From IMG/VR virus record IMGVR_UViG_3300042988_001309, positions 30,094 to 94,093 of that record: a stretch of DNA of 64,000 nt; one strand, given 5' to 3'. Of the stretch, positions 1-64,000 are shown piece after piece. How positions within the stretch are numbered: the first letter of the stretch is position 1; every line of letters starts with the position of its first letter. The translations under genes and the position numbers were made by a program. Source of the stretch: a virus. Under the pieces are notes generated by a model. It saw only the letters and a program-made list of their open reading frames with translations, made no database searches and had not been told where the DNA came from.

Positions 1-182
1 CGCTCGGTGGCCCCAACGCCAAGTGGAACCGGGTCCTGTGCTGCCAACGGTGCAACGTCCGCAAGAGCGACCAGACCTACGAGGAGTTCACCGGCAAGGA
101 CCAGCTCCCGGTCCAGTGCTGGCGCCACGCCCGCACCACGGCCGAGTTCCTGCTGTTCGCCGATCTGCATCGCCTGGACTGA
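1..182 (+). CDS. HNH endonuclease, C-terminal part (truncated by window start)
   Basis: Frame 3 reads LGGPNAKWNRVLCCQRCNVRKSD...LD*, the GG..N....C..CN..K HNH signature; lies upstream of the terminase genes. Confidence 0.75.
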   Translation, partial: LGGPNAKWNRVLCCQRCNVRKSDQTYEEFTGKDQLPVQCWRHARTTAEFLLFADLHRLD

Positions 183-242
183 TCAGGTCAACCGAGCCTG
201 ACCATCCGCCCCAGCCGTCATCGCCCCGACTGGAGTAGCCCC

Positions 243-518
243 ATGGCGATCCGCACCTTCCGCAAGCGCCCGATCCTCATCGAGGTGGTCCGCTGGACCG
301 GCGACAACCTGGCCGAGTTGGTCGAGTGGGCGGGCGCCCGCAACCTGAGCTACCGCACCGACGCCAACGGCCAGCCGCACCTGCGCGTCAAGGTCCACGC
401 CGAGGAGGACTGGTGCAACTGCCCGGTCGGCCACTACGTGGCCCGAGGGGTCTACGGCGAGTTCTACCCGATCCGGGAGGACATCTTGCACGCCACCTAC
501 GACGAGGTCGACGCCTAG
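243..518 (+). CDS. conserved phage hypothetical protein
   Basis: GGAG RBS; FRKRPILIEVVRWTGDN...GEFYP pattern common in small phage proteins. Confidence 0.75.
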   Translation: MAIRTFRKRPILIEVVRWTGDNLAELVEWAGARNLSYRTDANGQPHLRVKVHAEEDWCNCPVGHYVARGVYGEFYPIREDILHATYDEVDA

Positions 519-602
519 CGGGGTCCTTGAACACCGTCCCCCACAGCGACCAGACTGACTGATACCTACCAGAGATGGTGGTGTGAGAAGCGAGGTGCAG
601 TA

Positions 603-1211
603 GTGGAACGCGACGAGCTGGAACTTGAGGACCCCCTGGAGGGCCTGGAGCCACCCACCGACGCCTGGGGCGCCCCGGACATGAGCGGGCTCACCCCCGT
701 CAAGGCCACCCACCCGAGGGCCGACTGGGTCCGCTTCGATCGCAACCGGCGCAAGCGCTACTTGGACCTGCGCTCCTCCGGCGTGCCGCACTCCCAGGCC
801 GCCAAGATGGTCGGGGTCGGGCGCAACACCATCTGGCGCCACGCCAAGGTCGACCCGTTCTTCGCCGAGGCCGTCAAGCGGGCCGAGGCCAGCGCCGTGG
901 AGATCGTCGAGGACGCCCTGTTCCAAGCGGCCAGCTCCGGCAACGTCACCGCCATGGTGTTCTACCTGGAGCGCCGGGACCCCGCCCGCTGGGGCAAGCC
1001 GGAGAACCGAGGAGTGGTCATCAACGCCACCGCCACTGCGGTGACCGGAGCCCCGGCCAGCGACCCCGAGCGGGTCGACGTGGGCTCGCTCGATCCCCTG
1101 GAGCTGCGCCGCCGGGCCCTGGCCCTGCTCCATGAGGCGGCCGCCGAGCACGACGAGCTGACCTTCGGCGGGGCGATCATCGACACCACCGGCGTCGAGG
1201 TGGCGTCGTGA
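603..1211 (+). CDS. terS: terminase small subunit
   Basis: HTH (SQAAKMVGVGRNTIWRH) followed by VEDALFQAASSGNVTAMVFYLERRDPARWG; position before TerL. Confidence 0.75.
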   Translation: MERDELELEDPLEGLEPPTDAWGAPDMSGLTPVKATHPRADWVRFDRNRRKRYLDLRSSGVPHSQAAKMVGVGRNTIWRHAKVDPFFAEAVKRAEASAVEIVEDALFQAASSGNVTAMVFYLERRDPARWGKPENRGVVINATATAVTGAPASDPERVDVGSLDPLELRRRALALLHEAAAEHDELTFGGAIIDTTGVEVAS

Positions 1212-1402
1212 GCACCCTGGCCTGGACGGCGCTCTACTACGCCGCCGGACCCTGGCGGGAGTTCGTGCTCACCGTGCTGTCCATCACCTTGCTGGTTCTG
1301 CTCGACACGACCGGGCGCATCGAGCGGTTCATGGCCAAGGTGGCCTGGCTGCTCGCGCCGCTGGCTGGCAAGTACCGCCACGGTCTGCACCCCCGCAAGT
1401 GA
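1208..1402 (+). CDS. small membrane protein
   Basis: GTGA overlaps with both neighbours; hydrophobic helix. Confidence 0.6.
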   Translation: MSTLAWTALYYAAGPWREFVLTVLSITLLVLLDTTGRIERFMAKVAWLLAPLAGKYRHGLHPRK

Positions 1403-2919
1403 GCGTCCTGCTCCTGGGGCGGGACCAGCTCGCCGTCATGGAGCGGCGCCTGGAGGTCGAGACCGATCCCGACCGCATCCTGCTGCTCACCGAGACCATC
1501 CGCCGGGAGCGGGCCATTGCCTCGCCGGTGGCGTTCGCCGTTCACGTCACCCGAGGGCTCGCCTCGCCGTACATCCCCTACGAGTGGGTCCGCTACCTCA
1601 ACAGCCACCTGGTCGCCCTGGAGCAACGCAACATCGAGCTGCTCCTGATCGAGGCCCCGGTCCGTCATGGCAAGAGCGAGCTGGTGAGCGTCTACTTCCC
1701 GGCGTGGTATCTGGGCCGCAACCCGGACCATCGGGTGATCCTGGGCGGCCACAACGAGACGTTCGCCTCCCGGTTCGGGCGCCGGACCAGGAACCTGCTG
1801 CGCCAGTGGGGACCGAGCCTGTTCGGGGTGTCGGTGTCGGGGGAGCGCTTCGCCGCCAAGGACTGGAACCTCGGTGGCGTCTGGCGGGGCGGCATGGTGT
1901 CCACCGGCGTGGGCAACCCGCCGACCGGCGCCGGTGGCAACCTGATCGTGCTCGACGACCCGGTCAAGTCCTACGCCGAGGCCTATTCGCCGACCAAGCG
2001 GGAACAGCTCTACGAGTGGTGGCGTGAGGACATCCGCTCACGTTTCGAGCCCGGCGCGGTGTGCGTGATCGTCATGAGCCGCCGTCATGAGGACGACCTG
2101 TCGGGCCGGATCAAGACCGCCGAGCTGGAGGCCCGAGGGGAGATCATCGACGGGCCCCGTGACCGCTGGACGATCCTGCGCCTGCCCGGCCGGGCCGAGG
2201 CCAACGATCCGCTCGGTCGAGCCCCCGGTGAGGCGCTGTGCCCCGAGCGCTACCCGCTCGACTCGTTGCTCAAGCTGGAGCGTTCGATGGGCCCGGTGGC
2301 CTTCTCGGCGATGATCCAGAACGCCCCGGCCCCGGCCGAGGGTCTGTTGTTCAAGATCAACGACTGGCGCTACGCCAAGGCCGCCCCGGCGGGCATCAAC
2401 TGGGTGCGTTGGTGGGACCTCGCCAGCTCGGACCCCTCGGTGTCGTCATCGTCGGACCCGGACTGGACCGTGGGCGTGCTGGTGGGCCGCGACGACAACG
2501 GGGTGATCTGGATCGCCGATGTGGAGCGGTTCCGCCTGGAGCCCGCCGCCCGCGAGAAGCGCATCCGCCTCATCGCCGAGAACGACCTGGCCCGTGGCGT
2601 GAAGCGTCAGGCGCTGCCCCAGGACCCCGGCGAGGGCAAGACGACCGGCCGTCATTACATCGCCAACGTGTTCGGCCCGCTCGGGGTGTACGCCAAGGCC
2701 TACCCGGTGAAGGGCTCCAAGGGAGAGCGCGCTGGCCCCTACGCCGGACAACAGGGCGCCAACAACGTGGTGCTGGTGATCGCGGGGTGGAACGAGGTGT
2801 TCACCAAAGAGCACCGGGACTTCCCCAACGGCTCGCACGACGACCAGGTGGACGCCGCCGCCATGGGGGTGCAGGACGTGCTCGGTCTGCTCGGTGGTCG
2901 AGCCCGCCTGGTGCTCTGA
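1399..2919 (+). CDS. terL: terminase large subunit
   Basis: Walker A APVRHGKS, Walker B LIVLDDP, nuclease motifs WDLA and HDDQVDA. Confidence 0.95.
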   Translation: MSVLLLGRDQLAVMERRLEVETDPDRILLLTETIRRERAIASPVAFAVHVTRGLASPYIPYEWVRYLNSHLVALEQRNIELLLIEAPVRHGKSELVSVYFPAWYLGRNPDHRVILGGHNETFASRFGRRTRNLLRQWGPSLFGVSVSGERFAAKDWNLGGVWRGGMVSTGVGNPPTGAGGNLIVLDDPVKSYAEAYSPTKREQLYEWWREDIRSRFEPGAVCVIVMSRRHEDDLSGRIKTAELEARGEIIDGPRDRWTILRLPGRAEANDPLGRAPGEALCPERYPLDSLLKLERSMGPVAFSAMIQNAPAPAEGLLFKINDWRYAKAAPAGINWVRWWDLASSDPSVSSSSDPDWTVGVLVGRDDNGVIWIADVERFRLEPAAREKRIRLIAENDLARGVKRQALPQDPGEGKTTGRHYIANVFGPLGVYAKAYPVKGSKGERAGPYAGQQGANNVVLVIAGWNEVFTKEHRDFPNGSHDDQVDAAAMGVQDVLGLLGGRARLVL

Positions 2920-2930
2920 CCCTCCGAGGG

Positions 2931-2964
2931 TCTGGTCAAGCCGACTTGACTCGTCGGTTATAAT
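2931..2964 (+). promoter_or_regulatory. palindromic operator-like site plus TATAAT
   Basis: TCTGGTCAAG-ccga-CTTGACTCGT; TATAAT at 2959-2964 (only 7 nt from TTGACT, so the spacing is non-canonical). Confidence 0.55.
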
Positions 2965-3005
2965 GGAACCAGGACGGGGGACCGCCCCGTCGAGAGGAGT
3001 TCCAG

Positions 3006-3359
3006 ATGCCAGCCCAGACCAAGCCCAGGACCACGGTGATCACGGTCGCCGAGTTACAGCCCGGCGATACGTTCCGCCTGATCGAGTCGAGCGTGACGGT
3101 CGATGCCTTCGGCACCGGCGCTCGCGCTGCACAGGAGAAGGTGTTGGTGGGCCGGTGCGAGTCGGCGACGTTGGTGGACAACGACGACAGCTACTACGTG
3201 ACGTGCCCCGACGCGGGCCCTCGCGTCCGGCTCGACTTCCAGCTCGTCCGCCAGCTCGACGACGAGGCGCGCCGGGTCGCCATCGGCCGCCACCCGCTGG
3301 TGGTCCCCACCCGCACCCGTTACCTGCGCCCCACCGACCTGGTGACCAAGGTCCTGTGA
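3006..3359 (+). CDS. hypothetical protein
   Basis: GAGGAG RBS, high-GC3 codon usage. Confidence 0.7.
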   Translation: MPAQTKPRTTVITVAELQPGDTFRLIESSVTVDAFGTGARAAQEKVLVGRCESATLVDNDDSYYVTCPDAGPRVRLDFQLVRQLDDEARRVAIGRHPLVVPTRTRYLRPTDLVTKVL

Positions 3360-3374
3360 AGTCCCATCAGAGAA

Positions 3375-3419
3375 TCTGGTCAAAGTGACTTGACCCGTAA
3401 TCTAACCCGTGACTATGGT
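3375..3419 (+). promoter_or_regulatory. operator-overlapped sigma70-type promoter
   Basis: TCTGGTCAAA-gtga-CTTGACC; -35 TTGACC 3390-3395, 18-nt spacer, -10 TATGGT 3414-3419. Confidence 0.7.
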
Positions 3420-3461
3420 TTGGCCACGGGGCACTTCCCACCCCAACCCGAGAGGAGCAAC

Positions 3462-3923
3462 ATGAACCCGACCATCACCCGCTGGAGCTTCGACTCCGAC
3501 TGCGGCCACCTGGCCATCGACCTGAGCGACGAGGTGTTCGGCCACATCGGCCGCTACCGGCTCTCCACCAAGGCCCTCCGCCACACCGGCCGCTGGACCC
3601 GCGTCAGTCGCGACGCCACCCGCACCATCTATAACCCCGAGCTGATCGACATCCTCGATCGCATCGTGTCGGCCCACCCGGTGGCCAACCTGGTCGCCGC
3701 CGACTCGACGCTCACCGCCCTCGCCGTGGCCTACCCGCCCGAGACCTTCGACGCCGTGGACGCCGCCCTCGCCGCCGAGGAAGCCGCCGAGGCCGCTGCT
3801 CGCATGGCCGACGCCATCGACGAGGCCGACTTCGCCCTCGCTGCCGAGGAAGCCGCCGACCCCGCCTGGGCCGCCGAGGCCGCCGAGGTCGCCGCTGCTC
3901 AAGCTGCCGAACCCACCGCCTGA
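3462..3923 (+). CDS. hypothetical protein with acidic Ala/Glu-rich C-terminus
   Basis: AGAGGAG RBS before ATG 3462. Confidence 0.7.
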   Translation: MNPTITRWSFDSDCGHLAIDLSDEVFGHIGRYRLSTKALRHTGRWTRVSRDATRTIYNPELIDILDRIVSAHPVANLVAADSTLTALAVAYPPETFDAVDAALAAEEAAEAAARMADAIDEADFALAAEEAADPAWAAEAAEVAAAQAAEPTA

Positions 3924-3940
3924 CCCCAACGGAACGTCCC

Positions 3941-4297
3941 ATGCCTCACGTAACTGATCAACCGAGCTTGACCAGCCTTGTCGAACCAGCCCGGCTCAAG
4001 CTGGCCATGCACCGGGTCCTGGTCGAGGCCGTGCGGGAGGTCGACGATGCCCGCCAACGCATCGTCGCCCTCGCCGACGACCTGGCCGATCAACCCGCCG
4101 ACGCCGACCTGCGCGCCGCCGCTGCGCTCGACGAGGCCGCCGCCCAGTTGGCCCTGTGGTCACTGCGCCGCCTCGCCGCCCAGCGCCTGCTCGCCATCTG
4201 GCCCAACGTGATCGACACCCTCAACATGGACGACCCTGCCAGCGGGGTCGCCTGGGTCATCGAGCGCCTGCTCGCCGCCAAGGCGGTGACCCGATGA
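3941..4297 (+). CDS. hypothetical protein
   Basis: ORF in operon, ATGA overlap with next gene. Confidence 0.6.
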   Translation: MPHVTDQPSLTSLVEPARLKLAMHRVLVEAVREVDDARQRIVALADDLADQPADADLRAAAALDEAAAQLALWSLRRLAAQRLLAIWPNVIDTLNMDDPASGVAWVIERLLAAKAVTR

Positions 4298-5487
4298 GCG
4301 ACACCCACATTCGCCGAGAGGTCGACGCCATCATCGCCGAGGCCAACCGTAAGGACGGCTGGACGGTCAAGCGCAACAAGGCCTCCATCACCCTGCTCGG
4401 CCCCGACGGCGTCCGAGTCGTCATGGCCCTCACCCCGAGCGACTGGCGCTCGATCCGCAACACCCGCGCCTACCTGCGCCGGGCTGGCTTCTACGGCCCG
4501 TGCAATGCCCGCGACGCCGAGGTTGTCGACGTGGATCTCGTCGTCCCCGCCATCACCGACCAGGCCGAGGCCCTCGGCATGAGCCCGATCGACTACGTCG
4601 CCGACATGGCCTCCCACAACGTGGTCGTCGGCAACGAGCACATGGTCGCCAAGGTCATCGAGACCCAGATCCTCGACCACGCCTACCTCGACCCCCTCAC
4701 CATGCGCGCCGAGGAAGCCGCCGCCAAGCGGCGCGCCGAGCGCACCCCCGAACCCGATCCCATCACCTCACCGGAGGAACCCGTGTCCATGCCCATCCCC
4801 ACCGAGCCCACCCCCACCCTGAGAGACGCCCTGCTCGCCCACGTCAACACCGCCGGGCACCCGGTCACCATCGACGACGCCGTGGCTCTGTTCCCCGACA
4901 ACCCGCCCGCCTCGGTCGGCTCGACCCTCAACTACCTGGCCCGCACCAACCAGCTCCGCCGGATCGGCCGGGGCCTGTACGTGTCGCTGGACGCCCCCGA
5001 GCTGCCTCTCACCACCCGCGAGCGGGGCGCCGCCCGCAAGGTCATGGTCGCCCTGCGCGACGCCGACGGGCCCCTCATGGCCGAGGAGCTGGCGACGGCC
5101 ACCGGGCTCACCCGGGACAAGGTCATGCGAGCCACCAACTACCTGGTCAACCTCGGCCAGATCCGCCGCCTCATCACCGGGATGTTTGAGTTCGTCGAGA
5201 CCACCGGCCACATCGAGCACGACGGTGTCGTGGCCCACCAGTTCACCGAGCCCGAGGCGCCGGTGGCCACCGTGACCCAGATCCACCCGGCCGCCATGGC
5301 CCACCCCGCCTTCGGAGCCCCCGAGGCCGTCATCGAGCCCGAGGCCAAGGCCCCGGTGAGCGCCAGCGACGCCCTGGCCCTGCTGGAACTGATCGTGCCC
5401 TCCGGCTCGATCAAGATCACCCACCTCGGCCTGGTCAACGACTGGGTCGCCGCCACCCAGAACCTGCTCAACGCCCTGGCCCAATGA
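4294..5487 (+). CDS. HicA-like N-terminal domain fused to two winged-HTH domains
   Basis: GWTVKR...GPDG..VVMALTPSDWRSIRNTRAYLRRAG; wHTH segments ending QLRRIGRGLY and GQIRRLITGMF. Confidence 0.55.
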   Translation: MSDTHIRREVDAIIAEANRKDGWTVKRNKASITLLGPDGVRVVMALTPSDWRSIRNTRAYLRRAGFYGPCNARDAEVVDVDLVVPAITDQAEALGMSPIDYVADMASHNVVVGNEHMVAKVIETQILDHAYLDPLTMRAEEAAAKRRAERTPEPDPITSPEEPVSMPIPTEPTPTLRDALLAHVNTAGHPVTIDDAVALFPDNPPASVGSTLNYLARTNQLRRIGRGLYVSLDAPELPLTTRERGAARKVMVALRDADGPLMAEELATATGLTRDKVMRATNYLVNLGQIRRLITGMFEFVETTGHIEHDGVVAHQFTEPEAPVATVTQIHPAAMAHPAFGAPEAVIEPEAKAPVSASDALALLELIVPSGSIKITHLGLVNDWVAATQNLLNALAQ

Positions 5488-5705
5488 CCGCCACCGCCGT
5501 GCCCCTGCCGGGCATGGAGCCGGAGTTCGTGCGCTGGAAGGGCCGGGTCTACCGAGTCAAGGGGACCTGGCCCGACGGCTCCATCAGTCTCTGGGGCCCC
5601 ATCGACGACCCCCACGCCCGCTACCGCGCCGCCAAGCCCGACGACGTGCGCCCCGCCAAAGAACCCGCCACCCGACCCTCCAAGACCGCAAGGACCCTCT
5701 CATGA
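5484..5705 (+). CDS. hypothetical protein
   Basis: ATGA-coupled ORF. Confidence 0.6.
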   Translation: MTATAVPLPGMEPEFVRWKGRVYRVKGTWPDGSISLWGPIDDPHARYRAAKPDDVRPAKEPATRPSKTARTLS

Positions 5706-5950
5706 TCCTCGACCTCACCCCCGCCAACTTCGTCGTCTCCCACGACGGCCTGTCGGCCCTCAACCCCCTCCACATCACCCGCCTCACCGTGGAGTCCGAC
5801 AAGATGAACCGGGTCGGCGGTGGCTACCTGGTGCGCGCCTACCTGACCCCGGCCAGCGTGAGCGAGTTGAAGTTCGTGCCCCACACCCTCGGCGTGTTCG
5901 ACACCGAGGACAAGGCACGCGACTACCTCGACGAACTGCTCGGAGCGTGA
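5702..5950 (+). CDS. hypothetical protein
   Basis: ATGA-coupled ORF. Confidence 0.6.
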   Translation: MILDLTPANFVVSHDGLSALNPLHITRLTVESDKMNRVGGGYLVRAYLTPASVSELKFVPHTLGVFDTEDKARDYLDELLGA

Positions 5951-5953
5951 ACC

Positions 5954-6487
5954 GTGGGCGTCATCGTCACCCAGAACGCCTACGAGCACCACATCGACGG
6001 CCAGCTCCACGCCCTGCGGGTCCGCTCCCGCGGGGCGCTGGGGGAGTGGAGCCCCGATGTCACCTACGGCCCGCCCGAGTGGGCCCTCGACGCCGCCTGT
6101 GCCGGGCGGGTCGACCCCGACGATCTGGTGCTCAACACCCTGCTCGGCCAGCCCGGCCAACGTACCCAGCTCTACAAGATGGCCCAGTGCGCCAAGGACT
6201 ACTGCGCCCGCTGCCCGGTGACCATCGACTGTGAGCGCCACGGGGCCCGTCATGGCGACGCCGGGCTCTACGGCGGACGCATCCGCCGGGTCCCGGTGGA
6301 CACTGCGGCATCGCTGGCGCTCTATCGCCGCCGCCTGGGCGAGGCGTGCGATCCCGACGACGGCCAGAACGCTCGACGCATCGAGACCGACGAGATGATG
6401 GCCCTCGTCGATGCCAAGCCGGGCGTGCCCCGCCCGCACCGCCGGGTAGCGATGCCCGAGGACGAGTCCATCCCCCTGGCACAATGA
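5954..6487 (+). CDS. whiB: WhiB-family transcription factor
   Basis: AACAG...AKDYCARCPVTIDC...GLYGG: four Cys plus a G(V/L)(W/Y)GG turn. Confidence 0.75.
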   Translation: MGVIVTQNAYEHHIDGQLHALRVRSRGALGEWSPDVTYGPPEWALDAACAGRVDPDDLVLNTLLGQPGQRTQLYKMAQCAKDYCARCPVTIDCERHGARHGDAGLYGGRIRRVPVDTAASLALYRRRLGEACDPDDGQNARRIETDEMMALVDAKPGVPRPHRRVAMPEDESIPLAQ

Positions 6488-6494
6488 CCAGTCC

Positions 6495-6986
6495 ATGACG
6501 GCGCCCCCGGGCTTCAACCCTTGGCTCGATCTGCTGGAGCAGGCCGACGGCGACCTCGCCGCCATCGACCCCGGCGCGGCGGCCGCGGCCATGCTGGAGA
6601 TCATCACCGCCGGGGCGAACCCCGAGCGGCTCCTGGCCGAGGCCCGCGTGGCGTGGTCGGTGGCTCAAGGCGACGAGACCCCGAGGCCCGCCACCCGGGG
6701 TCTCACCCGCCTGGTCCGCTCGATCCCCGACCCCCTCGGCCCGGCCCCGGCCCGCCGCCTGCTCGACCGCATCACCGAGACCCGGGCCGTCATGCGCCAG
6801 CTCCTGCTCCAGCTCGACGCCCTCGCCGCCCCGCTCGACGACTGGATCACCGGCGACCCGGCCACGGCCAGCGATGAGCTGGAGGCCCTTGACCTCATCG
6901 ACGAGCGCTCGTTCCTGGAGGGCAAGATCGCCGAGGCCGCCGCCCCCGCCCTGGCCGAGCTTGAACGTCTGATCGCCCTGCTGTAG
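6495..6986 (+). CDS. hypothetical helical protein
   Basis: ORF with high GC3. Confidence 0.6.
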   Translation: MTAPPGFNPWLDLLEQADGDLAAIDPGAAAAAMLEIITAGANPERLLAEARVAWSVAQGDETPRPATRGLTRLVRSIPDPLGPAPARRLLDRITETRAVMRQLLLQLDALAAPLDDWITGDPATASDELEALDLIDERSFLEGKIAEAAAPALAELERLIALL

Positions 6987-7034
6987 TCCCGACGATCATC
7001 TGCGCCACTGGTAAATCGCACCTACCCTGGTGGC

Positions 7035-7313
7035 ATGGTGCAGGACCGGGGTGCTGACCCCAACGACCTGCCCGAGGACAACGTCAAGACCACGTCACGC
7101 GAGCCATTCATGGTCCGCTTCGCCGTGGCCTTCTCCGACGCTGACCGACGGGCATCACTGGCGATCATGGCGCTGTTCGCCGCCGTCATCGCCTTGGCCA
7201 CCGGCGGCTTCCTCATCAGTCCACCCGTAGGCGCGTTCTGTCTCGCCGCCGGGCTCGGACTGGTCGCCCTGGCGTTCGGCCGCACCGACACCGAACCCGA
7301 GGAGGGTGACTGA
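7035..7313 (+). CDS. small 2-TM membrane protein preceding portal
   Basis: two hydrophobic helices; TGATG overlap with portal; leaderless -10 TACCCT at 7023. Confidence 0.7.
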   Translation: MVQDRGADPNDLPEDNVKTTSREPFMVRFAVAFSDADRRASLAIMALFAAVIALATGGFLISPPVGAFCLAAGLGLVALAFGRTDTEPEEGD

Positions 7314-8968
7314 TGGGCTTTGGCCAGTCCCGCAAAGCACGTAGCTCGACCGTGCCGACCTCCACCCAACGTCCCAGCCCGTACCCGGTCATGCCCGGCC
7401 GCGCGGGCCAGCCCTACCGCGACTCCTGGGACATGAACCGGGCCGTCGACTACGGCCTCAACAGGTCCATCTGGGTGTACCGGGCCATCAACGCCATCGC
7501 CACCAACCAGGCCCGCCTGCCCATGGTGGCCCGCAAGGGCGACTGGATCGCCGGGCCCGAGCTGCGCGTCGGCGCCACCCGCGACATTCTCAAGCTCCTC
7601 AACTACCAGGCCAACCCCAACGAGCACGCCACGGCGATCTTCCGCAAGCGGCTCACCCAGATCCTGCTGCTCAACCGCCAGGGCGTCATGATCGAGATCA
7701 TCCGCGACCGGGCCGGACGGCCGCTCGCGCTCTACATCCTGCCCCCGGGCTACACCCACCCGATCCCCGACGAGCGCACCTTCGTGTCGGGCTTCCGGGT
7801 CTGGTTCCCCGGCAAGAGCTTCGTGGACCTCCCGCCCGAGAACGTCATCTGGATCAGGGAACCGCACCCCACCGACCCCTACCTGGGCATCACCCCGCTG
7901 GAGGCGGCCGGAATCAACGTCGAGATGGACTACTACAGCCGTCTCTACAACCGGAACTTCCTGGCCAACGACATGCGCCCCGGCGGCATCTTGGTGCTCA
8001 AGGGCCACATGGACGACGCGGATGCCGACGAGCTGCGCCGCCGGTTCTCCGGCTACGGGCCCGGCTACGCCGGTGCTGGGCGCCTCACCGCCATCGAGTC
8101 CGACCAGGGCGCCGACTTCGTCGACACCGGCGCTGCCCCGCGCGACGGCCACTACCTCCAGCTCGACCGGCTCACCCGCGAGTCGATCCTGCTGGCCTTC
8201 GGCGTGCCCGAGTCGATCGCCGGGAACGCCAGCGGCCGCACCTTCGCCAACGCCGATGCCGAGAAGGAAATCTTCTGGCAAGAGACGATGCTCCCGCACC
8301 TCGACATGATCGCCCGAGGCTTCGACCGGCTCATCGACGACGACCCCGAGCACTTCGCCAGCTACGACTTCACCTCGGTGCCGATCCTGGAGCGCTACAA
8401 GCGCGAGGCGGCCGCCGCCCTCAAGGGCGAGCACGATGCCGGGCTCATCAGTGTGGACGAGTACCGGGAAGGCACTGGACGCAAGGCCGTGGGCCACAGC
8501 AAGCTCTACATCGGTCAGGGCCAGACCGCCGTCATCGACGTGGCCAAGCCCTTCCAACCGCTGGAGGACCCCGCCGCTGGCGCCGGTGGCGAGGACCCGA
8601 TGGCGGGCCTGGGCGCCCCCGCTGAACCCTTCGGAGCACCGGACTCCGCTGGTGCCGGGGAACTGCCAGGGTCGCCCTCCGCGTCGTTGCCCGGCGACGG
8701 GGGGGACCCCATGGGCCCCACCCCCCAGCCCGAGCAGGACCCCGCCGGGGCCGATGCGCCGCCGTCATCGCCGGACCCCTACTGGTCCCAGGTGGCGACC
8801 GAGGCCGCCAACCCGGCCCCCGGCACGCCCGAGTGGTGGGCCGCCTACGACTCGATGTTTGAGCGCGACGAGGCCAAGAGCTTGGAGCCCATCCCGGTGC
8901 GCCAGCTCAAGGCCGCGCCCGTGCTCCCCGCCCCGAGGGAGGATCTGTGGACGACGCTGCCTGGGTAG
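7313..8968 (+). CDS. portal protein (HK97 family) with Pro/Asp-rich C-terminal extension
   Basis: WVYRAINAIA, LLNYQANP, YLGITPLEAA, NDMRPGGIL, ILLAFGVPES, TFANA, LISVDEYR motifs. Confidence 0.9.
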   Translation: MGFGQSRKARSSTVPTSTQRPSPYPVMPGRAGQPYRDSWDMNRAVDYGLNRSIWVYRAINAIATNQARLPMVARKGDWIAGPELRVGATRDILKLLNYQANPNEHATAIFRKRLTQILLLNRQGVMIEIIRDRAGRPLALYILPPGYTHPIPDERTFVSGFRVWFPGKSFVDLPPENVIWIREPHPTDPYLGITPLEAAGINVEMDYYSRLYNRNFLANDMRPGGILVLKGHMDDADADELRRRFSGYGPGYAGAGRLTAIESDQGADFVDTGAAPRDGHYLQLDRLTRESILLAFGVPESIAGNASGRTFANADAEKEIFWQETMLPHLDMIARGFDRLIDDDPEHFASYDFTSVPILERYKREAAAALKGEHDAGLISVDEYREGTGRKAVGHSKLYIGQGQTAVIDVAKPFQPLEDPAAGAGGEDPMAGLGAPAEPFGAPDSAGAGELPGSPSASLPGDGGDPMGPTPQPEQDPAGADAPPSSPDPYWSQVATEAANPAPGTPEWWAAYDSMFERDEAKSLEPIPVRQLKAAPVLPAPREDLWTTLPG

Positions 8969-11900
8969 AGGACTGGGAACGGCGAGCCCAGCTCTATGAG
9001 GCGTCGCTCGCCAAGATCATCCGGGCCCATCTGACCCGCCAAGAGCGCGTCGTCATCGAGAAGCTCGGTGGCGCCAAGACCCGCCAGCGCTACGACCGTC
9101 ACCTGGAGGCCAAGGCCCGGTTCGGCAACTCCGGCACGGCTCAGCTCACCCCGGCCCGCCTGGCCAGCTTGATGGCCTCTGCCGCTGTGCCCGGCCGCCC
9201 CGGCGCCGCGGCGCGAGCCACCCTCACCCGGTTTGGCGTGAACTGGCAGACCGGCAAGCCCCTCGCCGGTGGCGCCCCCTCGACGCCCGCCCCGAGCGCC
9301 CCGAGCGCACCGAACACCCCGAGCGTGCCCTCGGCACCGAGCGGCCCGCCGCCATCGCCGCTCAAGATGGTCACCACGCTGATGGGCAACTTCGCGCCCG
9401 GCACGCCGCCCTCCCCGTTGGGGAATGGCGTGATCCCGAACGCCCCCCAGTCGGTCCACAACAACGCCGACATCGCTGCCAAGGCCACCGGCTACGCGCC
9501 CGGCACCAACGGCTACGACCTCGCCTACTACGCCTACCTCGACGCGGCCATGGACCATGCCCGAGGCCTGTTCAAGGTCGACCCCACCACCCATGACTTC
9601 ACCGCCTCCGAACTGGCCGTCCTCGACGCGGTCGCCACCCACGCCGTCCAGAACCGCATCGCCGCCGGTGCACCATCGCTGGCGATGATCTCCCGCAACC
9701 ACTTCCCCCATGCGTTCCCGTTGGCGCCGACGAGCGCCAACCCCAACCCGCCGCTCAATGCCCCCAACACCCCGAGTGCTCCCGCCGCGCCGACGCCGCC
9801 CCCAGTGCCGTCATCGCCCACGCCGCTGGCCAACCCCGGCACGCCGACCATCGTGTTCCAGAACCCGCTGCCCATCGAGCTGCCCGGCGCGATCTATGCC
9901 AACGCCACCAACTACTTCGGGGCCAACCTCATCAACGCCTCGCCGCCCGTGGGTGCCGCGAACCCCTATCGGGCCTTCCCGAGCCAGATGGCCTATGCCA
10001 CCTACGTGGTCGGCGCCATCGAGTCGATCCAGCGCAACGGCTTCCAGGTCGATCCGGCCACCGGCGACTACGACCCGGCCGACTTCGCCAAGTTCGACGC
10101 CGACGGGGCTCACGCCACGTTCACCTACTACAAGTTCGGCACCCCGCCGCCGCTCATGGTGTCGGCCTCGCTGTGGCCGACCGGCGCCCACAGCCCCGGC
10201 GTCTCGATCACCACCACCGGCGTTGCGGTGGGTGCCCCGTCATCGCCCCCGCCACCCCCGCCGGTACTCATGGTCCCCTCGCCGATCGGCATGGTCGCCG
10301 CGGGCTCCCCGGTCTCCCCGCTGCTCGGTGGTGGCCAGCTCCCGGCGATGCCCCAGTCCATCCATGACGCCGCCAACCGTCGAGCGTTGAGCGTCGGTCT
10401 CTCTCCTGGCTTCCAGCCCGGCACCAACGGCTACGACCTCGCCTACTACGCCTACATCGACGCCGTGTACGTCCAGGCGTCCCCGATCATGGGCCAGTCC
10501 CAGGTCCACCTCGACCCCAACACCGGGGACTTCACCCCCGCCGACCTGGTGCTGCTCGACAACGTCGCCTCCAGCGTGGTGGCCAGCACCATGATTGCCG
10601 GAGTCCCCAGCTCCACCATGGTCCAGCGGGGCAACATCCCCGCCAACTTCGCCAACGGTGCCACCCCCTCGCTCAACGCCCCCAACACCCCGAGCCCGTC
10701 ATCGGGCGCCGGTGTACCCCAGGGCCCCTCGATCTCCGCCACGGTCGGCACCCCGACCCCCGCCTTCGGTGGTCCTCCGACCCCTCCGGCCGGGCCGATG
10801 CCGTACCCCGACATCCACGATGTCCCCGACCTCCCCGACCCGCCGGACACCACCCCGGTCCCCGACGACCAGATCGTGCCCACCGTGTCCGGGCTCGACG
10901 AGCTGGTGGCCATGGGCCCGATCCCGCGGGCCAAGTCGCTGGCTGCCACCGTGCAGGCCCACCGGATGCGGATGCGGGCCTGGATCGGTGGCGACCCGAT
11001 GCGCCAGGACCTGGCCGACGCCGCCGCCATGTGGATCGGCGACTACCAGCTCCCCATGCGCGAGTACCAGGAGATCCGCTCGTCGGCCGACTACCTGGCC
11101 AAGAAACCCCGGGGCATGAAGGGCGGCCGCCTGGCCATGCGCCACGCCGCCACGTTGATGGCCGCCGCGGCCACCGGGCCCGTCATCCCCCGCATGTACC
11201 GGGGGATCACCGTGACCTCCAGCGACCTGACCAACATGACCAAGCCGGGCTACCGCTTCACCGGCTCCCTCGACGCCTACTCGCTCAACCGGGACCGGGC
11301 GCTGGCGTTCGGGAACCTGCGCTCCACCAGCGGCTACGGCGGTGGCAACAACCTGGTGATCATCGAGATCGACGGCGGCCACGGCGTGCCGGTCAGCCCC
11401 TTGTCGCACGCCACCGGCGCGGTGAGCTACCTCGACGCCGAGGAGATCCTGTCGTCGGGTGTGTGGGAGACCGTGTCGTCCTCGACCGCGTCCGAGACCC
11501 CGATGACCATGGTGCGCGACGGCATGACCCCCGGATCGAGCCCTCGGACGGTCACCACCATCCGGGTCCGCCAGATCGTGCGCGGCTACGACCCGGTCAC
11601 CGGCGACGAGATCCCCGTCATTGCCCCCGCTGCCGCCACCAAGGCCGCCCGGCGCGACTACCCCGAGATCATTCCGCACGAACCGATGTACCCGAAACCC
11701 AGCGACTTCACCCCCGACCAGGAGGCGATGAACCTGCTGGTGTGGGTGGACGACGGCATCGAGCTGCCCGAGGTCAAGGGCATCCACCTGCCCGGCATCT
11801 TCGACGTGGCTGCGTTCGCCAAGCGACTCATCGACGACGCCCTCGACTGGCTCAAGCTCATGTACGGCGACTGGGGGAGCGCCACGGCCCGTCATCTCGG

Positions 11901-14505
11901 CGCCGCCGACTGGAACCCCCGCGACCCCGCCGTGGTGCAGGCCATCGAGAACCAGGCCGAGCGGATGCGCGGCGTGGCCGAGACCACCTACAAGCTCATC
12001 GAACAGCGCATCGCCGAGGCCGAGGCCGAGGACCTCCCGATGCCCGACATCGTCGACCGGGTCGCCGCCGACTTCGCCCGCCAGCGCGAGACCCGTGCCG
12101 AGACGATCGCGGTGACCGAGGTCTCCGCGGCGGCCAACACCGCCAGCTTCCTGGCCGCCAACCAGATCCCTGGCGCCACGCTCACCAAGACGTGGTGGAC
12201 GATGCAGGACGAGCGGGTCCGCCCCGCCCACCGCCACGCCCATGGCCAGGTGGCCGACGTGATGGAGCCCTTCGTCGTCGGTGGCGTGCCGATGATGTTC
12301 CCCCACGACCCGTCCGCCCCGCTGCACCTGATCATCAACTGCCGGTGCCGGATCATCTGGAAGCCGGTGTACGTGATGACCGGAGCGACCGCTCCCAACC
12401 CGGCGCTGGCCAAGGCGTGGTCCAGCCGTCATGGCCAGTCCAAGGCCCGCTTCGGCAACCGGGGCGGGGCTCAGCTCACCCCGGTGGCCCTTGCCCGGCT
12501 CCTGGCCTCGGCGGCCACCCCCGGCAAGCCCGGCGCCGCCGCCCGCGCCACCCTCACCCGGTTCGGGGCCCGTGTCCCCGCCCCGGCGCCGGTGCCGACC
12601 CCGGGAGGCTCGCTCGACGCCGTCAAGGCCCGCATCGCCGCTCTCCACGCCTCCGGGCCCCAGGCTTCGTGGTTCGGGGCGCAACGGCTGCGCAACCAGA
12701 TCGACCCCAACGACCCGGCCAGCCGGGAACGAGCCGTGCAGGCCACCATCGACGTGATGCTGGGCCGAGGCCAACTCGACTACGACCGGATCATGACCGA
12801 CGACGGCCTCAACGCCATCCGGGACCTCATCGACAAGCGCCTGGCCGGACAACCGCCCAAGGGCCGCATCGGCGCGATCGTCGAGGAGACCTTGAACCGG
12901 CGCATGGGCGCCGCGCTGCGCGACGTGGACCCCGACGAGGTCGCCTCGATGATGGCCAGCCGCTACCTGCCCACCCAGGGCGACTGGGACGACAAGGCCA
13001 TCCGCCAGCGCGACCGTGACTACGCCGCCGCGGCTGCCCGTCATGTCCTGGCCGACTACCTGACCCGCACCACGTCGAACTGGCCGCCCGCTCCGGCCGG
13101 GATGGACGACACCCGCCGGGACCTGATCCGCGACTCGATGACCGCAGGCCTGCGCGGCACCAACGAGCCCGGCATCGCCGCCGTGCTCGCCCAGGCCCCC
13201 AGCCCCCGGGCCATGGCCAACGAGGCCGAGATCAACGCCATCGGCTCCGCCATCATCGACGCCGCCCTGTCCGACAAGGTCACCGACCAGGCCGCCCTCG
13301 ACGCCGCCTACGACGCCGCCTCGACGGCCCACCACGCCTCGATGCGAGCCCTGGCCGTCCACGACGACGCCTACGCCACCTCGGCCGCCGCTGCCGTCAT
13401 CGCCTCGTCCAACTCGATGGGGCTCCCCGACCCGCCGGTGACCGGCTGGGTGGCCATCGACACCAAGGTGGACAAGCGCCGAGGGGCGATCACCCTCATC
13501 TGGGGCAACGGTGGGGACACCTTGTCGATGCGGATCACCGCCCACGGCAACATCCACGCCCGCTACACCTCCGCCGGTGGGGTCGAGCGTGACGCCAGCC
13601 CGGCCATCTCCGACCAGGCCGCCTACGACGCCCTCGCCCAGGCCTCGGCCGACCTCCAGACCATGCGGGCCGCCTACGACGCCAGGGGCATGTACGGCAT
13701 CCGCCGGGTCGAGCGCGACGCCATCTTCGACGCCCTCGGCCAGATCCGCCCGTTCGCCAAGGGCCGCACCCCCCTCGTCGCCACCGACAACACGCCCATC
13801 GCCCACAACTTCGGCAGGGGCCACGGCGCCCCGCCGCCGGACCAGACGGTGATCGACGCCCTCACCTGGGCCACCGACTACTACCCGAGCGACTGGGTCG
13901 ACGCCGGTGACGCCAACGGCCCGGTGTACGGGATGGGCTTCGACCGGCGCGGGTTCTTCACCCAGGTCCCCGACCCGAGCGGCAAGATGGTGCCCGTCAT
14001 CATCGCCAGTCGGTCGGACCCGAGCCCGCTGGTGGAAGGTGGCGGCACCCCCGAGTTCAACGAGACCATGGCCCATGAGTACGGGCACTACATGGAGATG
14101 GTGATCCCCGGCCTGACCGACGCCGAATACGCCCTGTGGTATCGCCGCACCAACGGCGGCGAGGGGGCCATCTCGATGAACGAGGCCGAGGGGGTCCCCG
14201 CTCAACTCCAGGCCATGGGCATGGGCTATGGGCCCGAGGAGATCACCGCCCCCGACGAGTTCCTCTACGCCTACATGGGCAAGATTTACCCTGGCGGCAC
14301 CCAGACGAACCGGGAGATGTTCACCATGGCGATCGAGTCGCTCGTCGGTGGCCGCGGCGGCAAGCTCCCCGACGGCTCCCGGCCCAAGAGCTTCGTCCAG
14401 GGCGACCGGGACATGGCCAACTGGCTCGTCGGCCTGCTGGCCACGCTCAACCTCGGACCGGGCAACACCGCCACCACCTCGACCACTGCCGGAGCGCCGT
14501 CATGA
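8947..14505 (+). CDS. MuF (SPP1 gp7-like) minor head polyvalent protein: motif, Pro-rich repeats, ART-like, MuF, motif, zincin HExxH
   Basis: MuF: RAETIAVTEV...KTWWTMQDERVRPAH...INCRC (~12090-12350); ART: MYRG (11197)...AYS...AEEIL; MAHEYGHYME (14074). Confidence 0.85.
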   Translation: MDDAAWVEDWERRAQLYEASLAKIIRAHLTRQERVVIEKLGGAKTRQRYDRHLEAKARFGNSGTAQLTPARLASLMASAAVPGRPGAAARATLTRFGVNWQTGKPLAGGAPSTPAPSAPSAPNTPSVPSAPSGPPPSPLKMVTTLMGNFAPGTPPSPLGNGVIPNAPQSVHNNADIAAKATGYAPGTNGYDLAYYAYLDAAMDHARGLFKVDPTTHDFTASELAVLDAVATHAVQNRIAAGAPSLAMISRNHFPHAFPLAPTSANPNPPLNAPNTPSAPAAPTPPPVPSSPTPLANPGTPTIVFQNPLPIELPGAIYANATNYFGANLINASPPVGAANPYRAFPSQMAYATYVVGAIESIQRNGFQVDPATGDYDPADFAKFDADGAHATFTYYKFGTPPPLMVSASLWPTGAHSPGVSITTTGVAVGAPSSPPPPPPVLMVPSPIGMVAAGSPVSPLLGGGQLPAMPQSIHDAANRRALSVGLSPGFQPGTNGYDLAYYAYIDAVYVQASPIMGQSQVHLDPNTGDFTPADLVLLDNVASSVVASTMIAGVPSSTMVQRGNIPANFANGATPSLNAPNTPSPSSGAGVPQGPSISATVGTPTPAFGGPPTPPAGPMPYPDIHDVPDLPDPPDTTPVPDDQIVPTVSGLDELVAMGPIPRAKSLAATVQAHRMRMRAWIGGDPMRQDLADAAAMWIGDYQLPMREYQEIRSSADYLAKKPRGMKGGRLAMRHAATLMAAAATGPVIPRMYRGITVTSSDLTNMTKPGYRFTGSLDAYSLNRDRALAFGNLRSTSGYGGGNNLVIIEIDGGHGVPVSPLSHATGAVSYLDAEEILSSGVWETVSSSTASETPMTMVRDGMTPGSSPRTVTTIRVRQIVRGYDPVTGDEIPVIAPAAATKAARRDYPEIIPHEPMYPKPSDFTPDQEAMNLLVWVDDGIELPEVKGIHLPGIFDVAAFAKRLIDDALDWLKLMYGDWGSATARHLGAADWNPRDPAVVQAIENQAERMRGVAETTYKLIEQRIAEAEAEDLPMPDIVDRVAADFARQRETRAETIAVTEVSAAANTASFLAANQIPGATLTKTWWTMQDERVRPAHRHAHGQVADVMEPFVVGGVPMMFPHDPSAPLHLIINCRCRIIWKPVYVMTGATAPNPALAKAWSSRHGQSKARFGNRGGAQLTPVALARLLASAATPGKPGAAARATLTRFGARVPAPAPVPTPGGSLDAVKARIAALHASGPQASWFGAQRLRNQIDPNDPASRERAVQATIDVMLGRGQLDYDRIMTDDGLNAIRDLIDKRLAGQPPKGRIGAIVEETLNRRMGAALRDVDPDEVASMMASRYLPTQGDWDDKAIRQRDRDYAAAAARHVLADYLTRTTSNWPPAPAGMDDTRRDLIRDSMTAGLRGTNEPGIAAVLAQAPSPRAMANEAEINAIGSAIIDAALSDKVTDQAALDAAYDAASTAHHASMRALAVHDDAYATSAAAAVIASSNSMGLPDPPVTGWVAIDTKVDKRRGAITLIWGNGGDTLSMRITAHGNIHARYTSAGGVERDASPAISDQAAYDALAQASADLQTMRAAYDARGMYGIRRVERDAIFDALGQIRPFAKGRTPLVATDNTPIAHNFGRGHGAPPPDQTVIDALTWATDYYPSDWVDAGDANGPVYGMGFDRRGFFTQVPDPSGKMVPVIIASRSDPSPLVEGGGTPEFNETMAHEYGHYMEMVIPGLTDAEYALWYRRTNGGEGAISMNEAEGVPAQLQAMGMGYGPEEITAPDEFLYAYMGKIYPGGTQTNREMFTMAIESLVGGRGGKLPDGSRPKSFVQGDRDMANWLVGLLATLNLGPGNTATTSTTAGAPS
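9112..9237 (+). repeat. RATLTRF protein motif copy 1 of 8
   Basis: EAK|ARFGNSGTAQLTPARLASLMASAAVPGRPGAAARATLTRFG. Confidence 0.95.
12442..12567 (+). repeat. RATLTRF motif copy 2
   Basis: QSK|ARFGNRGGAQLTPVALARLLASAATPGKPGAAARATLTRFG. Confidence 0.95.
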
Positions 14506-14807
14506 GGAAGCTCAAGGTCAACGACAACGCCGGGCATTGGATCGCGGTCGTCGACCTCGACGGCCAGCTCACCTGGTCCTACGCCCTGCCGGAGATCGGC
14601 GAGTACCACCAGGAACTGATCGAGTGGGGCCGCCCGTGCGCGTGGGGGGAGCGCACCGTGGCCGCCACCGACGTGCCCGGCGAGCCCGGCTTCATCCCGG
14701 CGATCTATGAGGCCCTCGGCTGGCGCCCCTACATCGCCGAGGCGGTGGGGGACTGGTCGGGCTCGATGCCCGATCCCGGCGACCTCCCCGACGGCGCGGT
14801 GCCCTGA
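14502..14807 (+). CDS. small hypothetical protein (candidate immunity/partner of the upstream cargo)
   Basis: ATGA overlap with the MuF gene; MRKLKVNDNAGHW... Confidence 0.6.
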   Translation: MRKLKVNDNAGHWIAVVDLDGQLTWSYALPEIGEYHQELIEWGRPCAWGERTVAATDVPGEPGFIPAIYEALGWRPYIAEAVGDWSGSMPDPGDLPDGAVP

Positions 14808-14849
14808 CCGTCACCAGGTCAACCCGGCATCATCGGCAACGATGGTGGC

Positions 14850-17800
14850 ATGGCGTTCGTGTGGAGATGGGCCCCCGGTGAAGTGAAGGCCACGGTGGCA
14901 GGGACGGCCAACCGTTTCGGCAACCTCGGTGGCTCCCAGATCAACGCCGCCAAACTCGTCTCGCTGGTGACCCGAGCCGCTGTGCCCGGCCGCCCCGGCG
15001 CCGCGGCGCGAGCCACCCTCACCCGGTTCGGCTACGACGCCGCTGGCAACCCACTGTCGGGGCAAGGGCCCACGGTCGCCCAGATGGCCGCGGCGGCCAA
15101 CGTCCCCGGCCCCAACGTCCCCAACGCCCCGAGCCCGTCATCGCCCAACGCCCCTGGTGCGCCCTCGACCCCGAACGCACCCAGCGCCCCCTCTGCGCCG
15201 TTGCCGCCCCCCCAGCCGACGGCGCCGAACGCCCCCGGCCCGGTGTCGTCCTCCACGCCTGGGCCGGGGGCACCTTCCGCCGCTGCGCTGCCAGCGATGC
15301 CCTCGGTGCCCGGCTCGGTGGCCGGTGCGAACACGGTGCCCGTGCTCGACGCCAACGGCTCACCCCGCCCCGTCATGACGGTCGACAAGGTCGACGACTT
15401 CCCGACCTCCAACGCCATCGTCGACTCCTCGATCATCCTGTCCGACGCCCTCACCGAGGTGGTGACCACCATGGGTGGCACCTACGGCGACGACACCCCC
15501 GAGAACTACACGGCGGTCAACGCCTTCGTGACCGAGGCCGCCCAGACCCTGGTGGACCTCGACCTGGCCGCCAACTTCGACGCCGGGCTCGGCGCCAACC
15601 ACCGCCCCTGGCCCACGGCCGACCAGCTCTACACCGCCGTCACCCGTGGCTACCAGGCGGCCTGGCAGTCGGTGGCCAAGCTCCACGGCGACACCCCGAG
15701 CGACCAGAGCACGACCGACGAGGTGCTCACCCCCGGGCCGGGATGGCACTCGCCGATGACCGGCCGGGACTACCCCGGGATGCCCGCCGACGTGCCCCTG
15801 CCCGACTACTTCGACAACGTCACCATGGGGCCCGAGCCCACCTTGCCGAGCGGCTCCCCGCGGCCCCCGCTGCGCCTCCCCGATCCCAATCTGCCCCAAC
15901 GGCCGACCGTCATCGTCAACCAGGACGGCCGCCTGTTCAGCCTCATGGCCTCGATCTCCTCGGCGTTCCGCACCACCTACGGCAAGGACTCCCCGGAGCG
16001 CCGCATCGCCATCGGCGCGTTCCTGGCCGAGACCTCCCAGAGCGCCACCGACTTCGGCTTCAAGCCCACGGGCTGGGGCTCGTTCGCCAACGGCAAGAGC
16101 CCGACCGACGAACAGCTCATGGTCATCGCCGACCGGGGCCGCCGCTCGGCGTTCCAGTCGGTCGCCGACTTCCACGACGCCCAGCTCGCCCCCGCGGCCG
16201 TCACCGAGCGCGACGACATCTATCTGCCCGACCGGGGCGAGCAGACGATCAAGGTCAACTCGCTCACCGACGTGGTCGACGACGCCACGCTGCCCTACGT
16301 TGAGATCCCGCCGAGCTGGGGCAACGGCGGCCCGGGAGCCGCCAAGAGGCCCTCCGACGCCGAGCTGGCGTGGAAGTTCTCCCTCGACTACGGCGCCCCC
16401 GGAACGGTCGCTCAGCGCCTCGCCTACAACACCTGGGCCGTGTGGGCCTCCAAGTGGCGACGCAACGACCCCGCCAAGTACCGGGTCCTGGCGATGTCGA
16501 CGGCCGAGGCCCAAGGCATCGAGGAGAACGCCCGGTTCGACATGGTGACCAGGGTCCTGGCCCACCCCTCGACCGAGGCCATCGCCGTGCCCGGCTCGCG
16601 TTCGGTGCAAGACACCGAGCACCGCGAGTGGGTCGAGCTGCCCGCTGGCGCCGGAGCCCCCGACCCCAGGGCCAACCCGGGCAAGACCTACACCGCCGCC
16701 GGACTGCGCGATGGGTCGGACCCCTACGTCCCCCGCCCGGTCGGGCTGGCCCGCTCGGGGAGCGCGTTCGACAAGCTCATCGACAACCCCATCGACGCCG
16801 AGTGGATGACCAGCCACGGCTATCCACCCGACCCGGTGCTCCTCGCCGTGGCCCAGTCGGCGTGGGCCGATGCGGTGAACGAGCGGACCTTCTACGCCGA
16901 GCGCAGGGGCTACTCCGTCATCCCCTCGATCAACACCATCGTCCTCGACGCCGAGACCGACATCGCTCGACGCCTGGCCGACGCCCAGTGGTCGCGCACC
17001 CAGGACCCGCCGGTGCCGATCAACCTCGGCTGGGGAGACGGTGTCAAGGACGACGACTACTCGGTGCTCACCGACCCGTACCTGTTCGGGCCCAACGGCC
17101 GCACCGGCGCCAAGAACCTGTGGGACCTCAACTTCGACGCCTGGGAGAAGATGGGCGGGGACCGTAGCTCCGTCATCGCCCGGAGCACCCAGCTCATCGC
17201 CGACCACAAGTACGCGCCCGACGACGTGACCCCGCTGCTGCGCACCGACTTCCGGCGCGGCTCACCGGCGATCGACATCCCCCACGACTACCTCGACGCC
17301 TACCTCAAGACCGGCGGCATGGACGTGGCCCGCCGGGACCGCTCGGTGCTCGCCCAGAACGACCAGTTCGCCATGCTCTCGTTCACCCCCGACTCGGCCT
17401 ATGCCCAGTGGATTGCCGTGGACATCGCCAAGCGCCGCGTCGACGGCGAGGCGACCCGTCATGACGACATGATCCAGGCCCGCATCGACGACGCCACGGC
17501 CCAGGACCTGATCGCCTTCGCCCAGGGGCTCGCCGGTGTCGATGTCAGCGACCCGACCGCCCCCCAGTACCCGGCCGGGCGCGACACCTACATCGTGGCC
17601 CTGGCCGCCATGGGCAACCAGTTCGACCAGCTCCCCAAGATCATCTCCGGCAACGACATCGACGCCGCCAAGGCCGCCGCCGTGACCGCCGTCAAGGCCG
17701 CCTCGATGGCGCAGTTGCCTGGCCTGGAAGCCGCCCTCGCCTTCGCCAAGTCCGGCGACCCCAACGACGACTACGGCTGGGCCGACCTCGACGCCGAGTA

Positions 17801-20800
17801 CCAGGCGATCAAGATGGCCATCGGCCCCGCCGCGGCACGCGCCTACCTCGCCGGTGGGCTCTCCCTGGTCGCTCAGGAAGGCAACACGCTCGCCCAGCCG
17901 CGCGACAACGCCCGCGGCGTGCTGGCCCGTGTCCTGGAAGCGCGTGACGCCCAGACCCCGCTCGACCCGACGCTCATCTCCGCCCTGCTGGCCGTCAACC
18001 CCGAGCTGCTCCCGATCCAGTACCGGCCGGTGGTGCGCCAGCCTCGGGTCACCCTCAACCTCGTCGGCGACCCGCTGCCGCCGGTGAAGGTGGGCCTCCC
18101 CATCGGTGGGCCCGACCCGGCATCGCTGATGCCGTCACTCGACGTGACGCTCCCACCGCCGGTGGCGCTCCCCGCCGCCGACGCCGACCTCTCGATCCCT
18201 GCCGGGCCTGATCTGACCGGCACGCCGCCGGTGCAGATGTTGGCCGAGATCGAGGTGGGCAACCGCATGGCCCACGCCAACGGCGAGCCCCGGCCGTGGC
18301 TGATGGAGAGGGCGGCCAGCGCTCTGGCCAACGCCATCGAGGGCTACGTCTGGGAGACCTGGGACGGTGGGCCGGGAAGCGCCCACGACCAGAAGTTCAA
18401 CACCCAACAGGTCGACGTGCCCGCCGGTGAGGCCGTCATCCGCCTGCTGTCGAGGGACGTGACCAACTTCGGGATGGTCACCGACGTGGCCCGCCAGAGT
18501 GCCACGGCCGAGATCGTCGGCAAGATGGTCGACTCCTGGAACGGCGACCAATACAGCTTCCGCTACGGGTCCAACAAGCCCCCCACGGGCCTGTCCGGTC
18601 CGGCCATGGCCGACGTGGCCATCAACCTCGTCAACAAGTTGCTCGGCGACCCCGGCCCTGACGCCAACCCCGAGCCCGGCCGCCCGAACCGTGGCTGGGT
18701 GGGCCGCGCCGACTCCAACATGCGCATGATGATGGCCCTCGCCATGGTCCCCAAGGTCCGCGACGACGGGACGATCTCCGGGCGGGGCGAGCGCCTGGTG
18801 TTCCAGGCCCTCGACACGATCTCCAAGGCCCAGCTCAACGAGCTGGGCGGCCGCTACGACCTCACCAAGCTGTCGATGCCCTCGATCGACCAGCTCCGCG
18901 GCATGAAGTTCTTTCGCCCGGTGGCGGCCACCTACCAGCGGGCCGTGCTCAACGGCGACGACCCGATCGCCGCGGTCGACGCCCTCATCGACAACATCGG
19001 GCCGCTCAACCTCGCCGTCACGGGGTCCACCAGCTACGACTCGCCGACCCAGAAACTGCGCTTCCACGACCTGATGCAGCAGGCCGGGAACGGCATCGTG
19101 CGCGCTGCGCTCCCGCCGCACAGTTCGGCGCCGGGCACCGGCGCCAACAAGTGGCGCTTCGTCATGACCGGCGACCTCTACGTCGAGCTGGGAGTCGACA
19201 TCGGCGACCCCCAGGCGACCACGATCGAGTTCACCATGGCCTGGAACGCCGCCATGGCCAAGCTCGACGAGTACGACAAGAAGTACCCCGGCATCAAGGA
19301 CAGCCCCGAGGCGTTCACCTCGGCCCGGTTGTCGGGCGCCCGCAAGGCGATGCTCAACGCCGCCAAGAAAGAATGGGACGCCCTCCAGAACGGCTCGCGC
19401 AAGCCGCTCAAGCTCACCGACTACTCGGCGGTGCCGAGGGCCAAGTCGCCCGACCCGGCGCTCGATCCCCAGCTGGCGATCATCGCCCCCGGCTCCGGCC
19501 CGGTCGTCGTCCCCTACTGGCTCGACGCCAAACAGCTCCCCAACACCAAGGCCTACTTCGACGCCCGAGGCGCCGCTGGGGACCGGGGCCGCAAGGTGGC
19601 TGGCCGCGAGGTGTCCGGGGCGCTCGACGCCCGCTACGCCAACGACCCGGCGGGACGGGCCGACCTCGACGACCTGATCGGCGCGGTCACCGTCGGGCTC
19701 CCCGGCGACAAGGTCGGCGATGTCACCTTGGCCGCCTACTCGGCCGCCGCCAACCCGGCCGCCATCCACCCCCTCGACGCCGCCTACAACGCCGCGGCCG
19801 AGATGGTCATGACCTACAAGCTCGACCGTGCCACGGCCGACGTGAACAGCCAGGGCGACCTGCCCGGCCTCAACGACATCGAGTCGGCGATCTCCGACGA
19901 CGGCAACCGGGCCGTCATCTCGGCGATCTATCGGGCCCAGATCAACGCCAACGCCCGCCCGGTGGTCAACACCCTCGTCGCCGCCCAGACCCTGGTGCGC
20001 CACGGGCAGATGAACCAGAGCGAATACGACTCCCTGGTGAACGTGGTGCAGTCCACCTACCGCCAGCGAGCCATGGCGTCCTCGTTCGCCGCCGCCCGAG
20101 CCCGCATCGGGGCGATCAACACCGCCACCTACAGCGGCATCGCCTACGACGACCCGGCAGTGGCTCACGCCATGGCCAAGGTCGCCGAGTTCGACATCGT
20201 CGCCGACATCCCCGACGAGTCCAAGGTGGTGGCCACCAACGCCGCCATCGCCGTCATCGCCGCCGCCGACATCTTGAACCCCGGCTGGGAGTTCGACGAC
20301 GACCTCAAGGGCCAGGTCTGGAACGCCGCCACCGACGCCGCCAACGCCGCCCATGAGCTGCGCTCCAACGGCGAGCCGACCTCGATGGTGTTCAACCCCG
20401 ACGGGGCGCTCACCTTCCTCGGCTACGGCGACCGGGCCCCCGAGCAGATCCTCGACGGGACGGTCCACCACGTCCTGGCCCGGCGCTCCAGCCACGTCAT
20501 GGACGTGCCGGTGGCGCTCGACTCGCACGTCAACAACGGCGCCTACTACGTGGACGACCCACTCGGCGTGCTGGCCGACGAGGCGCTCGACGAGACGATC
20601 AAGAACATGGAGCGGGGCCTGCCGGGCTCCAAGCTGGCGGCCAACATCTTGCGCGACGACGGGGGAGCGGTCTACGACGGCCTGCTCCAGGCGATCTATC
20701 TGGCCCAGGGCTACAGCGTCGAGCCCGACATCATCTCCGAGTCCGAGTGGAACCTCGACGTGCAGAGCGAGTTCGGCTTCGCCCGCGGCGTGGGCCCGGC

Positions 20801-21392
20801 CGACTCCGGCGGTGAGCAATGGGGCGACGTGATCCCCGACCACCCGGCCGACCAGTACCGCACCGGCATCTGGCGTGGTGGCAACTCGGGGATGTCGGCC
20901 TACGGCGCTGGCGTCTACATGGCCATCGGCGTGCAGACGGGAGCCGCGGCCGTTGCCGACATGGCGAGCCGGGTGTCGACGGCTCGGACCTATTCGGGGA
21001 GTTCCAACACCTACAACTTCTCGACGCCCACCGCGGCGGCAACGGCGGCGGCCGACTACAAGGCCCGCAACCCGCACGCCTCGGTGACGGTGAGGGGGCT
21101 CCGGGTCGAGGTCAGCGACCAGCGCGTCATCCGGGGCACGATCAAGCGTGACGCCCGCCTGGTCCCCGGCGGTCAGGACCAAGCCGAGGTGCTCGGCAAA
21201 CAGCTCCAGGCCATGTTGCGCAAGGACCCCCGCTACAAGGACAACGACGCCCTCATCTCCGCTGTCGGCAACCCCGGCATCGCCGCCCCGCTGTATGGCT
21301 ACGACGGCTACAAGGCCAACGACGGCGCCGACTACTTCGTGCTCCACAACCGTGGGGCGATCCGCATCGTCGACAACGACATTAAGGTTTGA
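14850..21392 (+). CDS. 2180-aa giant protein with N-terminal RATLTRF motif and C-terminal ADP-ribosyltransferase-like domain
   Basis: long ORF with high GC3; C-terminus FARG (20784)...YGAGVYMA (20901)...GYDGY...YFVLHNR. Confidence 0.7.
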   Translation: MAFVWRWAPGEVKATVAGTANRFGNLGGSQINAAKLVSLVTRAAVPGRPGAAARATLTRFGYDAAGNPLSGQGPTVAQMAAAANVPGPNVPNAPSPSSPNAPGAPSTPNAPSAPSAPLPPPQPTAPNAPGPVSSSTPGPGAPSAAALPAMPSVPGSVAGANTVPVLDANGSPRPVMTVDKVDDFPTSNAIVDSSIILSDALTEVVTTMGGTYGDDTPENYTAVNAFVTEAAQTLVDLDLAANFDAGLGANHRPWPTADQLYTAVTRGYQAAWQSVAKLHGDTPSDQSTTDEVLTPGPGWHSPMTGRDYPGMPADVPLPDYFDNVTMGPEPTLPSGSPRPPLRLPDPNLPQRPTVIVNQDGRLFSLMASISSAFRTTYGKDSPERRIAIGAFLAETSQSATDFGFKPTGWGSFANGKSPTDEQLMVIADRGRRSAFQSVADFHDAQLAPAAVTERDDIYLPDRGEQTIKVNSLTDVVDDATLPYVEIPPSWGNGGPGAAKRPSDAELAWKFSLDYGAPGTVAQRLAYNTWAVWASKWRRNDPAKYRVLAMSTAEAQGIEENARFDMVTRVLAHPSTEAIAVPGSRSVQDTEHREWVELPAGAGAPDPRANPGKTYTAAGLRDGSDPYVPRPVGLARSGSAFDKLIDNPIDAEWMTSHGYPPDPVLLAVAQSAWADAVNERTFYAERRGYSVIPSINTIVLDAETDIARRLADAQWSRTQDPPVPINLGWGDGVKDDDYSVLTDPYLFGPNGRTGAKNLWDLNFDAWEKMGGDRSSVIARSTQLIADHKYAPDDVTPLLRTDFRRGSPAIDIPHDYLDAYLKTGGMDVARRDRSVLAQNDQFAMLSFTPDSAYAQWIAVDIAKRRVDGEATRHDDMIQARIDDATAQDLIAFAQGLAGVDVSDPTAPQYPAGRDTYIVALAAMGNQFDQLPKIISGNDIDAAKAAAVTAVKAASMAQLPGLEAALAFAKSGDPNDDYGWADLDAEYQAIKMAIGPAAARAYLAGGLSLVAQEGNTLAQPRDNARGVLARVLEARDAQTPLDPTLISALLAVNPELLPIQYRPVVRQPRVTLNLVGDPLPPVKVGLPIGGPDPASLMPSLDVTLPPPVALPAADADLSIPAGPDLTGTPPVQMLAEIEVGNRMAHANGEPRPWLMERAASALANAIEGYVWETWDGGPGSAHDQKFNTQQVDVPAGEAVIRLLSRDVTNFGMVTDVARQSATAEIVGKMVDSWNGDQYSFRYGSNKPPTGLSGPAMADVAINLVNKLLGDPGPDANPEPGRPNRGWVGRADSNMRMMMALAMVPKVRDDGTISGRGERLVFQALDTISKAQLNELGGRYDLTKLSMPSIDQLRGMKFFRPVAATYQRAVLNGDDPIAAVDALIDNIGPLNLAVTGSTSYDSPTQKLRFHDLMQQAGNGIVRAALPPHSSAPGTGANKWRFVMTGDLYVELGVDIGDPQATTIEFTMAWNAAMAKLDEYDKKYPGIKDSPEAFTSARLSGARKAMLNAAKKEWDALQNGSRKPLKLTDYSAVPRAKSPDPALDPQLAIIAPGSGPVVVPYWLDAKQLPNTKAYFDARGAAGDRGRKVAGREVSGALDARYANDPAGRADLDDLIGAVTVGLPGDKVGDVTLAAYSAAANPAAIHPLDAAYNAAAEMVMTYKLDRATADVNSQGDLPGLNDIESAISDDGNRAVISAIYRAQINANARPVVNTLVAAQTLVRHGQMNQSEYDSLVNVVQSTYRQRAMASSFAAARARIGAINTATYSGIAYDDPAVAHAMAKVAEFDIVADIPDESKVVATNAAIAVIAAADILNPGWEFDDDLKGQVWNAATDAANAAHELRSNGEPTSMVFNPDGALTFLGYGDRAPEQILDGTVHHVLARRSSHVMDVPVALDSHVNNGAYYVDDPLGVLADEALDETIKNMERGLPGSKLAANILRDDGGAVYDGLLQAIYLAQGYSVEPDIISESEWNLDVQSEFGFARGVGPADSGGEQWGDVIPDHPADQYRTGIWRGGNSGMSAYGAGVYMAIGVQTGAAAVADMASRVSTARTYSGSSNTYNFSTPTAAATAAADYKARNPHASVTVRGLRVEVSDQRVIRGTIKRDARLVPGGQDQAEVLGKQLQAMLRKDPRYKDNDALISAVGNPGIAAPLYGYDGYKANDGADYFVLHNRGAIRIVDNDIKV
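14886..15032 (+). repeat. RATLTRF motif copy 3
   Basis: EVK|ATVAGTANRFGNLGGSQINAAKLVSLVTRAAVPGRPGAAARATLTRFG. Confidence 0.95.
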
Positions 21393-21793
21393 GCCCCATG
21401 ATCGACGCACAGGCCCGCATCGCTTTCGGCCAGCGCCTCGACGAGGCCGCCAAGTGGCCGCCGCTGTGCTTCCACTTCGCCGGGTCGCCGTCATCGTTCA
21501 TCGGCCCTCGGGTCAACCTCGACGAGGGGACCATGACCGAGGACCTCGCCGCCGAGGTGGAGGCCGCCGAGCTGTACGCCCAGACGTGGACGGGCACCTA
21601 CGAACAGTTCCTCCACGACGTGTGGCGTCCGGCGTTCGACGAGTGGATGGACCTCAACGAGGCCGCCATCGAGGAACGGGCGCACGCCTACCGGCTCGCC
21701 GACGGCAAGCTCGACGACGAGGAGCGAGCGGCGCCGCTGGTGCGCCTCGATCGGCCGGGGCCCGTCATCGACCCCGACGACGAACTGTTCTGA
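21389..21793 (+). CDS. acidic hypothetical protein (candidate immunity protein)
   Basis: coupled to the stop of the giant gene (TTG 21389 or ATG 21398); very Asp/Glu-rich. Confidence 0.6.
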   Translation: MSPMIDAQARIAFGQRLDEAAKWPPLCFHFAGSPSSFIGPRVNLDEGTMTEDLAAEVEAAELYAQTWTGTYEQFLHDVWRPAFDEWMDLNEAAIEERAHAYRLADGKLDDEERAAPLVRLDRPGPVIDPDDELF

Positions 21794-21877
21794 GACGCGC
21801 AACAGGCCGACTCCGAGAGGTGCGCGCTCCGGGTCGGCCTGTTACTGGGCGGCCCCGGGGGGACGGGACACTGCCAG

Positions 21878-21953
21878 TGGCACCGACCGGATTTGAACCG
21901 GCGACCTCCTGGTTATGAGCCAGGCGAGCACATCCGAACTGCTCCACGGTGCG
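21878..21953 (-). tRNA. tRNA-Met(CAT), initiator-like
   Basis: CGCACCG-TG-GAGCAGTTCGGATGTGCTC-G-CCTGG-CTCATAA-CCAGG-AGGTC-GCCGG-TTCAAAT-CCGGT-CGGTGCC-A; 1:72 mismatch. Confidence 0.9.
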
Positions 21954-21975
21954 GGGTGCATCATGCCACAGAGGT

Positions 21976-22020
21976 TCTGGTCAAGGTGACTTGACCTAGA
22001 GGGATACCAGTCATTATGGT
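21976..22020 (+). promoter_or_regulatory. operator-overlapped promoter, leaderless start at 22027
   Basis: TCTGGTCAAG-gtga-CTTGACC; -35 21991-21996, 18 nt, -10 TATGGT 22015-22020, 6 nt, ATG. Confidence 0.75.
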
Positions 22021-22026
22021 GACCTC

Positions 22027-22398
22027 ATGACCACTTCCCAGAACCTCACCCCAGACACCAAGGTCGAGATCATGTTGATCGACGACGGCTACTACGGGGC
22101 CGCCGACGTGACGCTGGGCTCGCTCGATGCCTATCTGGACCTCCTCGCCATCAACGACCAACTCCTCCTCGCCCTCAACGACGGCCTCGGCCGCCATGAG
22201 TGGGTCCCGACCGAGCCGCTGGAGGCCCGCTCGGTGACCGTGGACGTGTGCATCAACGGCTGGGTCACCTGTGGCGGCAAGATCACCCTCGCCCGGGTCG
22301 TCGAGCTGGCCGCCGACCGCGGTGGCGCCGCCGATGCCCTCGCCGCCGCCGCTGCCGAGCTGCTCGACAGCCTCCCCGCTGAACGGCGCCAGTCATGA
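22027..22398 (+). CDS. hypothetical protein
   Basis: first gene behind the promoter. Confidence 0.65.
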   Translation: MTTSQNLTPDTKVEIMLIDDGYYGAADVTLGSLDAYLDLLAINDQLLLALNDGLGRHEWVPTEPLEARSVTVDVCINGWVTCGGKITLARVVELAADRGGAADALAAAAAELLDSLPAERRQS

Positions 22399-22922
22399 AG
22401 TCCAAGGACATCGAGGCCATCATCGGCCAGACCCGCATCATCCAGCCCCCCAACTCGACCTGGAAGCCGCCCACCATCGGGCGCATCCTCGGGGTCGGCT
22501 ACGACGCCGGGAACGGCTGGACCCGCTACGAGCCGCGCAAGCGCCCCGGCGCTCGGGGCATCTTGGTCGAGGTGCCCGACACCGGCTTCCACATCCCGGC
22601 GGACGAGCGCAACGCGCGGAGCCTGGACGGCCGCACCCGCAAAGAGGTCGTGCCCCCCGCCCACGTTCTGGCCGTGGACCCCGACACGTTCTGGGCCGAG
22701 CTGGACGCCCAGACCGAGCGCCAGCGGGCTCAGATGGACGCCGACAAGCGCTACATCCAGGACCTCGACGACGCCATGGAGCCCATCGTCGTCGCGCTGG
22801 CCGGGCTCGACATCGTGGCCTCACCCCAGGGCTACAACTCGCGCCTGACCATTTACCTGGACGCCGACAAGGCTCGCACCCTCGCCGACATCATCGCCCG
22901 AGGTCTGGCGGCCCAGTCGTGA
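22395..22922 (+). CDS. hypothetical protein
   Basis: ATGA-coupled. Confidence 0.65.
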   Translation: MKSKDIEAIIGQTRIIQPPNSTWKPPTIGRILGVGYDAGNGWTRYEPRKRPGARGILVEVPDTGFHIPADERNARSLDGRTRKEVVPPAHVLAVDPDTFWAELDAQTERQRAQMDADKRYIQDLDDAMEPIVVALAGLDIVASPQGYNSRLTIYLDADKARTLADIIARGLAAQS

Positions 22923-23167
22923 CCGAGGTGATCTCCGAGCTGGAGCGGGTCCGCAACCAGCGCAATATGTACCTGGAGATCGGCGAGCGGGCCATGCGCG
23001 AGCGTGACGCCGCCCAGGCCGTCATCGCCGAGGTCCGCAAGCTCCACCGCCGCATCGACCGGGTCCACAACGACGAGCCCGAGTCGGTGTGCGCCGTGTG
23101 TCGCGAGGAGTGGCCGTGCGACACGATCGCCCTGCTGCCCCCGATCGAGGGCGACGACGATGAGTGA
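22919..23167 (+). CDS. small actinophage-type protein with H...CxxC...WPC motif
   Basis: VRKLH...CAVCREEWPCDT. Confidence 0.65.
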   Translation: MTEVISELERVRNQRNMYLEIGERAMRERDAAQAVIAEVRKLHRRIDRVHNDEPESVCAVCREEWPCDTIALLPPIEGDDDE

Positions 23168-23450
23168 GACAAACGCCGACCACGTCCAGCGGGCTAGATC
23201 GGTTTACGTTGCCGACTGCTGTCCCTCATGTGCGTCGGTTGAACACCTCGCCTCGATTGTGTCGGCTCCTGGGGTGGTGGACCTCGACCCCGCACACACC
23301 GCCGAGATCCTGACGTGGCTAGTGGAACTAGGGCGTCTATCGATCGCCACCAAGTACACGACTGCGTGGGCGGCGTGGAGCAAGTTGTGGGATCACATCG
23401 ACACCTGCCCGCCCCATGTGGCCGAAGCACTCAGGAAGGTGACGTCATGA
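23160..23450 (+). CDS. hypothetical protein, atypical codon usage
   Basis: overlap-coupled ORF MSETNADH...; more A/T-ending codons than neighbours. Confidence 0.45.
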   Translation: MSETNADHVQRARSVYVADCCPSCASVEHLASIVSAPGVVDLDPAHTAEILTWLVELGRLSIATKYTTAWAAWSKLWDHIDTCPPHVAEALRKVTS

Positions 23451-23605
23451 GCGCCTTCGATCAGTTCGTCGCCGAGGCGCAACGGTTCGCTGGGCTCAGC
23501 GAGCAGAGGATTCGCGCCATGTTCTACAGCGAGGCCGAGGTCTACGCCACGCTCGCGCTCGTCAACGCCACCCTGGCCGTGGCGCACAAGGACGAGGCGC
23601 CCTGA
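23447..23605 (+). CDS. small hypothetical protein
   Basis: MSAFDQFV...; ATGA-coupled. Confidence 0.5.
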   Translation: MSAFDQFVAEAQRFAGLSEQRIRAMFYSEAEVYATLALVNATLAVAHKDEAP

Positions 23606-23748
23606 TGGCCGACGACATCGAGTGGGAGTACGAGAAGGCGATCCGGCGGGCCGAGGCCACCCACGACTCCGACCGCGCCCTGGAGCTGTCAATCGGCCTT
23701 GCGCAGTATCGAACGATGTTCAAACCGGGAGGACCAAGCGATGGCTGA
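23605..23748 (+). CDS. small hypothetical protein (below ORF-track cutoff)
   Basis: TGATG overlap; MADDIEWEYEKAIRRAE... Confidence 0.45.
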   Translation: MADDIEWEYEKAIRRAEATHDSDRALELSIGLAQYRTMFKPGGPSDG

Positions 23749-23871
23749 GTGTCGACCCATGCCCGCCAGGCAGACCTGGCTGTACGGCCCCGGCTATGTC
23801 CGGTTCCGGTCGCACGCCTATCACCGCCAGCTCAAGCGGGCGCGCACCTGGAAGATGCGCAGGAGGGCACG

Positions 23872-24123
23872 ATGACCCACCGAGACGACCTTGAAGCCGT
23901 GTTACTCGCCCTACCGAGGGCAACAGCGAAACACTCAGCCGACGCGGTGATCGAGTTCTACCGCAACCCCGAGCGCCTCATGGCCCTGATCCGCGAGGTC
24001 CGCGGCCCGGTCGAGGAAGTGTTCTCGTCGGGGGTCAACCTCTGGTCGAGCAAGTTCTTCACCACCCACCTGCCCGATGACCGCGCCACATTGCTCGCCC
24101 GACGTTGGATGGAGGGGACATGA
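23872..24123 (+). CDS. hypothetical protein
   Basis: AGGAGG RBS; MTHRDDLE... Confidence 0.55.
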   Translation: MTHRDDLEAVLLALPRATAKHSADAVIEFYRNPERLMALIREVRGPVEEVFSSGVNLWSSKFFTTHLPDDRATLLARRWMEGT

Positions 24124-24323
24124 GCGACACGGAAGTCCAATACGGCCGCCGCCTCGACTGCGCCATGAACGGCTGCAACCCGCCACACGGCGACGACGGC
24201 ACCACCTACGCGTGGCCCGAGACCTGGGGCGAGCCCGATGTGACCGAGCCGCTCCCGATCAACAACCACGCCGCCGTGTGGGTGAAGCGGACCATCGTCA
24301 TCAGTGACTGGGAGGAAGCGTGA
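24120..24323 (+). CDS. hypothetical protein
   Basis: GGAGG RBS, ATGA overlap. Confidence 0.55.
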   Translation: MSDTEVQYGRRLDCAMNGCNPPHGDDGTTYAWPETWGEPDVTEPLPINNHAAVWVKRTIVISDWEEA

Positions 24324-24754
24324 GCGCCGATCACCGCATCCATGTCACCGGCTGGGACGACGGCCCGGTGTACGAGCTGGAGTGCCTCCACGGCCCCGAC
24401 GAGTTCGTCCCGTACTACGAGCGACCCTCCGGCCCGTGCCGGTGCATCGAGGACTTCCCACCGGGCTGCACGATGTGCCTGCCGGTCGAGAACGACGACG
24501 ACCCGGACCACTACGGCTGTGAGAACTACGGCGAGGCCAACACCCTCGGCCCAGAGTGCCAGACCAACCCCGGAGCGCCCGGCGAGTGCTGGCTGACCGA
24601 CTTCTGGAACGAGCTGGGCACCGAGAACATCCACGGCGTCATGCACGGCCCCCCGCCGTGGGACATGGTCACCGAGGTCTCCGCCGACGAGTACCCCGAG
24701 ATGGGTCAAGACCCCGAGCAGGCCAAGGCCCGCCTCGACACGGCTGCGTCGTGA
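24320..24754 (+). CDS. Cys/acidic-rich hypothetical protein
   Basis: GGAGG RBS; 8 Cys. Confidence 0.6.
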   Translation: MSADHRIHVTGWDDGPVYELECLHGPDEFVPYYERPSGPCRCIEDFPPGCTMCLPVENDDDPDHYGCENYGEANTLGPECQTNPGAPGECWLTDFWNELGTENIHGVMHGPPPWDMVTEVSADEYPEMGQDPEQAKARLDTAAS

Positions 24755-24810
24755 ACCTCTGCCCGTCATGGGTCGGCCCCTACATCACCCCGAGCGAAAG
24801 GAAAGTTGAC

Positions 24811-25233
24811 ATGACCGATGGAGCCCACCTGGGCCTCACTGCCGAGGCCTCCCTCGATGCCGTGCTGGGAAACGCGCGCCCGAAAGAGAACAGTGGGATG
24901 AACCCCGTGGAGATGCGCGACTACCTGATGAGCCAGAACCAGCCTGATGGCTACTCCGGCACCGCCGCCTACTGCGCGCGTCTCCTGCTGGAGGCGTTCC
25001 TCACCGAGCCCACACTGGCTCGCCTGCCCGGCGACGACGTGTGGGACCACTCCGATGGTTTCGAGAACCGCAAGCTCGTCACCAAGGGCCTGTGGAGCAC
25101 GCTGAAAGAGCGGGGCTCGGAGATCGCCGAGCTGGACCTCACCGGCTTCATGTGGGGCTGGGCCGTCAATGCCGCCCGGTTCTGCGTCGAGCTGGAGCCC
25201 GTGGCGAACCCGGCGATCATCACTGTCACCTGA
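24811..25233 (+). CDS. hypothetical protein
   Basis: AAGGA RBS before MTDGAHL...; LTGFMWGWAVNAAR motif. Confidence 0.65.
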   Translation: MTDGAHLGLTAEASLDAVLGNARPKENSGMNPVEMRDYLMSQNQPDGYSGTAAYCARLLLEAFLTEPTLARLPGDDVWDHSDGFENRKLVTKGLWSTLKERGSEIAELDLTGFMWGWAVNAARFCVELEPVANPAIITVT

Positions 25234-25281
25234 GCCCGCCCATCAGAGTCATCGAGGTTGACCTGGTGCGATGATGGCGTC

Positions 25282-25572
25282 ATGCGGATCACCCTCGGGG
25301 CAGGACTGGAAGTGAAGGCCGGACCGCAAGGCGGGGCCGACCGCAACCGTGGGGGCGCCGAGCAACTGCGCCGCTACTGGACGGTCGGGCCCGGCGCGGC
25401 CCGTATCCGCTGGGGCACTCCCGGCGACTGGACGCGCTGCGTCCGCCAGCTCACCGAGCACATGGGCCCTCGCGCCCGTGGCTACTGCCAGCTCCGTCAT
25501 ATCGAGGCCACCGGCGTCGGGACCGGCTCCAAGCTGAACCCCGGCCGCCGCAAGGGCCGCAAGCGCGCGTGA
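25282..25572 (+). CDS. small head-module protein (LRRYW...IRWGTPGDWTRC...GYC domain)
   Basis: leaderless -10 GATGAT at 25270; resembles a domain I recall from actinophage head-maturation proteins; GLEVK|A site. Confidence 0.6.
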   Translation: MRITLGAGLEVKAGPQGGADRNRGGAEQLRRYWTVGPGAARIRWGTPGDWTRCVRQLTEHMGPRARGYCQLRHIEATGVGTGSKLNPGRRKGRKRA

Positions 25573-25573
25573 C

Positions 25574-28500
25574 ATGACCGCCGACCAGGGCCGCATCTTG
25601 GCCATGGCGATCCTGCTGGAGGGCGCGATCCGAGACGCTCCTGCCCTCCCCGGCAAGGGTCCGCTCGCCTCGATCGCCGAGGTCTACAACCGCCTGCTCG
25701 CCGACCCCTCCGATCGCTACGGCGGCCCGGCGTTGATCGAGTTCGTGCTCGACGCCGCCCGCCGTCATGGCGCTGCGGTGCCCGGCGGTGAGGGCAAGTC
25801 GATCGAGCAGAGGTTCGGCAACCGGGGCGGCAAGCTCACCCCCGACGGCCTGCTGCGCCTCACCTCCACCGCCCTGCTCCCCAACGACCGAGGCCGAGCG
25901 GCACGGGCCACCCTCACCCGCTTCACCGGCCGGGGCAAGCTCGACCTCCCCGACGGTGATCGCCGCCAGGTCGACCACGCCCAAGCCTCGACGCTGTTCA
26001 ACCGTGAGCGCCAGCGCAACCTGTTCGGCGCCCAGGCGGGCCATCTGTCGGCCGTGGAGATCGGCAAGCGGTTCACCCTGCCCGAGTCGTTCAAGGCCCG
26101 CGCCATCGGGGACCTGATCGCCCAGGACCCCTCCCGCGGCACCGAGTACGGCGGGACCGGCCGGTATCAAGACGGCTTCTACAGCGGCAACTGGAGCGTC
26201 GTGCTCGCCAACGCCCAGCGGCTCGACCCGAGCCTGGACGAGCGCTCCCCGGTCGGTGACGTGCTCGCCGCCTCCCAGCCGCCCGCCATCGGCTTCAACA
26301 ACCCCGAACAGGACCCCGCCTCGATCGCGCTGGCCGCCCGCCTCGCTGCCTCCGCCGACCCCGACGCCGAGCGCCGGGCATGGGCCACCGAGCAGGGCTG
26401 GACCGCCGAGGCCGGATACGTCGCCGCCCTCCAGGGCTGGTGGATCAACGACAGTTCCTCCCCGTGGGCCCAAGCGATGACGCTGGCCGCCGCTCAACGT
26501 CTCGGCGACCCGAGCGACATGGCCCGCTCGCTCAGTCACCTCCAGGCCAAGGCCGCCGAGTGGGAGCCCGGCACGCTGGTCGGCCAGGACATCCTCGACT
26601 CCGCCGAGGGCCCGGCGCTGCGCCAGGCCGTCATGGCCATCTATGACCACACCCAGGCCCGCCTCGCCGACTACGGGCTCCGGCCCGACGACCTGATCGA
26701 GCTGTACCGAGGGATCGGCCCCGACAACGAGATCCGCACCGGCGACACCGCCATCGCCGACCCGCTCACGTCGTGGTCGTCGAACCCCGCCGTGGCGTTG
26801 TCGTTCACCAAGGTCCGCCGCGGCGGATCGGTGCTCAGCGGCTCGGTGCCCGCCCGCTCGATCCTCATGCTCATCACCGACGCCACCGGCTACGGCGGGC
26901 TCCACTACGCGAAGTGGGAATGGCACCTCGACTCCCAAGAGGAGTTCGTGACCCTCGGTGGCCCGGTGAACGTGACGGTGACCAGGACCCAGGACCCGGT
27001 CGGGCTCCTGCACGGGTCGACCCCGGTCGAGTCGGTGATCGCCCGAGGTCCCGGCTTCAAGTCGGCCCGGCGCGAGGTGTACGTGGACGGCGACAACTGG
27101 ATGCACGTCGTGCGCTCCGCCATGCCGTCATCGGGCATGAAGGCCCGGTTCGGCAACGCCGGGACGGCCAAGCTGTCCGCCGCTCGCCTCGCCAGCTTGA
27201 TGGAGCGAGCCCCGACGAGCCCCCAGGCGCGAGCCACGCTCACCCGGTTCGGGATCGACTGGCATCGCCCGGCCGCTCCGGCCGCTCCGGCCAAGAACCC
27301 CGCCGTGCCGGAGCGCCTTGTCCTCGGCGTGCCCGGCTGGGACCAACAGTTCACCGCCCACCCCGAGGCGATCGAGCCGGTAATGCTGGCGCTGGAGGCC
27401 GAGGACCGCCTGCGCGCCTACGCCGCCAACGTCGGCACGGTCACCGACCGCTGGTCGGGCCGCTCCGAGGACTATCGGACCACCATCTTCAACAACGCCC
27501 AGTCGTTGCAGGCCGTCATGAAAGCGACGGTCAACGACCCGGACAACATGCCGGTCGATGTGGATTGGACCTCCGAGACCGTCGACATCGCCCACCAGAC
27601 ATGGGTCGACGCTCGCCCGTTCACCGACTGGTCCGTTCATGGCCCCGAGGACCGTTCGGCGTGGCTGCTCGCCGCGGCCAAGCGCCGGGTCTCGGGCGAG
27701 GACTGGGGCGTGGCGGTGACCAACGTGGCCCGCCGCCTGGCCGACGGCACGGCCCCCGAGGACACCTACGACCCCAACGACCAAGACGCCAACCAGCGGG
27801 CCGGGGTGACGAGGTACGACCCGTTCCTCGATCTCCAGCACGGCTGGGCGCTCTACAACGGTCTGCGCGACCCGGCGGTGACGACCCCCTCGCCCACCCC
27901 GCTGTATCGGGGCATGTCGTTCACCCCTGACGGCAAGGCCATCGCCGTCGGGGACCGGATCGACATCGCCGCCGCCTCGTTCTCCCTGTCGAGCGACGTG
28001 GCCGACTCGTTCGCCCTCGACCGCAACTTCGACGAGGAATCTCAGGTCGCCACCGATGACGAATCCCTCGCCGCCACCGATCGGATGCGAGCCGAGCACT
28101 ACCCCAACGCGTCGCGCGTCGTGTACGTCGCCGCCCCCGGCACCCCGGGCTTCGATGCCACCAGCTTCTCGGTGCGCGGCGAGCAGGAGTGGCTCGTTGG
28201 CGGCACGTTCACCGTGACCGCCATCGACGAGGGCGACCGCGTCCGCTACATCCACATCGCCCCCGCTGCCACCAAGGCCGCACGCCGGTGGCGGATGGAC
28301 CCCACCGACTTGCCCGCCGATCTGGACTGGCCGGTGCGGCCGTCATCGGGGATGAAGGCCCGTTTCGGCAACGCCCACTCCGCCAAGCTCACCCCGGCCC
28401 GCCTGGCCAGCCTGCTGTCGCGTGCGGCCACCAGCCCCCAGGCGCGAGCCACGCTCACCCGGTTCGGCGTGGATTGGCGCACCGGCGCCATCGCCAACCC

Positions 28501-30451
28501 ACCGGCCCCCCGGGTGCCTCGCCGCACGCTTCCCCGTCCGGCCCGTGACGGCAAGTGGCACCTCGTCGGCAACGTCGATGTCCGGGCCCTGCCCACCGAC
28601 CCGGCCGACACCTGGCGGGTGTCGTGTGAGCGTTGTGGCGGCACCGGCTACGTCACCAGCGGCAACGCCGCCCACGGCACGATCTGCTACCGCTGTGGCA
28701 GTGGGGGGGACGAGCCCGCCGTGCCCGTCAACACCGCCACCTCGCCGCTGCCCCCCAAGCTGCTCACCTGGGACGGGGTCGAGCTGCTCGACCAGCACCG
28801 CGCCCAAGTCGCCGCCGACGAGCAGGCCCGCAACGAGGCCCGCAAGGCCGAGTTCGTCCGCAAGCTCACCGTGTTCGACAACGCCGTCATGGCCGACCCC
28901 GAGTTCGGGTCTCGCATGGCCCGCCTGCGCTACCTCGACGACATGGCCCAAGGGGCAACGACCGAGCCCCCATCGGCATCACTGGCCATCGTGCGCCACG
29001 ACGCCGTGGCCGACGCCGACGTGGGCAACACGTTCGACCTGACCCCGCACCGCGCCGAGCTGGCCCGAGCGTTCGACGCCGCCGAGGCCTACACCGCCCG
29101 GGTCTACCCCGAGCTGGCCGCCGAGGTCGGCATCGGGCCGGAACGCTCCGGCCGAGCCCCGAGCCCCAAACAGGTGTCGTACCTGCGCAACCTGCTGCGC
29201 CGCTCGGGCATCAACCCCGCCGAGGCCGACACGGTCGACGACTCGACCATCGCATCGGCGCTCATCGACGCGCTCAACGAGGGCGACACCCGCCGGGCCC
29301 GCTACCTCCTCGACGCCTCAGCCCCGCCGTCATCGGAGCTGGGTCCAGTGCTCGACGCCCTGCTCGCCCGCCACCAGTTCGACCCCGACGCCGAGGAGGC
29401 TCCGCTCCCGGGGCTCAACCCTGACCGCGTGGTCGGCGACATCGGCCGCTCGCTTCTCGACCAGGGCTTCGCGCTACCCGACCAGCTCGCCGCCCGGCCA
29501 GCGAACGATCCGGTGACCTCGATCGGGCTCGACGGCGCACTGTTCTCCGGCATCCGCGACGAGGGCGAGGCGTCCACGTTCGGGGAACTGCTCACCGCCT
29601 GGGCGCGCTTGCGCGAGCAACGAGCCGCCGACGAGGTCTGGCAGGGCACGCGGGACATCCTCGACGAGCAGGACGCCCTGGCCGACGCGGCCCGGCGCAC
29701 CGGGGCGCCTTACCCCGAGGCCGAGATCGCCCGCCTCGGGGATCGACTGCGCGCTCGGGAGGCCGAGCTGACTGCCCAGGCCGAGGCCAAGTACCGCATC
29801 GGGCCCAGCCTGGGTTACGCCGTCATGATGCAAGACGCCTGGAGCGAGACCACCGCCGGTGACCGTTCGGCGGCCATGATCACCGCCGCCGCCAACCAGT
29901 TCCCGAACCCGACGATGACCGAGGGGCTTCAAGCGTTCCGGCAGTTCCAACCCGGCTTGGCCGCATCTGCCGAGACGATCGTCAACGGCCCAGAGGCCCC
30001 GGCGATCGGCGCGTTCATGGCGACCACCTACGCCGCCACCCAACGGTTCCTCGCCGACAACGGCTTCCCCCCGGGCTCGACGGTGACGCTGTATCGAGGG
30101 GTCTCGACCGGCGCCGACCAGGTGGGTGGGGAGGTGTTGGTCAACCCGCTCTCATCGTTCACCACCGACCGCTCCATCGCCGAACGGTTCTCGCGTGTCG
30201 ACTGGGGCCTGGAGGGCCAAGGCGGGGTGATCACCGCCCAGGTGCCGGTCGAGCGGATCTTCTCGATCGCCGGGATCGGCCCCGGCCACCTCGCCAGCCG
30301 GGAAGTGGTGGTGCTCGGGGGACGGCTCCCGGCATCGGCCGATCTGACCTTCCGGCCGACCTACAAGGGCCTGGGCGGGCCGTCATACATCGACGCCGAC
30401 AGCGACTGGCTGCGCGTGGCGGCCCGGTTGATCGCCTCCGCCAGCGCCTGA
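25574..30451 (+). CDS. 1625-aa polyprotein with three motif+ADP-ribosyltransferase modules and a DnaJ-type Zn finger
   Basis: LYRG...SWS...QEE (26705-26943); LYRG...SFS...EQE (27905-28189); LYRG...SFT...SRE (30092-30304); CERCGGTG/CYRCGSGG (~28625-28705). Confidence 0.8.
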   Translation: MTADQGRILAMAILLEGAIRDAPALPGKGPLASIAEVYNRLLADPSDRYGGPALIEFVLDAARRHGAAVPGGEGKSIEQRFGNRGGKLTPDGLLRLTSTALLPNDRGRAARATLTRFTGRGKLDLPDGDRRQVDHAQASTLFNRERQRNLFGAQAGHLSAVEIGKRFTLPESFKARAIGDLIAQDPSRGTEYGGTGRYQDGFYSGNWSVVLANAQRLDPSLDERSPVGDVLAASQPPAIGFNNPEQDPASIALAARLAASADPDAERRAWATEQGWTAEAGYVAALQGWWINDSSSPWAQAMTLAAAQRLGDPSDMARSLSHLQAKAAEWEPGTLVGQDILDSAEGPALRQAVMAIYDHTQARLADYGLRPDDLIELYRGIGPDNEIRTGDTAIADPLTSWSSNPAVALSFTKVRRGGSVLSGSVPARSILMLITDATGYGGLHYAKWEWHLDSQEEFVTLGGPVNVTVTRTQDPVGLLHGSTPVESVIARGPGFKSARREVYVDGDNWMHVVRSAMPSSGMKARFGNAGTAKLSAARLASLMERAPTSPQARATLTRFGIDWHRPAAPAAPAKNPAVPERLVLGVPGWDQQFTAHPEAIEPVMLALEAEDRLRAYAANVGTVTDRWSGRSEDYRTTIFNNAQSLQAVMKATVNDPDNMPVDVDWTSETVDIAHQTWVDARPFTDWSVHGPEDRSAWLLAAAKRRVSGEDWGVAVTNVARRLADGTAPEDTYDPNDQDANQRAGVTRYDPFLDLQHGWALYNGLRDPAVTTPSPTPLYRGMSFTPDGKAIAVGDRIDIAAASFSLSSDVADSFALDRNFDEESQVATDDESLAATDRMRAEHYPNASRVVYVAAPGTPGFDATSFSVRGEQEWLVGGTFTVTAIDEGDRVRYIHIAPAATKAARRWRMDPTDLPADLDWPVRPSSGMKARFGNAHSAKLTPARLASLLSRAATSPQARATLTRFGVDWRTGAIANPPAPRVPRRTLPRPARDGKWHLVGNVDVRALPTDPADTWRVSCERCGGTGYVTSGNAAHGTICYRCGSGGDEPAVPVNTATSPLPPKLLTWDGVELLDQHRAQVAADEQARNEARKAEFVRKLTVFDNAVMADPEFGSRMARLRYLDDMAQGATTEPPSASLAIVRHDAVADADVGNTFDLTPHRAELARAFDAAEAYTARVYPELAAEVGIGPERSGRAPSPKQVSYLRNLLRRSGINPAEADTVDDSTIASALIDALNEGDTRRARYLLDASAPPSSELGPVLDALLARHQFDPDAEEAPLPGLNPDRVVGDIGRSLLDQGFALPDQLAARPANDPVTSIGLDGALFSGIRDEGEASTFGELLTAWARLREQRAADEVWQGTRDILDEQDALADAARRTGAPYPEAEIARLGDRLRAREAELTAQAEAKYRIGPSLGYAVMMQDAWSETTAGDRSAAMITAAANQFPNPTMTEGLQAFRQFQPGLAASAETIVNGPEAPAIGAFMATTYAATQRFLADNGFPPGSTVTLYRGVSTGADQVGGEVLVNPLSSFTTDRSIAERFSRVDWGLEGQGGVITAQVPVERIFSIAGIGPGHLASREVVVLGGRLPASADLTFRPTYKGLGGPSYIDADSDWLRVAARLIASASA
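25796..25930 (+). repeat. RATLTRF motif copy 4
   Basis: EGK|SIEQRFGNRGGKLTPDGLLRLTSTALLPNDRGRAARATLTRFTG. Confidence 0.9.
27140..27253 (+). repeat. RATLTRF motif copy 5
   Basis: GMK|ARFGNAGTAKLSAARLASLMERAPTSPQARATLTRFG. Confidence 0.95.
28355..28468 (+). repeat. RATLTRF motif copy 6
   Basis: GMK|ARFGNAHSAKLTPARLASLLSRAATSPQARATLTRFG. Confidence 0.95.
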
Positions 30452-30679
30452 CCATCCCCCCTCACCGCCAGCGTGGCCACCACGCTTGGTAGCGTGAAAG
30501 GATCAGCACACCTGGTAACGATCAGGCAGAGTGGTCGTGGCTCGGTCGTCCGGGCACGCTGCACGCTCCGATCCGCTTCCTCGGGCTCGCCGTCGGGAGC
30601 GTCACCTTTGACGCCCCGGTGCCCGATCCGATTCCGATCCGCCCCAAACAGCTCGCGCTGTTCGACGACGAGGTGAGCG

Positions 30680-33600
30680 ATGACCCTGGAGTTCAAGAGC
30701 GCCCAGAGCCTGACCGCCGTAGACGCAAACCAGGGGATCGCTGAGGCGATCGTCTCGGTCACCAACATCGTCGACCACGTCGGCGACAAGATCATCCCCG
30801 GCGCCTACGCCGAGACCCTCAAGACCCGTCGCCCCAAGGTCTGCTGGAACCACAAGTGGGACAACACCGTGGGCAAGGTGCTGGAGATCGTCGAGTTGAT
30901 GCCCGGCGATCCACGCCTGCCCGACAAGCTCAAGACGATCGGGGCCGGGGCGCTCAAGGTCAAGGTGCAGTTCAACCTCAACTCCACCCGAGGCCGCGAT
31001 GCCTGGGAGGACGTGAAGTTCTACGGCGAGGAGGGCGAGTGGTCGATCGGCTACGACGTGAACGGCCCGACGGGCAAGAGCCGCAACGTCGGGGGAGTGC
31101 GGGAACTGCACCAGATCAACCTGTTCGAAGTCAGCCCCGTACCGTTCGGCGCCGCCCCGCTCACCGGAACCCTCGCCCTCAAGAGCCTCGGCGCACCGAG
31201 CGCACCTGAGGCCGTCATGGGCCGGGTCCCGTTCGACAACGCCGTGAAGGCCTACGGCGCCGGTGCCCAGCTCTCCGCCGGTGGACGAGCCCGCCTCACC
31301 GCACGGGCCGCCCTGCCCGGTCGCGAGGGGGCCGCGGCGCGAGCGACGCTCACCCGGTTCCTCGGCGGCGGCAAGCCCGAGGCGCCACGCCCGGCGGCTC
31401 AGCCGACCCATTTCATGCCCCCGGACGCCCCGACGTTTCGCTTCCCCGAGAGCATCGACAACCTGCTCGCCGCCGGACCAGACGCCCTGTCGAGGGCCGC
31501 GTGGGCGCCCGTGGAATGGGACGAGACCGAGGACCCCTACTCCTACGAGAGCCGGTACATCATCGGCGGGCCCGACTCCGTCGTGACGCTCACCCCGGAC
31601 CCCGGTCAGGGGCGGGCCTTCCTGTCAATCCCCGGCAACGACAGCCTGGAGATCAGGACCGTCGGCGATTTCGAGAAGGCCTACACGGCCATCGACCGCG
31701 GCTTCGTCGGCAAGCTGGAACTGCGGGATCTCTCGGCTCGCAACATCGCCGTCCTCATCGAGGACAACATCCGCGAGTCCGTCAATGCCGATGGGCGCCG
31801 GTCCGCCACGGTCGACGGCGCCCCGGGGTTCGGCCTGGTGTTCACCCCCGACGGCCTGAACGTGGTCACTCCTGACGGGGCCGTGAAGCGGGTCAATGAG
31901 GTCGACGACCTGCGCTTCGTCCTCGGCAAGCCCCCCTATCCGCACACCAGCCTCACCGGCTCCACCCCCAAGCCGAGGGGGACGACCTACGTGGTCCCGG
32001 CGGGGCGCATCCCCCGGAACCTGGGGGCGATGACGACCTCCGAACAGTACGAGGACATGGATCGCTACAACGCCTTCGTGGCGGCCGGTGGCGAGGGGCG
32101 CACCTGGATTCCCACCGTCCGCGACTACCCCGACCCTGGAGGTCACGTCATGAACTGGCCGAAATCCGCCGAGCCCGTCATGGACCCGCTCGTCGCCGAC
32201 TACCTCGATCTGACCGGCAAGGCGTGGACCCGGGGCGGGAAGCTGTCCGACGCGGGTCGAGCCAAGCTGGTGGCACGCGCCGCTGTCCCCGGCAAGGAAG
32301 GCGCCGCCGCCCGCGCGACGTTGACCCGCTACCTCGGCGGCGACAAAGAGGCGGCCGGACGGATGATCCAAGCGCACCGTTCCGGCGACAAGCTGCCCGA
32401 CGCCGCGGCGACGGCCAAGATGCCGTCGCGTCGCGAACGGCGCCTCATCGAGGCCGCCACCAACGGTGACAAGGAAGCGGTAGCCGCGTTGCGCGACATG
32501 GGTCTCGAAACCGACGGCCTGCCCGGCTACGGCTTCCAGCGCCCCGAGATCGCCGAAGGACTCGCCAGCGTGGAGCGCGCCGGGTTCGCCCCGTTCGTCC
32601 GTCAATGGAGTCGGGCGACCGGCAAACCGCAAACGGCCAGCGAGATTTACGGCATCCCCCGAGAGTTTCGCGACCCGCCCCCTGGCTATTCGACGAGGCA
32701 GGAATGGACCGATGCTGTCGGCAGGGGTGTCCGCGGCGGCGACGGCACGGCGGCCAAGCCGTTCCTGGTGAGCGGTGATCTCCCCCCGGAAGAACGGCAA
32801 CGACTGTTCAACGCCCTCGCCGACTCGTCCGCGGACGGGGTGCGTGGCGTCGCGATCGGGGACCCCGAACTTGGTGTCTCCGACCCGAAACTCACCGAAC
32901 GTGCCCGCGCTCGGGCGGGGAATGACCTGCTGTCGTCGGCGTTCACCACCGCGAAACTCGACGAGTTCCACGCCGACTTCGACGGACGCAAAGACCTGTC
33001 CGACGCGATTCAATCCGGCACCGGCAGTCAACGCGACCCGTACATCACCGACAACCCCGAAGCGGCCGCCATGGCGATCGGCAAAGGCAGGTTCGTCGAG
33101 CTGCAACAGCCCGACGAACTGGCGACCATGATCGACGTGATCGCCGACTGGGTGAACGAGGCCAAGGCCAAGGGTGAGAAGGCCCCGACCTACGACCTGT
33201 GCCGGGCCATGGTCAAGGGCACCAACCTGTTCTGCATCGAGTCCAAGGGCATCCCCCGCATCAAGATGCCCCAGCTCTCTGGCATCCCGACGCCGGGCTC
33301 TCCGGCCGACTCGTTGCCCAAGCGGCCCAACGGCGAGGTCGACCTCGTCCCGTTGTTCCTCCAGCACCTGGCGTCCAAGGGCATCCGCTCCCAGCGCACC
33401 TCGGTGAAGGCCAGCCACCTGCGCGCCAGCCAGAACGAGCTGAACGGCGGCAAGGTGTCCGGCATGGTCCAGTCCATGGCCGCGGGCAAGCTCCCGCCGG
33501 GCTCGATCATCTCGACGACCGACAACTACGTGGTCGACGGGCATCACCGCTGGGCGGCCACCATCGGCACCTCGATCAAACAGGGCGACGATCTCATGGT

Positions 33601-33838
33601 CGACACCGACCAGATCGACGCCCCGATCCTCCAGGTGCTCGCCCTGGCCAACCTCTACGCCGTGGAGATGGGCATCCCGCCCGCCGGGGCCGATGCCCCC
33701 GTGCCCCAGGCCAAGCGCTTCCGCCGTCATGGGTCGCTGCGCAAGAGCCGCGACTCCGCTCCGCCGTGCATCGGATGCGGGGACGAGCCCGACCCGATCG
33801 CCCAGTACGTGGCCCTCAAGGCCAACCGCCCCCACTGA
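30680..33838 (+). CDS. HK97-family prohead protease fused to two motif-tagged cargo regions, the last ending in a ParB/Srx-like domain
   Basis: N-term DHVGDKIIPGAY, WNH, WSIGY, LFEVSPVPFGA; C-term LRASQNEL...YVVDGHHRWAA. Confidence 0.88.
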   Translation: MTLEFKSAQSLTAVDANQGIAEAIVSVTNIVDHVGDKIIPGAYAETLKTRRPKVCWNHKWDNTVGKVLEIVELMPGDPRLPDKLKTIGAGALKVKVQFNLNSTRGRDAWEDVKFYGEEGEWSIGYDVNGPTGKSRNVGGVRELHQINLFEVSPVPFGAAPLTGTLALKSLGAPSAPEAVMGRVPFDNAVKAYGAGAQLSAGGRARLTARAALPGREGAAARATLTRFLGGGKPEAPRPAAQPTHFMPPDAPTFRFPESIDNLLAAGPDALSRAAWAPVEWDETEDPYSYESRYIIGGPDSVVTLTPDPGQGRAFLSIPGNDSLEIRTVGDFEKAYTAIDRGFVGKLELRDLSARNIAVLIEDNIRESVNADGRRSATVDGAPGFGLVFTPDGLNVVTPDGAVKRVNEVDDLRFVLGKPPYPHTSLTGSTPKPRGTTYVVPAGRIPRNLGAMTTSEQYEDMDRYNAFVAAGGEGRTWIPTVRDYPDPGGHVMNWPKSAEPVMDPLVADYLDLTGKAWTRGGKLSDAGRAKLVARAAVPGKEGAAARATLTRYLGGDKEAAGRMIQAHRSGDKLPDAAATAKMPSRRERRLIEAATNGDKEAVAALRDMGLETDGLPGYGFQRPEIAEGLASVERAGFAPFVRQWSRATGKPQTASEIYGIPREFRDPPPGYSTRQEWTDAVGRGVRGGDGTAAKPFLVSGDLPPEERQRLFNALADSSADGVRGVAIGDPELGVSDPKLTERARARAGNDLLSSAFTTAKLDEFHADFDGRKDLSDAIQSGTGSQRDPYITDNPEAAAMAIGKGRFVELQQPDELATMIDVIADWVNEAKAKGEKAPTYDLCRAMVKGTNLFCIESKGIPRIKMPQLSGIPTPGSPADSLPKRPNGEVDLVPLFLQHLASKGIRSQRTSVKASHLRASQNELNGGKVSGMVQSMAAGKLPPGSIISTTDNYVVDGHHRWAATIGTSIKQGDDLMVDTDQIDAPILQVLALANLYAVEMGIPPAGADAPVPQAKRFRRHGSLRKSRDSAPPCIGCGDEPDPIAQYVALKANRPH
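31247..31366 (+). repeat. RATLTRF motif copy 7
   Basis: AVK|AYGAGAQLSAGGRARLTARAALPGREGAAARATLTRFLG. Confidence 0.9.
32219..32338 (+). repeat. RATLTRF motif copy 8
   Basis: TGK|AWTRGGKLSDAGRAKLVARAAVPGKEGAAARATLTRYLG. Confidence 0.9.
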
Positions 33839-33851
33839 GGAGGAACAGACC

Positions 33852-34904
33852 ATGATCATCGAACCCATCGACGCTGCCACGGGTAGCTACGAGGACACCC
33901 TGGCATCACTCGATGACGCCGTTGACCGTTGGCTGACCGAGGCCCTGCCCGAGGAGATGCTGACGAGCTGGGTCGAGTCGACCTTCCCCGAGCACCTGGT
34001 GGTGGGGGTCGGCAACGCCGACGCCAGCCGCTTGGAGTTCTGGACCGTGCCGTATGCGATCGGCGACGACGATGTCATCTCGTTCGGGGAGCCCGCTGAC
34101 CTCGCCGTCATCGGCGCCACGCCGGACCTGGTGCTGCCCAACTCCGAGGTGCTCATGGAGCCCGCCGAGAAGGTGATCGCCGCGGCCATCAGTCGCAAGA
34201 GCATCCTCCAGCGCCGCCGCCGCATCCTCATCGCCGCCGCCCAAGGGCTCGACGCCGCTCGCAACACCGGCGAGGCCGTGCCCAGTGCGGTCGGTGGCGG
34301 CCACATCCCCTCCGAGGGCTCTCCCGGTTCGCTCACCGCCCCCGGCGACCAGCGCGGCGGGATGCTCCCGAGCGACTCCAACACTGGCCTGGTCGGCGCG
34401 GGGAACATCACCGCTCGCAACCCCAAGGGCTGGACGACGGGCACGTACTGGATCGACGGCGAGGGCAACTTGTCGGCCACCCCGGTGCGGGCCAACCTCG
34501 GCGGGGGCAACTACCTCACCGGCGCCCAGGGCGACATCAAGTCGCTGCCCGGCGGTGAGACCAAGTCGTTGTCGGCCAAGCTGCGCGAGGCGATGGGGGA
34601 GACCCCGGCCGTCATCTCCGCCGACGCCGAGGCCAAGGCGCTCGACGACGCCGCCGCCGCTGCCATCGAGGTGCTGCGCTCGATCAAGGAAGCCAAGAGC
34701 GGTTGCGGGACGTGCGAGCACTCGCGCATCTCCACGGCGCTCGACATGCTGGAGGACGCCCTCATCGAGGCCGGGATGGTCGAGGCCGACGGCGACGACT
34801 GGGCCCCGAGCACCGGCGCCTACGGCGACCTCGGCGACATGGGTGGCGACCTCAAGGACGAGCTGGCCGCCTACTCGGCGCTCAAGGCTTCGTCGCCGCA
34901 CTGA
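33852..34904 (+). CDS. head-module protein (scaffold-like/unknown) with many K-S/K-A sites
   Basis: GAGGAGG RBS; lies between protease and capsid genes. Confidence 0.6.
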   Translation: MIIEPIDAATGSYEDTLASLDDAVDRWLTEALPEEMLTSWVESTFPEHLVVGVGNADASRLEFWTVPYAIGDDDVISFGEPADLAVIGATPDLVLPNSEVLMEPAEKVIAAAISRKSILQRRRRILIAAAQGLDAARNTGEAVPSAVGGGHIPSEGSPGSLTAPGDQRGGMLPSDSNTGLVGAGNITARNPKGWTTGTYWIDGEGNLSATPVRANLGGGNYLTGAQGDIKSLPGGETKSLSAKLREAMGETPAVISADAEAKALDDAAAAAIEVLRSIKEAKSGCGTCEHSRISTALDMLEDALIEAGMVEADGDDWAPSTGAYGDLGDMGGDLKDELAAYSALKASSPH

Positions 34905-34920
34905 CCGCTAGCCCCGGGCG

Positions 34921-34962
34921 AGCGCCCTCGGTCCACTCCTCCCGGTGGGCCGAGGGCGCTTT
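34921..34962 (+). terminator. strong hairpin upstream of the capsid gene
   Basis: AGCGCCCTCGGTCCAC-TCCTCCCG-GTGGGCCGAGGGCGCT-TT. Confidence 0.5.
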
Positions 34963-35092
34963 CGCGTCCGGGCAAAGAAATCGTCCCGACCATCCACCCC
35001 CACGTTCTCCCCTCGGTCGAATCTGTGCAACCAGAGGCGCCGGTGCTTACCAGAGCCGCAGATAACCCCTTCGACACAAGGAGATCGCCGAC

Positions 35093-36415
35093 ATGGCAAC
35101 CACCGATGTGGACTCCCGCCTCCGGGAACTCAAGAGCGCCTGGAGCCGTTTGGAGACCGAGAACGATTCCATCCTGGCCACCGCACCCGTCAACGACGGC
35201 GTCCTGACCATCGACAACGACCGTCGCCGTGCGTTCCAGAAGAACGTCGCCGACATGACCGAGATCAAGGGCCTCATCTCGGACCTGGAGGCTCAGTCGG
35301 GCCTCAAGGCCTGGGCCTCGGGCGCTGCTGGCTCGGTCGCCGCGGCTCACGCCGCCGGTGCCGCTGCCCGCCCGCAGTTCAAGTCGCTCGGCGCTGCGTT
35401 CGCCGAGTCCGACGAGTTCAAGTCGTTCATGGCGAACGGCGGCATCAAGGGCGGCTACATGAACAGCCCCTGGGCCGTGCCGGGCATCGACCTCGGCGGC
35501 CAGGCCAAGAGCCTCGGCGGCCTGGAAGTCAAGGATGTCTACACGGCATCGCCGACCGGCGACATCGCCACCGGCTTCGCCCCGATCACCCGCGAGGCCA
35601 TGGTGCCCCGCCCGTTCCGCCGGATGCGGGTCCGTGACCTGTTCCCGGTCCAGAACACCTCCTCGTCCGTCATCGAGTATTTCCGGGTCACCGGCTTCGT
35701 CGGCAACTCGTCGGCCTCGGTGGTGCCCGAGCGTTCCGGTGGCGTGTTCGCCGCTGCGCCGCAGACCTCGCTGAGCTTCACGTCGCATCAGAGCGTCGTG
35801 CGCAACATCCAGCACTGGGAAGCGATCCACCGCACGACCCTCGCCGACACCCCGGCGCTCCAGGGCGTCATCGACAACGAGCTGCTCTACGGCTTGCGCC
35901 TGCGTGAGGACGATCAGATCCTCAACGGCACCGGCACCAGCGAGGACCTGCTCGGCCTCATGGTCGACCCCGACGCCCAGACCTACAGCCGTCCGGGCAC
36001 CCCGGCGGCCAACGAGAACAAGGCCGACGACATCCGCCGTGCCGCCACCAAGGTCATCTTGAGCTACTACGAGCCCACCGGCGTCGTGATGCACCCCAAC
36101 GACTGGGAGGACATCGAGCTGCTCAAGGACTCGACCGGCGCCTACGTCCTGGCCGTCGCGGTGGCCATGGGTGCCGAGCAGAAGCTGTGGCGTCTGCCCA
36201 TCGTCGACACCCCGGCCATGACCGAGGGCCGCTTCCTGGTCGGCTCGTTCGGCCTGGGCGCCAAGCTCTACGACCGCCTGGAGGGCTCGATCCGGGTCGC
36301 CGAACAGCACAGCGACTACTTCCTGCGCAACGCGGTCGTGGTCATGGCCGAGGAGCGGATCGGCATGACGATCCCGCGGCCCGAGGCCTTCGTCAAGGGC
36401 ACCTTCGGCGCCTGA
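35093..36415 (+). CDS. major capsid protein (HK97 fold, with N-terminal delta domain)
   Basis: AAGGAG RBS; RVRDLF, EDDQILNGTG, VVMHPNDW, LWRLPIV, FLRNAVVVMAEER...RPEAFVKG. Confidence 0.95.
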   Translation: MATTDVDSRLRELKSAWSRLETENDSILATAPVNDGVLTIDNDRRRAFQKNVADMTEIKGLISDLEAQSGLKAWASGAAGSVAAAHAAGAAARPQFKSLGAAFAESDEFKSFMANGGIKGGYMNSPWAVPGIDLGGQAKSLGGLEVKDVYTASPTGDIATGFAPITREAMVPRPFRRMRVRDLFPVQNTSSSVIEYFRVTGFVGNSSASVVPERSGGVFAAAPQTSLSFTSHQSVVRNIQHWEAIHRTTLADTPALQGVIDNELLYGLRLREDDQILNGTGTSEDLLGLMVDPDAQTYSRPGTPAANENKADDIRRAATKVILSYYEPTGVVMHPNDWEDIELLKDSTGAYVLAVAVAMGAEQKLWRLPIVDTPAMTEGRFLVGSFGLGAKLYDRLEGSIRVAEQHSDYFLRNAVVVMAEERIGMTIPRPEAFVKGTFGA

Positions 36416-36444
36416 TCCAACGCCAGCACCACCAACTAGACAGG

Positions 36445-36475
36445 AAGGGCCCCGGGTTTCGGCTCGGGGCCCTTT
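36445..36475 (+). terminator. rho-independent terminator after capsid gene
   Basis: AAGGGCCCCGGG-TTTCGG-CTCGGGGCCCTTT. Confidence 0.75.
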
Positions 36476-36525
36476 CGCGTCCCGACCGTCCGCCCGCGCG
36501 CCCCGGGGCGTTGGGACCATGACGC

Positions 36526-37041
36526 ATGGTCTACGAGCCTGCGCAGTTCCCCAAGGTCGCCGACACCGCCGCCCGCAAGCTCGGGCTCATCCGTGACTCG
36601 GTCGCCTGGGACGAGGCCATCTCCGGCGCCCTGTGGCGCCTGACGGCCGACTACATCCGAGGGGCGCTCACCTCCAACGCCCGCGTCCACCTCTCGGCCC
36701 GCGCTGGCGCCATCGAGGGGCTCCGGGACTGGCTGGGGCGCGACGGCCGTCATGTCCACACCAGCCTCGACGAGCTGCTCCCCGACGGCCAGCACACCCG
36801 TGGCGATCTGCTCGCCGCCACGCCGTGCGACCCGCTCGACGAGGCGCTGGCCCGAGAACTGGTCGAACAGCTCGGGCTCAACCGCCACGGGCGCATCGCT
36901 CTGGCCCGAGCGTGCGGCTGGGGTAACACCGAGATCGCCCAGGCGCTGGGGGTCACCCAGGCCCGCATCAGTCAGATCAACACCAAGGTCGCCGATCGCC
37001 TCCGCAAGCCGCCATCAGATGGTCTGGTCAAGTCCGCATGA
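36526..37041 (+). CDS. sigma-factor-like / region-4 HTH regulator
   Basis: GAIEGLR, then SLDELL, then GWGNTEIAQALGVTQARISQI (FliA/SigF-like layout). Confidence 0.6.
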   Translation: MVYEPAQFPKVADTAARKLGLIRDSVAWDEAISGALWRLTADYIRGALTSNARVHLSARAGAIEGLRDWLGRDGRHVHTSLDELLPDGQHTRGDLLAATPCDPLDEALARELVEQLGLNRHGRIALARACGWGNTEIAQALGVTQARISQINTKVADRLRKPPSDGLVKSA

Positions 37042-37057
37042 GCCGTAGGCTGCCGTC

Positions 37058-37276
37058 ATGAGCGACACCCCGAGCACCGTGCGCCAGCGCTTCATGGAAC
37101 AGCGCGAGGCGGCCACCAGCGCCCGCGACTGGGTCGACCGACTCTCGACCGACTTCGGGATCACCGTGCGCGTGGCCCAGGTGGCCGGGCAGTTCACCGG
37201 GGACGTGGCCGTGGACCCTGCGTGGCTCAACGACCAGCTCACCGAGCTGGCTGCGTTGCGAGCAACGACGCCCTGA
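37058..37276 (+). CDS. hypothetical protein
   Basis: leaderless -10 TAGGCT at 37046. Confidence 0.6.
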   Translation: MSDTPSTVRQRFMEQREAATSARDWVDRLSTDFGITVRVAQVAGQFTGDVAVDPAWLNDQLTELAALRATTP

Positions 37277-37281
37277 GAGAA

Positions 37282-37325
37282 TCTGGTAAATCAGGCTTGA
37301 CGTGATTGGTCAGGCCGGTTAGGTT
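37282..37325 (+). promoter_or_regulatory. operator-overlapped promoter of the ncRNA-Ro60 operon
   Basis: TCTGGTAAAT-cagg-CTTGACG; -35 TTGACG 37297, 17 nt, -10 TAGGTT 37320; predicted TSS ~37332 matches the RNA1 5' end. Confidence 0.7.
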
Positions 37326-37332
37326 GTCACCC

Positions 37333-37409
37333 GTCCCACTGGTGTGAAACCGCCGGATACTTCCATTTGATCAGGACCCCCTCCGGTGGTGCCCGGTTCT
37401 CAGTGAGAC
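37333..37409 (+). ncRNA. Y-RNA-like element 1
   Basis: terminal stem GTCCCACTG/CAGTGAGAC, GGTGTG..GGTTCT internal motif, inner stem ACCGCCGGA/TCCGGTGGT, TACTTC motif. Confidence 0.65.
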
Positions 37410-37428
37410 CACAACACCAACTGAATAC

Positions 37429-37513
37429 GACCTCGCCGGTGCGAGGGTGCGGGTTACTTCTGACTGTGAATCAGATCCAACAAACGCCCGTGCCGCCGGT
37501 TCTCGGCGAGGTC
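37429..37513 (+). ncRNA. Y-RNA-like element 2 carrying a His(GTG)-type anticodon stem-loop
   Basis: GACCTCGCCG/CGGCGAGGTC stem; GGTGCG..GGTTCT; TCTGA-CTGTGAA-TCAGA at 37459-37475. Confidence 0.7.
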
Positions 37514-37522
37514 CTGAACGCA

Positions 37523-37631
37523 CCCGATGGTGCGCAGTCGCGAGCTACGTCGATGGTTCAAATCCACCCGGCCCTGTAGGGCTGTAGCTCAACTGGTAGA
37601 GCATCGCTCGCGGCGCCAGGTTCTCATCGGG
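37523..37631 (+). ncRNA. yrlA: YrlA-like Y RNA (circularly permuted T arm, closed acceptor stem, D arm)
   Basis: CCCGATG/CATCGGG stem; GGTTCAAATCC, then CGGCCC-TGTA-GGGCTG, then TAGCTCAACTGGTAGAGCA; upstream of Ro60. Confidence 0.8.
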
Positions 37632-37644
37632 CCCTTCGACATCG

Positions 37645-37786
37645 GCTGGCGCCGGTGCGTAGTCGCGGGATACTTCGCCTTTCAAGCGGGTGGTCGTGGG
37701 TTCGACTCCCACTCCCGGGTTCACCCCCGGGGTAGCTCAGTGGCCAGAGCACCTTCATCCCGTGGCGCCCAGTTCTCGGCGCCAGC
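37645..37786 (+). ncRNA. Y-RNA-like element 4 containing a complete permuted tRNA-Glu(TTC)-like domain
   Basis: GCTGGCGCCG/CGGCGCCAGC stem; TTCGC-CTTTCAA-GCGGG, TGGTC, GTGGG-TTCGACT-CCCAC, closed acceptor stem, TAGCTCAGTGGCCAGAGCA. Confidence 0.8.
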
Positions 37787-37824
37787 TTCGTCGATCGGGC
37801 CCCTCAACCAGAGAGGAGCCCGTC

Positions 37825-39387
37825 ATGGGCAAGTTTGCCAACCAGTCCTTTGCCACCCCCAACGCCTTGAGGGTGGTCGGCCCGACCAACACCGTGGCCC
37901 CCACCTCGACCTACGAAGGTGGCGATGGCTACACCCTCGACGCTCGCACCGAGCTGTTCACCTTGGCCACCACCGACTTCGGTGGCGAGGACACCTTCTA
38001 CCAGTCCGGCAACGACCGCCTCGATCGCCTGGCGCGCCTCGTCGCCACCTTGGTCCGCGGCGGCGACACCGACTGGCTGGCCGGGTTCGCCCGCTGGCTG
38101 CGCGACGGCGCCAACATGCGCTCGGCCGCCGTGGCTGTGGCCTGTGAGTACGTCGCCGCCGGTGGCCCCAACGGCCGGGCCGTCATCGACTCGGTGTGTG
38201 TGCGCGCCGACGAGCCCGCCGAGGTGCTCGGCTACTGGCTGGCCCGCAAGGCTCGCAACATCCCCAAGCCGGTCAAGCGCGGTGTCGCCGACGCCGCCGC
38301 TCGGCTCTACACGCCCCGGAACCTCGCCAAGTACGACGGTGGCCGCTCCCCGCTGCGCTTCGGTGACGTGATCGAGCTGACCCACGCCAAGCCGGTCAAG
38401 TCCGGCCAGAGCACGCTGTTCCGCCACGCCATCGACCGCCGCCACGGCCGCCCCACCCAGCTCCGCCCCGGCGAGCTGTTCGACGAGACGCTGGAGTCGC
38501 TCTACGGCCTGGAGACGCTGCCCCCCGAGGTGCGCGTGGCCAATCTGGCCGCCGCCACGGCCCATCCCCTCATGACCTGGGAGCGCCTCGCCGGATGGCT
38601 GCCCGGCGGGATGAACGCCGCCGCCTGGGAGGCCCTCATCGACGCCGACCGGCTCGGCTACATGGCCCTGCTGCGCAACCTCAACAACTTCGACCGTGCT
38701 GGCATCTCCAAGGCGCACATCGCCAAGGTGAACGCCCGCCTGGCCGATCCCATCGAGGTCGCCGCCAGTCGCCAGCTCCCGTTCCGGTTCTACACCGCCT
38801 ACCGCACGGTGGGCTCGCTGACCTACGCCTCGGCGCTGGAGCAGGCCATGGAGTACGCCACCAGCAACGTCCCGACCCTGTCGGGGCGCACCTTGGTCGC
38901 GGTCGACACCTCGGGCTCGATGCAGTCGACGCCCTCGGGCAAGTCCACGGTCCTCATGTCCGAGATCGCCGCGGTGTTCGCCGGTGCCCTGGCCCAGCGG
39001 AGCGACGTGGACCTCATCCACTTCGCCACCGGCTCCGAGCGCATCACCCCGGCCCGGAGCGTGCTGCGCACGGTCGAGTTGATCCGCTCCCGGATCGGCT
39101 CGGTCGGCGGTGGCACCAACACCTGGCCCGCCATCGAGCGCCACTTCACCCCAGGCCGTCATGACCGGGTGATCGTGCTCACCGACATGCAGTCTCGGCC
39201 GAGCACTGCGCCGGTGCCCGCCGAGGTGCCGGTCTACGTGTGGGACCTGCGCGGCTACGGGTCGAGCGACATCGACCTCGGTCGGGGCCGGTTCCTGCTG
39301 GCGGGGTTCAGCGACAAGGCGTTCTCCCTCATCGGGACGCTGGAGCGCGGCCGCAACGCCGACTGGCCCTGGATCGTGGCGGCATGA
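37825..39387 (+). CDS. rsr: Ro60/Rsr TROVE-domain RNA-binding protein with vWA domain
   Basis: AGAGGAG RBS; TYEGG.GY, EDTFY, RADEP, MTWE, LGYMALLRNL, SRQLPFRF, VAVDTSGSM (MIDAS), IVLTDMQ. Confidence 0.93.
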   Translation: MGKFANQSFATPNALRVVGPTNTVAPTSTYEGGDGYTLDARTELFTLATTDFGGEDTFYQSGNDRLDRLARLVATLVRGGDTDWLAGFARWLRDGANMRSAAVAVACEYVAAGGPNGRAVIDSVCVRADEPAEVLGYWLARKARNIPKPVKRGVADAAARLYTPRNLAKYDGGRSPLRFGDVIELTHAKPVKSGQSTLFRHAIDRRHGRPTQLRPGELFDETLESLYGLETLPPEVRVANLAAATAHPLMTWERLAGWLPGGMNAAAWEALIDADRLGYMALLRNLNNFDRAGISKAHIAKVNARLADPIEVAASRQLPFRFYTAYRTVGSLTYASALEQAMEYATSNVPTLSGRTLVAVDTSGSMQSTPSGKSTVLMSEIAAVFAGALAQRSDVDLIHFATGSERITPARSVLRTVELIRSRIGSVGGGTNTWPAIERHFTPGRHDRVIVLTDMQSRPSTAPVPAEVPVYVWDLRGYGSSDIDLGRGRFLLAGFSDKAFSLIGTLERGRNADWPWIVAA

Positions 39388-39548
39388 CCCGGTTCAAGGT
39401 CACCTTGGTCTCCATCGTCGACATCCCCGACTCCGACCCCGAGGACGAGGTGGCTGCGTTCGTCTTTGCGGGCGCGGCGGTGCTGCGCGGCGAGGGCGAC
39501 AACCAGAGCCTTGAGGTCGAGCGGCTCCAAGATGGTCAGCCCGAGTGA
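39384..39548 (+). CDS. small hypothetical protein
   Basis: ATGA-coupled to Ro60. Confidence 0.5.
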   Translation: MTRFKVTLVSIVDIPDSDPEDEVAAFVFAGAAVLRGEGDNQSLEVERLQDGQPE

Positions 39549-39777
39549 CGCCAAGGCGCGACGGCGGGTGTCGGTCGACAAGGACGGCCGTCATCTGCTC
39601 GGCGTGCTGGTGTACGCCCCGCCGCTCGATGGCCAGCCGCACCGCGATGGCTCCAAGCGTTCCGGGGTCCACTGTCGGGTCGAGCTGAGCCCCGGGGTCT
39701 ACCTGTCGGTACGCCCCGAGCGCATCACCTTCCTCGATCCCGACCCCGACGAGTCATCAGGCCAACTGGTAATCTGA
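39532..39777 (+). CDS. small hypothetical protein
   Basis: MVSPSDAK..., followed by a terminator. Confidence 0.5.
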   Translation: MVSPSDAKARRRVSVDKDGRHLLGVLVYAPPLDGQPHRDGSKRSGVHCRVELSPGVYLSVRPERITFLDPDPDESSGQLVI

Positions 39778-39785
39778 TCGCCACC

Positions 39786-39829
39786 AACCCCCCTGCTGGT
39801 TCCTCCTCTCGGACCGGGCAGGGGGGTTT
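39786..39829 (+). terminator. terminator hairpin
   Basis: AACCCCCCTGC...GCAGGGGGGTTT. Confidence 0.65.
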
Positions 39830-39834
39830 GGCGT

Positions 39835-39878
39835 TCTGGTCAATCCCACTTGACCCGATGGGCCAGTGGGTGTTTACT
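39835..39878 (+). promoter_or_regulatory. operator-overlapped promoter, leaderless start at 39885
   Basis: TCTGGTCAAT-ccca-CTTGACC; -35 39850, 17 nt, TTTACT, 6 nt, ATG. Confidence 0.6.
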
Positions 39879-39884
39879 TACGCC

Positions 39885-40109
39885 ATGCACACCGCTCACG
39901 CCACCCCAAACGCCACGCTCACCTGGTTCCCCGGTGCGTTCCCCAAGACCTACATGGGCGACAAGGGCGTCGGCGCCCCGTATCAGGTGTTCCTCGACGA
40001 CGACGGCACCTGGACCTTCACCCCCGACACCTGCGCGACCTGCTTCCCCGGCTACAAGACCGCCAACGCCGCCAAGGCCGCCGCCGAGAAGCACTGGGCC
40101 GAACGATGA
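39885..40109 (+). CDS. hypothetical protein
   Basis: MHTAHAT...KTANAAKAAAEKHW. Confidence 0.55.
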   Translation: MHTAHATPNATLTWFPGAFPKTYMGDKGVGAPYQVFLDDDGTWTFTPDTCATCFPGYKTANAAKAAAEKHWAER

Positions 40110-40492
40110 GCCACTACGACGACCTCCTCCTGCCCGATCACCGCTTCGACTTCCCCGAGCCGCTCTACGACGAGGCCGAGCTGGCCGTGCCCGAGGTGCC
40201 CGAGCCCGAGTTCCTCAAGCGCTGCGTCGAGCTGAACCGCTACGCCAACCCCGAGCGGATGGACCAGGACGACGCCGACATCGACCTGGCCATGCTGCGC
40301 CTGGCGCTCAAGCTGGCCGCCCACCACGGCTACGAGGTGGTCGGGGCCACCATCGACGGCGAGGCGGGCTGGGCCCTGGTGTTCCGGGGCAACGTGATCG
40401 AGGCTGCCACCGACGGCGCCGTGGTGCTGCGCTCGCTGTACGAGGACCTGGCGTGCTCGCTCGGCCTGCCGTGCATCTGGGGCCCGTTCTGA
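40106..40492 (+). CDS. hypothetical protein
   Basis: ATGA-coupled; MSHYDD... Confidence 0.6.
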   Translation: MSHYDDLLLPDHRFDFPEPLYDEAELAVPEVPEPEFLKRCVELNRYANPERMDQDDADIDLAMLRLALKLAAHHGYEVVGATIDGEAGWALVFRGNVIEAATDGAVVLRSLYEDLACSLGLPCIWGPF

Positions 40493-40535
40493 TTGTCGCT
40501 GCTACCAGAGAGACGTGTAGTAACCTGACTCCCTG

Positions 40536-40949
40536 ATGGGAAACCTGTTCGACTCGGCTGACGCCAACCGCTGCCCCATCTGTGGCGCTCCCGGAGCGAC
40601 CTGCTCGATCATCCCCACCCCGACGACGGCCAGCCCCTTTGCGGCCCAGATCGTGGTGCTGGAGGACGTGTGGGTCGACACCCCGTATGGGCGCCATCAG
40701 ATAGCGGTGGCGGGCGACATGGTCGACGAGCTGGAGGCCCGTGACATCGAGGCCAAGGGAGGCACCGTGCAACGTCCGAGCGAGAACAAGACCCTGGAAC
40801 CCCAGGACCCGGCGACCAAGATCCTCACCCCCGAGGAAGCCGCCCAGGCCAAGGCCGACGAGGCCGAGCCCGCCGCCCCCAGTTCGGGCAACGTGACGGT
40901 CTGCCCTCCGACCATCGAGGCCAGCACCGCCGCCGGTCTCGGCATCTGA
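40536..40949 (+). CDS. hypothetical protein (CPICG motif; ENK.LEP motif seen in small post-capsid proteins)
   Basis: ORF with high GC3. Confidence 0.55.
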   Translation: MGNLFDSADANRCPICGAPGATCSIIPTPTTASPFAAQIVVLEDVWVDTPYGRHQIAVAGDMVDELEARDIEAKGGTVQRPSENKTLEPQDPATKILTPEEAAQAKADEAEPAAPSSGNVTVCPPTIEASTAAGLGI

Positions 40950-40955
40950 GCCGTC

Positions 40956-41774
40956 ATGGCCAACGACCTCGCCGGTCTGCTCGTCGCCTCGACGATCGCC
41001 GCCCACAAGGCCAACGGCTCCGAGGAGCTGGGATGGCTCATCCATGCCGAGGACTGGCTGTCGCGTGGCGCCCGAGTGTTCTGCGCCGTGCAGACCGGCC
41101 ACGGTCACGACCGCAACTTCGACGCCCTCTACTTGCGCATGGTGGCGTTGCGACAGGCCTTCCCTGGCCAGGTCTCCCTGTGGACCTACTCGATCGACCA
41201 GGGCGAGGACGAGGTCACCAGCGACAACCGGCTCATCGCCATCTGCACCGGCCGCAACCTCGCCCATGAGGTGGCGATCCGCGACAAGACGTGCGAGGCG
41301 ATCCTGTTCCTCGACACCGACGTGCGTCCGCCCGAGGACCTCCCCGAGCGCCTGCTGGAGATCGAACGCCCGCTGGTGGGTGGCAACGTCCCGGCCTACT
41401 GCCTCAACGGCCCGCCCGTCATCTGGGAGCCGATCACCACCGAGGGCTGGAGCGGGCCCGGCCACGCCATCTGTGGCGACGAGATCCGCTTCAACACCCA
41501 CCCGCCGTTCCCTCAGGGCGCCGACGTGCGCGAGCACTGGAACACCGCTGGCTGCCTGCTGGTGCGCCGCATGGTGTTCACCTCGATCGCCTGGCGCTGG
41601 AACCCCGACGCCGGGCTCACCGACGACCCTGCCTTCCAGACCGCCGCCCACGCCGCTGGGTTCGGCTGGACCTGGACCCGCCACGACGTGACCGTCTGGC
41701 ATGAATCCCTCGTCCCGCTGGAACAGCGCGGCCGCGACCGTTCCGTCATCCGTACCCATAGGAGCAACCCATGA
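40956..41774 (+). CDS. glycosyltransferase, GT-A fold
   Basis: GRNLA, ILFLDTD (DxD), TAGCLLVRR, TDDPAF, terminal H. Confidence 0.75.
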   Translation: MANDLAGLLVASTIAAHKANGSEELGWLIHAEDWLSRGARVFCAVQTGHGHDRNFDALYLRMVALRQAFPGQVSLWTYSIDQGEDEVTSDNRLIAICTGRNLAHEVAIRDKTCEAILFLDTDVRPPEDLPERLLEIERPLVGGNVPAYCLNGPPVIWEPITTEGWSGPGHAICGDEIRFNTHPPFPQGADVREHWNTAGCLLVRRMVFTSIAWRWNPDAGLTDDPAFQTAAHAAGFGWTWTRHDVTVWHESLVPLEQRGRDRSVIRTHRSNP

Positions 41775-41998
41775 GCACCACGACCCTGTTCAACGTCACC
41801 ACCCCGGCACGCCACGTCGTGACCACCAAGTCCAAGCGGCGCGCCCTGCGCAAGGTGGCCAAGGCTCATCGCCAAGGCGCCCGGCTGGTGTTCGTCCATG
41901 AGATCGACCTGGCCAACACCTCCCAGGCCCTGCTGCTCAAGAGCGAGCGCAACGCCGACCCCACCTGGTACGAGGTCGAGCTGACCCAGAAGGGCTGA
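41771..41998 (+). CDS. hypothetical protein
   Basis: AGGAG RBS, ATGA overlap. Confidence 0.6.
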   Translation: MSTTTLFNVTTPARHVVTTKSKRRALRKVAKAHRQGARLVFVHEIDLANTSQALLLKSERNADPTWYEVELTQKG

Positions 41999-42076
41999 CC
42001 CTGTGGTCATCAGGACCTCTGGTGACCATCAGTTACGGTGGTTCGTGTTCGGATCGAGCAACAACATGGAGGCGTC

Positions 42077-43156
42077 GTGAAGCGAGTGGCAGTGACCGGC
42101 GGGTCGGGGTTCATCGGCACCTGGGTGGTGGGGGAGCTGTTGAACCGTGGCTACGACCCGGTCGTGTTCGACCCCCACGGGCACACCAAGGTCCGTCAGG
42201 CCGACGTGATCATGGGTGACGTTCGCGACGCCACCGCGGTCACCGAGCTGGCCGCCCATGTCGACGGCATCATCCACCTCGCCGCCGTGCTCGGCACCCA
42301 GGAGACGATCGGCAACCCCCGACCGGCGGCCGAGACCAACCTCATCGGCTCGCTCAACGTCATGGAGGCCTGCGCCCAGTACCAGCTCCCCATGACCTAC
42401 ATCGCGGTCGGCAACGCCAACATGGCCAACGGCACCTACGTGCTCACCAAGACCGTCGCCGAGAACTTCGCCCGCATGTTCGCCGAGTACCGCGGGCTCA
42501 AGGTCAACTCGGTCCGGGTCATGAACGCCTACGGCCCCGGCCAGCTCGCCTGCGCCCCGTTCGGGCCGGGCAAGGTCCGCAAGATCACCCCGGCGTTCAT
42601 CTGCCGGGCCCTGTGCGGCCTGCCCATCGAGCTGTACGGCACCGGCGACCAGGTGAGCGACATGGTGTGGGTCGGCGACGCCGCCACCGTGTTGGTCAAC
42701 GCCTTGGAGCACGCCGCCCAGGGCGACGTGTGGCCGGTCACCGTCGAGGTCGGGCCGGAGCACTCGCTCACGGTGCGCCAGGTCGCCGAGGCCGTCATCG
42801 CCGCCTGCGTCGAGCGGGGCTACCCCGAGGTGCCGATCAACCTGCTTCCCATGCGCGCCGGCGAGCGCACCGAGGGCATCGCCAACGCCGCCCTCACCGA
42901 CGAGGTCATGCGCCTCATCGAGCACCGCACCACCTCGGTCGAGGAACTGTGGCGCCTGCGCCAGTGGGTCAAGCCGCTCCACAACCAGGTGCGCGCCGAC
43001 CCGACCACGCTGCGCCTCGCCGGTGTCGAGCCCTCCTCGCTCACCTCACTGGAGTTCGGCATCGCCCGCACCGTCGAGCACTTCATCGCCACCCGGGGCG
43101 TGCAGTGGCACGACCCCGACCCCACCGCCACCGTCATTGGAGGAGGAGCCGCATGA
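42077..43156 (+). CDS. NAD-dependent nucleotide-sugar epimerase/dehydratase
   Basis: VAVTGGSGFIG, IIHLAA, YVLTK (YxxxK), NAYGPGQ. Confidence 0.92.
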   Translation: MKRVAVTGGSGFIGTWVVGELLNRGYDPVVFDPHGHTKVRQADVIMGDVRDATAVTELAAHVDGIIHLAAVLGTQETIGNPRPAAETNLIGSLNVMEACAQYQLPMTYIAVGNANMANGTYVLTKTVAENFARMFAEYRGLKVNSVRVMNAYGPGQLACAPFGPGKVRKITPAFICRALCGLPIELYGTGDQVSDMVWVGDAATVLVNALEHAAQGDVWPVTVEVGPEHSLTVRQVAEAVIAACVERGYPEVPINLLPMRAGERTEGIANAALTDEVMRLIEHRTTSVEELWRLRQWVKPLHNQVRADPTTLRLAGVEPSSLTSLEFGIARTVEHFIATRGVQWHDPDPTATVIGGGAA

Positions 43157-43425
43157 CCGACCTCGCCCACGCCCAGGCCATGGCCCAGGCCAACGCCAGC
43201 GCCCGCCAAGCCGAGATCCCCCTCGGCCAGATCCCCACCATCGTCCAGTGCGGTGTCGCCATGGGGGTCGACGGCCAGCGCCTCGCCGTGCTGCGCGTCT
43301 CGACCCCGATGGGTCCGCTCACGTTCCTCATCACCGCCGAGCAGGCCGAGCAAGCGGGCGACCAGCTCAAGCTCGCCGCCGCCCAGGCCCGCACCGGCCT
43401 GACGATCCCCGGGATGCCGGGATGA
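43153..43425 (+). CDS. hypothetical protein
   Basis: GGAGGAG RBS, ATGA overlap. Confidence 0.6.
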   Translation: MTDLAHAQAMAQANASARQAEIPLGQIPTIVQCGVAMGVDGQRLAVLRVSTPMGPLTFLITAEQAEQAGDQLKLAAAQARTGLTIPGMPG

Positions 43426-44180
43426 CCCAGGCATCAGACATCGTCGCCTACGCCTTGGCCACCATCCCCGGCGCCCTGTATCGCCTCGGGGCCGAGGCCA
43501 ACCTCAACAACCCCGACAAGCCCAAGTACCTCGACTGTTCCGAGGCCGTCGAGTACGTCTGCTACCGCACTGGCGTCGCTCCCAAGATGCCCGACGGCGC
43601 CTGGCAACAGGCCGCCCACTGCCGCCGCCACGGCACGGAAATCTCCATCGCCGAGGCGTTCACCACCCCCGGCGCCCTGCTGTTCAAGGACTACGGCCCC
43701 GCCGGTGCCGGTGGGCTCGGCAACCACGTCGCCATCTCCCTCGGCGACGGCCGCTGCGTCGAGGCGCGCTCGGGGAAGCTCGGGTGCGGGGTGTTCAACG
43801 CCCACAACCGCACGCCGGGCTGGAACTTCGCCGCTCGCATCCCCGGGGTCACCTACACGCTGCTCCCGCCGCTGCCCGCTCCGCTGCCCCCACCCGTCAT
43901 CGCCCCCATCGAGGTGAAGCCCATGTACGACCCGCCCCTGGCCTTGCATCCCATCGTCGCTTCCTGTGACTGCCCCACCGGCGGCGCCTGGGCGCTGGCC
44001 AACGACTGGAGCGTCTACACCTTCGGGTCCGCCCCGTTCCACGGCCACGCCGGTGGCTCGGTCCACGTCGTCGGCCGGGCTCCGGCGGCCATTCGGGCCA
44101 TCACGCGCTCCGACGGCCAGCCCGGCTACGAGTGCATCGCCACCTCGGGCGAGGTGTACGGCATGGGGGGCTTCTACTGA
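43422..44180 (+). CDS. NlpC/P60 peptidoglycan peptidase (probable endolysin) with C-terminal cell-wall repeat
   Basis: Y.LGAE, LDCSE, PGALLF, NHVAISLGDG..VEA; Pro linker; PIV...PTGGAW..A.D.SVYTFG.APFHG. Confidence 0.8.
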   Translation: MTQASDIVAYALATIPGALYRLGAEANLNNPDKPKYLDCSEAVEYVCYRTGVAPKMPDGAWQQAAHCRRHGTEISIAEAFTTPGALLFKDYGPAGAGGLGNHVAISLGDGRCVEARSGKLGCGVFNAHNRTPGWNFAARIPGVTYTLLPPLPAPLPPPVIAPIEVKPMYDPPLALHPIVASCDCPTGGAWALANDWSVYTFGSAPFHGHAGGSVHVVGRAPAAIRAITRSDGQPGYECIATSGEVYGMGGFY

Positions 44181-44392
44181 TGGCCCGCTACGCCCGCCTG
44201 GAGGTCTACGAGTCCAAGGACCGCTCACCCAAACAGCGGTGGCGCTGGCGGCTGGTGAGCCGCAACGGCAACATCGTCGCCATCGGCTCCGAGGGCTACG
44301 CGCGCCCGAGCGTGGCCGAGCAGGCCGCCCTCGACGTGATCAACGGTGGCTACGACGTGACCGGCCGGATCGAGCGGGTCCACGCGACATGA
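44180..44392 (+). CDS. YegP/DUF1508-family protein
   Basis: WRWRLVSRNGNIVAIGSEGY. Confidence 0.8.
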   Translation: MARYARLEVYESKDRSPKQRWRWRLVSRNGNIVAIGSEGYARPSVAEQAALDVINGGYDVTGRIERVHAT

Positions 44393-45351
44393 TCGACGGA
44401 CATCGGGTCGTCGGGTTCATCCCCTTCGGCCGCAAGCGCACGGTCGCCGTCATGGTCCCCTACCTGGTGCGCGCCCACCTGGAGGGCGAGCTGGACGAGG
44501 TCATGCTGTGCCTGAACTTTGAGCGCACCAGCCTCACTCAGCCGGGGTTCTTCCACCATCAACAGGCCGAGGACCTCGCCTACGCCCATGAGCTGGAAGC
44601 CCACCATCCGGGCCTGTTCCGCGTGGTCAACATCCCCGGCCCCGACACCCCCGAGCTGCTCGGCCAGGTGCCGGGGGAGTGGATGGACGGCTACCGCAAC
44701 CCCAAACAGCTCAACACTGGCCGCATCTATTGGTACTGCCAGGACCGCAACGCCGTCTACCTCCGCTTCGACGACGACATCATCTGGCTGCACCGCCACG
44801 CCATCCGCAACCTGGTGCGGGCCAAGCTCTCCAAGCCCGAGGCCCTGGCCGTGTTCCCGACCATCTGGAACAACGCCATCAGTTCCTGGACGCTCCAACA
44901 GCGCGGCATCCTCGACACCCGCATGGGCCGGGTCGCTGCGTTGGCGGTGGACCGCCTCGGCTGGGGGCACGCCCCGTTCGCGGAGTACGTGCATCAGACC
45001 CTGCTGGAGTCGATCGAGTCCGGCGACGACGGCGACCGCTTCGTGGACGAGAACTACTGGCACGCCCTGGGCTGGCGGCAACAGTTCTCGGTGTCGTGCT
45101 TCGCGGTGTCGGGCAACGAATACGCCGACGTGAACGGGGTGCTCACCTGGGACGAGGAGGAGCACTGGCTGACCATGCACCGCACGGGTGAGATCGGCAA
45201 GAGCAACTTCGTCTACGGCGGCGCCCACGTCGCCCACTGGACGTTCTTCACCCAACAGAGCTACCTCAACAAGACCGACCTGCTCTATCGCTACTGGCAG
45301 GCCAGCGAGAAGGTCACCCAGGCGCTGCCCGAGCAATGGCGATGGCGATGA
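44389..45351 (+). CDS. glycosyltransferase-like protein (GT-A)
   Basis: FIPFGR N-terminus, VYLRFDDDIIW, WDEE, VAHW. Confidence 0.65.
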   Translation: MIDGHRVVGFIPFGRKRTVAVMVPYLVRAHLEGELDEVMLCLNFERTSLTQPGFFHHQQAEDLAYAHELEAHHPGLFRVVNIPGPDTPELLGQVPGEWMDGYRNPKQLNTGRIYWYCQDRNAVYLRFDDDIIWLHRHAIRNLVRAKLSKPEALAVFPTIWNNAISSWTLQQRGILDTRMGRVAALAVDRLGWGHAPFAEYVHQTLLESIESGDDGDRFVDENYWHALGWRQQFSVSCFAVSGNEYADVNGVLTWDEEEHWLTMHRTGEIGKSNFVYGGAHVAHWTFFTQQSYLNKTDLLYRYWQASEKVTQALPEQWRWR

Positions 45352-45584
45352 GATGCCGTCATGGCCTGTGCCTGCGCCGGGCCCGCTTCACGGTGAACGC
45401 CACCATCGGCAAGCCCGACAGCAAGGGTCTGCTCTCGTTCTCGGCGTGCGAGCGCCACGCCAACAAGCTGGCCGTGGCGCTCATGTTCGCCTACAACACC
45501 GAGGTCTCGGTGACCGGGCCCCGCTCGATCACCACGCTCACCCCCAACGGCGAGATGTCGATGGTGGTGTACCCCGATGAGTGA
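45336..45584 (+). CDS. hypothetical protein
   Basis: overlap-coupled ORF. Confidence 0.45.
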   Translation: MAMAMRCRHGLCLRRARFTVNATIGKPDSKGLLSFSACERHANKLAVALMFAYNTEVSVTGPRSITTLTPNGEMSMVVYPDE

Positions 45585-46092
45585 CTGGGTGGTCATCAAC
45601 GTCCGCATCGCCGACGAACACATCGAGGCCCCTGACGCCACGATCGTGCAACTCGACCTCGACGACTGGTGCGCCAAGGGCAACGAGCTGCTCGCCGCCC
45701 TGCCGTTCCCGGCCCCCGTCATGATCCTCACCGGCGCCTCGCTGGAGCCCGGCTGGACCACACCGATGGAGCTGGCGCTGCGCAAGGCGACGTTCGCCTC
45801 GCCCGTGCTGAGCTTCGATGGCGGCCAGACCGCCCCCGACTGGGAGCCGATCGGCTCGCTGGCATGGGCCGCATGGTCGAGCGTGCTGCTCGGCCTCGGT
45901 GGCTTCGACCCGGCGTTCACGCTGCTCCAGCACCGCTACATGGCGCTCAAGCTCGACGGCGACAACCGCACTGCAACCCACGTTGACACGGCCGTGGCGC
46001 GCCCGGCCGCCACCGACGCGCTCACCGAGCGACTGGGCCAGCTCTATTACCCGCTACTGGAGGAGCAACGACTCCTCGATGGAGGCAACTGA
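45577..46092 (+). CDS. hypothetical protein, possibly a degenerate glycosyltransferase
   Basis: GN...EPGW..P...LGGFDPAF resembles the GT2 C-terminal half. Confidence 0.45.
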   Translation: MSDWVVINVRIADEHIEAPDATIVQLDLDDWCAKGNELLAALPFPAPVMILTGASLEPGWTTPMELALRKATFASPVLSFDGGQTAPDWEPIGSLAWAAWSSVLLGLGGFDPAFTLLQHRYMALKLDGDNRTATHVDTAVARPAATDALTERLGQLYYPLLEEQRLLDGGN

Positions 46093-46421
46093 TGCGACCG
46101 TTCATCGAACCGTTTGAAGCCGTGAACAACCTCGACGACCTCGGTCGCCCCGCCGGTGGCTACGTCGTCGGAACCGGGCTCCAGATCGTGTGGCAGAACG
46201 GCCCACTCGGGCGCGGCGAGGAGCAGATCGAGCCCAACGGTGCGTTCGTGTCAACGGTGATTGCCGCCGTCATCCAACGGCTCCAGCACTACCAGGACTC
46301 CGAGTTCAACTGTCGGGAGAACGCGCTGGCCATCACCAAGCTGGAGGAGGCGCTCCACTGGCTGCAATCCCGCTTCGATGACCGCGAGGCGCGTGGCGTG
46401 CAAGGGACGCACGGCAAGTGA
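46092..46421 (+). CDS. tad1: Tad1-family anti-defence nucleotide sponge
   Basis: WQNGP...NG...IQRLQHYQDSEFNCRENALAITKLEEALHWL..R..DREARGVQGTH. Confidence 0.85.
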   Translation: MRPFIEPFEAVNNLDDLGRPAGGYVVGTGLQIVWQNGPLGRGEEQIEPNGAFVSTVIAAVIQRLQHYQDSEFNCRENALAITKLEEALHWLQSRFDDREARGVQGTHGK

Positions 46422-47167
46422 GCGAGGCACCCACCGGCTACGTCGCCACCGTGTGCTCGTACTGGCCGCTGCGTCGCGCCAACGTGGAGCGCATCGTGCG
46501 CGACCTGGCCGCCTCGACGCTGCCACCAAGCGAGATCATCGTGGTGAACAACGGCGACCTCGACTTCACCGAGCTGGCTGATGCCGACCTCGGCGTGCCG
46601 GTCGCCGTCATGACCCCGGGGTTCAACACCTGGACCCGTGGGAAGTTCATCGCCGCGCTGCTGACCCCGGCGCCCTACTACCTGATGATCGACGAGGACA
46701 CCTCGGTCGGACCGCGCACCGCCGAGGTGCTCATGAGTTGGGCCGGTGGCCGCCGAGGGATGGTGACGGGCTACTGGGGCGTGAAGCTGGCCGGGCGCTC
46801 GTTCATGTCCGGCGGCATCATCCAGCCCCACCTGCTGCCCTACGAAACCAAAGTTGACGCCTTCCACGGCCGGGCCATGTTCATGGCCTACGACGCCGTG
46901 GTGCGGATGCTCGCCGTCGAGGAGGACATCCGCATCCGCCCGGCCAAGGGTCGCCCGGCGTGGCATCACGAAGGCGACGACATCATCGCCGGGCTCGCCA
47001 ACCCCGAGGGGTCCTACGCCATCGCCCTCAAGGGCGACGCCGCGTTCGTGGACCTCGATCAGTGTGGCCAAGCCCTCCAGTTCCAAGACGGCTACTTCGC
47101 CGAGCGTGACTCGCTGACCGGCGACATCCTCGACGCTCTCGCCGCCCACCCCGCCCCGCAATGGTGA
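46418..47167 (+). CDS. glycosyltransferase (GT-A)
   Basis: PSEIIVVNN, YLMIDED (DxD), GDDII. Confidence 0.7.
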   Translation: MSEAPTGYVATVCSYWPLRRANVERIVRDLAASTLPPSEIIVVNNGDLDFTELADADLGVPVAVMTPGFNTWTRGKFIAALLTPAPYYLMIDEDTSVGPRTAEVLMSWAGGRRGMVTGYWGVKLAGRSFMSGGIIQPHLLPYETKVDAFHGRAMFMAYDAVVRMLAVEEDIRIRPAKGRPAWHHEGDDIIAGLANPEGSYAIALKGDAAFVDLDQCGQALQFQDGYFAERDSLTGDILDALAAHPAPQW

Positions 47168-47182
47168 ACAGGAGACCATCCG

Positions 47183-47356
47183 ATGTCCGAGATGCGAGAA
47201 GTCGCACGGCTCACACAACCGATCCGCCTCACGACACTGCACGCCGTCATGTCGAGTCTCTCCGATCGGGCCCAGGTCGAGATCGAGGCGAGCCGCCCGC
47301 CCCGGCTGGTGTTCCTGGAGCCGGTCGACCCCGCCGAACCGAGCCCCCTGTCGTGA
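47183..47356 (+). CDS. small hypothetical protein
   Basis: AGGAG RBS; MSEMREVARL... Confidence 0.45.
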   Translation: MSEMREVARLTQPIRLTTLHAVMSSLSDRAQVEIEASRPPRLVFLEPVDPAEPSPLS

Positions 47357-47529
47357 GCGCCAACCATGAGATCCCGATGGGCGACGCCGACGAGGTGGAT
47401 GCGTTCACCCGGTGGCGCACGGTGCTGCACTGGCGACCCGGTGAGCGCCACAAGATCAAGCGCCGCTACCGCAAGCGGGTCCGGCGCGAGGTGAAAGAGG
47501 CCCTGCGCCGGGACGGGGGCGAGGAGTGA
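47353..47529 (+). CDS. small basic hypothetical protein
   Basis: DEVDAFTRWR...KIKRRYRKRVRR; GTGA overlaps. Confidence 0.55.
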   Translation: MSANHEIPMGDADEVDAFTRWRTVLHWRPGERHKIKRRYRKRVRREVKEALRRDGGEE

Positions 47530-48665
47530 AGATCCACTTCGCATCGTGCGACTTCGCCGCCCCGGTCGGCGACGAGCTGCCGTCATTGGGAGGGTCGGGC
47601 TGGTATCGCTGTGGCCTGCCCGCCAAGGCGCTCGCCGCACTCGGCCATGAGATCCAGCTCGGCACGTTGGCCGCTGGCAACATCGGCGGACCACACGGCC
47701 GCCGCCGCCTCGGGGTGCGCACCTGGGACGGCGAGCTGCACTGGGACGCCGACGTGATCGTGCTCCAGCGGTGGATGCACTGGAACGTGGCCAGCGACAT
47801 CGCCGCGGCGCGCGCCGGTGGTCAGTTGGTGATCAACGACATCGACGACTGGTTCTTCGGGCTCGACCCGAGCAACCGGGCCTTCGCCAGCTCGCACCCC
47901 CGGCTCCACCCCGACGCCAACGTGAACCACTACCGCAAGGCGCTCGCGGCCAGCTCACTCATCACCACCTCGACGCCGTACCTGGCTGACCGCCTCGGCA
48001 AGATGTTCCCCCGCACCCCGATCGTGGTGCTGCGCAACATGGTCGAGGTCGACATCTTCCGCCAGCGCCACCAGCCCCGGAGCAAGCCCGTCATCGGCTG
48101 GGCCGGGGCCATCCCGTGGCGCTCGGGTGACATCGAGACCATGCAAGGCATCCTCGGGCCGTTCCTGCGCGAGTCGGGCTGCGCGTTCCACCACTCGGGG
48201 CATCGCCCGTGGGTCGATGCGTCCACCCGCGAGGAGTTGCCCACCTTCGCCGCCGCCGCCAAGCTCGACCCCTCGATCACGGTGACGACCTCACCGATGG
48301 TTCCCACCGATCAGATCCCGGCGCTGTACGAGTTCTTCGACGTGGGCATCGTGCCGCTGCGCAAGGCGCCGTTCAACGAGGCCAAGAGTGCGATCAAGGG
48401 CATGGAGATGGCCGCCGCCGGTATCCCGGTGGTCGCCGCCGACCTGCCCGAGTACCGCTGGGCCGCCAAGCTCGGCATCTGCACCGTGGCCGACCGGGCC
48501 CCTCGATGGCTCAAGGAACTGCGGGCCCTCATCCCCCAAGACGAGCGGGTCGATCGCGCCGCTGCCCAGCTCGCCGCGGTGCGCTCCCAGGCGCCATCGG
48601 TGCGGGCCCATGACTGGGTGGACGCCTACACTGACGCCTTGGATCATCTGGTCAAGACGGCTTGA
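47526..48665 (+). CDS. glycosyltransferase, GT-B (GT4-like)
   Basis: GWYRC..P, VLQR, DIDD, IGWAG, DVGIVPL...FNEAKSAIKGME. Confidence 0.88.
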   Translation: MKIHFASCDFAAPVGDELPSLGGSGWYRCGLPAKALAALGHEIQLGTLAAGNIGGPHGRRRLGVRTWDGELHWDADVIVLQRWMHWNVASDIAAARAGGQLVINDIDDWFFGLDPSNRAFASSHPRLHPDANVNHYRKALAASSLITTSTPYLADRLGKMFPRTPIVVLRNMVEVDIFRQRHQPRSKPVIGWAGAIPWRSGDIETMQGILGPFLRESGCAFHHSGHRPWVDASTREELPTFAAAAKLDPSITVTTSPMVPTDQIPALYEFFDVGIVPLRKAPFNEAKSAIKGMEMAAAGIPVVAADLPEYRWAAKLGICTVADRAPRWLKELRALIPQDERVDRAAAQLAAVRSQAPSVRAHDWVDAYTDALDHLVKTA

Positions 48666-48690
48666 CCAGAATCTCTCGGGTCGTTATGGT
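48647..48690 (+). promoter_or_regulatory. perfect palindromic operator overlapping a promoter
   Basis: TCTGGTCAAG-acgg-CTTGACCAGA; -35 TTGACC 48662, 17 nt, -10 TATGGT 48685. Confidence 0.8.
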
Positions 48691-48713
48691 TCTCTCAACG
48701 AGAGGAGCCCCCT

Positions 48714-49160
48714 ATGTCCCCCAGTGACAACCCCGACTTCAAGGCCTGGTACGGCACCATCCGTTCCAACTGCCAACGCCTCATCGAGGCCGCCGTGGAT
48801 GGCGACCCGCACGGCAAGGAACTGGACGAGCTGGACGACTACGACTTCGCCGCCGTGGCCGTCATGCTCGCCCGCCTGTCGGTCCCGCCGGGAGCGCTCG
48901 ACGCCTGTGAGGAGCACGGCGTCGGGTTCGTGGTGTTCAACGCCGAGGCCGAGCCGGTCGCCATCGACGAGGCCCCGGCCGAGGTGCGGCTCATCGGCCA
49001 GTTGGTGGCGTGCGCTGCCAACCGCGACTACGAGACCGCCCACGCCCTGGCGATGGCGTCGGAGGCCTCGGTGTTCGCCAATGCGCTGGAGTGCCTGGCC
49101 ACGATGGCCGCGCAGGCCTATCTGGCCGACCGGGCCGCCCAGGCTGCCCGCTGGAACTAG
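48714..49160 (+). CDS. hypothetical protein (moron-like)
   Basis: own promoter, AGAGGAG RBS. Confidence 0.7.
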   Translation: MSPSDNPDFKAWYGTIRSNCQRLIEAAVDGDPHGKELDELDDYDFAAVAVMLARLSVPPGALDACEEHGVGFVVFNAEAEPVAIDEAPAEVRLIGQLVACAANRDYETAHALAMASEASVFANALECLATMAAQAYLADRAAQAARWN

Positions 49161-49209
49161 CACCCCGAGTAAGCCCTGGGTGACCAGATGACCGCCGTAC
49201 CATGGCGGC

Positions 49210-49824
49210 ATGGCGCCGGTGACCGTGTCCGAGATGATCGACTACATGGGCCGGGCCTTCTCGGCCGGTGAGATCACCGCCGCCAGCGTCCTGCTCGACG
49301 ACGTGTCGGCCGAGGCCGAGGCGGTGATCAACCGCTCGATCGGCGTGCAGACCGTGACCGAGTCGGTGCAGGTCATCGTGCCCCCGTTCCGCGGCGAGCC
49401 GCTGTGGGTGGCGCTCAGCCGGGCCCCGGTCGCCTCGGTGACCTCGGTGTCGCTCAACGGCTCGGCACTCACCGCGTCGGGCTCCTGGGCCCAGGAACGA
49501 TCGGGCATCACGATCTTCGCCTACGCCGCCCCCAGCCCTGGCGTGGTGACCGTCGAGGTCACCTACACCGGCGGGCTCACCGGCTCCAAGGCCGACCAGG
49601 CCAAGGGCGTCATCAAGCGTCGGGTCGCTCGGGTCCTCAACAAACGGGCCGACGAGGCGCTCGGCACCGCTGTGGCCGAGGTCGACGGCTACCGCTCCCA
49701 GTACGAGAGCGAGAGCTTCACCGAGGAGGAACTGGCGACGCTGCGCCGCTGCCGGGGGGTGGCTGTCAGCTCGCCTCGCACCGACACCCCTGGGCTCATG
49801 GACCTCTCCTGGGGTCGATGGTGA
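49210..49824 (+). CDS. head-to-tail adaptor
   Basis: position; APVASVTSVS, VEVTYTGG, FTEEELATLRR. Confidence 0.7.
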   Translation: MAPVTVSEMIDYMGRAFSAGEITAASVLLDDVSAEAEAVINRSIGVQTVTESVQVIVPPFRGEPLWVALSRAPVASVTSVSLNGSALTASGSWAQERSGITIFAYAAPSPGVVTVEVTYTGGLTGSKADQAKGVIKRRVARVLNKRADEALGTAVAEVDGYRSQYESESFTEEELATLRRCRGVAVSSPRTDTPGLMDLSWGRW

Positions 49825-50165
49825 CCCGCCTGCTGCGCCACCGCATCGCGCTGCGCACCCCGTCGGGCCAGACGGTCGACGGCGAGGGTCGCTGGGTCGA
49901 CAACGATCGGGTCGCCATCGTCTACGGCCACGCCGAGGTGTCCGGTCCGGCCACCGCCTCGGACATGGGTGGCGTCCGCCTCGCCGCCGACGGCACCACC
50001 CAGCGGGCCTCGATCGTGATCCCCAAGCGCCCACCGATCCCGGTCGGCGTCCACACCCGCGTCACGGTCTCGGGCTCGCCCACGGCCGACGGGGACTGGC
50101 TCGTCGAGTCGGTCCTCACCACCCGCCTCAACATGCGCCTCGGGGTGACTCGCTATGCCCACTAA
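49818..50165 (+). CDS. head-to-tail stopper/closure protein
   Basis: position and size; LLRHRI...DGEG...W.VES. Confidence 0.6.
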   Translation: MVTRLLRHRIALRTPSGQTVDGEGRWVDNDRVAIVYGHAEVSGPATASDMGGVRLAADGTTQRASIVIPKRPPIPVGVHTRVTVSGSPTADGDWLVESVLTTRLNMRLGVTRYAH

Positions 50166-50661
50166 CGCCGCCTACAACCGAGCCCAGCTCGCCGCCGGGC
50201 GACTGCGCCTGGAGATGCTCGGGCTGGCCATCAAACACGCCGTGGCCGACGAGGCCGAGTGGGTCGGCCAGGCCGTGGTCAACGTGATCCAGGCCCAGCT
50301 CGCCCGGCCGGTGTTCCCCCGCTCCGCCCCCGGCGGCTGGCCAGCGCGTGAGACCGGCCGCCTCTCGGGCTTGGCGCCGTCATTCAACGCCCGGCCCAGC
50401 GCGCTGCGCAAGGGCACCGGGTCCCCGGCCACCGGCTACCAGTTCTCGGTCGACGTGAACCGGGCGCTCGACAACGTGAGCATCGAGATCGGCTCGCCCA
50501 TGGAGTACGCCCCCTACCTGGAGATGGGCACCCGCCGCATGGCTGCCCGCCCCCATCTGCGCCGCGCCGCCGACATCGTCGAGCCGACCATCGGGCCCCG
50601 ACTGGCATCGGCGATCGTGGCCGCCGAGACGCGCGTGGCCACCGGGAGCCGTGTCGCATGA
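50155..50661 (+). CDS. HK97 gp10-like neck protein
   Basis: SAPGG.PARETGRL; YAPYLEMGTRRMAARPHLR. Confidence 0.8.
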   Translation: MPTNAAYNRAQLAAGRLRLEMLGLAIKHAVADEAEWVGQAVVNVIQAQLARPVFPRSAPGGWPARETGRLSGLAPSFNARPSALRKGTGSPATGYQFSVDVNRALDNVSIEIGSPMEYAPYLEMGTRRMAARPHLRRAADIVEPTIGPRLASAIVAAETRVATGSRVA

Positions 50662-51026
50662 GCCTGCGCTCGGAGATCCGCGCCCGGATGCTGACCGTGT
50701 CGGGCATCGGGGAGGTCTATGCCGACGAGGCCCCCGACTCGGCCACCTACCCGCACGCCGTGTTGACCGTGGACGAGACCGCCAGCCCGGCGCTCAAGGG
50801 CGACGGCGCCGTCATGGCCTGGCAACGCGATGCCCGCATCGACCTGTGGGAGGAGCGGGGCTCGACCGAGGGCGAGACGCTGCGCACCTCACTGCGCGAC
50901 ACCCTCGATGGGTTCCGCCTCACCGACAACTCCAAGCTCCGGGTCCAGTCCAGCTTGCGGGACCCCGACGCCACCCACCGGGTGGTCCACCACATCATGA
51001 CGATCCGGGTGATCACCTTGCGGTGA
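50658..51026 (+). CDS. tail terminator
   Basis: VYADEAP..ATYP, RIDLW; position before major tail gene. Confidence 0.7.
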   Translation: MSLRSEIRARMLTVSGIGEVYADEAPDSATYPHAVLTVDETASPALKGDGAVMAWQRDARIDLWEERGSTEGETLRTSLRDTLDGFRLTDNSKLRVQSSLRDPDATHRVVHHIMTIRVITLR

Positions 51027-51105
51027 CCCGACCATCCGCCCACCTGGGGTAATCAGCGCGGATGATGGCGATCAGTAGCGCCGATCCAACCCCAGGAGGC
51101 CCCCG

Positions 51106-51702
51106 GTGTCGAATCTCAGTACCGAGACCGTCGTATTCGATGTCAGTGACTGCAAGGTCTACCCGCTGCTCACCGACGTGACAGGAGCCAGCCCGACCTA
51201 CGGTGCGGCCGTCGATGTCCCGGGCATCGCCCAGGTCTCGTTGGAGCCGAACCTGACCTCGGCCGAGTTGAAGGGCGACAGCCGCATCATCGCCAAGCGC
51301 GGCCGTGTGGACCGCTTCAACTTCTCGGCGACCTACGGCAAGCTCAGCTTGGACGTGCTCAACACCCTGCTCGGGTCCAGCACGCTCAACGCCCAGGGCA
51401 CCACGCCGAGCCGGACCCAGAACCTGGTGATCGCGTCGCCGGGCTCCAGCCCGTACTTCAAGCTGGAGTTCCTCATCGCCGACGTGGACGAGGGCATCGG
51501 GTCGCTCAACGTGATCCTGTTCAAGTGTCTGCTCACGGGCGGCACGTTGTTCCAGTCCAGCTCGGACTCGTTCGGCCAGCCGTCGCTCCAGTGCGAGGCC
51601 ATCGCCACCAACGGTGGCTACACGCCTCCGGGGGGCTCGCTGGTGACCAACCCCATCTTGGCGCTCCAGCTCAACGAGACGGCCGCCAACCTCAGCTCCT
51701 GA
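51106..51702 (+). CDS. major tail protein
   Basis: AGGAGG RBS; Y..AVDVPG, ELKGD, PYFKLE; position. Confidence 0.75.
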   Translation: MSNLSTETVVFDVSDCKVYPLLTDVTGASPTYGAAVDVPGIAQVSLEPNLTSAELKGDSRIIAKRGRVDRFNFSATYGKLSLDVLNTLLGSSTLNAQGTTPSRTQNLVIASPGSSPYFKLEFLIADVDEGIGSLNVILFKCLLTGGTLFQSSSDSFGQPSLQCEAIATNGGYTPPGGSLVTNPILALQLNETAANLSS

Positions 51703-51729
51703 TCCATCGGGTCAACTGGGGTAAACCTG

Positions 51730-51780
51730 GACCACGACCCCGCTGTGGCCGAAATCGGGGGGCCACGGCGGGGTCTGGTC
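51730..51780 (+). terminator. hairpin after major tail gene
   Basis: GACCCCGCTGTGGCC...GGCCACGGCGGGGTC; no U-tract. Confidence 0.4.
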
Positions 51781-51811
51781 GCGAGATGCCATACACACAG
51801 AGGAGGACACT

Positions 51812-52336
51812 GTGGAAGCTCCCAGCCCCATCGTGCTGAGGAACAAGGGCGTGCCCATCGAGGCCGCCGTCATCACCAACGGCGAGCGCACCTTCAACGG
51901 TGACGATCTCGTCGTCGAGACCCGCTACGTCCGGTTCGGCAACAACGAGATCGCCGACCTGGAGGATGCGTTCGGGGACATGGAGGGGTTCAGCGAGGCC
52001 ACGGCCAAGACCCCGTCCAGGGCTGTGCGCGGGGCGCTGGCGTGCGCGTGGGGCGTCGAGCCCCGTGTCGCCGGGCTCATGATGCTCGACGGTCGCCTCA
52101 ACGACTACGCCACGGCGGTGTCGACGGCGCTGGCCATCGCCAACGGCGTGGACCCTACGCAAGCCGCCGAGCTGCTCCGGGTGGGCGTCAAGGCGGCGGA
52201 CAAGATGAGCGAGGCGCGAACGGCAATGATCGCGGAGACGATCGCCAAAGCCGACGCCGCCGTGGAAGCCCTCGCCGAGGCCCCATCCCCTGGGCCCAGT
52301 GGCTCGGAGCCTGGGCCCGAACCGGACGTGCTGTAG
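51812..52336 (+). CDS. tail assembly chaperone (G)
   Basis: GAGGAGG RBS; between major tail and tape measure genes. Confidence 0.7.
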   Translation: MEAPSPIVLRNKGVPIEAAVITNGERTFNGDDLVVETRYVRFGNNEIADLEDAFGDMEGFSEATAKTPSRAVRGALACAWGVEPRVAGLMMLDGRLNDYATAVSTALAIANGVDPTQAAELLRVGVKAADKMSEARTAMIAETIAKADAAVEALAEAPSPGPSGSEPGPEPDVL

Positions 52337-52527
52337 ACGAGTTCTGGCACCTGAGCCCAGCTCAGTCGGTGTTCGTGATCAACGAGCACGCCAAGAAATA
52401 CGGGCAGGGCAAACAGAAACGCAAGGGCACGGCCCGCGACCTGCTGCGCATGTTCGGCGACCCCCGAGGCTTTGAGGGCCGCGGGGACATCGACTACTCG
52501 ACGGTCGATACCACCGGCGCTGGTTGA
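52280..52527 (+). other. -1 frame extension of tail chaperone (GT), probable programmed frameshift
   Basis: -1 frame reads PIPWAQWLGAW...DEFWHLSPAQ; no own start/RBS. Confidence 0.6.
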
Positions 52528-52559
52528 ACCGGGCCGTCCTGGTCGCTATCTTCCGGCGC

Positions 52560-52940
52560 ATGGGCAAGCTCTCCGCCGTCATCGTCACATCCGCACTCCT
52601 GGCCGCCTGTGGCGGGGGAGGCTCCCAGCTCTCCGACGAGGAGCGCACCGCTGTGAGCCAGCTCGCCCAGGTGGCCAAGGAATCCAAGTCGGCCAAGGCC
52701 TGCACGGAGATGTTCGCCGAGGGCGCCGTCATCGTGCTCGACGACCTCGACAAGCCGTGCAAGGACGCCGCCGGGAAGCTCCACCTCTACGGCTACGCCA
52801 ACCACGACTGTGTCGACGGCGGCACGCTCGGATGGAACGACGTGGCCTGGTGGGACGAGACGATGGTCGCCCACGCCATCGACCAGACGTTGGACACCAA
52901 GACGGCCCCCGACGACCTGATCGCGGCCTGCCAGGGCTGA
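52560..52940 (+). CDS. lipoprotein
   Basis: MGKLSAVIVTSALLAAC lipobox. Confidence 0.7.
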   Translation: MGKLSAVIVTSALLAACGGGGSQLSDEERTAVSQLAQVAKESKSAKACTEMFAEGAVIVLDDLDKPCKDAAGKLHLYGYANHDCVDGGTLGWNDVAWWDETMVAHAIDQTLDTKTAPDDLIAACQG

Positions 52941-52992
52941 ACCTGTCCCCAGAGTCCCTGGGGGTTACCAGAGGCGCCGTTACCGTGGTGGC

Positions 52993-55900
52993 GTGCCCCT
53001 CATGCTGCCTGAGATCGTCCAGCGCATCGTGCTGGAGACGAACACTGACCAGGCGATCTCCAACCTGCGCCGGGGTCTCGACGACATCGCGACCAGCTCG
53101 ACCAGGGCATCTGACTCCACCGACGATCTCGGCCGCTCGATCCGCACTGCCGGGTCCGAGGCGGGCACCACCTCGCGCACCGTGGACAACGCGACCGCCT
53201 CGGTGTCGCGCAACACCTCAGCCACCGACTCCAACACCCGCTCCCAGGACCGCGCCGCCAGCGCCACGCGCGACCACGCCCGAGCGCGCGAGACCCACAC
53301 CCGGGCCCTCGACGCCGACGAACGGGCGATGCTGCGCTGGATCGCCAAGGCCGAGGACGCCTCGGCCGCCGCCCGGCTCCAGCACTCGATCCTCGGTGAC
53401 AACGAGCGCGCCCACCTCTCCCTGACTCGGGCCATCGACCGCTTCATCGACCGGAGCCAGTTGTCGGCGGTGGCCATGAGCGTGCTCGGCGACGCCATCG
53501 GGGCGCTCAAGCTCCCGGCGCTCGCCTCCGCCATCGGCCCGGTCACCTCGGCCATCGCCTCACTCGGCACCACCCTCATCGCCGCCACCGGCGCCATGAG
53601 TCAGATGTTCGGCGTGGCCCTCGCCCTGCCTGGTGCCCTGGCCGCCATCGGCACTGCTGCCATTGGCGCGTTCGTCGGCTTCCGAGGCATCGGCGACGCC
53701 GTCAAGGCGGTGGGCGCGGCTACCGGCGGTGGTGGTGGAGGAGGCCGGAGCGCCGCCCAGGAAGCCATGGACGAGGAACGGGCCATGCGTCGCGTCGAGC
53801 AGGCCACCCGCGACCTCGCCGCCGCCAAAGCCGACCGAGCGGCGCAAGACGCCGAGGACGCTCGGCGCACCATCGAGTGGCTCGGCCGCGTCGAGGACGC
53901 CGAGACCCAACTGCGCGACGCTCAGCGGGTCGCCACCCAGATCCAAGAGGGGCTCACCGAGGCCCGGCGCATGGCGGGGGAGGAGCTGGAGGACCTCGCC
54001 TTCCGGGCCACCGGGGCCGCGCTCAGCGAGGAGCGCGCCGTGCTGCGCCTCCAAGACGCTCGGGACAACGCCGGAGCGGCCCAGGCCCGGCTCGCCGCCC
54101 TGGAGGCCAGCGGCACCGCGACCGCCGAGGAGTTGGCCGCCGCCCGCCGAGCCGTCATCGACAGCGACCTCGATCTGCGCGAGGCGGAGCTGAACCTCGC
54201 CGAGGCCCAGGACCGAAACCAGGACTCGACCCTGGCGCTCAACGAGGCCAACGCCGCCGGGCTCGACGGGACCCGGACCATGACCGACTACCAGCGCCGA
54301 GCCCAACAGGCCGCCCGGGACGTGGCCGATGCCCAGGAGAACCTCGCCGACATCCAGGCCGAGGGCATCGAGATCCAGCGCGAGCACAACCAGAACGTCA
54401 TCGACGGCGAGCAGGCCATCAAGGACGCCGAGTTCGCCCTGCGCGAGGCCACGTTCGCGTTCGAACAGCTCGGCGAGAAGGCCGGGGGCTCCGGTGGTGG
54501 CATCGACAAGGCCAAGGAAGCCCTCGACAAGCTGTCCCCCTCGGCGCGCGCGTTCGTCGAGCGCTGGGGTGAGCTGAAAGAGGCGTTCACCCCCGTCAGG
54601 ACCGACGCCCAGGAGGCGCTGTTCGCTCCGCTGCTCGGTGCGTTCGACTCGATCGTCCGCCTGGCCGCCCCGGCCCGGGACATCCTCGTCGATGTCAACA
54701 CCGCGCTCGGCAACTTCCTGGCCACCTTCGCCCAGCGCATCACCACGCCGCAGTTCATCGAGGATCTGCGCGAGCTGAGCGGCAACAACGCCGGGTTCGT
54801 CACCGCCCTCGGTGACGGCATCATGAACCTGGTCGACGCGTTCGTGGGGCTCGGCGTCGCGGCCGGACCGACCCTGGAGCGCATCGGCGAGTCGATCCGC
54901 ACCGGCACCGGCCATCTGCGCGACATGATCAACGCCGGGCGCGAGTCGGGCGAGCTGGAGGCGTTCCTCGACCGCGCCTACGACCGCTTCCAACAGGTCT
55001 GGCAGATCGTCAAAGACCTCGGCATGGGGCTGTTCAACATCTTCTCGGCGGCCACGCCGATGGGCAACGAGTTGATGGGCACGATGGCCGAGATGGTGGC
55101 CCGCTTCCGGGAGTGGACCGGCTCGGCCGAGGGCCAGAACCGCATCGTCGCCTACTTCAACGACCTGCGCCCCGTGGCGTCAGAGATCGTCGGGCTGGTC
55201 GGCGACATCGCCCGAGCGTTCGGTCGCCTCAGCTCCGAGGGTGCCCCCGGCGCGACCACGATCATCCAGCGGCTGCGCACCGAGTTCCTGCCGTTGCTCA
55301 TCGAGATCGTGGACGGCCTCAGCGACCCCGAGTTCGTCGACAACATCATGGACATCGGGCTCGCCATCGGGGAGGGCTTCAAGAACATCTCGGTCGGTCC
55401 GCTCAAGACCTACTCGTCGATCATCGCCGAGATCGCCAAGACGGTCGCCTGGCTCATCGAGGAGATCCCTGGGTTCGGCACGTTCATCGGCCTGGCCGGG
55501 ACGATGGCGCTCGCCGGGAAGGCGGCCAGCCAGTTCTCGACCGGCATCTCCACCGTCGGGCGGGCCTTCGATGCGTTCAGCGCCGGGGGCTCCCTCGCCA
55601 ACTCCCTCGCCCAGTTCCGGGCTTGGCACGCCGGGATCATCAGTCTGGAGGGCACCAGCGCCGCCACCCGCGCCCTCGCTGGCCTGTCGCGCGGCTTCGA
55701 CGCCCTCAAGGCCGCCATGGTCGGTCACCCCATGATCGCCATCGGCGTGGCCGTCATCGCCCTCGGCGTGGCGCTGTGGCAGTTGTATAAGCACAACGAG
55801 GCGTTCCGCAACTTCGTCGACTCGACCTTCGTGCGCCTCAAGGAAGTCGCCCAGGATGTCTGGCGGGCGGTGAAGCCGATCCTGGAGTCCATCGGCGAGT

Positions 55901-57609
55901 TCGTGACCGGCACCGTGGTCCCCGCCTTCCAGGCCTTCGGCCGGGCCGTAGCCCAGATGTGGACCAACGCCCAACCCGCCCTGCGCGCCGTGGCGGCCAT
56001 CTTCGCCGACGTGATCGTGCCCGCCATCGCTGACTTCGTCGGCTGGATTCGTGACAACTTCCCCCCGGTCGGCGACCTGTTCCGGGCGGTGTTCGGCCGC
56101 GTGGTCGACACCGTGCGCCTCGCCGCGGCCACCCTCGACACGGCGTGGACCCTCATCGTGGACGGCATCAACATCCTGCGCCCGGCGGCCAGCGCCATCG
56201 GTGACATCTTCCGGGCCGCGCTCGACATCGCCATCGGCGTCATCCGCCGCTTCGTCGAGTTCGTCGGCGACGTGTGGCCCTCGATCGCCGACATCATCGG
56301 GGTGGTGCTCGACGTGGTCACCGATGTGATCGGCACCGCGCTGGGGTTCATCGAGGACGTGTGGAGCCGCTGGGGCGACAACCTGCTGGAGATCATCGAC
56401 GCCGTGTGGGACTACATCCGCCGGGGCGTCGAGGCGGCCATGCGGGTCATCTCCGGCATCATCGAGGTGATCACCGGCATCATCTCCGGCGACTGGCGCC
56501 GGGTCTGGGAGGGCATCCGGGACATCTTCGGCGGGGTCTGGGACCAGATCCGCAACGTGGCCTCCACCGCCACCCGCCTGCTCGGCGAGGTGCTCCAGAT
56601 GGGCTGGGACCTGATCGTCGCCGGGATCACCGCCTTCCTCGACCTGGTCGTGGATTTCTTCACCGCGCTCCCTGGCCGGATCGTCACGGTCGTGTCCGCC
56701 ATCGGCAACATCGTGTGGGAGGCGACCCAGGCGGGCTGGGACTTCTTCCGCAACTCGCTGAGCACCTTCATCGACGCCGTCATCGACTTCTTCACCCGCC
56801 TCCCCGGCCGCGTCGTCGCCACGCTCGGCAACATCGGCCAGTTCATCTGGGACGCCGTCACCGGCGGCTTCGATCTGCTGCGCCGCTCGATCGGCGGGGT
56901 GCTCGACGACGTGGTGGATTTCTTCACCAAGCTCCCCGAGCGAGTGTGGCGGGGTCTCGGCAACATCGGGCTCTACATCTGGGACCATGCCAAGAGCGGT
57001 TTCGACACCCTCAAGACCGAGATCGGCAACGTCGCCTCGCACGCCGTTGACGTGTTCACCAAGCTCCCCGGCCAGATGTGGGACGGCTTCTCGCGTGGCA
57101 TGAGCGCCATCGCCGACATCGGCCGCAACATCGTGTCCAAGCTCATCGAGGGGATCGGCGCGGCCCCGGGCGCGGCACTGAATCTGGCCAAGAACATCGC
57201 CAACGCCCTCATCGACGTGGTCAACAGCCAGATCATCAACCGGATCAACCGGGCTGTGGAGTTCACCATCCCGGTGCCGTTCGCCCCGGACATCCCTTTC
57301 AACCCTCCCGACATCCAGAACATCCCCCACATGGCCAAGGGTGCCGTCGTGGACCGGCCGACCCTGGCGCTCATCGGCGAGGCCGCCGCCTCGGTGCCTG
57401 AGATCGTCACCCCCGAGCGACTCATGCGCTCGGTGTTCGCCGAGGAGATGGCCAAGGTGCTCGCCGAGCAGGCCAAGGCCAACCGGGCCGATGACCGGCG
57501 CCCCGGTGGCCCGGCGGTGCAGATCGAGGAGGCCAACTTCTACGACCAAGCCGACCTCGACCTGCTGATGCGTCGGAGCGAGTTCGCCCTCGCCGCCCGG
57601 AGGTTCTGA
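52993..57609 (+). CDS. tape measure protein
   Basis: 1538 aa, Ala-rich coiled coils, Trp/Phe-periodic amphipathic repeats, C-terminal MAKGAVV.RPT..LIGEA..PE. Confidence 0.92.
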   Translation: MPLMLPEIVQRIVLETNTDQAISNLRRGLDDIATSSTRASDSTDDLGRSIRTAGSEAGTTSRTVDNATASVSRNTSATDSNTRSQDRAASATRDHARARETHTRALDADERAMLRWIAKAEDASAAARLQHSILGDNERAHLSLTRAIDRFIDRSQLSAVAMSVLGDAIGALKLPALASAIGPVTSAIASLGTTLIAATGAMSQMFGVALALPGALAAIGTAAIGAFVGFRGIGDAVKAVGAATGGGGGGGRSAAQEAMDEERAMRRVEQATRDLAAAKADRAAQDAEDARRTIEWLGRVEDAETQLRDAQRVATQIQEGLTEARRMAGEELEDLAFRATGAALSEERAVLRLQDARDNAGAAQARLAALEASGTATAEELAAARRAVIDSDLDLREAELNLAEAQDRNQDSTLALNEANAAGLDGTRTMTDYQRRAQQAARDVADAQENLADIQAEGIEIQREHNQNVIDGEQAIKDAEFALREATFAFEQLGEKAGGSGGGIDKAKEALDKLSPSARAFVERWGELKEAFTPVRTDAQEALFAPLLGAFDSIVRLAAPARDILVDVNTALGNFLATFAQRITTPQFIEDLRELSGNNAGFVTALGDGIMNLVDAFVGLGVAAGPTLERIGESIRTGTGHLRDMINAGRESGELEAFLDRAYDRFQQVWQIVKDLGMGLFNIFSAATPMGNELMGTMAEMVARFREWTGSAEGQNRIVAYFNDLRPVASEIVGLVGDIARAFGRLSSEGAPGATTIIQRLRTEFLPLLIEIVDGLSDPEFVDNIMDIGLAIGEGFKNISVGPLKTYSSIIAEIAKTVAWLIEEIPGFGTFIGLAGTMALAGKAASQFSTGISTVGRAFDAFSAGGSLANSLAQFRAWHAGIISLEGTSAATRALAGLSRGFDALKAAMVGHPMIAIGVAVIALGVALWQLYKHNEAFRNFVDSTFVRLKEVAQDVWRAVKPILESIGEFVTGTVVPAFQAFGRAVAQMWTNAQPALRAVAAIFADVIVPAIADFVGWIRDNFPPVGDLFRAVFGRVVDTVRLAAATLDTAWTLIVDGINILRPAASAIGDIFRAALDIAIGVIRRFVEFVGDVWPSIADIIGVVLDVVTDVIGTALGFIEDVWSRWGDNLLEIIDAVWDYIRRGVEAAMRVISGIIEVITGIISGDWRRVWEGIRDIFGGVWDQIRNVASTATRLLGEVLQMGWDLIVAGITAFLDLVVDFFTALPGRIVTVVSAIGNIVWEATQAGWDFFRNSLSTFIDAVIDFFTRLPGRVVATLGNIGQFIWDAVTGGFDLLRRSIGGVLDDVVDFFTKLPERVWRGLGNIGLYIWDHAKSGFDTLKTEIGNVASHAVDVFTKLPGQMWDGFSRGMSAIADIGRNIVSKLIEGIGAAPGAALNLAKNIANALIDVVNSQIINRINRAVEFTIPVPFAPDIPFNPPDIQNIPHMAKGAVVDRPTLALIGEAAASVPEIVTPERLMRSVFAEEMAKVLAEQAKANRADDRRPGGPAVQIEEANFYDQADLDLLMRRSEFALAARRF

Positions 57610-58529
57610 TGTCCGTCATCACGCTGCTGCGCCTGGAGGACAGTCGGGTCTCGTCGACCCCGGGGTGGTTGTCGCCGCTGGTGCTCGCCCCGATCAACGG
57701 CTACGTGCCCCAGAAGATCGACCTCGGGTTCCCGGAGATCCGCGAGGTGGCTAACCCGCGCACCGATGCCCACGGCATCATCGACTCGACCGCGTACGTG
57801 GGGGCCCGGCCGGTGGTCCTGGAGGTCGCCTTGGCCCCCGAGCTGACCGAGCTGGCCAGCACCGAGCGCTCCCTCGGGGACACGCTGCGCGCCTGGCTGG
57901 CCCCGGCCATGCGGCCCTACCTCGTCTACCAGCTCGACCCGAGTGACCCGATCCGCCGCCTGGAGGTGCGCAACACCGGCGCCAGCTACATCTCCAGCTT
58001 CGTCGATGACGACTACCAGATCATGGGGATCGGCTGGAAGGCCCCCAACGGGTTCGCCGAGGACTACGAGGCCACCGAGGCCACCACCTGGTCGACGACG
58101 GCGCCGACCACCGAAACGGGCCGCACCTACGACTTGACCTTCGACCGCGGCTATCCGGCGACCGAGGAGATCGAGCCCAACAGCGTGACGGTGTCGGGCA
58201 ACGTGGCAGTCGATGCCGTCATCCGGCTCTACGGCCCGTGCGTCAGCCCGGCCATCTCCAACGAGACGACCGGAGCGGTGCTCGACTTCTCCGGCAACGG
58301 CGGGCTCACGCTGAACGCGGGGGAGTACCTGGAGGTCGACGTGCGCAACCGCACCGCCTATCTGAACGGCGACACGTCCCAGTCTCGATACAGCTACCTG
58401 AACTTCTCGACCTCGTCGCGCCTGCCCGAGTTCCGGCTGGAGCCGGGGACCAACACGCTGCGCTACACGCCAGCCTCGACGACCGGCACGCCGCAGGCCG
58501 TCATCACCTTCCGCAACGCCTGGATCTAG
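57609..58529 (+). CDS. distal tail protein (Dit)
   Basis: follows TMP; VSGNV...GP..P.I.N, LEVD, LEPGTNTL, FRNAW. Confidence 0.8.
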   Translation: MSVITLLRLEDSRVSSTPGWLSPLVLAPINGYVPQKIDLGFPEIREVANPRTDAHGIIDSTAYVGARPVVLEVALAPELTELASTERSLGDTLRAWLAPAMRPYLVYQLDPSDPIRRLEVRNTGASYISSFVDDDYQIMGIGWKAPNGFAEDYEATEATTWSTTAPTTETGRTYDLTFDRGYPATEEIEPNSVTVSGNVAVDAVIRLYGPCVSPAISNETTGAVLDFSGNGGLTLNAGEYLEVDVRNRTAYLNGDTSQSRYSYLNFSTSSRLPEFRLEPGTNTLRYTPASTTGTPQAVITFRNAWI

Positions 58530-58538
58530 GAGCCTGCA

Positions 58539-59678
58539 ATGACCGTTGAGTACCCGATCTGGACCCAGACCCGTGCCTACTCGGCCCGGCTGGATCGCAA
58601 CGTCGTGGCCGCCGCCTGGTTTGAGGGCGTGCTGGAGGGCCTCACGGTGTCCCAGCGCGGCGCCGGGGCGAACATGAGCGTGGACGTGGCGATCGGCCGG
58701 TGCGTCATCGACGGCGACAACTCGTCCAACCAGAACAGCTACATGGGCGTGGTCACCGCCACCGAGAACGTGGTGATCTCCACCCCGCCAGCGTCCAACT
58801 CCCGCTACGACATCATCGTGGCCCGGGTCTACGACATCACCGCCGGTGGCGGTGGCGGGGCCTCGGCCACGTTCGTCATCGAGGCGGTGGCCGGTGTCGC
58901 CGCGGCATCCCCGGTGGCCCCAGCGGTGCCGGACACGGCGATCTTGCTCGCCACGATCGGGCCGCTCGTCCCGGCGACCACGTCGGTGACCACCGGCATG
59001 ATCTCCGACGGCCGGTCCTACGCCGGGCGCCGCGGCGTGGCCGGTGAGTTGCAAGCCGTCGCCCACTCCAAGACGATCAACGGCTGGCTGGCCTGCTACG
59101 GCCAAGCGGTGAGCCGCACCACCTACGCCCGCCTGTTCGCCATGATCGGCACCACCTACGGCGTCGGCGACGGCGCCTCGACGTTCAACCTCCCCGACCT
59201 GCGCGGCCGGGCCCTCGCTGGGGTCGACAACATGGGCGGCTCCCAGACCTCCGACGGCACCCGCCAGCTCGGCTCGACGCTCGGCACCTCGGTCGGGGCG
59301 GCAACCCACACGCTGGCGGTGAGCGAGATGCCCGCCCACACCCACGGCGGGTCGACCTCGACCGAGACGGCCAGCCACACCCACTCGTTCTCGGCCACGT
59401 CCGGCACCGAGTCGGCCGACCACACCCACTCGTACAACAAGTCGACGTTCACCGATCAGTGGGTGGACGGCCCGCCCTATGACACCCAGACCTCGGTGTC
59501 GACCGGCTACGGCTCCTACACCTCGGGCACCAAGTCCAACACCCACACCCACTCGGTGTCGGGGACCACGGGCTCGGCGTCATCGGGCCACAGCCACACG
59601 ATCAGCTCGCAAGGTGGCGGCGGAGCGCACAACAACACCCAGCCGACCACCCTCGTCCAGTACCTGATCTGCACCTGA
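58539..59678 (+). CDS. tail fibre-like protein with tail-collar domain and HxH repeats
   Basis: GWLACYGQAVSRTTYARLFAMIGTTYG.GDG.STFNLPDLRGR; HTH repeats. Confidence 0.8.
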   Translation: MTVEYPIWTQTRAYSARLDRNVVAAAWFEGVLEGLTVSQRGAGANMSVDVAIGRCVIDGDNSSNQNSYMGVVTATENVVISTPPASNSRYDIIVARVYDITAGGGGGASATFVIEAVAGVAAASPVAPAVPDTAILLATIGPLVPATTSVTTGMISDGRSYAGRRGVAGELQAVAHSKTINGWLACYGQAVSRTTYARLFAMIGTTYGVGDGASTFNLPDLRGRALAGVDNMGGSQTSDGTRQLGSTLGTSVGAATHTLAVSEMPAHTHGGSTSTETASHTHSFSATSGTESADHTHSYNKSTFTDQWVDGPPYDTQTSVSTGYGSYTSGTKSNTHTHSVSGTTGSASSGHSHTISSQGGGGAHNNTQPTTLVQYLICT

Positions 59679-59706
59679 GCCGACCAGGTCAACTGGGAGA
59701 TACCTG

Positions 59707-60732
59707 ATGACGTACACCTTCGCTCTCGCCGCCGGTGCCGGTGGAGCCCTCTACGCCGAGACCGCCTCGGCTCGATCGCGCTCGGTCACCTGGCGTCTCG
59801 TCGGCGCGGCCCAGGCGTCGTTCGTGCTCGACGGCTCCAGCGCCGAGGCCGCTCAGCTCACCGAGCTGGAGGACGATCTGGTGGTGCTGCACTCCTCGGT
59901 CGCCGAGCCGGTGTTCCGGGGTCGCATCGGTCTGGTGCAAGACACCCTGAGCCCCGATGTCCACACGGTCAGCTACACCGCCATCGACTACTCGGAGATC
60001 CTGCGCCGCCGGATCATCCTGGACGGCGACACCCTGCTGTATCTGAACATTGCCCAGGACACCATCGCCTGGAACCTGATCCAGCTCACCCAGGGGCGCA
60101 CCAACGGCGACCTCGGCATCACCCGCGGCGAACAGCCCAGCACCCCGCATCTGCGCACCCGGCGCTACGAGGCGGGTCAGATCATCGGCCAGCTCATCGA
60201 CCAGCTCTCGGCGGTGGACAACGGTTTCGAGTGGGACATCGACGGGCTGCTCCAGTTCAACGTCTGGCAACCGACCCGAGGGGTCGCCGGTGGACTGGTG
60301 CTCGACTACGGCGGCACGGTGGCCGGACTGAGCCGGACCAAGAATCCCGGCGGGTTCTCCAACGTGGTGCGCCAGACCGGCGACCCGTCATTGACGGCGG
60401 TGACCGCCACCTCGGCGACGATCGCCACCGACCCCCGTGGCCGGTGGGAGGCGAACTTCGCCAACTCCGACCTCAAGGAACAGGACACGGTCACCGACCG
60501 GGCGGCGTTCGCGCTCACCCAGACCTCCAAGGAACCAACTGCCTGGTCGCTCGCCCTCAGCCGCGGCTGGTGGTATCCCAAGCTCACCGGCGCATGGATC
60601 GGCGACACCGCCACGCTGGTGGTCAAACACGGCCGCCTCGACGAGGTGGTCACGGTCCGCATCACCGAGATCGCCCTGCGCCTCGGGGAGAGCGGCGAGG
60701 AGGACGTGCAGATGACGGTGGAGGCGGCATGA
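59707..60732 (+). CDS. minor tail protein (siphovirus hub / Gp37-like)
   Basis: VFRGRI, NGFEWDI, IGD...V..GRL; position. Confidence 0.65.
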   Translation: MTYTFALAAGAGGALYAETASARSRSVTWRLVGAAQASFVLDGSSAEAAQLTELEDDLVVLHSSVAEPVFRGRIGLVQDTLSPDVHTVSYTAIDYSEILRRRIILDGDTLLYLNIAQDTIAWNLIQLTQGRTNGDLGITRGEQPSTPHLRTRRYEAGQIIGQLIDQLSAVDNGFEWDIDGLLQFNVWQPTRGVAGGLVLDYGGTVAGLSRTKNPGGFSNVVRQTGDPSLTAVTATSATIATDPRGRWEANFANSDLKEQDTVTDRAAFALTQTSKEPTAWSLALSRGWWYPKLTGAWIGDTATLVVKHGRLDEVVTVRITEIALRLGESGEEDVQMTVEAA

Positions 60733-61868
60733 CGACCGCTACCCGGTTCACCGGCGAGCAGGCCTCGATCGAGCGCCTCGCCGTCATCCAGGATCGCATC
60801 AGCGCCATCGAGCGCATGATCGGCACCGGCCTGTCCGGCGCCATCGTCCCGATCGGGGGAGTGGTGCCCTTCTATGGCACGACCGCCCCGATCACCTGGC
60901 TGCTGTGCTACGGCCAGCTCGTCGCCAAGACCGACTACCCGGTGCTGTGGAACACCATCGGCCACGCCGGGAACGCTGGGGTCGACCCGGGCGGTGGGCA
61001 GTTCAAGATCCCCGACCTGCGCGGCAAGACGTTGGTGGGGCTCGACAACATCGGCGGGAGCGACGCCGGGATCTTGTCGATGGCCAACACCCTCGGGCTC
61101 ACCGGCGGGGCCGAGACGGTCACCCTCATCACCGCCAACCTGCCGAGCCATACCCACGCCATCGACCATGACCATGCCTCGGTGACTTCGGCGGCCGGTT
61201 CGTCGCACACCCACTCGGGCTCGGGCTCGACCGGCTCGGGTTCGTCGCACTCCCACTCGGGCTCGGGCTCCACGTCGGCGACCAGCCACTCGCACACCGC
61301 GTCGGGCTCGTCATCGGCGACCTCGCACTCCCATACGGGCTCGACGGCGTCGACCTCGCACTCCCATACGGGCTCGACGGCGGCGGTGGCTCACGGCCAC
61401 CCTGGCTCCGAGATCGGCAACGTCACCTACATGCTCACCCAACAGGCTCACGACCACTCGTCGGGGAGCGGCGGGTACGTGTCCGAGGCGTCGGACCCGA
61501 ACGACGGGGTGGGCACGCCGGTCCCGCTCAACATCGCCACCGAGTCGACCCACACCCACGGCGTGACGGTCAACTCCGAGTCGTCGCACACCCACGGCGT
61601 AACGGTCAACTCCGAGTCGTCGCACACCCACGCGGTGTCGGTGACGGTCAACTCCGAGTCGTCGCACACCCACGCGGTGTCGGTCTCTGTCGGCTCAGAG
61701 GCCAGCCATACCCATTCGGTGACGGTCTCTGTCGGCTCCGAGGCCACCCATACCCACTCAGTCGACATCGCGGCGTTCACCGGGGCGTCCGGCTCCGCCG
61801 GATCGGGCACGGCGGTGTCGCTCCTCCAGCCCTACTCGCTGTGCAACTGGATCATCCGCGCCGAGTGA
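60729..61868 (+). CDS. second tail-collar fibre protein with HxH repeats
   Basis: VPIGGVVPF, WLLCYGQ, FKIPDLRG, many SHTH/SHSH repeats, LQPY..NWIIR. Confidence 0.8.
   Translation: MTTATRFTGEQASIERLAVIQDRISAIERMIGTGLSGAIVPIGGVVPFYGTTAPITWLLCYGQLVAKTDYPVLWNTIGHAGNAGVDPGGGQFKIPDLRGKTLVGLDNIGGSDAGILSMANTLGLTGGAETVTLITANLPSHTHAIDHDHASVTSAAGSSHTHSGSGSTGSGSSHSHSGSGSTSATSHSHTASGSSSATSHSHTGSTASTSHSHTGSTAAVAHGHPGSEIGNVTYMLTQQAHDHSSGSGGYVSEASDPNDGVGTPVPLNIATESTHTHGVTVNSESSHTHGVTVNSESSHTHAVSVTVNSESSHTHAVSVSVGSEASHTHSVTVSVGSEATHTHSVDIAAFTGASGSAGSGTAVSLLQPYSLCNWIIRAE
61545..61760 (+). repeat. tandem 36-42 bp coding repeats (V.SESSHTH)
   Basis: AACTCCGAGTCGTCGCACACCCACG three times, plus degenerate copies. 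Confidence 0.85.
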
Positions 61869-61916
61869 CCATACGTGCCGATCATCCTGAGATGACCCGA
61901 TAACGACCCTTAAGGT

Positions 61917-62156
61917 GTGTCCATGGCAGAGATGTCGATCGAGGTGACCGACCAAGGTGGCGTGAAGCTCACCATGCACCACGGGCCGGTCCTGGCGTCC
62001 ATGATCTTCGACCACAGCGACGGGGAGCGGGTACTGACGGGTCTCACCGAGGCCTTCGCCGCCGCCGCCAAGGCCCAGGGCGAACCGCACCCACACCCGC
62101 ACCCGGAGCCCCCGGCCCCCGAGAAGCCCAAGCGGACAAAGAGGAAGTCGACGTGA
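61917..62156 (+). CDS. hypothetical protein
   Basis: ORF coupled to next gene. Confidence 0.55.
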   Translation: MSMAEMSIEVTDQGGVKLTMHHGPVLASMIFDHSDGERVLTGLTEAFAAAAKAQGEPHPHPHPEPPAPEKPKRTKRKST

Positions 62157-62599
62157 AGGCGCAACGGCGCCTCCTGCTTCCTGTCAGCACCCCCGGCCGC
62201 GCCCTCGTCGGGCTGCTGTGGGTGAACGTCTGGTTCGCCGTCATCATGGCCTTCTCGCTCCTGGTTCTCGACGACAAGCTCGACCCCAAGTTCGCCGAGT
62301 CGGTGTTCCCCAAGATCAGCCACGACTGGTGGAGCCTCGGCTGGACCGCGGTGATCGCCCTCACGGTCTGGGGTATGGCCTCGACTCGCTTCGACCGTTG
62401 GCGCCTCGGGCTACTCGCCTGTGCGGGGATGTGCGTCATGTGGGCCGTGGCACTCCTCGTCGCCGGAGCCCCCGACGTAAACCCGACTGCGCCCGCTGCG
62501 TTCATCGCCATCGCCGGTATTGATTTCTGCTCGGCCGCGTTCGCTCTGGACCCCCGCACCATCCAGCGGTGGTTCGCCAGCCACCTGGAGGGGCCCTGA
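62153..62599 (+). CDS. 4-TM membrane protein (lysis cassette)
   Basis: four hydrophobic helices. Confidence 0.7.
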   Translation: MKAQRRLLLPVSTPGRALVGLLWVNVWFAVIMAFSLLVLDDKLDPKFAESVFPKISHDWWSLGWTAVIALTVWGMASTRFDRWRLGLLACAGMCVMWAVALLVAGAPDVNPTAPAAFIAIAGIDFCSAAFALDPRTIQRWFASHLEGP

Positions 62600-62944
62600 A
62601 TGAAGCTGACCGAGGGAGTTCTCATCGCCGCGTCCGGCGGCATGACGACGGTGATCGGCACCGTCATGGCTCGCCGCACGTCGAAAGAGTCGAACGCCAT
62701 CACCGCCAGCGCCCAGGTGATCGAGGCATGGAAAGAGATGGCCCGCGAGGCCGCCGAGGAAGCCAAGTCGCTACGTGAGGCCCTGGCCGAGGTGGACGCC
62801 GCCCGGGTGAAGGCTGAGGCGGAGTGCTCGGCCCAGTTGGCCGAGCTGCGCGCCCACATCCGGGAGCTGGAGCTGCGCTCTGAGGAACAGCCTCCCCGCC
62901 GCACCCGCAAGCGCCCCGACACTCCACCACCCGCCGGAGGGTGA
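62600..62944 (+). CDS. membrane-anchored coiled-coil protein
   Basis: N-terminal hydrophobic segment followed by coiled coil, typical of actinophage lysis regions. Confidence 0.65.
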   Translation: MKLTEGVLIAASGGMTTVIGTVMARRTSKESNAITASAQVIEAWKEMAREAAEEAKSLREALAEVDAARVKAEAECSAQLAELRAHIRELELRSEEQPPRRTRKRPDTPPPAGG

Positions 62945-63001
62945 GCCCTACCGTTTGCCATCAGAGCCGCTGATTGCGGCACTGGCAACGGAGGAGTCCA
63001 C

Positions 63002-63307
63002 ATGACCATCGACGCGTTCTTGGTGACGGTTCTGCTCAGCCTCGTCATCCCCGTCTTGGTGAGCGCCCTCACCAAGGCCGCCGCTCCTGACTGGGTCAAG
63101 GACGTGGCCAACTTGATCCTGACCGGCGTCGCCGCGTTGATCACCACGGCAACCCAGGTTGACGGCACGGCCGTCATCAGTTGGGTCACCTTCCGCGAAT
63201 GGGCCCTCGCCCTCGCCATCTCGATCGCCATGTACGTCAAGGTCTGGAAGGCCGTGGGCCTCAACGACCGGATGCTGCCCAACATCGGGCTCGGGAAGGC
63301 CGCATGA
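63002..63307 (+). CDS. holin-like membrane protein
   Basis: GGAGGAG RBS; three TM helices, VIPVLVSALTK. Confidence 0.7.
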   Translation: MTIDAFLVTVLLSLVIPVLVSALTKAAAPDWVKDVANLILTGVAALITTATQVDGTAVISWVTFREWALALAISIAMYVKVWKAVGLNDRMLPNIGLGKAA

Positions 63308-63534
63308 GCACCGAGTTCGCCGAGAAGCTCCGGTCGATCAGTTTCGGTCGCCGCACCGGCCAGTCCGAGCGCGTCACCGTGCTGCGCGAGGACACCGAGA
63401 AGCCGGGCGAGACCTACGCCCGGGACCGAGAGGGGCGTCCCATCTCCTCGGTCGAGACCCGCCACTGGGACGGTTCCGTCGATACCACCGTGTTGGCCCC
63501 CTGCCTCACGGCGAAGCTCAGCCTGGAGGGTTGA
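63304..63534 (+). CDS. hypothetical protein
   Basis: ATGA overlap; ETRHWDGSVD. Confidence 0.6.
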   Translation: MSTEFAEKLRSISFGRRTGQSERVTVLREDTEKPGETYARDREGRPISSVETRHWDGSVDTTVLAPCLTAKLSLEG

Positions 63535-63537
63535 ACA

Positions 63538-64000
63538 ATGGCCTGGTCCGCATCTGCCATCTTCCGAGCGTTCCTCGTCGACACCCTGGCTGGCACCAGC
63601 GTGTTTGACCTGGACGCCCCGAGCGACACCTACATGGTCGCTCTCTACGACAACGACATCACCCCCGACAAGGACGCCACCAGCGCCAACACCGCGTTCA
63701 ACGCCGGTGCCTGGGTGACGACCGGCAACGAGGTTGTCGACGTGTCGAACTGGCCCACCGGCGGCCGGGCGCTCGGCTCGATGACGCTCACGGGCCCGGC
63801 CTCGGGCGTCGTCATGCTCGACGCCGCCGACACCGCATCGTCGGGCTCGACGATGACGGCCAGCAATATCTACGGCTGCCTCATCTACAACACGACCAAG
63901 GCCAGCCCAGTCGCCGATCAGGGTGTGTGCTTCGTCTACTTCGGCGGCGCCCAGTCGGTCACCAACGGCACGTTCACGATCCAGTGGTCCACGAACGGCA
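63538..64000 (+). CDS. probable virion/tail-associated beta-rich protein (runs off window)
   Basis: GGAGG RBS; MAWSASAIF...DL..DTYMVALY...LDAAD...FGGAQSVTNGTFTIQWS. Confidence 0.6.
   Translation, partial: MAWSASAIFRAFLVDTLAGTSVFDLDAPSDTYMVALYDNDITPDKDATSANTAFNAGAWVTTGNEVVDVSNWPTGGRALGSMTLTGPASGVVMLDAADTASSGSTMTASNIYGCLIYNTTKASPVADQGVCFVYFGGAQSVTNGTFTIQWSTNG

What the first reader, a model, noticed from the sequence alone, without database searches (positions are those of the whole stretch)
8947..33838. A shared ~40-aa tag (8 copies in 4 head genes) marks the start of each cargo module: candidate protease-processed capsid-loading system
Seen: the motif K|(A/S)-x-(RFGN)-G-x-x-L-(T/S)-x3-L-x2-L-x3-A-x-(PG..G)-A-ARATLTR(F/Y) starts at 9112, 12442, 14886, 25796, 27140, 28355, 31247 and 32219. 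These lie in the MuF protein (2), the 2180-aa protein (1), the 1625-aa protein (3) and the prohead-protease fusion (2). Every copy follows a Lys-Ala/Ser and precedes a different region (ART-like, zincin, Zn finger, ParB, unknown). I saw no copy outside the head module. Established: MuF proteins carry toxin/polyvalent domains into virions, HK97 protease cleaves its capsid after Lys, and T4 internal proteins use a short capsid-targeting sequence. Inference: these are polyproteins cut by the prohead protease into about 8 mature effectors. Each would begin with the same Arg-rich helical tag, acting as an encapsidation, DNA-binding or ejection signal. About 20 kb of the head module is devoted to this.
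Basis: partly seen in the sequence, partly recalled or inferred. Interest (0 to 1): 0.92.

Follow-up and report, generated by a model that had tools for sequence, protein, structure and literature searches.

The report
Shared address tag on phage head cargo
An uncultured high-GC phage carries eight copies of a previously undescribed 45-residue basic peptide in four giant head-gene proteins, including its head protease. The peptide most likely labels enzyme cargo for loading into the capsid, but neither loading nor cutting has been tested.

Summary
Exactly eight copies (61-78 bits, next best 13 bits) lie in four ORFs of the head module of a 94-kb IMG/VR phage. None occurs elsewhere in the genome.

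- **What the tag looks like:** a flexible leader with Lys-Ala/Ser, then a basic (+5 to +8) two-helix hairpin ending in ARATLTR(F/Y). Predicted disordered or Pro-rich linkers flank it, inside otherwise acidic proteins.
- **How rare it is:** no Pfam or PHROG family matches. Among about 15 billion proteins only two other singletons carry it. One is an S78 protease fusion with two tags. The other is ParB-like + tag + zeta-toxin kinase. Both join the tag to different cargo.
- **Support for Lys|Ser/Ala cutting:** the capsid protein keeps HK97's K|SLG site. An invariant Lys-Ser/Ala ends the protease domain in this phage, its relatives and HK97.
- **Link to the protease:** copy 7 sits where HK97 protease has its 66-residue C-terminal tail. 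Related phages lack this tag. Instead they repeat their own protease's C-terminal peptide two or three times inside 5,700-5,850-residue head ORFs.

Best reading (about 0.5): a portable procapsid address shared by protease and polyvalent-protein cargo, with protease cuts in the linkers. Binding, cleavage and packaging are all inferred.

The scan has noted analogous, non-homologous tags in other phage genomes. It has not found this sequence on other DNA.

The parts
7313..8968 (+). Portal protein (551 aa)
   Evidence: phrog_2662 and phrog_12 portal, E 5e-53
8947..14505 (+). MuF polyvalent protein (1852 aa). Order: tag 1, Pro-rich repeats, R-S-E ART-like unit (YRG at 11197), MuF domain (12082-12357), tag 2, C-terminal zincin-like domain (HEYGH at 14074-14088)
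   Evidence: PF04233 E 7e-12; phrog_2468; zincin-like metallopeptidase clusters at 0.92-0.94 in the Atlas, a lead only; motif position
9112..9234 (+). Tag copy 1 (K56 to F96 of the MuF protein)
12442..12564 (+). Tag copy 2 (K1166 of the MuF protein, just after the MuF domain)
14850..21392 (+). 2180-aa protein. Tag 3 lies at its N-terminus and the rest has no family. The last 300 aa give a weak lead to ART-PolyVal
   Evidence: no Pfam or PHROG hit; Atlas 0.88-0.89 to PF18760 clusters, a lead only
14886..15029 (+). Tag copy 3 (K13 of the 2180-aa protein)
25574..30451 (+). 1625-aa protein with three tag-plus-module units. Units 1 and 3 hold paralogous DRAT-like ARTs (LYRG at 26702 and 30089). Unit 2 has an R-S-E-like pattern (LYRG at 27902). 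Unit 3 starts with a CxxC...CxxC finger (28625-28696)
   Evidence: PF07357 DRAT E 9.5e-6, 25.4 bits against a cut-off of 25; unit 1 against unit 3 E 2e-14; motifs
25796..25924 (+). Tag copy 4 (K75)
27140..27250 (+). Tag copy 5 (K523; short-loop form)
28355..28465 (+). Tag copy 6 (K928; short-loop form)
30680..33838 (+). Prohead protease fusion (1052 aa). Order: S78 domain 1-168 (His58 and Ser122 conserved), K168|SLGA, tag 7, unknown domain, tag 8, ParB-like domain (DGHHR at 33536), C-terminal YVALKANRPH
   Evidence: PF04586 E 1.8e-12; alignment with HK97 gp4 and relatives; AF2 model; ParB-like part is 32% identical to P0010 residues 35-179, E 4e-17
31247..31360 (+). Tag copy 7 (K190). It occupies the place of the HK97 gp4 C-terminal tail
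32219..32332 (+). Tag copy 8 (K514)
33852..34904 (+). Acidic 350-aa ORF (pI 4.3) between the protease and capsid genes. It has K|SL sites and the same C-terminal peptide as the protease fusion. It is a candidate scaffold-like partner, untested
   Evidence: no family
35093..36415 (+). HK97-type major capsid protein with an N-terminal delta domain. Predicted maturation site K97|S98 (K|SLG, 35381-35392) and a second K139|SLG
   Evidence: PDB 1OHG and 3QPR E 1e-49 to 1e-50; K97, L99 and G100 invariant in relatives

Best explanation
The tag is a portable procapsid address. It is a self-contained ~45-residue unit: a flexible leader carrying Lys-Ala/Ser, then a basic two-helix hairpin ending in ARATLTR(F/Y). 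The prohead protease fusion and three other giant polyvalent head proteins all carry it.

Proposed course of events:
1. During head assembly the hairpins bind an interior feature of the growing HK97-type shell. Candidates are the capsid protein's delta domain or the acidic 350-aa ORF next to it.
2. Protease and cargo are thereby built into the prohead together. The cargo comprises several ADP-ribosyltransferases, a zincin, a ParB-like domain and unknown domains.
3. The S78 protease then cuts exposed Lys|Ser/Ala sites. These include the capsid delta domain, the end of its own catalytic domain, and the linkers just before the hairpins.
4. The modules stay in the head and presumably leave with the DNA.

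Shown: the motif, its number and confinement, its rarity, its predicted fold and autonomy, conservation of the K|SLG sites, and a parallel design in relatives. Inferred: binding, cleavage, packaging and ejection.
For: 1. There are eight clean copies, only in four head ORFs, under protein-level selection.
2. AF2 gives helix 19-29, a turn and helix 34-45 at pLDDT about 90. The K|ARFGN leader scores below 70.
3. In the protease fusion, residues 159-196 are disordered; this stretch holds K168|S and K190|A. The hairpin follows at 200-227, and 229-260 is disordered again.
4. Pro/Ala-rich linkers follow six of the eight tags.
5. Each tag has net charge +5 to +8, inside proteins of net -4 to -67.
6. 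Copy 7 plus its leader spans 61 residues after an invariant Lys. HK97 gp4 has a 66-residue C-terminal tail at the same position. From my own knowledge, Duda, Oh and Hendrix 2013 mapped the encapsidation signal of gp4 to its C-terminal part. That paper is listed in PMC9024508 and PMC12749128 but was not readable here.
7. SPN3US protease likewise removes a 64-residue C-terminal propeptide from itself (PMC10052503).
8. Related proviruses lack this tag. Their protease fusions end in TV(R/H)L..DEVKA.LA.L, and the same peptide recurs inside the giant head ORFs of the same records: three times in a 5,838-aa ORF and twice in a 5,854-aa ORF, at E 1e-13 to 1e-10. Those internal copies have no Lys. So in two lineages, two unrelated peptides are shared by protease and giant cargo.
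9. The tag joins different cargo in P0009 and P0010.
10. K|SLG is invariant in the capsid proteins of relatives and equals HK97's K103|S104.
11. Shared capsid-targeting peptides are an established principle in T4 and P1 (PMC9024508).
Against: - There is no experimental or structural evidence of any binding.
- The tag HMM shows no similarity to the HK97 gp4 tail, so the link is positional only.
- One address per polyprotein would be enough, so two or three per protein is not explained by targeting alone.
- After a cut at K168 or K190 the hairpin would stay with the downstream module, not with the protease.
- In the two relatives' tags the residue after the Lys is Pro or Asn in two of three copies. 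This weakens a strict K|A/S rule.
- The phage is uncultured, and the genomic context of P0009 and P0010 could not be fetched.
Confidence: 0.5

Rival explanations
1. Cut-here element. The tag mainly serves as a recognition or docking site that presents the preceding Lys-Ala/Ser to a processing protease. That protease could be the S78 prohead protease or the zincin-like metallopeptidase at the end of the MuF protein. Loading itself would depend on something else, such as MuF binding the portal or fusion to the protease.
For: - A Lys-Ala/Ser lies in a predicted disordered leader before every hairpin.
- The same K|S-L-G and K|A-W contexts occur in the capsid delta domain and at the end of the protease domain.
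- Zincin-like peptidases are the processing enzymes proposed for polyvalent proteins (PMC5512222). One is present here as an HEYGH motif with an Atlas lead.
Against: - A 27-residue folded, strongly basic hairpin is far more than a cut site needs. The capsid protein's own sites have none.
- The analogous peptide in relatives has no Lys in its internal copies.
- K[AS] dipeptides are not enriched overall in three of the four proteins.
Confidence: 0.2
2. DNA handle. The basic hairpin binds the packaged genome. Each released module is thereby held on the DNA and carried into the host with it, as proposed for basic internal proteins of T4.
For: - Net charge is +5 to +8 with four to six Arg, in otherwise acidic proteins.
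- A two-helix hairpin is predicted.
- One tag per module fits a function needed after cleavage.
Against: - No DNA-binding family matches at E up to 10.
- The loop glycines of a helix-hairpin-helix are missing in three copies.
- This reading does not explain why relatives use an acidic peptide in the same positions.
Confidence: 0.15
3. Cassette joint. The conserved stretch is chiefly a recombination boundary that lets cargo modules be swapped, like the VENN or pre-toxin motifs of polymorphic toxins. It would have no binding role of its own.
For: - Cargo beside the tag differs between this phage, P0009 and P0010.
- BLAST finds the tags as the only similarity between the four proteins.
Against: - The copies differ at 47% of synonymous sites while the core peptide is invariant. 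Selection therefore acts on the peptide, and DNA identity (mean 77% over 33 nt) is poor for homologous recombination.
- A confident fold is predicted.
Confidence: 0.1

Closest known systems
Polyvalent proteins of phages and conjugative elements (Iyer, Burroughs, Anand, de Souza, Aravind 2017, PMC5512222)
   Same: Giant multi-enzyme proteins encoded among portal and terminase late genes. They are built from the same hub domains (MuF, ART, zincin-like metallopeptidase, ParB-like; zeta-toxin kinase in relative P0010; 2H and Nudix in relatives). They are predicted to be packaged and delivered.
   Different: That work proposes processing by the embedded zincin peptidase. In the passages I searched (its text holds no 'linker' and one 'prohead') I found no repeated short tag, no link to the prohead protease and no capsid-address peptide.
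Capsid targeting sequences of T4 internal proteins (IPI-III, Alt; Mullaney and Black 1996) and of P1 DarB (PMC9024508)
   Same: A short peptide directs proteins into the prohead. In T4 several cargo proteins share it, including an ADP-ribosyltransferase, and it is coupled to prohead-protease cutting.
   Different: The T4 and P1 signals are about 10-30 residues at the extreme N-terminus. In T4 the signal is cut off at its C-terminal edge. Here the element is about 45 residues with a folded hairpin, mostly internal, and repeated up to three times per protein. The candidate cut lies on its N-terminal side, and the protease fusion carries it too. The P1 Dar proteins share no consensus.
C-terminal tail of HK97 prohead protease gp4 (Duda, Oh, Hendrix 2013; own knowledge) and the 64-residue C-terminal propeptide of SPN3US gp245 (PMC10052503)
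   Same: Copy 7 follows the S78 catalytic domain after the same conserved Lys-Ser and has about the same length (61 against 66 residues).
   Different: There is no sequence similarity. Here the protein continues for 800 more residues of cargo, and the peptide is also present on proteins without a protease domain.
Coat-binding helix-turn-helix at the C-terminus of P22 scaffolding protein, and encapsulin cargo-loading peptides (own knowledge)
   Same: Short, partly basic peptides that dock cargo or scaffold on the inside of an HK97-fold shell.
   Different: Neither a sequence nor a Foldseek match was found. The position in the protein and the multiplicity both differ.
MuF polymorphic toxins of temperate phages (Jamet et al. 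2017, PMC5576092)
   Same: A MuF head domain is fused to toxin-like domains.
   Different: There MuF is N-terminal with one C-terminal toxin. Here MuF lies at residues 1046-1137 of 1852, with tagged modules on both sides.

Membership tests
Polyvalent proteins (Iyer et al. 2017) | Two or more unrelated effector or enzymatic domains in one polypeptide | tested here: met
   MuF (PF04233) plus an HEYGH zincin. Two paralogous DRAT-like units (E 2e-14). S78 protease plus a ParB-like domain.
Polyvalent proteins (Iyer et al. 2017) | Encoded among virion late genes of a portal and terminase phage | tested here: met
   Large terminase, portal, protease and capsid genes flank the four ORFs.
Polyvalent proteins (Iyer et al. 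2017) | Packaged in the virion and delivered to the host | not testable with these tools
   The phage is uncultured and no proteomics exists.
T4-type capsid targeting sequence | One short peptide shared by several internal head proteins of the same phage | tested here: met
   Eight copies in four head proteins and none elsewhere.
T4-type capsid targeting sequence | Located at the extreme N-terminus of the precursor | tested here: not met
   Only copy 3 (residues 13-60) is N-terminal. The others start at residues 56 to 1166.
T4-type capsid targeting sequence | Removed by the prohead protease at its C-terminal edge | tested here: inconclusive
   There is no conserved candidate site after TLTRF. 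The conserved Lys-Ala/Ser lies before the hairpin. Cleavage itself cannot be tested here.
T4-type capsid targeting sequence | Sufficient to carry a foreign protein into proheads | not testable with these tools
   This needs a tag-reporter experiment.
HK97 gp4-type protease tail | Directly follows the S78 catalytic domain after a conserved Lys-Ser/Ala, about 60 residues long | tested here: met
   K168 is invariant in alignment A5, which includes HK97 gp4 K159. The span is 61 against 66 residues.
HK97 gp4-type protease tail | Sequence similarity to the gp4 tail | tested here: not met
   The tag HMM against gp4 gives only a chance hit of -0.4 bits inside the catalytic domain.
Peptidase S78 prohead protease | Family profile match with catalytic His and Ser conserved | tested here: met
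   PF04586 E 1.8e-12. H58 and S122 are invariant with HK97 gp4.
P22-type scaffold coat-binding helix-turn-helix | Basic two-helix hairpin | tested here: met
   AF2 gives helices 19-29 and 34-45 at pLDDT about 90. Net charge is +5 to +8. This is a prediction only.
P22-type scaffold coat-binding helix-turn-helix | Structural or sequence match to a solved scaffold domain | tested here: inconclusive
   Foldseek against the PDB gives nothing below E 6. The model is too small for a firm negative.

The most novel reading that the evidence does not exclude
HK97-type phages may use a general, lineage-specific 'address label' code. Under this reading, the peptide that takes the prohead protease into the shell is portable and has been copied onto giant effector proteins. 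Unrelated peptides do the same job in different clades:
- the ARATLTRF hairpin here;
- TVRL..DEVKA.LA.L in related proviruses;
- K.VR.V..YWG.PYGTPITPG in Gordonia and Mycobacterium phages.

If so, capsid cargo could be read from sequence, and any protein could be loaded by adding the local tag.
Probability: 0.35. Interest if true: 0.8.

Novelty: new variant of a known kind. Interest (0 to 1): 0.6.

Why it matters
How tailed phages choose which proteins go into the head is known in detail only for T4, partly for P1, and for the HK97 protease itself. The polyvalent-protein literature leaves the loading signal open.

A sequence-readable tag shared by the protease and its cargo would:
- give a direct test of the loading signal, using tag-reporter loading into proheads expressed from two genes;
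- allow injected effector sets to be predicted in uncultured phages;
- offer a handle for packaging foreign proteins in actinobacterial phages.

This instance is rare: three lineages among about 15 billion proteins. Its value therefore lies in the design and in the parallel found in relatives, not in how widespread this sequence is.

Tried and rejected
**Runs with no usable result**
- Complex prediction, capsid protein (alignment A4) with the tag (A1): no verdict. It counts neither for nor against binding.
- Foldseek of the tag model against the PDB: nothing below E 6.
- Tag HMM against the HK97 gp4 tail: no similarity. An eye-catching shared 'QINA' is chance.
- Helix-hairpin-helix idea: no Pfam HhH hit at E up to 10, and the loop glycines are absent in copies 4-6.

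**Searches that found no tag**
- Pfam and PHROGs, on the tags themselves.
- INPHARED phages by tblastn.
- IMG/VR, JGI metagenome contigs and GTDB genomes.
- Nine related head loci.

**False positives**
- P0008 and P0011 from the profile search are unrelated repeat proteins.

**Tools or papers not available**
The 4.9-kb and 3.0-kb Logan contigs of P0009 and P0010 could not be read.
- Duda et al. 2013 and Veesler et al. 2014 are not held in the library.

**Cargo annotation that stayed at motif or lead level**
- Pfam at E up to 1 found nothing for the MuF ART-like unit, unit 2 of the 1625-aa protein, the zincin domain or the ParB-like domain.
Full report
**Setting**

The window is bases 30094-94093 of a 94,093-bp IMG/VR virus record, rated 94% complete. 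It has about 69% G+C, and almost all genes lie on the + strand.

The head genes run in this order:
- large terminase, 1162-2919;
- portal, 7313-8968;
- MuF protein, 8947-14505;
- a 2180-aa protein, 14850-21392;
- several small ORFs;
- a 1625-aa protein, 25574-30451;
- an S78 prohead-protease fusion, 30680-33838;
- an acidic 350-aa ORF, 33852-34904;
- an HK97-type capsid protein, 35093-36415.

The nearest cultured relatives are Gordonia, Brevibacterium and Streptomyces phages. They match at 45% identity, over the protease domain only.

**Observation**

Three independent scans find exactly eight copies and nothing else in the genome:
- a regex in six frames;
- tblastn on the whole record;
- an HMM on all ORFs, giving 61-78 bits against 12.8 bits or less for noise.

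Between the four proteins the tags are the only BLAST-detectable similarity. The copies are not young duplicates. Synonymous difference averages 0.47, while the core ARATLTR is invariant and written with different codons. Selection therefore acts on the peptide.

**Anatomy of the tag**

AlphaFold2 on the eight-copy alignment gives a low-confidence N-terminal leader that holds K|ARFGN. It then gives helix 19-29, a four-residue turn and helix 34-45, at pLDDT about 90.

In the first 260 residues of the protease fusion:
- the S78 domain folds (residues 11-158);
- residues 159-196 are disordered and hold K168|S and K190|A;
- the hairpin appears at 200-227;
- residues 229-260 are disordered again.

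Pro/Ala-rich linkers follow six of the eight tags. Each tag carries net +5 to +8, inside proteins that are net -4 to -67. The tag is thus a free-standing basic hairpin on a string, not part of the folds beside it.

**Distribution**

- No Pfam or PHROG family matches the tag, even at E 10.
- A profile search of 1.84 billion cluster representatives returned this phage's own proteins, two unrelated repeat proteins, and two true relatives.
- A word-indexed search of 5.8 billion clusters gave the same set.
- Both relatives are singletons on short Logan contigs.

P0009 is an S78 protease (48% identical) followed by two tandem tags. After them comes a piece that in this phage lies deep in the 1625-aa protein. 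P0010 is a ParB-like domain homologous to the end of this phage's protease fusion, then one tag, then a zeta-toxin/AAA_33 kinase. The tag is therefore portable and joins different cargo, and a module can lie upstream of its only tag.

INPHARED, IMG/VR, JGI metagenomes and GTDB genomes hold no further copy.

**The cargo**

- MuF (PF04233) sits in the middle of the first protein. That protein ends in an HEYGH zincin motif whose nearest Atlas clusters are zincin-like metallopeptidases, a lead only.
- The 1625-aa protein has a DRAT-like ART at its end (25.4 bits against a cut-off of 25). Its first unit is a clear paralogue of that ART (E 2e-14). Its middle unit has only the R-S-E pattern.
- The ParB-like assignment rests on the DGHHR motif and on homology to P0010.
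- The last 300 residues of the 2180-aa protein give a weak ART-PolyVal lead.

This is the domain repertoire of the 'polyvalent proteins' of Iyer et al. 2017 (PMC5512222). Those authors predict such proteins to be packaged in heads and processed by their zincin peptidases. In the passages I searched I found no repeated tag and no role for the prohead protease.

**Is Lys|Ser/Ala a plausible cut?**

- The capsid protein matches HK97 gp5 at E 1e-50.
- HK97's mature chain starts at Ser104 after ...FNK|SLGS. The PDB chain of 282 residues equals 385 minus 103.
- This phage has QFK|SLGA at K97. K97, L99 and G100 are invariant in seven related capsid proteins.
- The protease catalytic domain ends in an invariant Lys followed by Ser or Ala in this phage (LALK|SLGA), in four aligned relatives and in HK97 gp4 (AAMK|SVDG). 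K168 is at least 90% conserved across ten proteases.
- The contexts K|AW, K|SL and K|AR recur in the delta domain, in the 350-aa ORF and before the tags.

This makes a Lys-specific S78 protease likely. It does not show that any tag-adjacent site is cut. K[AS] dipeptides are not enriched overall in three of the four proteins. Two of the three tags in the relatives have K-P or K-N.

**Link to the protease**

Copy 7 with its leader spans 61 residues after K168. This is where HK97 gp4 has its 66-residue C-terminal tail. From my own knowledge of Duda, Oh and Hendrix 2013, that tail carries the encapsidation signal. SPN3US protease likewise sheds a 64-residue C-terminal propeptide (PMC10052503). There is no sequence similarity between the tag and the gp4 tail.

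The strongest new evidence comes from the relatives.
- Eight IMG/VR records have proteases 45-49% identical to P0009's protease (36-41% identical to this phage's protease N-terminus for seven of them, 25% for L017). All lack the tag.
- Seven of their protease fusions carry 2H-phosphoesterase or Nudix cargo and end in a conserved peptide, TV(R/H/T)L..DEVKA.LA.L.
- In the eighth record, L017, the peptide ends a 486-aa ORF just upstream of the protease instead.
- The same peptide recurs inside the giant head ORFs of the same records. It occurs three times in a 5,722-aa ORF, three times in a 5,838-aa ORF and twice in a 5,854-aa ORF. There is also one weak copy in a 7,058-aa ORF.
- E-values run from 1e-13 to 1e-10. 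The internal copies of the first record were part of the model; those of the others were not.
- Each internal copy follows an acidic low-complexity linker and has Arg, Ser or Ala where the protease copy has Lys.

So two lineages use two unrelated peptides, and each peptide is shared by the protease fusion and the giant cargo. The one requirement that protease and cargo have in common is entry into the prohead.

A third, unrelated peptide (K.VR.V..YWG.PYGTPITPG) heads the ART and the next gene in Gordonia phages. It also appears inside mycobacteriophage protease-MuF fusions.

**Reading and limits**

I take the tag to be a procapsid address shared by protease and cargo, with protease cuts in the linkers (confidence about 0.5). 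The rivals are:
- a cut-site presentation element (0.2);
- a DNA handle for retention and co-ejection (0.15);
- a cassette joint (0.1).

Two or three tags per protein are not explained by targeting alone. They may reflect cassettes that were once separate genes, avidity, or a function needed after cleavage.

**Comparison with this scan's other findings**

The scan's notebook holds analogous 'tag plus cut site' designs with other peptide sequences in other phage genomes. A sequence look-up found this tag on no other DNA. I found nothing of this kind in the papers I searched.

**Verdict**

I class the finding as a new variant of a known kind: capsid-targeting peptides on polyvalent head cargo.

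Noticed in passing
window 33794-33835 and 34860-34901: The protease fusion and the next ORF (350 aa, pI 4.3) end in nearly the same peptide, Y(V/S)ALKA(N/S)(R/S)PH-stop. Each is preceded by a CxxC (CIGCG / CGTCE). This could be a second shared head-targeting or cut signal. phmmer alone does not find it significant (iE 0.2).
   Followed up: partly
L014, L015, L016, L010 (IMG/VR proviruses G001-G004): Relatives carry single head ORFs of 5,722-7,058 aa and protease fusions with 2H-phosphoesterase (HITLAYLG) or Nudix cargo. The C-terminal peptide of the protease fusion recurs inside the giant ORF, two or three times in three of the four records.
   Followed up: partly
L009 5259-6460 (Gordonia phage ChisanaKitsune gp22 and gp23); L019 about 3500 (Mycobacterium phage Argie gp8): A different peptide, K.VR.V..(Y/F)WG.PYGTPITPG, heads the VIP2-like ART and the following gene in 13 Gordonia phage records (11 phages), with two places per genome. 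It matches weakly inside mycobacteriophage protease-MuF fusion proteins.
   Followed up: partly
window 11641-11667 and 28274-28300: The ART-like units of the MuF protein and of the 1625-aa protein are both followed by (I)APA(A)ATK|AARR. This is another shared Lys-Ala context at a module end.
   Followed up: no
window 8863-8968: Relatives have portal ORFs of 812-895 aa; in ChisanaKitsune the 895-aa portal carries a fused MuF part. Here the portal stops at 551 aa. The MuF domain lies about 1,045 residues into the next ORF, which overlaps the portal end by 22 nt in another frame. About 940 residues (tag, Pro-rich repeats, ART-like unit) have come between the portal and MuF.
   Followed up: partly
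window 35507-35518: The capsid protein has a second K|SLG (K139) inside an insertion that the relatives lack. This makes two HK97-like sites 42 residues apart.
   Followed up: no
window 10933-10935 (MuF residue 663 context): A near-identical JGI contig (P0007) differs from this MuF protein by one residue in 1,235. The change is Ala to Thr, two residues before the K663|SLAA site.
   Followed up: no
window 21389-25573: Several small ORFs of 120-180 aa, with no family and no tag, lie between the 2180-aa and 1625-aa genes. So not every head-module gene is tagged. They could be immunity or chaperone genes.
   Followed up: no

Follow-up and report, generated by a model that had tools for sequence, protein, structure and literature searches.

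Bacteriophage T4 carries Alt, an ADP-ribosyltransferase (ART) of the R-S-E class, in its head, where it is trimmed by the prohead protease before being injected with the DNA. T4 internal proteins are similarly directed into the prohead by a short N-terminal leader, which the protease removes. Within seconds of infection, injected phage ARTs rewire the transcription, translation and defence of the host; to our knowledge, only T4 Alt is well studied among them. Packaging and injection of Alt are covered in work on polyvalent proteins, large multidomain effectors that are encoded next to MuF or other head genes and for which packaging and injection are predicted (PMC5512222). The ART is their commonest modifying domain, with one to twelve copies per protein, and multi-ART polyvalent phage proteins are known, in which the ARTs are of the H-Y-D (Tox-ART-HYD2) type; proteolytic release of the domains by zincin-like peptidase domains has been proposed (PMC5512222). 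Head-packaged ARTs have been described (PMC5512222, PMC9503650), and effector domains including ARTs enter the capsid attached to MuF (PMC5576092; PMC9503650).

Here, we analysed a window of 64,000 nt (positions 30,094 to 94,093 of IMG/VR record IMGVR_UViG_3300042988_001309) from a 94-kb, high-GC phage genome, in which a single ORF of 1625 codons runs without interruption and with uniform coding bias (Table 1). The surrounding genes are arranged in the order terminase, portal, MuF, 2180-aa protein, 1625-aa gene, S78 protease polyprotein, scaffold-like ORF and capsid protein, which places MuF and the portal on one side of the 1625-aa gene and the prohead protease and capsid on the other, beside head genes as for polyvalent proteins. 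These proteins have at least two effector domains per polypeptide; the one studied here has three apparent ART modules, a zinc motif and an unassigned region. On balance, we think it probable that the gene encodes a polyvalent head protein with three R-S-E-type ART modules in one polypeptide, which is packaged in the virion and injected.

Table 1. Features of the 1625-aa gene and of the neighbouring head genes; positions are those of the window, and a slash marks the bond within a Lys-small site.
Feature	Position	Strand	Basis or detail
ORF P0001, putative polyvalent head-module protein	25574..30451	+	single ORF, 1625 aa, GC3 0.91
Tag copy 1 (aa 77-119), K75/S76 ahead	25802..25930	+	tag profile
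Helical subdomain and ART1 (aa 245-512)	26306..27109	+	BLASTP to unit 3, E 1.8e-15; alignment; profile match 217 bits
Linker PSSGMK (aa 518-523) and tag copy 2 (aa 522-561)	27125..27256	+	candidate cut K523/A524
Unit 2 body (aa 594-895), helical region and putative ART2 core	27353..28258	+	homologues P0003, P0004, P0005; hhalign; language-model lead
Linker PSSGMK (aa 923-928) and tag copy 3 (aa 927-966)	28340..28471	+	candidate cut K928/A929
Two CxxCxGxG motifs (aa 1018-1045)	28625..28708	+	four Cys, DnaJ-type zinc-knuckle pattern; no Pfam match
Region of ~320 aa of unknown fold, zinc motif to ART3	28709..29665	+	no Pfam match
Helical subdomain and ART3 (aa 1365-1615)	29666..30418	+	Pfam DRAT 25.4 bits vs cut-off 25; model pLDDT 69; fold matches
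Tag copy, MuF 1852-aa protein (aa 56-98)	9112..9240	+	tag profile
Second tag copy, MuF protein (aa ~1166-1208)	12442..12570	+	tag profile
Tag copy near N-terminus of 2180-aa protein	14907..15035	+	tag profile
Prohead serine protease domain (Peptidase_S78), proposed processing enzyme	30680..31243	+	Pfam E 1.8e-12
Tag copy directly after S78 protease domain, 1052-aa protease polyprotein	31244..31366	+	tag profile
Second tag copy, protease polyprotein	32216..32338	+	tag profile
Major capsid protein, two K/SLG sites (aa 97, 139)	35093..36415	+	Pfam; sequence

The initial annotation had described three units in this protein, each with a tag, a helical region and an R-S-E core, and a motif search of the 1625-aa protein recovered this layout, with all three tags and all three cores at mapped positions. 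LYRG was located at aa 377, 777 and 1506, the Ser motifs at 400, 802 and 1528, and QEE, EQE and SRE at 455-457, 870-872 and 1575-1577, respectively. Thus, the strand-1 Arg (R379, R779, R1508) lies in an aromatic-Arg-Gly context in all three modules, the strand-2 Ser-x-Ser/Thr motif is present with S400, S802 and S1528 invariant in two family alignments, and each module has a catalytic Glu (E457, E872, E1577), the -2 position being non-canonical in ART3. As the initial annotation had noted, this position differs in every module, with Gln in ART1 (Q455-E456-E457, preceded by a 10-aa insertion), Glu in ART2 (E870-Q871-E872) and Ser in ART3 (S1575-R1576-E1577), which suggests that the modules differ in acceptor specificity or that ART3 is an NADase. 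The units are unequal in length, as 76 aa precede the tag in unit 1 and unit 3 has ~400 additional residues of unknown fold. Units 2 and 3 are introduced by one and the same 12-mer, PSSGMKARFGNA (its PSSGMK part at aa 518 and 923), and their leaders share 68% identity over 66 aa (BLASTP, E 4.7e-21). Together with the ART1-ART3 alignment (aa 245-512 with aa 1365-1615, helical parts included; BLASTP, E 1.8e-15), this places the likeness of the units beyond chance.

By these alignments, ART1 and ART3 are paralogues of DraT-like type in which a helical subdomain precedes the ART core, and the LYRG Arg and strand-2 Ser are invariant in their family. The whole protein matched Pfam DRAT (PF07357) with 25.4 bits against a cut-off of 25, and the excised ART3 domain scored 23.8-24.5 bits; the match in ART3 spans only profile positions 153-251 of 256. 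DRAT was matched by six of the seven members of the ART1/ART3 family, while a Pfam scan of the excised ART1 and ART2 segments gave no DRAT match. A structural model of ART3 (pLDDT 69), with a strand at unit residues 156-166 followed by a helix at 169-174, was compared with the PDB using Foldseek, which returned Vis (8.6e-4), cholera toxin A1, ExoS and ART2.2, the non-helical top rows being nearly all ARTs. VIA-align likewise ranked Vis first (Z 5.8 over 156 aa), ahead of ART2.2, CPILE-a, HopU1, C2-I and C3, with every Z below 8, so that the structural scores are moderate. Eleven viral entries of BFVD matched the model at E<=1e-3, led by a MuF 'head morphogenesis' fusion (5.9e-11), and weaker matches (E 0.012-0.023) included a portal fusion and annotated phage ARTs. 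An ART fold is therefore supported for the modelled ART3, at moderate scores, and paralogy to ART3 supports reading ART1 as an ART too. PDB sequence searches with unit 3 returned no match. Unit 1 gave PDB sequence matches to designed ankyrin proteins, which we took for chance because the score counts one stretch of 46 residues again on each repeated unit, a lone DARPin giving ~21 bits.

A comparison with Alt and VIP2 had been suggested for all units. The ART3 model matched solved R-S-E ARTs; none of the units matched PF03496 (ADPrib_exo_Tox, Alt/VIP2), even at E<=10. T4 Alt is thus an analogy for the three modules and not a family assignment.

ART2 appears to stand apart. Its body had no Pfam match and no PDB sequence match, and an exhaustive search of representative proteins with unit 2 found only three relatives (P0003, P0004 and P0005), P0004 being the sole match of a profile of the ART2 core. 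The Arg, Gly, Ser and both Glu residues are invariant across all four family members, and the hhalign alignment of the ART2 profile with that of ART1/ART3, in which Arg, Ser and Glu are in register, had a probability of 86% (E 4.8e-6). This profile-profile match and the conserved R/S/ExE support a putative ART-type catalytic module in ART2. The nearest language-model clusters carry PF03496 (score 0.95), which serves as a lead only. An AlphaFold model built from a four-row alignment had a pLDDT of 42 and is unreliable for any claim of fold; its best non-helical match was Vis (E 0.057; Z 5.2 over 135 aa, 22% identity). No similarity was detected by hhalign between the ART2 profile and the VIP2-like ART of Gordonia phage Chidiebere. 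P0003, which combines MuF with a topoisomerase IB, and P0005 are MuF fusion proteins, and by these searches ART2 is a rare family, separate from ART1/ART3, that is also found in other MuF-type polyvalent proteins. Of the claim that one gene encodes three ARTs, the ART3 part was supported by Pfam DRAT and fold, the ART1 part by paralogy, and the ART2 part by the profile match and the conserved R/S/ExE, with a poor model.

Activity may not extend to all three modules. The first Glu of the ExE motif is needed for transfer to Arg and not for NAD+ hydrolysis in iota and C2-type toxins; this Glu is present in all of the DraT-like homologues found, and is replaced by Ser in ART3 (SRE) and Gln in ART1 (QxE). 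Because its SxE is unlike the ExE of the homologues, ART3 may be an NADase, or its transferase activity may be altered or lost. A reading in which only some modules are active transferases, ART3 being an NAD+ glycohydrolase or an inactive binding domain and ART2 (given the pLDDT of its model) possibly ART-like with another role, is doubtful but carries appreciable weight. Against it, no module has lost its Arg, Ser or catalytic Glu, the coding bias of the ORF shows no break, and C3-type ARTs and those that modify nucleic acids are active with QxE and other variants.

The zinc finger reported for unit 3 was present as a CxxCxGxG motif, in two copies (aa 1018 and 1038) where one had been noted; since neither has a Pfam match, the zinc assignment is one of pattern only. 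A language-model search with the middle region of unit 3 was uninformative (best score 0.77).

A profile of the tag found exactly eight copies over the 94-kb genome, in four proteins (MuF, the 2180-aa protein, the 1625-aa protein and the prohead-protease polyprotein); all are in frame, at module starts and in head proteins only. The 41-residue tag, predicted with low confidence to form a helix-loop-helix, has a net charge of +5 to +7 and a pI of 12, and the proteins that carry it are otherwise acidic. In the 1625-aa protein, RFGN occurs at 80, 525 and 930 and TLTRF at 113, 555 and 960. The DNA of tags 2 and 3 is ~80% identical with an identical run of 35 nt, in agreement with the duplication or recombination proposed in the initial annotation. 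Together with the 77% identity between MuF tag 1 and 132 nt of the 1625-aa gene spanning tag 3, this would also fit a tag that is a mere relic of DNA duplication or of a recombination hotspot, with no function at the protein level. We regard such a relic as highly improbable, as the peptide core ARATLTR is invariant in the eight copies while its codons vary synonymously, and the in-frame placement at module starts of head proteins argues against it as well. No relatives of the tag were found by tblastn against phages, by alignment-derived patterns in viral contigs or metagenome contigs, or by the tag profile on 63 related loci; thus, the role of the tag rests on a single genome.

Lys-Ala was observed at the aligned start of six of the eight tags, and Lys-Ser or Lys-Ala 2-6 residues upstream in the other two; Lys followed by Ala or Ser is not a rare dipeptide in the 1625-aa protein (10 of 26 Lys). 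Seven of the eight KSL tripeptides in the ORF set fall in portal, MuF, protease, scaffold-like and capsid proteins, and the K/SLG sites of the capsid protein resemble the K103/S104 cut of the HK97 capsid (PMC10275583). A complex prediction with the tag alignment and the capsid protein scored 0.00 ('no answer'), which speaks neither for nor against binding. We propose that the tag would bring its carrier proteins into the assembling procapsid, where the HK97-like S78 prohead protease probably cuts after Lys and before a small residue, so that a cut at Lys-Ala or Lys-Ser just upstream of each tag would separate the modules. The freed ARTs would remain in the head, enter the host with the DNA and modify different host targets with NAD+. 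More broadly, and tentatively, as we hold it somewhat short of an even chance, the tag may be a portable address and cut mark: any module behind a tag would be loaded into the HK97-type procapsid of this phage and then freed at a Lys-small site by the prohead protease, effector cassettes (ARTs, MuF-linked domains, a ParB-like domain) would be shuffled among the four polyproteins by recombination in tag DNA, and related phages would have their own lineage-specific tags to the same end.

The head-module position of the gene and a tag common to MuF and the prohead protease fit packaged, injected cargo. The analysis shows the gene, its motifs and homologies and, at moderate scores, the ART fold of ART3; packaging, cleavage, ejection, activity and targets of the 1625-aa protein are inferred. 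Alternatively, the ARTs could be made late and act unpackaged in the producing cell, like T4 ModA/ModB, with the tag as an oligomerisation, DNA-binding or regulatory element. A peptide this basic could bind nucleic acid, and the protease polyprotein has in common with the scaffold-like ORF a C-terminal tail that is distinct from the tag; this tail could be the true capsid-binding signal, in which case the tag would serve only in processing or in some other role. We nevertheless find action in the producing cell unlikely, given that the gene sits between MuF and the prohead protease, that the tag is confined to four head-module proteins including the protease, which must enter the procapsid, and that other phages have this ART fold in fusions with MuF and portal proteins (BFVD). 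Furthermore, ~44% of phage ARTs lie in head-packaging contexts (PMC9503650).

The initial annotation had suggested that, with the MuF and 2180-aa proteins, the phage may carry five ARTs, a number that was not supported, as neither protein matched a Pfam ART or the two ART profiles. By hhalign, the ART profiles were not significantly similar to MuF aa 701-960 or to the C-terminal segments of the 2180-aa protein, which were therefore not counted as ARTs. An R/S/E-like pattern was seen at MuF aa ~745-850.

The 1625-aa gene had no match among 50,697 GenBank phages (nucleotide and protein), in a whole-protein pattern scan of viral contigs or among PHROGs families, and in a near-length search of 5.8 billion proteins it matched only itself. 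The phage is of actinobacterial type. Among named phages, those of Gordonia and Brevibacterium are nearest to it by capsid protein, and these have a VIP2-like ART in their structural gene block. Two related phages have a giant ORF directly upstream of the capsid gene that ends in the same DraT-like ART, and in ~15 of the 63 related loci, giant head-module ORFs have another short segment in common.

R-S-E ARTs are common as toxins, and relatives of ART2 occur in MuF fusion proteins; the modules could accordingly form a MuF-type polymorphic toxin array against rival bacteria or against superinfecting phages, set free when the cell lyses or borne on the particle, and not a cocktail for host takeover. 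MuF-linked toxin domains are described in temperate phages (PMC5576092). We consider a toxin array quite unlikely, because none of the nine small ORFs from 21389 to 25572 had a Pfam match (Macro and ARH included) or was recognised as immunity-like, the 1625-aa gene is separate from the MuF gene, and the Gordonia and Brevibacterium relatives keep their ART among structural genes.

Under the packaged-cargo reading, a single gene combines three R-S-E ARTs that have diverged and differ in their specificity-determining residues, which makes this locus a compact source of new host-modifying enzymes. The tag shared with the maturation protease offers a concrete model for how large effector sets could be loaded and cut in an HK97-like capsid. 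If true, the model would explain how polyvalent proteins are handled and could serve to bring foreign cargo into phage capsids; like the loading peptides of encapsulins, the tag would then act as a cargo-loading code, in this case for the capsids of tailed phages.

Among known systems, a genomic counterpart is gp26 of Chidiebere, a Gordonia myophage with a 41% identical capsid protein, whose ART gene also lies between portal and capsid protease; it is, however, a single 362-aa VIP2-like ART gene without the tag. DraT (PF07357) has the R-S-E core in common with ART1 and ART3, but ART3 lies at the Pfam cut-off over only the last 100 of 256 profile positions, SxE (ART3) and QxE (ART1) are present, and neither a nitrogenase context nor a DraG partner was seen. 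MuF fusions resemble this locus in that the ART2 relatives P0003 and P0005 and the best BFVD match of ART3 are all of this kind; the ART array, in contrast, has a gene of its own and no MuF domain, and the common tag is its only link to MuF. The likeness of the tag to a T4-type capsid targeting sequence is an analogy only, drawn from its distribution and Lys-small sites. Compared to the leaders of T4 Alt and internal proteins, it has 41 residues, is basic and repeated, and occurs at internal positions in addition to the N-terminal one; the prohead protease belongs to the HK97 S78 type instead of being gp21. A further likeness is to the polyvalent proteins of Iyer, Burroughs, Anand, de Souza and Aravind (2017), as a multi-ART effector coded beside head genes. 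In place of the zincin processing proposed for that class (PMC5512222), the 1625-aa protein has no peptidase domain within it, and a leader in common with the prohead protease marks each module. As the described multi-ART polyvalent proteins carry H-Y-D ARTs and the modules here are of R-S-E type, from two families, the array differs from them within a known general kind.

The ORF for the three-ART protein (ART, ADP-ribosyltransferase) ran for 1625 codons without interruption (GC3 0.91) in a window of ~70% G+C, which covers bases 30094-94093 of an IMG/VR virus record of 94 kb with a completeness rating of 94%. Pfam placed it inside a head-assembly block (see the table), and the small ORFs between the 2180-aa gene and the three-ART ORF had no Pfam match. 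The capsid protein shared 40-46% identity with its counterparts in Brevibacterium phage Cantare and the Gordonia phages Chidiebere and GMA6. Chidiebere has tail-sheath and baseplate proteins and is therefore a myophage, and in its genome a 'VIP2-like ADP-ribosyltransferase toxin' gene sits in the interval between portal and capsid protease. Just 3' of the capsid gene in the window lies the gene for a 565-aa protein with TROVE (Ro60-like) and VWA domains.

Features of the head-assembly block, with window positions and tag copies.
Feature	Position	Strand	Tag copies	Basis
Terminase	1399-2919			Pfam
Portal	7313-8968			Pfam
MuF protein, 1852 aa	8947-14505		2	Pfam
Tag segment with CGA codon (example)	9205-9231
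MuF ART-like region, aa ~745-850	11179-11496	+
2180-aa protein	14850-21392		1, at N-terminus
Three-ART ORF, 1625 aa	25574-30451	+	3
ART1 loop insertion, aa 435-480	26876-27013	+
D-x-D-x-W peptides	27059-27124, 28274-28339, 30370-30448	+
Tag segment with CGA codon (example)	27227-27250
IAPAA-TKAARR after ART2	28253-28288	+
Protease polyprotein, 1052 aa, starts with Peptidase_S78 prohead protease	30680-33838		2, first immediately past protease domain	Pfam
DGHHRW	33536-33559	+
C-terminal tail, protease polyprotein	33790-33838	+
Scaffold-like acidic ORF, between protease polyprotein and major capsid protein	probable start near 33852
C-terminal tail, scaffold-like ORF	34860-34904	+
Major capsid protein	35093-36415			Pfam
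TROVE/VWA protein	37690-39387	+		Pfam

Every motif listed in the initial annotation was present where it had been placed, namely LYRG at aa 377, 777 and 1506, Ser motifs at aa 400, 802 and 1528, QEE, EQE and SRE at aa 455, 870 and 1575, respectively, CxxCxGxG at aa 1018 and 1038, and two identical copies of the 12-mer PSSGMKARFGNA at aa 518 and 923. When the three units were compared pairwise by BLASTP, aa 245-512 aligned with aa 1365-1615 (26% identity, E 1.8e-15) and the leader of unit 2 with that of unit 3 (68% identity over 66 residues, E 4.7e-21); judged by these alignments, the internal homology among the units is real. A short acidic D-x-D-x-W peptide followed every ART, and those of ART1 and ART3 aligned with one another. 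In phmmer, the loop insertion of ART1 matched designed ankyrin proteins of the DARPin D12 series (triple-repeat constructs gave E 1.7e-10, and one DARPin by itself ~21 bits), a likeness to one ankyrin repeat that is probably due to chance.

ART3 matched Pfam DRAT (PF07357) at 25.4 bits (cut-off 25), with the match confined to the final 100 positions of the 256-position profile. Of the five weak homologues found (P0006-P0010), three carried a PF07357 annotation; none of the three core residues (YRG Arg, Ser and catalytic Glu) varied in the joint alignment of the ART1/3 family, and DRAT was matched by 6 of the 7 family members. In an AlphaFold model of ART3 made from the joint homologue alignment (pLDDT 69, pTM 0.65), a helical subdomain preceded the beta core, whose successive strands carried Arg, Ser and Glu. 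The top Foldseek matches of this model in the PDB were almost only ARTs (Vis toxin, 8.6e-4; further, cholera toxin A1, ExoS, ART2.2, CDTa, Arr and ParT). VIA-align over 48,161 chains ranked Vis first (Z 5.8, 156 residues), ahead of a Listeria ART toxin, ART2.2, CPILE-a, HopU1, C2-I, C3, SpvB and VIP2, with only short helical matches between the ART rows. There were 11 viral matches in BFVD at E<=1e-3, the best being a MuF protein of 1390 aa ('phage head morphogenesis'; 5.9e-11); weaker matches (E 0.012-0.023) were to a portal fusion and to proteins annotated as phage ARTs. For this predicted structure the scores were moderate and the family consistency was clear; we take ART3 to have an R-S-E ART fold, and ART1 likewise because it is paralogous to ART3.

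ART2 had no Pfam match and no sequence match in the PDB, and an exhaustive search of 1.84 billion representatives returned only three relatives: P0004, a stand-alone form of 333 aa, P0003, with MuF and topoisomerase IB domains, and P0005, with HNH and poly(A) polymerase-like domains. Across all four proteins, the residues R, G, S and E-x-E did not vary. A profile of unit 2 and P0004 matched the ART1/3 profile with Arg, Ser and Glu in register (probability 86%, E 4.8e-6), and in a protein-language-model atlas ART2 lay nearest to clusters carrying PF03496 (score 0.95; 13 of 30 matches in that family set). The ART fold that the initial annotation had ascribed to each unit was supported for ART3, at moderate scores, by structure comparison; the ART2 model was poor (pLDDT 42), and its best non-helical match, again Vis (Foldseek E 0.057; VIA Z 5.2, 135 aa, 22% identity), is a hint only. 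ART2 likely has the ART fold.

DraT-like homologues, including those of related phages, carried ExE at the catalytic Glu, and alignments gave QxE for ART1 (after a 10-residue insertion), ExE for ART2 and SxE for ART3, in agreement with the earlier observation that the residue two before this Glu differs among the modules. This difference suggests that the modules act on different acceptors, or that the transferase activity of ART3 is altered or gone. The MuF protein contained YRG, then Ser with a helix-like stretch, then AEE; against the ART profile its Arg and Ser regions lined up without significance (E 0.47), and this region may, from its sequence, be a fourth ART-like module. The proposed total of five ARTs in the phage was not supported. 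The reading of the protein as an injected cocktail of ARTs was supported in part: it has three ART-type modules and lies in a head-cargo context, and its injection, activity and targets are inferences.

The ~41-residue tag that leads each unit was not confined to this gene: tblastn, together with a profile derived from the tag's own copies, located exactly 8 in the 94-kb genome. Its ARATLTR core was invariant despite synonymous codon differences, which argues that the peptide is under selection. CGA, usually a rare codon in high-GC genomes, encoded the invariant Arg of ARATLTR in 5 of 8 tags. The tag was strongly basic (net charge +5 to +7, pI ~12), unlike the acidic tag-carrying proteins and scaffold-like ORF, and was drawn as two short helices in a low-confidence model. 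Tags 2 and 3 of the 1625-aa protein shared ~80% DNA identity with a 35-nt identical run, a likeness compatible with duplication or recombination. Searches for tag relatives in GenBank phages, in IMG/VR and in JGI metagenome contigs returned none, and neither did 63 loci with capsid proteins 28-59% identical (most 46-51%).

Mature HK97 capsid protein starts with Ser-Leu-Gly. The S78-type protease of HK97 cuts the capsid protein at K103/S104 (PMC10275583). In the phage ORF set KSL occurred 8 times (5.3 expected), 7 of them in the portal, MuF, protease polyprotein, scaffold-like ORF and capsid protein, five head proteins with ~11% of residues, which suggests that K/SL marks prohead-protease sites like that of HK97. 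The capsid protein had K/SLG at aa 97 and at aa 139, the position equivalent to the HK97 site. Lys-Ala stood at the aligned start of 6 of 8 tags, and Lys-Ser or Lys-Ala 2-6 residues upstream of the other two (the first tags of the 1625-aa and 2180-aa proteins). Taken together, these observations point to a model in which the prohead protease would cut after tag-adjacent Lys residues and separate the modules, a suggestive reading only, because 10 of the 26 Lys of the 1625-aa protein precede Ala or Ser. A near-identical peptide of the form IAPAA-TKAARR followed ART2 and, at MuF aa ~891-903, the MuF ART-like region, with a comparable K-S-ARR after ART1; it may be a second Lys cut site, which would release a 27-residue spacer. 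The protease polyprotein and scaffold-like ORF had a common C-terminal tail, A-x-Y-x-ALKA-x-x-PH, each shortly after a CxxC pair, which by analogy with the common C-termini of lambda C/Nu3 or the HK97 protease tail may be capsid-binding. The C-terminal part of the protease polyprotein also held DGHHRW, a ParB/sulfiredoxin-like nuclease signature, in a part without a Pfam match.

Among related phage loci, L030 and L032 had a giant ORF immediately upstream of their capsid gene (1689 and 3001 aa, respectively) that ended in the same DraT-like ART, with ExE, and additionally had a Zeta-toxin-like kinase. In ~15 of the 63 loci, a segment of 45-160 residues (38-75% identity) was common to large ORFs (>=300 aa) on the upstream side of the capsid gene; in most of these loci the segment held an Asp-rich motif, itself preceded by Lys-Ser or Lys-Gly sites, and the carriers had Zeta-toxin or sigma-70 region 4 domains. 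Thus, this phage group repeatedly shows short segments common to its head-module giants, each lineage with its own sequence, which would fit a role in loading or processing. The Asp-rich motif read FDP-x-A-x-DGD-x-DG...QEGT...ERP (L008, L031, L043, L045, L058, L061 and others); these IMG/VR phages had 42-55% GC, and their ORF upstream of the capsid gene began with DUF3721, together with the Zeta-toxin or sigma-70 region 4 domains.

Polyvalent proteins were defined by Iyer et al. 2017 (PMC5512222), whose ARTs are of the H-Y-D clade, contrasted by those authors with the R-S-E Alt/VIP2 clade. In a second study, ~44% of phage ARTs are reported from a gene context that points to packaging in the head, frequently as MuF fusions (PMC9503650). 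By comparison with both studies, the 1625-aa protein is a member of this known class, the polyvalent proteins. It differs from those of PMC5512222 in carrying three R-S-E ARTs of two families rather than H-Y-D ARTs, and is distinguished by specificity motifs that differ among all three ARTs, by the absence of a peptidase within the protein and by a leader that is repeated and also carried by the maturation protease.

What the first reader, a model, noticed from the sequence alone, without database searches (positions are those of the whole stretch)
37333..37786. Array of four paralogous Y-RNA-like scaffolds directly upstream of a phage Ro60
Seen: four consecutive hairpin RNAs (37333-37409, 37429-37513, 37523-37631, 37645-37786). 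Their terminal stems differ in sequence but all pair, and they share internal motifs: 5' GGTG(C/T)G, 3' C(G/A)GTTCTC or CAGGTTCTC, a second 8-10 bp stem, and TAC(T/G)TC just before a variable insert. They sit behind a good promoter and 38 nt before the Ro60 start. Established: bacterial Ro60 (Rsr) binds Y RNAs, and YrlA mimics tRNA with permuted T/D arms. Inference: one Ro60 loaded with four interchangeable RNA adaptors, a modular RNP repertoire in a phage.
Basis: partly seen in the sequence, partly recalled or inferred. Interest (0 to 1): 0.85.

Follow-up and report, generated by a model that had tools for sequence, protein, structure and literature searches.

The report
Four Y RNAs before phage Ro60
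An actinobacterial phage carries four small structured RNA genes in a row just ahead of its Ro60 RNA-binding protein gene. They are genuine Y RNAs, but such rows of two to eight are the normal arrangement in related phages and bacteria, so the case is real but ordinary.

Summary
Window 37333-37786 holds four tandem, same-strand structured RNAs between a TTGACG-17-TAGGTT promoter and the Ro60 (TROVE+vWA) gene, which starts at 37825.

All four share one module:
- an outer stem
- a conserved internal loop (5' GGUGYG, 3' GUUCUC)
- an 8-bp inner stem
- a UACUUC (YUAY) motif
- a variable apical part

Copies 3 and 4 carry the permuted T-arm, closed acceptor-like stem and D-arm domain of YrlA. Rfam scores them 42 and 36 bits, both below the gathering score of 69. 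Copies 1 and 2 are short, YrlB-like.

A covariance model built only from 81 homologues on other viral contigs finds exactly these four sites in the 64-kb window (39-88 bits) and nothing else. Both stems covary: 92% of cells are paired and 16 of 17 pairs show compensatory changes.

Four copies is not unusual. I counted 1-8 modules per locus in 78 related viral loci (77 with two or more) and 0-6 in 44 actinomycete genome loci. All 371 hits lie on the Ro60 strand.

Y RNAs next to phage Ro60 are published (Chen 2014; Thermus phage phiLo 2025). This scan has also reported similar arrays on other DNA. Verdict: a new member of a known kind. The idea that the four RNAs act as interchangeable adaptors is plausible but untested.

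The parts
37297..37325 (+). Promoter-like site: -35 TTGACG (37297-37302), 17-nt spacer, -10 TAGGTT (37320-37325). The predicted transcription start is about 37332-37333, the first base of Y RNA 1.
   Evidence: Read directly. The generic scan did not call it. Function is inferred.
37333..37409 (+). Y RNA 1, short class (77 nt). Outer stem GUC.CACUG/CAGUG.GAC, 5' GGUGUGAAA, inner stem CCGCCGG/CCGGUGG, AUACUUC, small apical part, 3' GCCCGGUUCUC.
   Evidence: R1 scores it 68.3 bits. The independent model R2 scores it 49.5 bits, E 3.5e-10. It has no Rfam hit.
37429..37513 (+). Y RNA 2, short class (85 nt), with a 10-11 bp outer stem. The apical hairpin at 37459-37475 has a 5-bp stem (UCUGA/UCAGA) and a 7-nt loop CUGUGAA, which is anticodon-loop-like.
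   Evidence: z -4.05. R2 scores it 52.5 bits, E 6.5e-11.
37523..37631 (+). Y RNA 3, tRNA-like YrlA type without a V arm (109 nt). T arm 37552-37568, closed acceptor-like stem 37569-37584 (6 bp plus UGUA loop), UA, D arm 37587-37602.
   Evidence: Rfam YrlA RF02553 scores it 42.3 bits, E 5.8e-8, full model length but below the gathering score of 69. R2 scores it 39 bits, E 1.3e-7. Fold.
37645..37786 (+). Y RNA 4, long YrlA type (142 nt). V arm 37674-37690 (UUCGC-CUUUCAA-GCGGG), UGGUC, T arm 37696-37712, 7-bp closed acceptor-like stem 37713-37732 (loop UUCACC), UA, D arm 37735-37750.
   Evidence: Rfam YrlA scores it 36.3 bits, E 3.1e-6, and the tRNA model scores 37664-37720 at 27.7 bits. R2 scores it 88 bits, E 1.3e-19. 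Fold z is -4.16. The permuted domain is called tRNA-Glu(ttc) by ARAGORN, but that test proved non-specific.
37810..37818 (+). Shine-Dalgarno-like AGAGAGGAG, ending 6 nt before the Ro60 ATG.
   Evidence: Read directly.
37825..39387 (+). Phage Ro60 / Rsr homologue (520 aa), with a TROVE ring and a vWA domain carrying DxSxS (D361, S363, S365).
   Evidence: Pfam TROVE 5.5e-18. PHROG 850 'RNA-binding protein' 1.9e-45. PDB 9KOP and 9L5Y (phiLo Ro60) 1.6e-28. It is 39-49% identical to actinophage and actinomycete Ro60.

Best explanation
The 454-nt stretch encodes four Y RNAs of the actinobacterial YrlA/YrlB kind. They are most likely transcribed as one precursor, together with the phage Ro60 gene, from the promoter at 37297-37325, and then cut into discrete RNAs of about 77, 85, 109 and 142 nt by host RNases. 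Each RNA has the same Ro60-docking module: terminal stem, conserved internal loop (5' GGUGYGNAG, 3' GCCNNGUUCUC) and an 8-bp stem ending in YUACUUC. Each also has a different apical effector module: two short hairpin tops, one minimal tRNA elbow (T, closed acceptor, D), and one near-complete permuted tRNA with an extra anticodon-arm-like V hairpin. The phage Ro60 ring binds the shared module, and the apical parts recruit different partners. By analogy with published systems, the partners would be PNPase and tRNA-binding enzymes. One protein would thus form several RNPs that redirect host RNA decay or tRNA metabolism during infection. Shown here: the shared architecture, its conservation and covariation, and its strict linkage and co-orientation with Ro60. 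Inferred: transcription, processing, Ro60 binding, the partners and the benefit to the phage.
For: Rfam YrlA aligns full-length to copies 3 and 4, at E 5.8e-8 and 3.1e-6. Model R2, built only from 81 modules of 71 other viral contigs, detects all four copies and nothing else in the window or the whole phage record. The two stems covary: 91.9% of cells are paired against 65.8% in shuffles and 35-52% in slid controls, and 16 of 17 pairs have compensatory changes, across 81 sequences. The 25-sequence set, including 13 modules from annotated actinophages not used in training, gives the same picture. All 253 hits in 80 viral loci and all 118 hits in 44 actinomycete loci lie on the Ro60 strand, and nearly all lie within 1.5 kb upstream. 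The promoter ends 7 nt before copy 1, as in L003 and L005. No terminator-like site was found in 37000-39700, which includes the gap between copy 4 and the Ro60 start. Published precedent supports each step. M. smegmatis YrlA and YrlB lie upstream of rsr, are processed from one precursor and are bound by Rsr (PMC4201824). Thermus phage phiLo Ro60 binds two upstream Yrl RNAs and forms a complex with host PNPase (PMC12135203).
Against: There are no expression, processing or binding data for this phage. Rfam's gathering score for YrlA is not reached by any copy. The published GNCGAA motif is present only in variant form: GUGCGCAG, GUGCGUAG, GUGCGAGG and GUGUGAAA. Copy 1 folds no better than 13 of 200 shuffles. 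The covariation counts were made on alignments fitted to the model, which biases them towards the structure. No PNPase or RtcB gene was looked for in the host, which is unknown, and RtcB is absent from the phage.
Confidence: 0.82

Rival explanations
1. The four hairpins act in cis rather than as free RNAs. They would form a structured 5' leader of the Ro60 mRNA, which Ro60 binds to autoregulate its own translation or stability.
For: The array lies between the promoter and the Ro60 start. Only 38 nt separate it from the ATG, and no terminator-like site was found. Almost all homologous arrays are directly upstream of Ro60 on the same strand.
Against: In some relatives the modules lie downstream of Ro60: Atuin L007 4050-4332, L036 4365-4795 and L066 5391-5698. 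In L005 a terminator-like hairpin separates the array from Ro60. The M. smegmatis homologues are processed into stable Rsr-bound RNAs (PMC4201824). The tRNA-like tops have no obvious role in a leader. The two roles are not mutually exclusive.
Confidence: 0.1
2. Only the two tRNA-like copies (3 and 4) are functional Y RNAs. Copies 1 and 2 are decaying duplicates or incidental hairpins.
For: Copies 1 and 2 have no Rfam hit. Copy 1 has a weak fold z-score of -1.6 and a mismatch in its outer stem.
Against: The independent model R2 scores them at 49.5 and 52.5 bits, E about 1e-10, higher than copy 3. A short class of 72-90 nt with the same module recurs in most viral and bacterial arrays, like M. 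smegmatis and Salmonella YrlB (PMC4201824).
Confidence: 0.06
3. The region is a remnant of a tRNA gene cluster, made of pseudo-tRNAs with no link to Ro60.
For: Other actinophages place Ro60 inside large tRNA clusters. The tRNA model scores 27.7 bits on part of copy 4.
Against: ARAGORN finds no tRNA there at default settings. The T and D arms are in permuted order. The shared non-tRNA module is conserved and covaries across more than 100 loci.
Confidence: 0.02

Closest known systems
Mycobacterium smegmatis YrlA and YrlB with Rsr (Chen et al. 2014, PMC4201824)
   Same: It has an actinobacterial-type Ro60. Several Y RNAs lie directly upstream on the same strand and come from one precursor. One is about 147 nt with V, T, 7-bp acceptor-like and D arms, and another is a shorter hairpin type. 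The YUAY motif precedes the V region.
   Different: Here there are four RNAs rather than two, and they are carried by a phage. The 5' motif is GGUGYGNAG rather than a strict GNCGAA. Nothing has been shown experimentally.
Thermus phage phiLo Ro60 with Yrl1 and Yrl2 (NAR 2025, PMC12135203; PDB 9KOP, 9L5Y)
   Same: It is a phage-encoded Ro60, and the best solved-structure match of the window protein (1.6e-28). It has more than one Y-like RNA upstream, each with a stem, bulge and stem architecture.
   Different: It comes from a different phage lineage and host. It has two RNAs, identified through the CGAA motif. In the passages I read no tRNA-like domain is mentioned for those RNAs. Binding to Ro60 and complex formation with PNPase were demonstrated there but not here.
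Rfam RF02553 YrlA
   Same: Copies 3 and 4 align over the whole 114-position model, with T arm, closed acceptor stem and D arm in YrlA order.
   Different: Their scores of 42.3 and 36.3 bits are below the gathering score of 69. The seven YrlA matches in the seven relative loci searched with Rfam (L003, L005-L009; none in L004) are also below it, at 31.7-47 bits. Copies 1 and 2 are not matched at all.
Deinococcus radiodurans Yrn1 and Yrn2, and metazoan Y RNAs
   Same: They have a terminal stem that carries the Ro60 site and an internal effector module. Each genome has two to four paralogues. In D. radiodurans, small RNAs lie upstream of rsr.
   Different: The Ro-binding helix sequence is different, and the tRNA-like parts are oriented differently (PMC4201824).

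Membership tests
YrlA-type bacterial/phage Y RNA (Chen 2014; Rfam RF02553) | Encoded within about 4 kb of a Ro60/TROVE gene on the same strand | tested here: met
   All four lie 38-492 nt upstream of the Ro60 ATG on the + strand.
YrlA-type bacterial/phage Y RNA (Chen 2014; Rfam RF02553) | Score at or above the Rfam gathering threshold (69 bits) | tested here: not met
   Copy 3 scores 42.3 bits and copy 4 scores 36.3 bits. Copies 1 and 2 have no hit. All actinophage relatives tested are also below threshold, so the Rfam model under-covers this clade.
YrlA-type bacterial/phage Y RNA (Chen 2014; Rfam RF02553) | tRNA-like domain in permuted order: T arm, closed acceptor-like stem, UA, D arm | tested here: met
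   Met for copies 3 and 4. Not met for copies 1 and 2, which are YrlB-like.
YrlA-type bacterial/phage Y RNA (Chen 2014; Rfam RF02553) | 5' GNCGAA(N0-1)G motif, the putative Ro60 contact strand | tested here: inconclusive
   The window copies have GUGCGCAG, GUGCGUAG, GUGCGAGG and GUGUGAAA. Relatives often have GUGCGAAGG. This is a related motif at the same position, not a strict match.
YrlA-type bacterial/phage Y RNA (Chen 2014; Rfam RF02553) | Conserved YUAY at the start of the V region | tested here: met
   The motifs are AUAC, UUAC, CUAC and AUAC, each followed by UUC or GUC.
Y RNA in the functional sense | Stable discrete RNA bound by Ro60 | not testable with these tools
   This needs RNA-seq or Northern blots plus Ro60 pull-down or EMSA.
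Y RNA in the functional sense | 5' and 3' ends pair into a stem with a conserved Ro60 site, supported by covariation | tested here: met
   In A4, 91.9% of cells are paired and 16 of 17 pairs are compensatory. A2 agrees. Caveat: these are model-fitted alignments.
Ro60 / Rsr protein | TROVE HEAT-repeat ring plus a vWA domain with a MIDAS DxSxS motif | tested here: met
   TROVE scores 65.8 bits, above the cut-off of 23. VWA_2 scores 25.4 bits, just under the cut-off of 27. D361, S363 and S365 are invariant in 8 homologues. PDB phiLo Ro60 matches at 1.6e-28 over residues 241-509. PHROG 850 covers residues 19-515.

The most novel reading that the evidence does not exclude
The arrays may be a panel of tRNA-part mimics rather than redundant scaffolds. 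A hairpin that starts exactly at the conserved UUC, with a 5-bp stem and a 7-nt loop of pattern Y-U-NNN-R-A (an anticodon-arm look-alike), occurs in 81 of 347 distinct modules, with 41 different loops. In this window they are CUGUGAA (His-like) on a short RNA and CUUUCAA (Glu-like) on the long one. If these loops are under selection, one Ro60 could present different anticodon arms. They might act as decoys or sensors for host anticodon nucleases or tRNA-modifying enzymes, or guide Ro60 and PNPase to particular damaged tRNAs. That would make the Y-RNA array a phage counter-defence. Alternatively the hairpin is only a relic of the first tRNA in the proposed dimeric-tRNA origin of YrlA.
Probability: 0.15. 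Interest if true: 0.7.

Novelty: new member of a known kind. Interest (0 to 1): 0.33.

Why it matters
The case adds one well-delimited phage Ro60 and Y RNA locus that standard annotation would miss, because Rfam's gathering threshold is not reached.

The survey done to test it gives broader points:
- In actinophages and actinomycetes the Ro60 gene is almost always preceded by a row of two or more Y RNAs, up to eight.
- These Y RNAs share one docking module.
- They fall into recurring short, middle and long classes.
- I found no paper that states this systematically. Chen 2014 kept only the best hit per genome. I could not read the 2018-2020 reviews.

It also gives a usable covariance model for the clade and flags likely mis-annotated 'tRNAs' in deposited phage genomes. 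By itself the window's array would not surprise a specialist.

Tried and rejected
- The Rfam search at gathering thresholds found only tRNA-Met in the window. The YrlA signal appears only in E-value mode.
- blastn of the array against 50,697 phage records found no match, so no close relative is available and nucleotide-level comparison was impossible.
- The generic sigma-70 promoter and terminator scan found nothing. I rejected this as evidence against a promoter because its -10 rule does not fit actinobacterial TANNNT boxes.
- A simple regex plus stem scan found the four copies, and also three weak chance hits elsewhere in the window. I replaced it with covariance models.
- nhmmer half-site profiles were too insensitive, finding only 2 of the 4 window copies, and I dropped them.
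- The ARAGORN test for a complete circularly permuted tRNA looked positive: copy 4 gave tRNA-Glu(ttc), and 42 of 50 long modules gave a tRNA call. It failed its control, because shuffling the anticodon and variable region still gave 37-41 of 50 calls. It is not evidence for an anticodon arm. Only the direct stem and loop statistics are used.
- One cmsearch call was wasted on an impossible E-value cut-off.
- The reviews by Sim and Wolin (2018), Boccitto and Wolin (2019) and Sim et al. (2020) are not held, and the Chen 2014 supplementary tables are not held. I therefore cannot exclude that the array sizes are tabulated there.

Full report
**What is there**

The window is bases 30094-94093 of a 94-kb IMG/VR viral record with about 69% G+C, estimated 94% complete. 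A phage capsid gene lies at 35093-36415 (Pfam Phage_capsid, 1.7e-41). Two small ORFs follow, one of them weakly sigma-70 region-4-like. After these the sequence reads as follows:
- TTGACG at 37297-37302, a 17-nt spacer, then TAGGTT at 37320-37325.
- Seven nucleotides later, four consecutive structured elements at 37333-37409, 37429-37513, 37523-37631 and 37645-37786.
- A 38-nt spacer that contains AGAGAGGAG.
- The ATG at 37825 of a 520-aa ORF.

**The downstream gene**

The ORF is a Ro60/Rsr homologue. The evidence is:
- Pfam TROVE at 5.5e-18, plus a vWA domain just under threshold.
- PHROG 850 'RNA-binding protein' at 1.9e-45 over residues 19-515.
- The solved Thermus phage phiLo Ro60 (9KOP, 9L5Y) as best structure match, at 1.6e-28.
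- About 39% identity to 'Ro-like RNA binding protein' of Streptomyces, Arthrobacter and Gordonia phages.
- A MIDAS-type D361-x-S363-x-S365 that is invariant among eight homologues.

**Anatomy of the four RNAs**

Each folds into the same architecture:
- An outer stem of 7-11 bp formed by the two ends.
- A large asymmetric internal loop with conserved sequence on both strands (5' GGUG(C/U)G-N-A, 3' GCC-N-(G/A)GUUCU).
- An 8-bp inner stem.
- The motif (A/U/C)UAC(U/G)UC.
- A variable apical part.

Fold z-scores are -1.6, -4.05, -2.5 and -4.2.

Copies 3 and 4 contain, in this order, a T arm (GGUUCAAAUCC and GGGUUCGACUCCC), a closed acceptor-like hairpin (6 bp and 7 bp), UA, and a D arm (GCUCAACUGGUAGAGC and GCUCAGUGGCCAGAGC). 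This is the circularly permuted tRNA-like domain that defines YrlA (PMC4201824; structure in 10.1101/312249). Rfam's YrlA model aligns end to end with both, at 42.3 bits (E 5.8e-8) and 36.3 bits (E 3.1e-6). Both scores are below the gathering score of 69, which is why the default search saw nothing.

Copy 4 also has a hairpin between the YUAC motif and the T arm, in the 'V' position. Copies 1 and 2 lack T and D arms and resemble the short second Y RNAs (YrlB, Yrn2) described in the three characterised bacteria.

**Is it more than chance?**

No close nucleotide relative exists, so I collected Ro60 loci by protein similarity.

A first covariance model, R1, was built from the four window copies plus eight look-alikes from three viral contigs. 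It hit only the four copies in the window (47-71 bits); the next best hit scored 16 bits at E 0.076. It also found three or four unannotated modules next to Ro60 in each of Streptomyces phages Alone3 and Quantum, Arthrobacter phage Atuin and Gordonia phage VanLee.

In 80 further viral Ro60 loci, R1 found 253 modules, all on the Ro60 strand and nearly all within 1.5 kb upstream.

I then built R2 from 81 of those modules, with no window sequence in it. R2 recovers exactly the four window elements and nothing else up to E=10 in 64 kb, or in the whole 94-kb record:

| Copy | R2 score (bits) |
|---|---|
| Copy 4 | 88 |
| Copy 2 | 52.5 |
| Copy 1 | 49.5 |
| Copy 3 | 39 |

Covariation supports both stems. 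On 81 sequences, 91.9% of cells pair, against 65.8% in shuffles and 35-52% when partners are slid. Sixteen of 17 pairs show changes on both sides. The 25-sequence set gives the same picture. These alignments were fitted to the model, which favours the structure, but the margin is large and the outer stems plainly differ in sequence while always pairing.

**How unusual is four?**

Four is not unusual. Modules per locus were:

| Modules per locus | 78 viral loci with enough upstream DNA (my tally) | 44 actinomycete genome loci (Streptomyces, Micromonospora, Nocardia, Rhodococcus, Planobispora and others) |
|---|---|---|
| 0 | - | 1 |
| 1 | 1 | 3 |
| 2 | 29 | 16 |
| 3 | 21 | 15 |
| 4 | 10 | 8 |
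| 5 | 13 | - |
| 6 | 3 | 1 |
| 8 | 1 | - |

The viral tally includes a few duplicate contigs.

Lengths fall into recurring classes of about 72-90, 100-125 and 135-156 nt. The window's 77/85/109/142 layout (77, 83, 113 and 140 nt as model hits) resembles Planobispora's 80/143/113/140. The recurring classes argue for specialised RNAs rather than freely interchangeable ones.

**Transcription**

The promoter-like motif TTGACN, 16-18 nt, YANNNT lies within 60 nt upstream of 16 of 134 array starts, against 0.28% of random windows. In L003, L005 and the window its -10 box ends exactly 7 nt before the first module. No terminator-like site was found in 37000-39700, which includes the gap between copy 4 and the Ro60 start. 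This points to one precursor that also carries the Ro60 message, as shown experimentally for M. smegmatis YrlA and YrlB (PMC4201824). Transcription here is inferred, not shown.

**Mechanism**

The best-supported reading is a phage copy of the actinobacterial rsr and Y RNA module. Ro60 would dock on the conserved internal-loop and stem module, and the apical parts would serve as effector ends. Published work shows three relevant things:
- Y RNA tethers Ro60 to PNPase in D. radiodurans and Salmonella.
- The phage phiLo Ro60 binds two upstream Yrl RNAs and forms a ternary complex with host PNPase (PMC12135203).

Copy 4 has the 7-bp acceptor-like stem that made the M. smegmatis RNA an RNase P substrate. 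The phage itself has no RtcB and only one tRNA, unlike several actinophages where Ro60 sits inside large tRNA clusters.

**A side result on the V hairpin**

Across 347 distinct modules I tested for a 5-bp stem that starts at the first U of the conserved UUC. Such a stem closes a 7-nt loop in 60 modules, against at most 14 for any other loop length. Counting a start one base later as well, 81 modules have the hairpin.

Among the 41 distinct 7-nt loops:
- position 1 is a pyrimidine in 35
- position 2 is U in 34
- position 6 is a purine in 31
- position 7 is A in 33

The regional T content is 22%. This is the geometry and signature of an anticodon arm. In the window it occurs in copy 2 (UCUGA-CUGUGAA-UCAGA) and copy 4 (UUCGC-CUUUCAA-GCGGG).

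The published model calls this region the variable arm and states that YrlA lacks an anticodon loop (PMC4201824; 10.1101/312249).

In copy 4, the tRNA model aligns 37664-37720 as acceptor 5' strand, anticodon arm, 5-nt variable loop, T arm and acceptor 3' strand, with no D arm (27.7 bits). That is what the proposed dimeric-tRNA origin of YrlA predicts for a relic of the first tRNA. Whether the hairpin is a relic or a selected mimic is open.

My ARAGORN permutation test looked supportive but failed its shuffle control, so I do not use it as evidence.

**Comparison and novelty**

Y RNAs beside Ro60 were reported in 254 bacterial species and 22 phages in 2014, with at least two Y RNAs in each characterised species. 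Two Y-like RNAs upstream of a phage Ro60 were characterised biochemically in 2025. Three abundant ncRNAs upstream of an Rsr-like gene were noted in a Listeria phage (PMC12282133). This scan's own notes also record similar handle-sharing RNA arrays next to Ro60-like genes in other phages.

The window is therefore a new member of a known kind. The regularity of the arrays and the anticodon-arm-like hairpin are the only parts I could not find in print, and I could not read the main reviews.

Noticed in passing
window 37459-37475 and 37674-37690; 81 of 347 homologous modules in the fetched loci: The hairpin that starts at the conserved UUC has a 5-bp stem and a 7-nt loop with an anticodon-loop signature (Y-U-NNN-R-A). 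Seven is by far the preferred loop length. The published YrlA model treats this region as a variable arm and says YrlA lacks an anticodon loop.
   Followed up: partly
window 37664-37720: The 5' half of copy 4 can alternatively be read as a D-arm-less tRNA: acceptor 5' strand, UUC anticodon arm, UGGUC, T arm and acceptor 3' strand (Rfam tRNA 27.7 bits, gathering score 29). This competes with the Y-RNA fold and fits the proposed origin of YrlA from a tRNA dimer (10.1101/312249).
   Followed up: partly
L006:1774-1847 (Streptomyces phage Alone3) and L008:1626-1697 (Gordonia phage VanLee): The deposited annotations 'tRNA-Ser(gct)' and 'tRNA-Arg(tct)' overlap Y-RNA signals. The first overlaps model R1 module L006:1768-1915 and scores only 29.5 bits with the tRNA model. 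The second overlaps Rfam YrlA hit L008:1666-1729. They are probably tRNA-like domains of Y RNAs rather than tRNA genes.
   Followed up: partly
window 3390, 21991 and 48662 (+ strand): Three sites share TTGACC, 17-18 nt, TATGGT. This may be a promoter family of this phage that is distinct from the TTGACG...TAGGTT site before the Y RNA array.
   Followed up: no
L051:1435-2426; L120:1530-2401: The largest arrays seen were eight modules upstream of Ro60 in one viral contig and six in a Micromonospora genome.
   Followed up: no
window 21877-21953 (- strand) and the whole 94-kb record: The phage has a single tRNA (Met, CAT) and no RtcB, whereas Ro60 genes of Alone3 and Atuin sit inside clusters of a dozen or more tRNA genes.
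   Followed up: partly
window 36526-37041: A 171-aa ORF between the capsid gene and the array has weak sigma-70 region-4 similarity (Pfam 22.8 bits, below the cut-off of 24.1; PHROG 351 sigma factor 1.4e-4). It may be a phage transcription factor next to the Y RNA promoter.
   Followed up: no
L006:3967-4199: A manA RNA motif hit (47.8 bits, gathering score 55.2) lies between tRNA genes downstream of Ro60 in Streptomyces phage Alone3.
   Followed up: no
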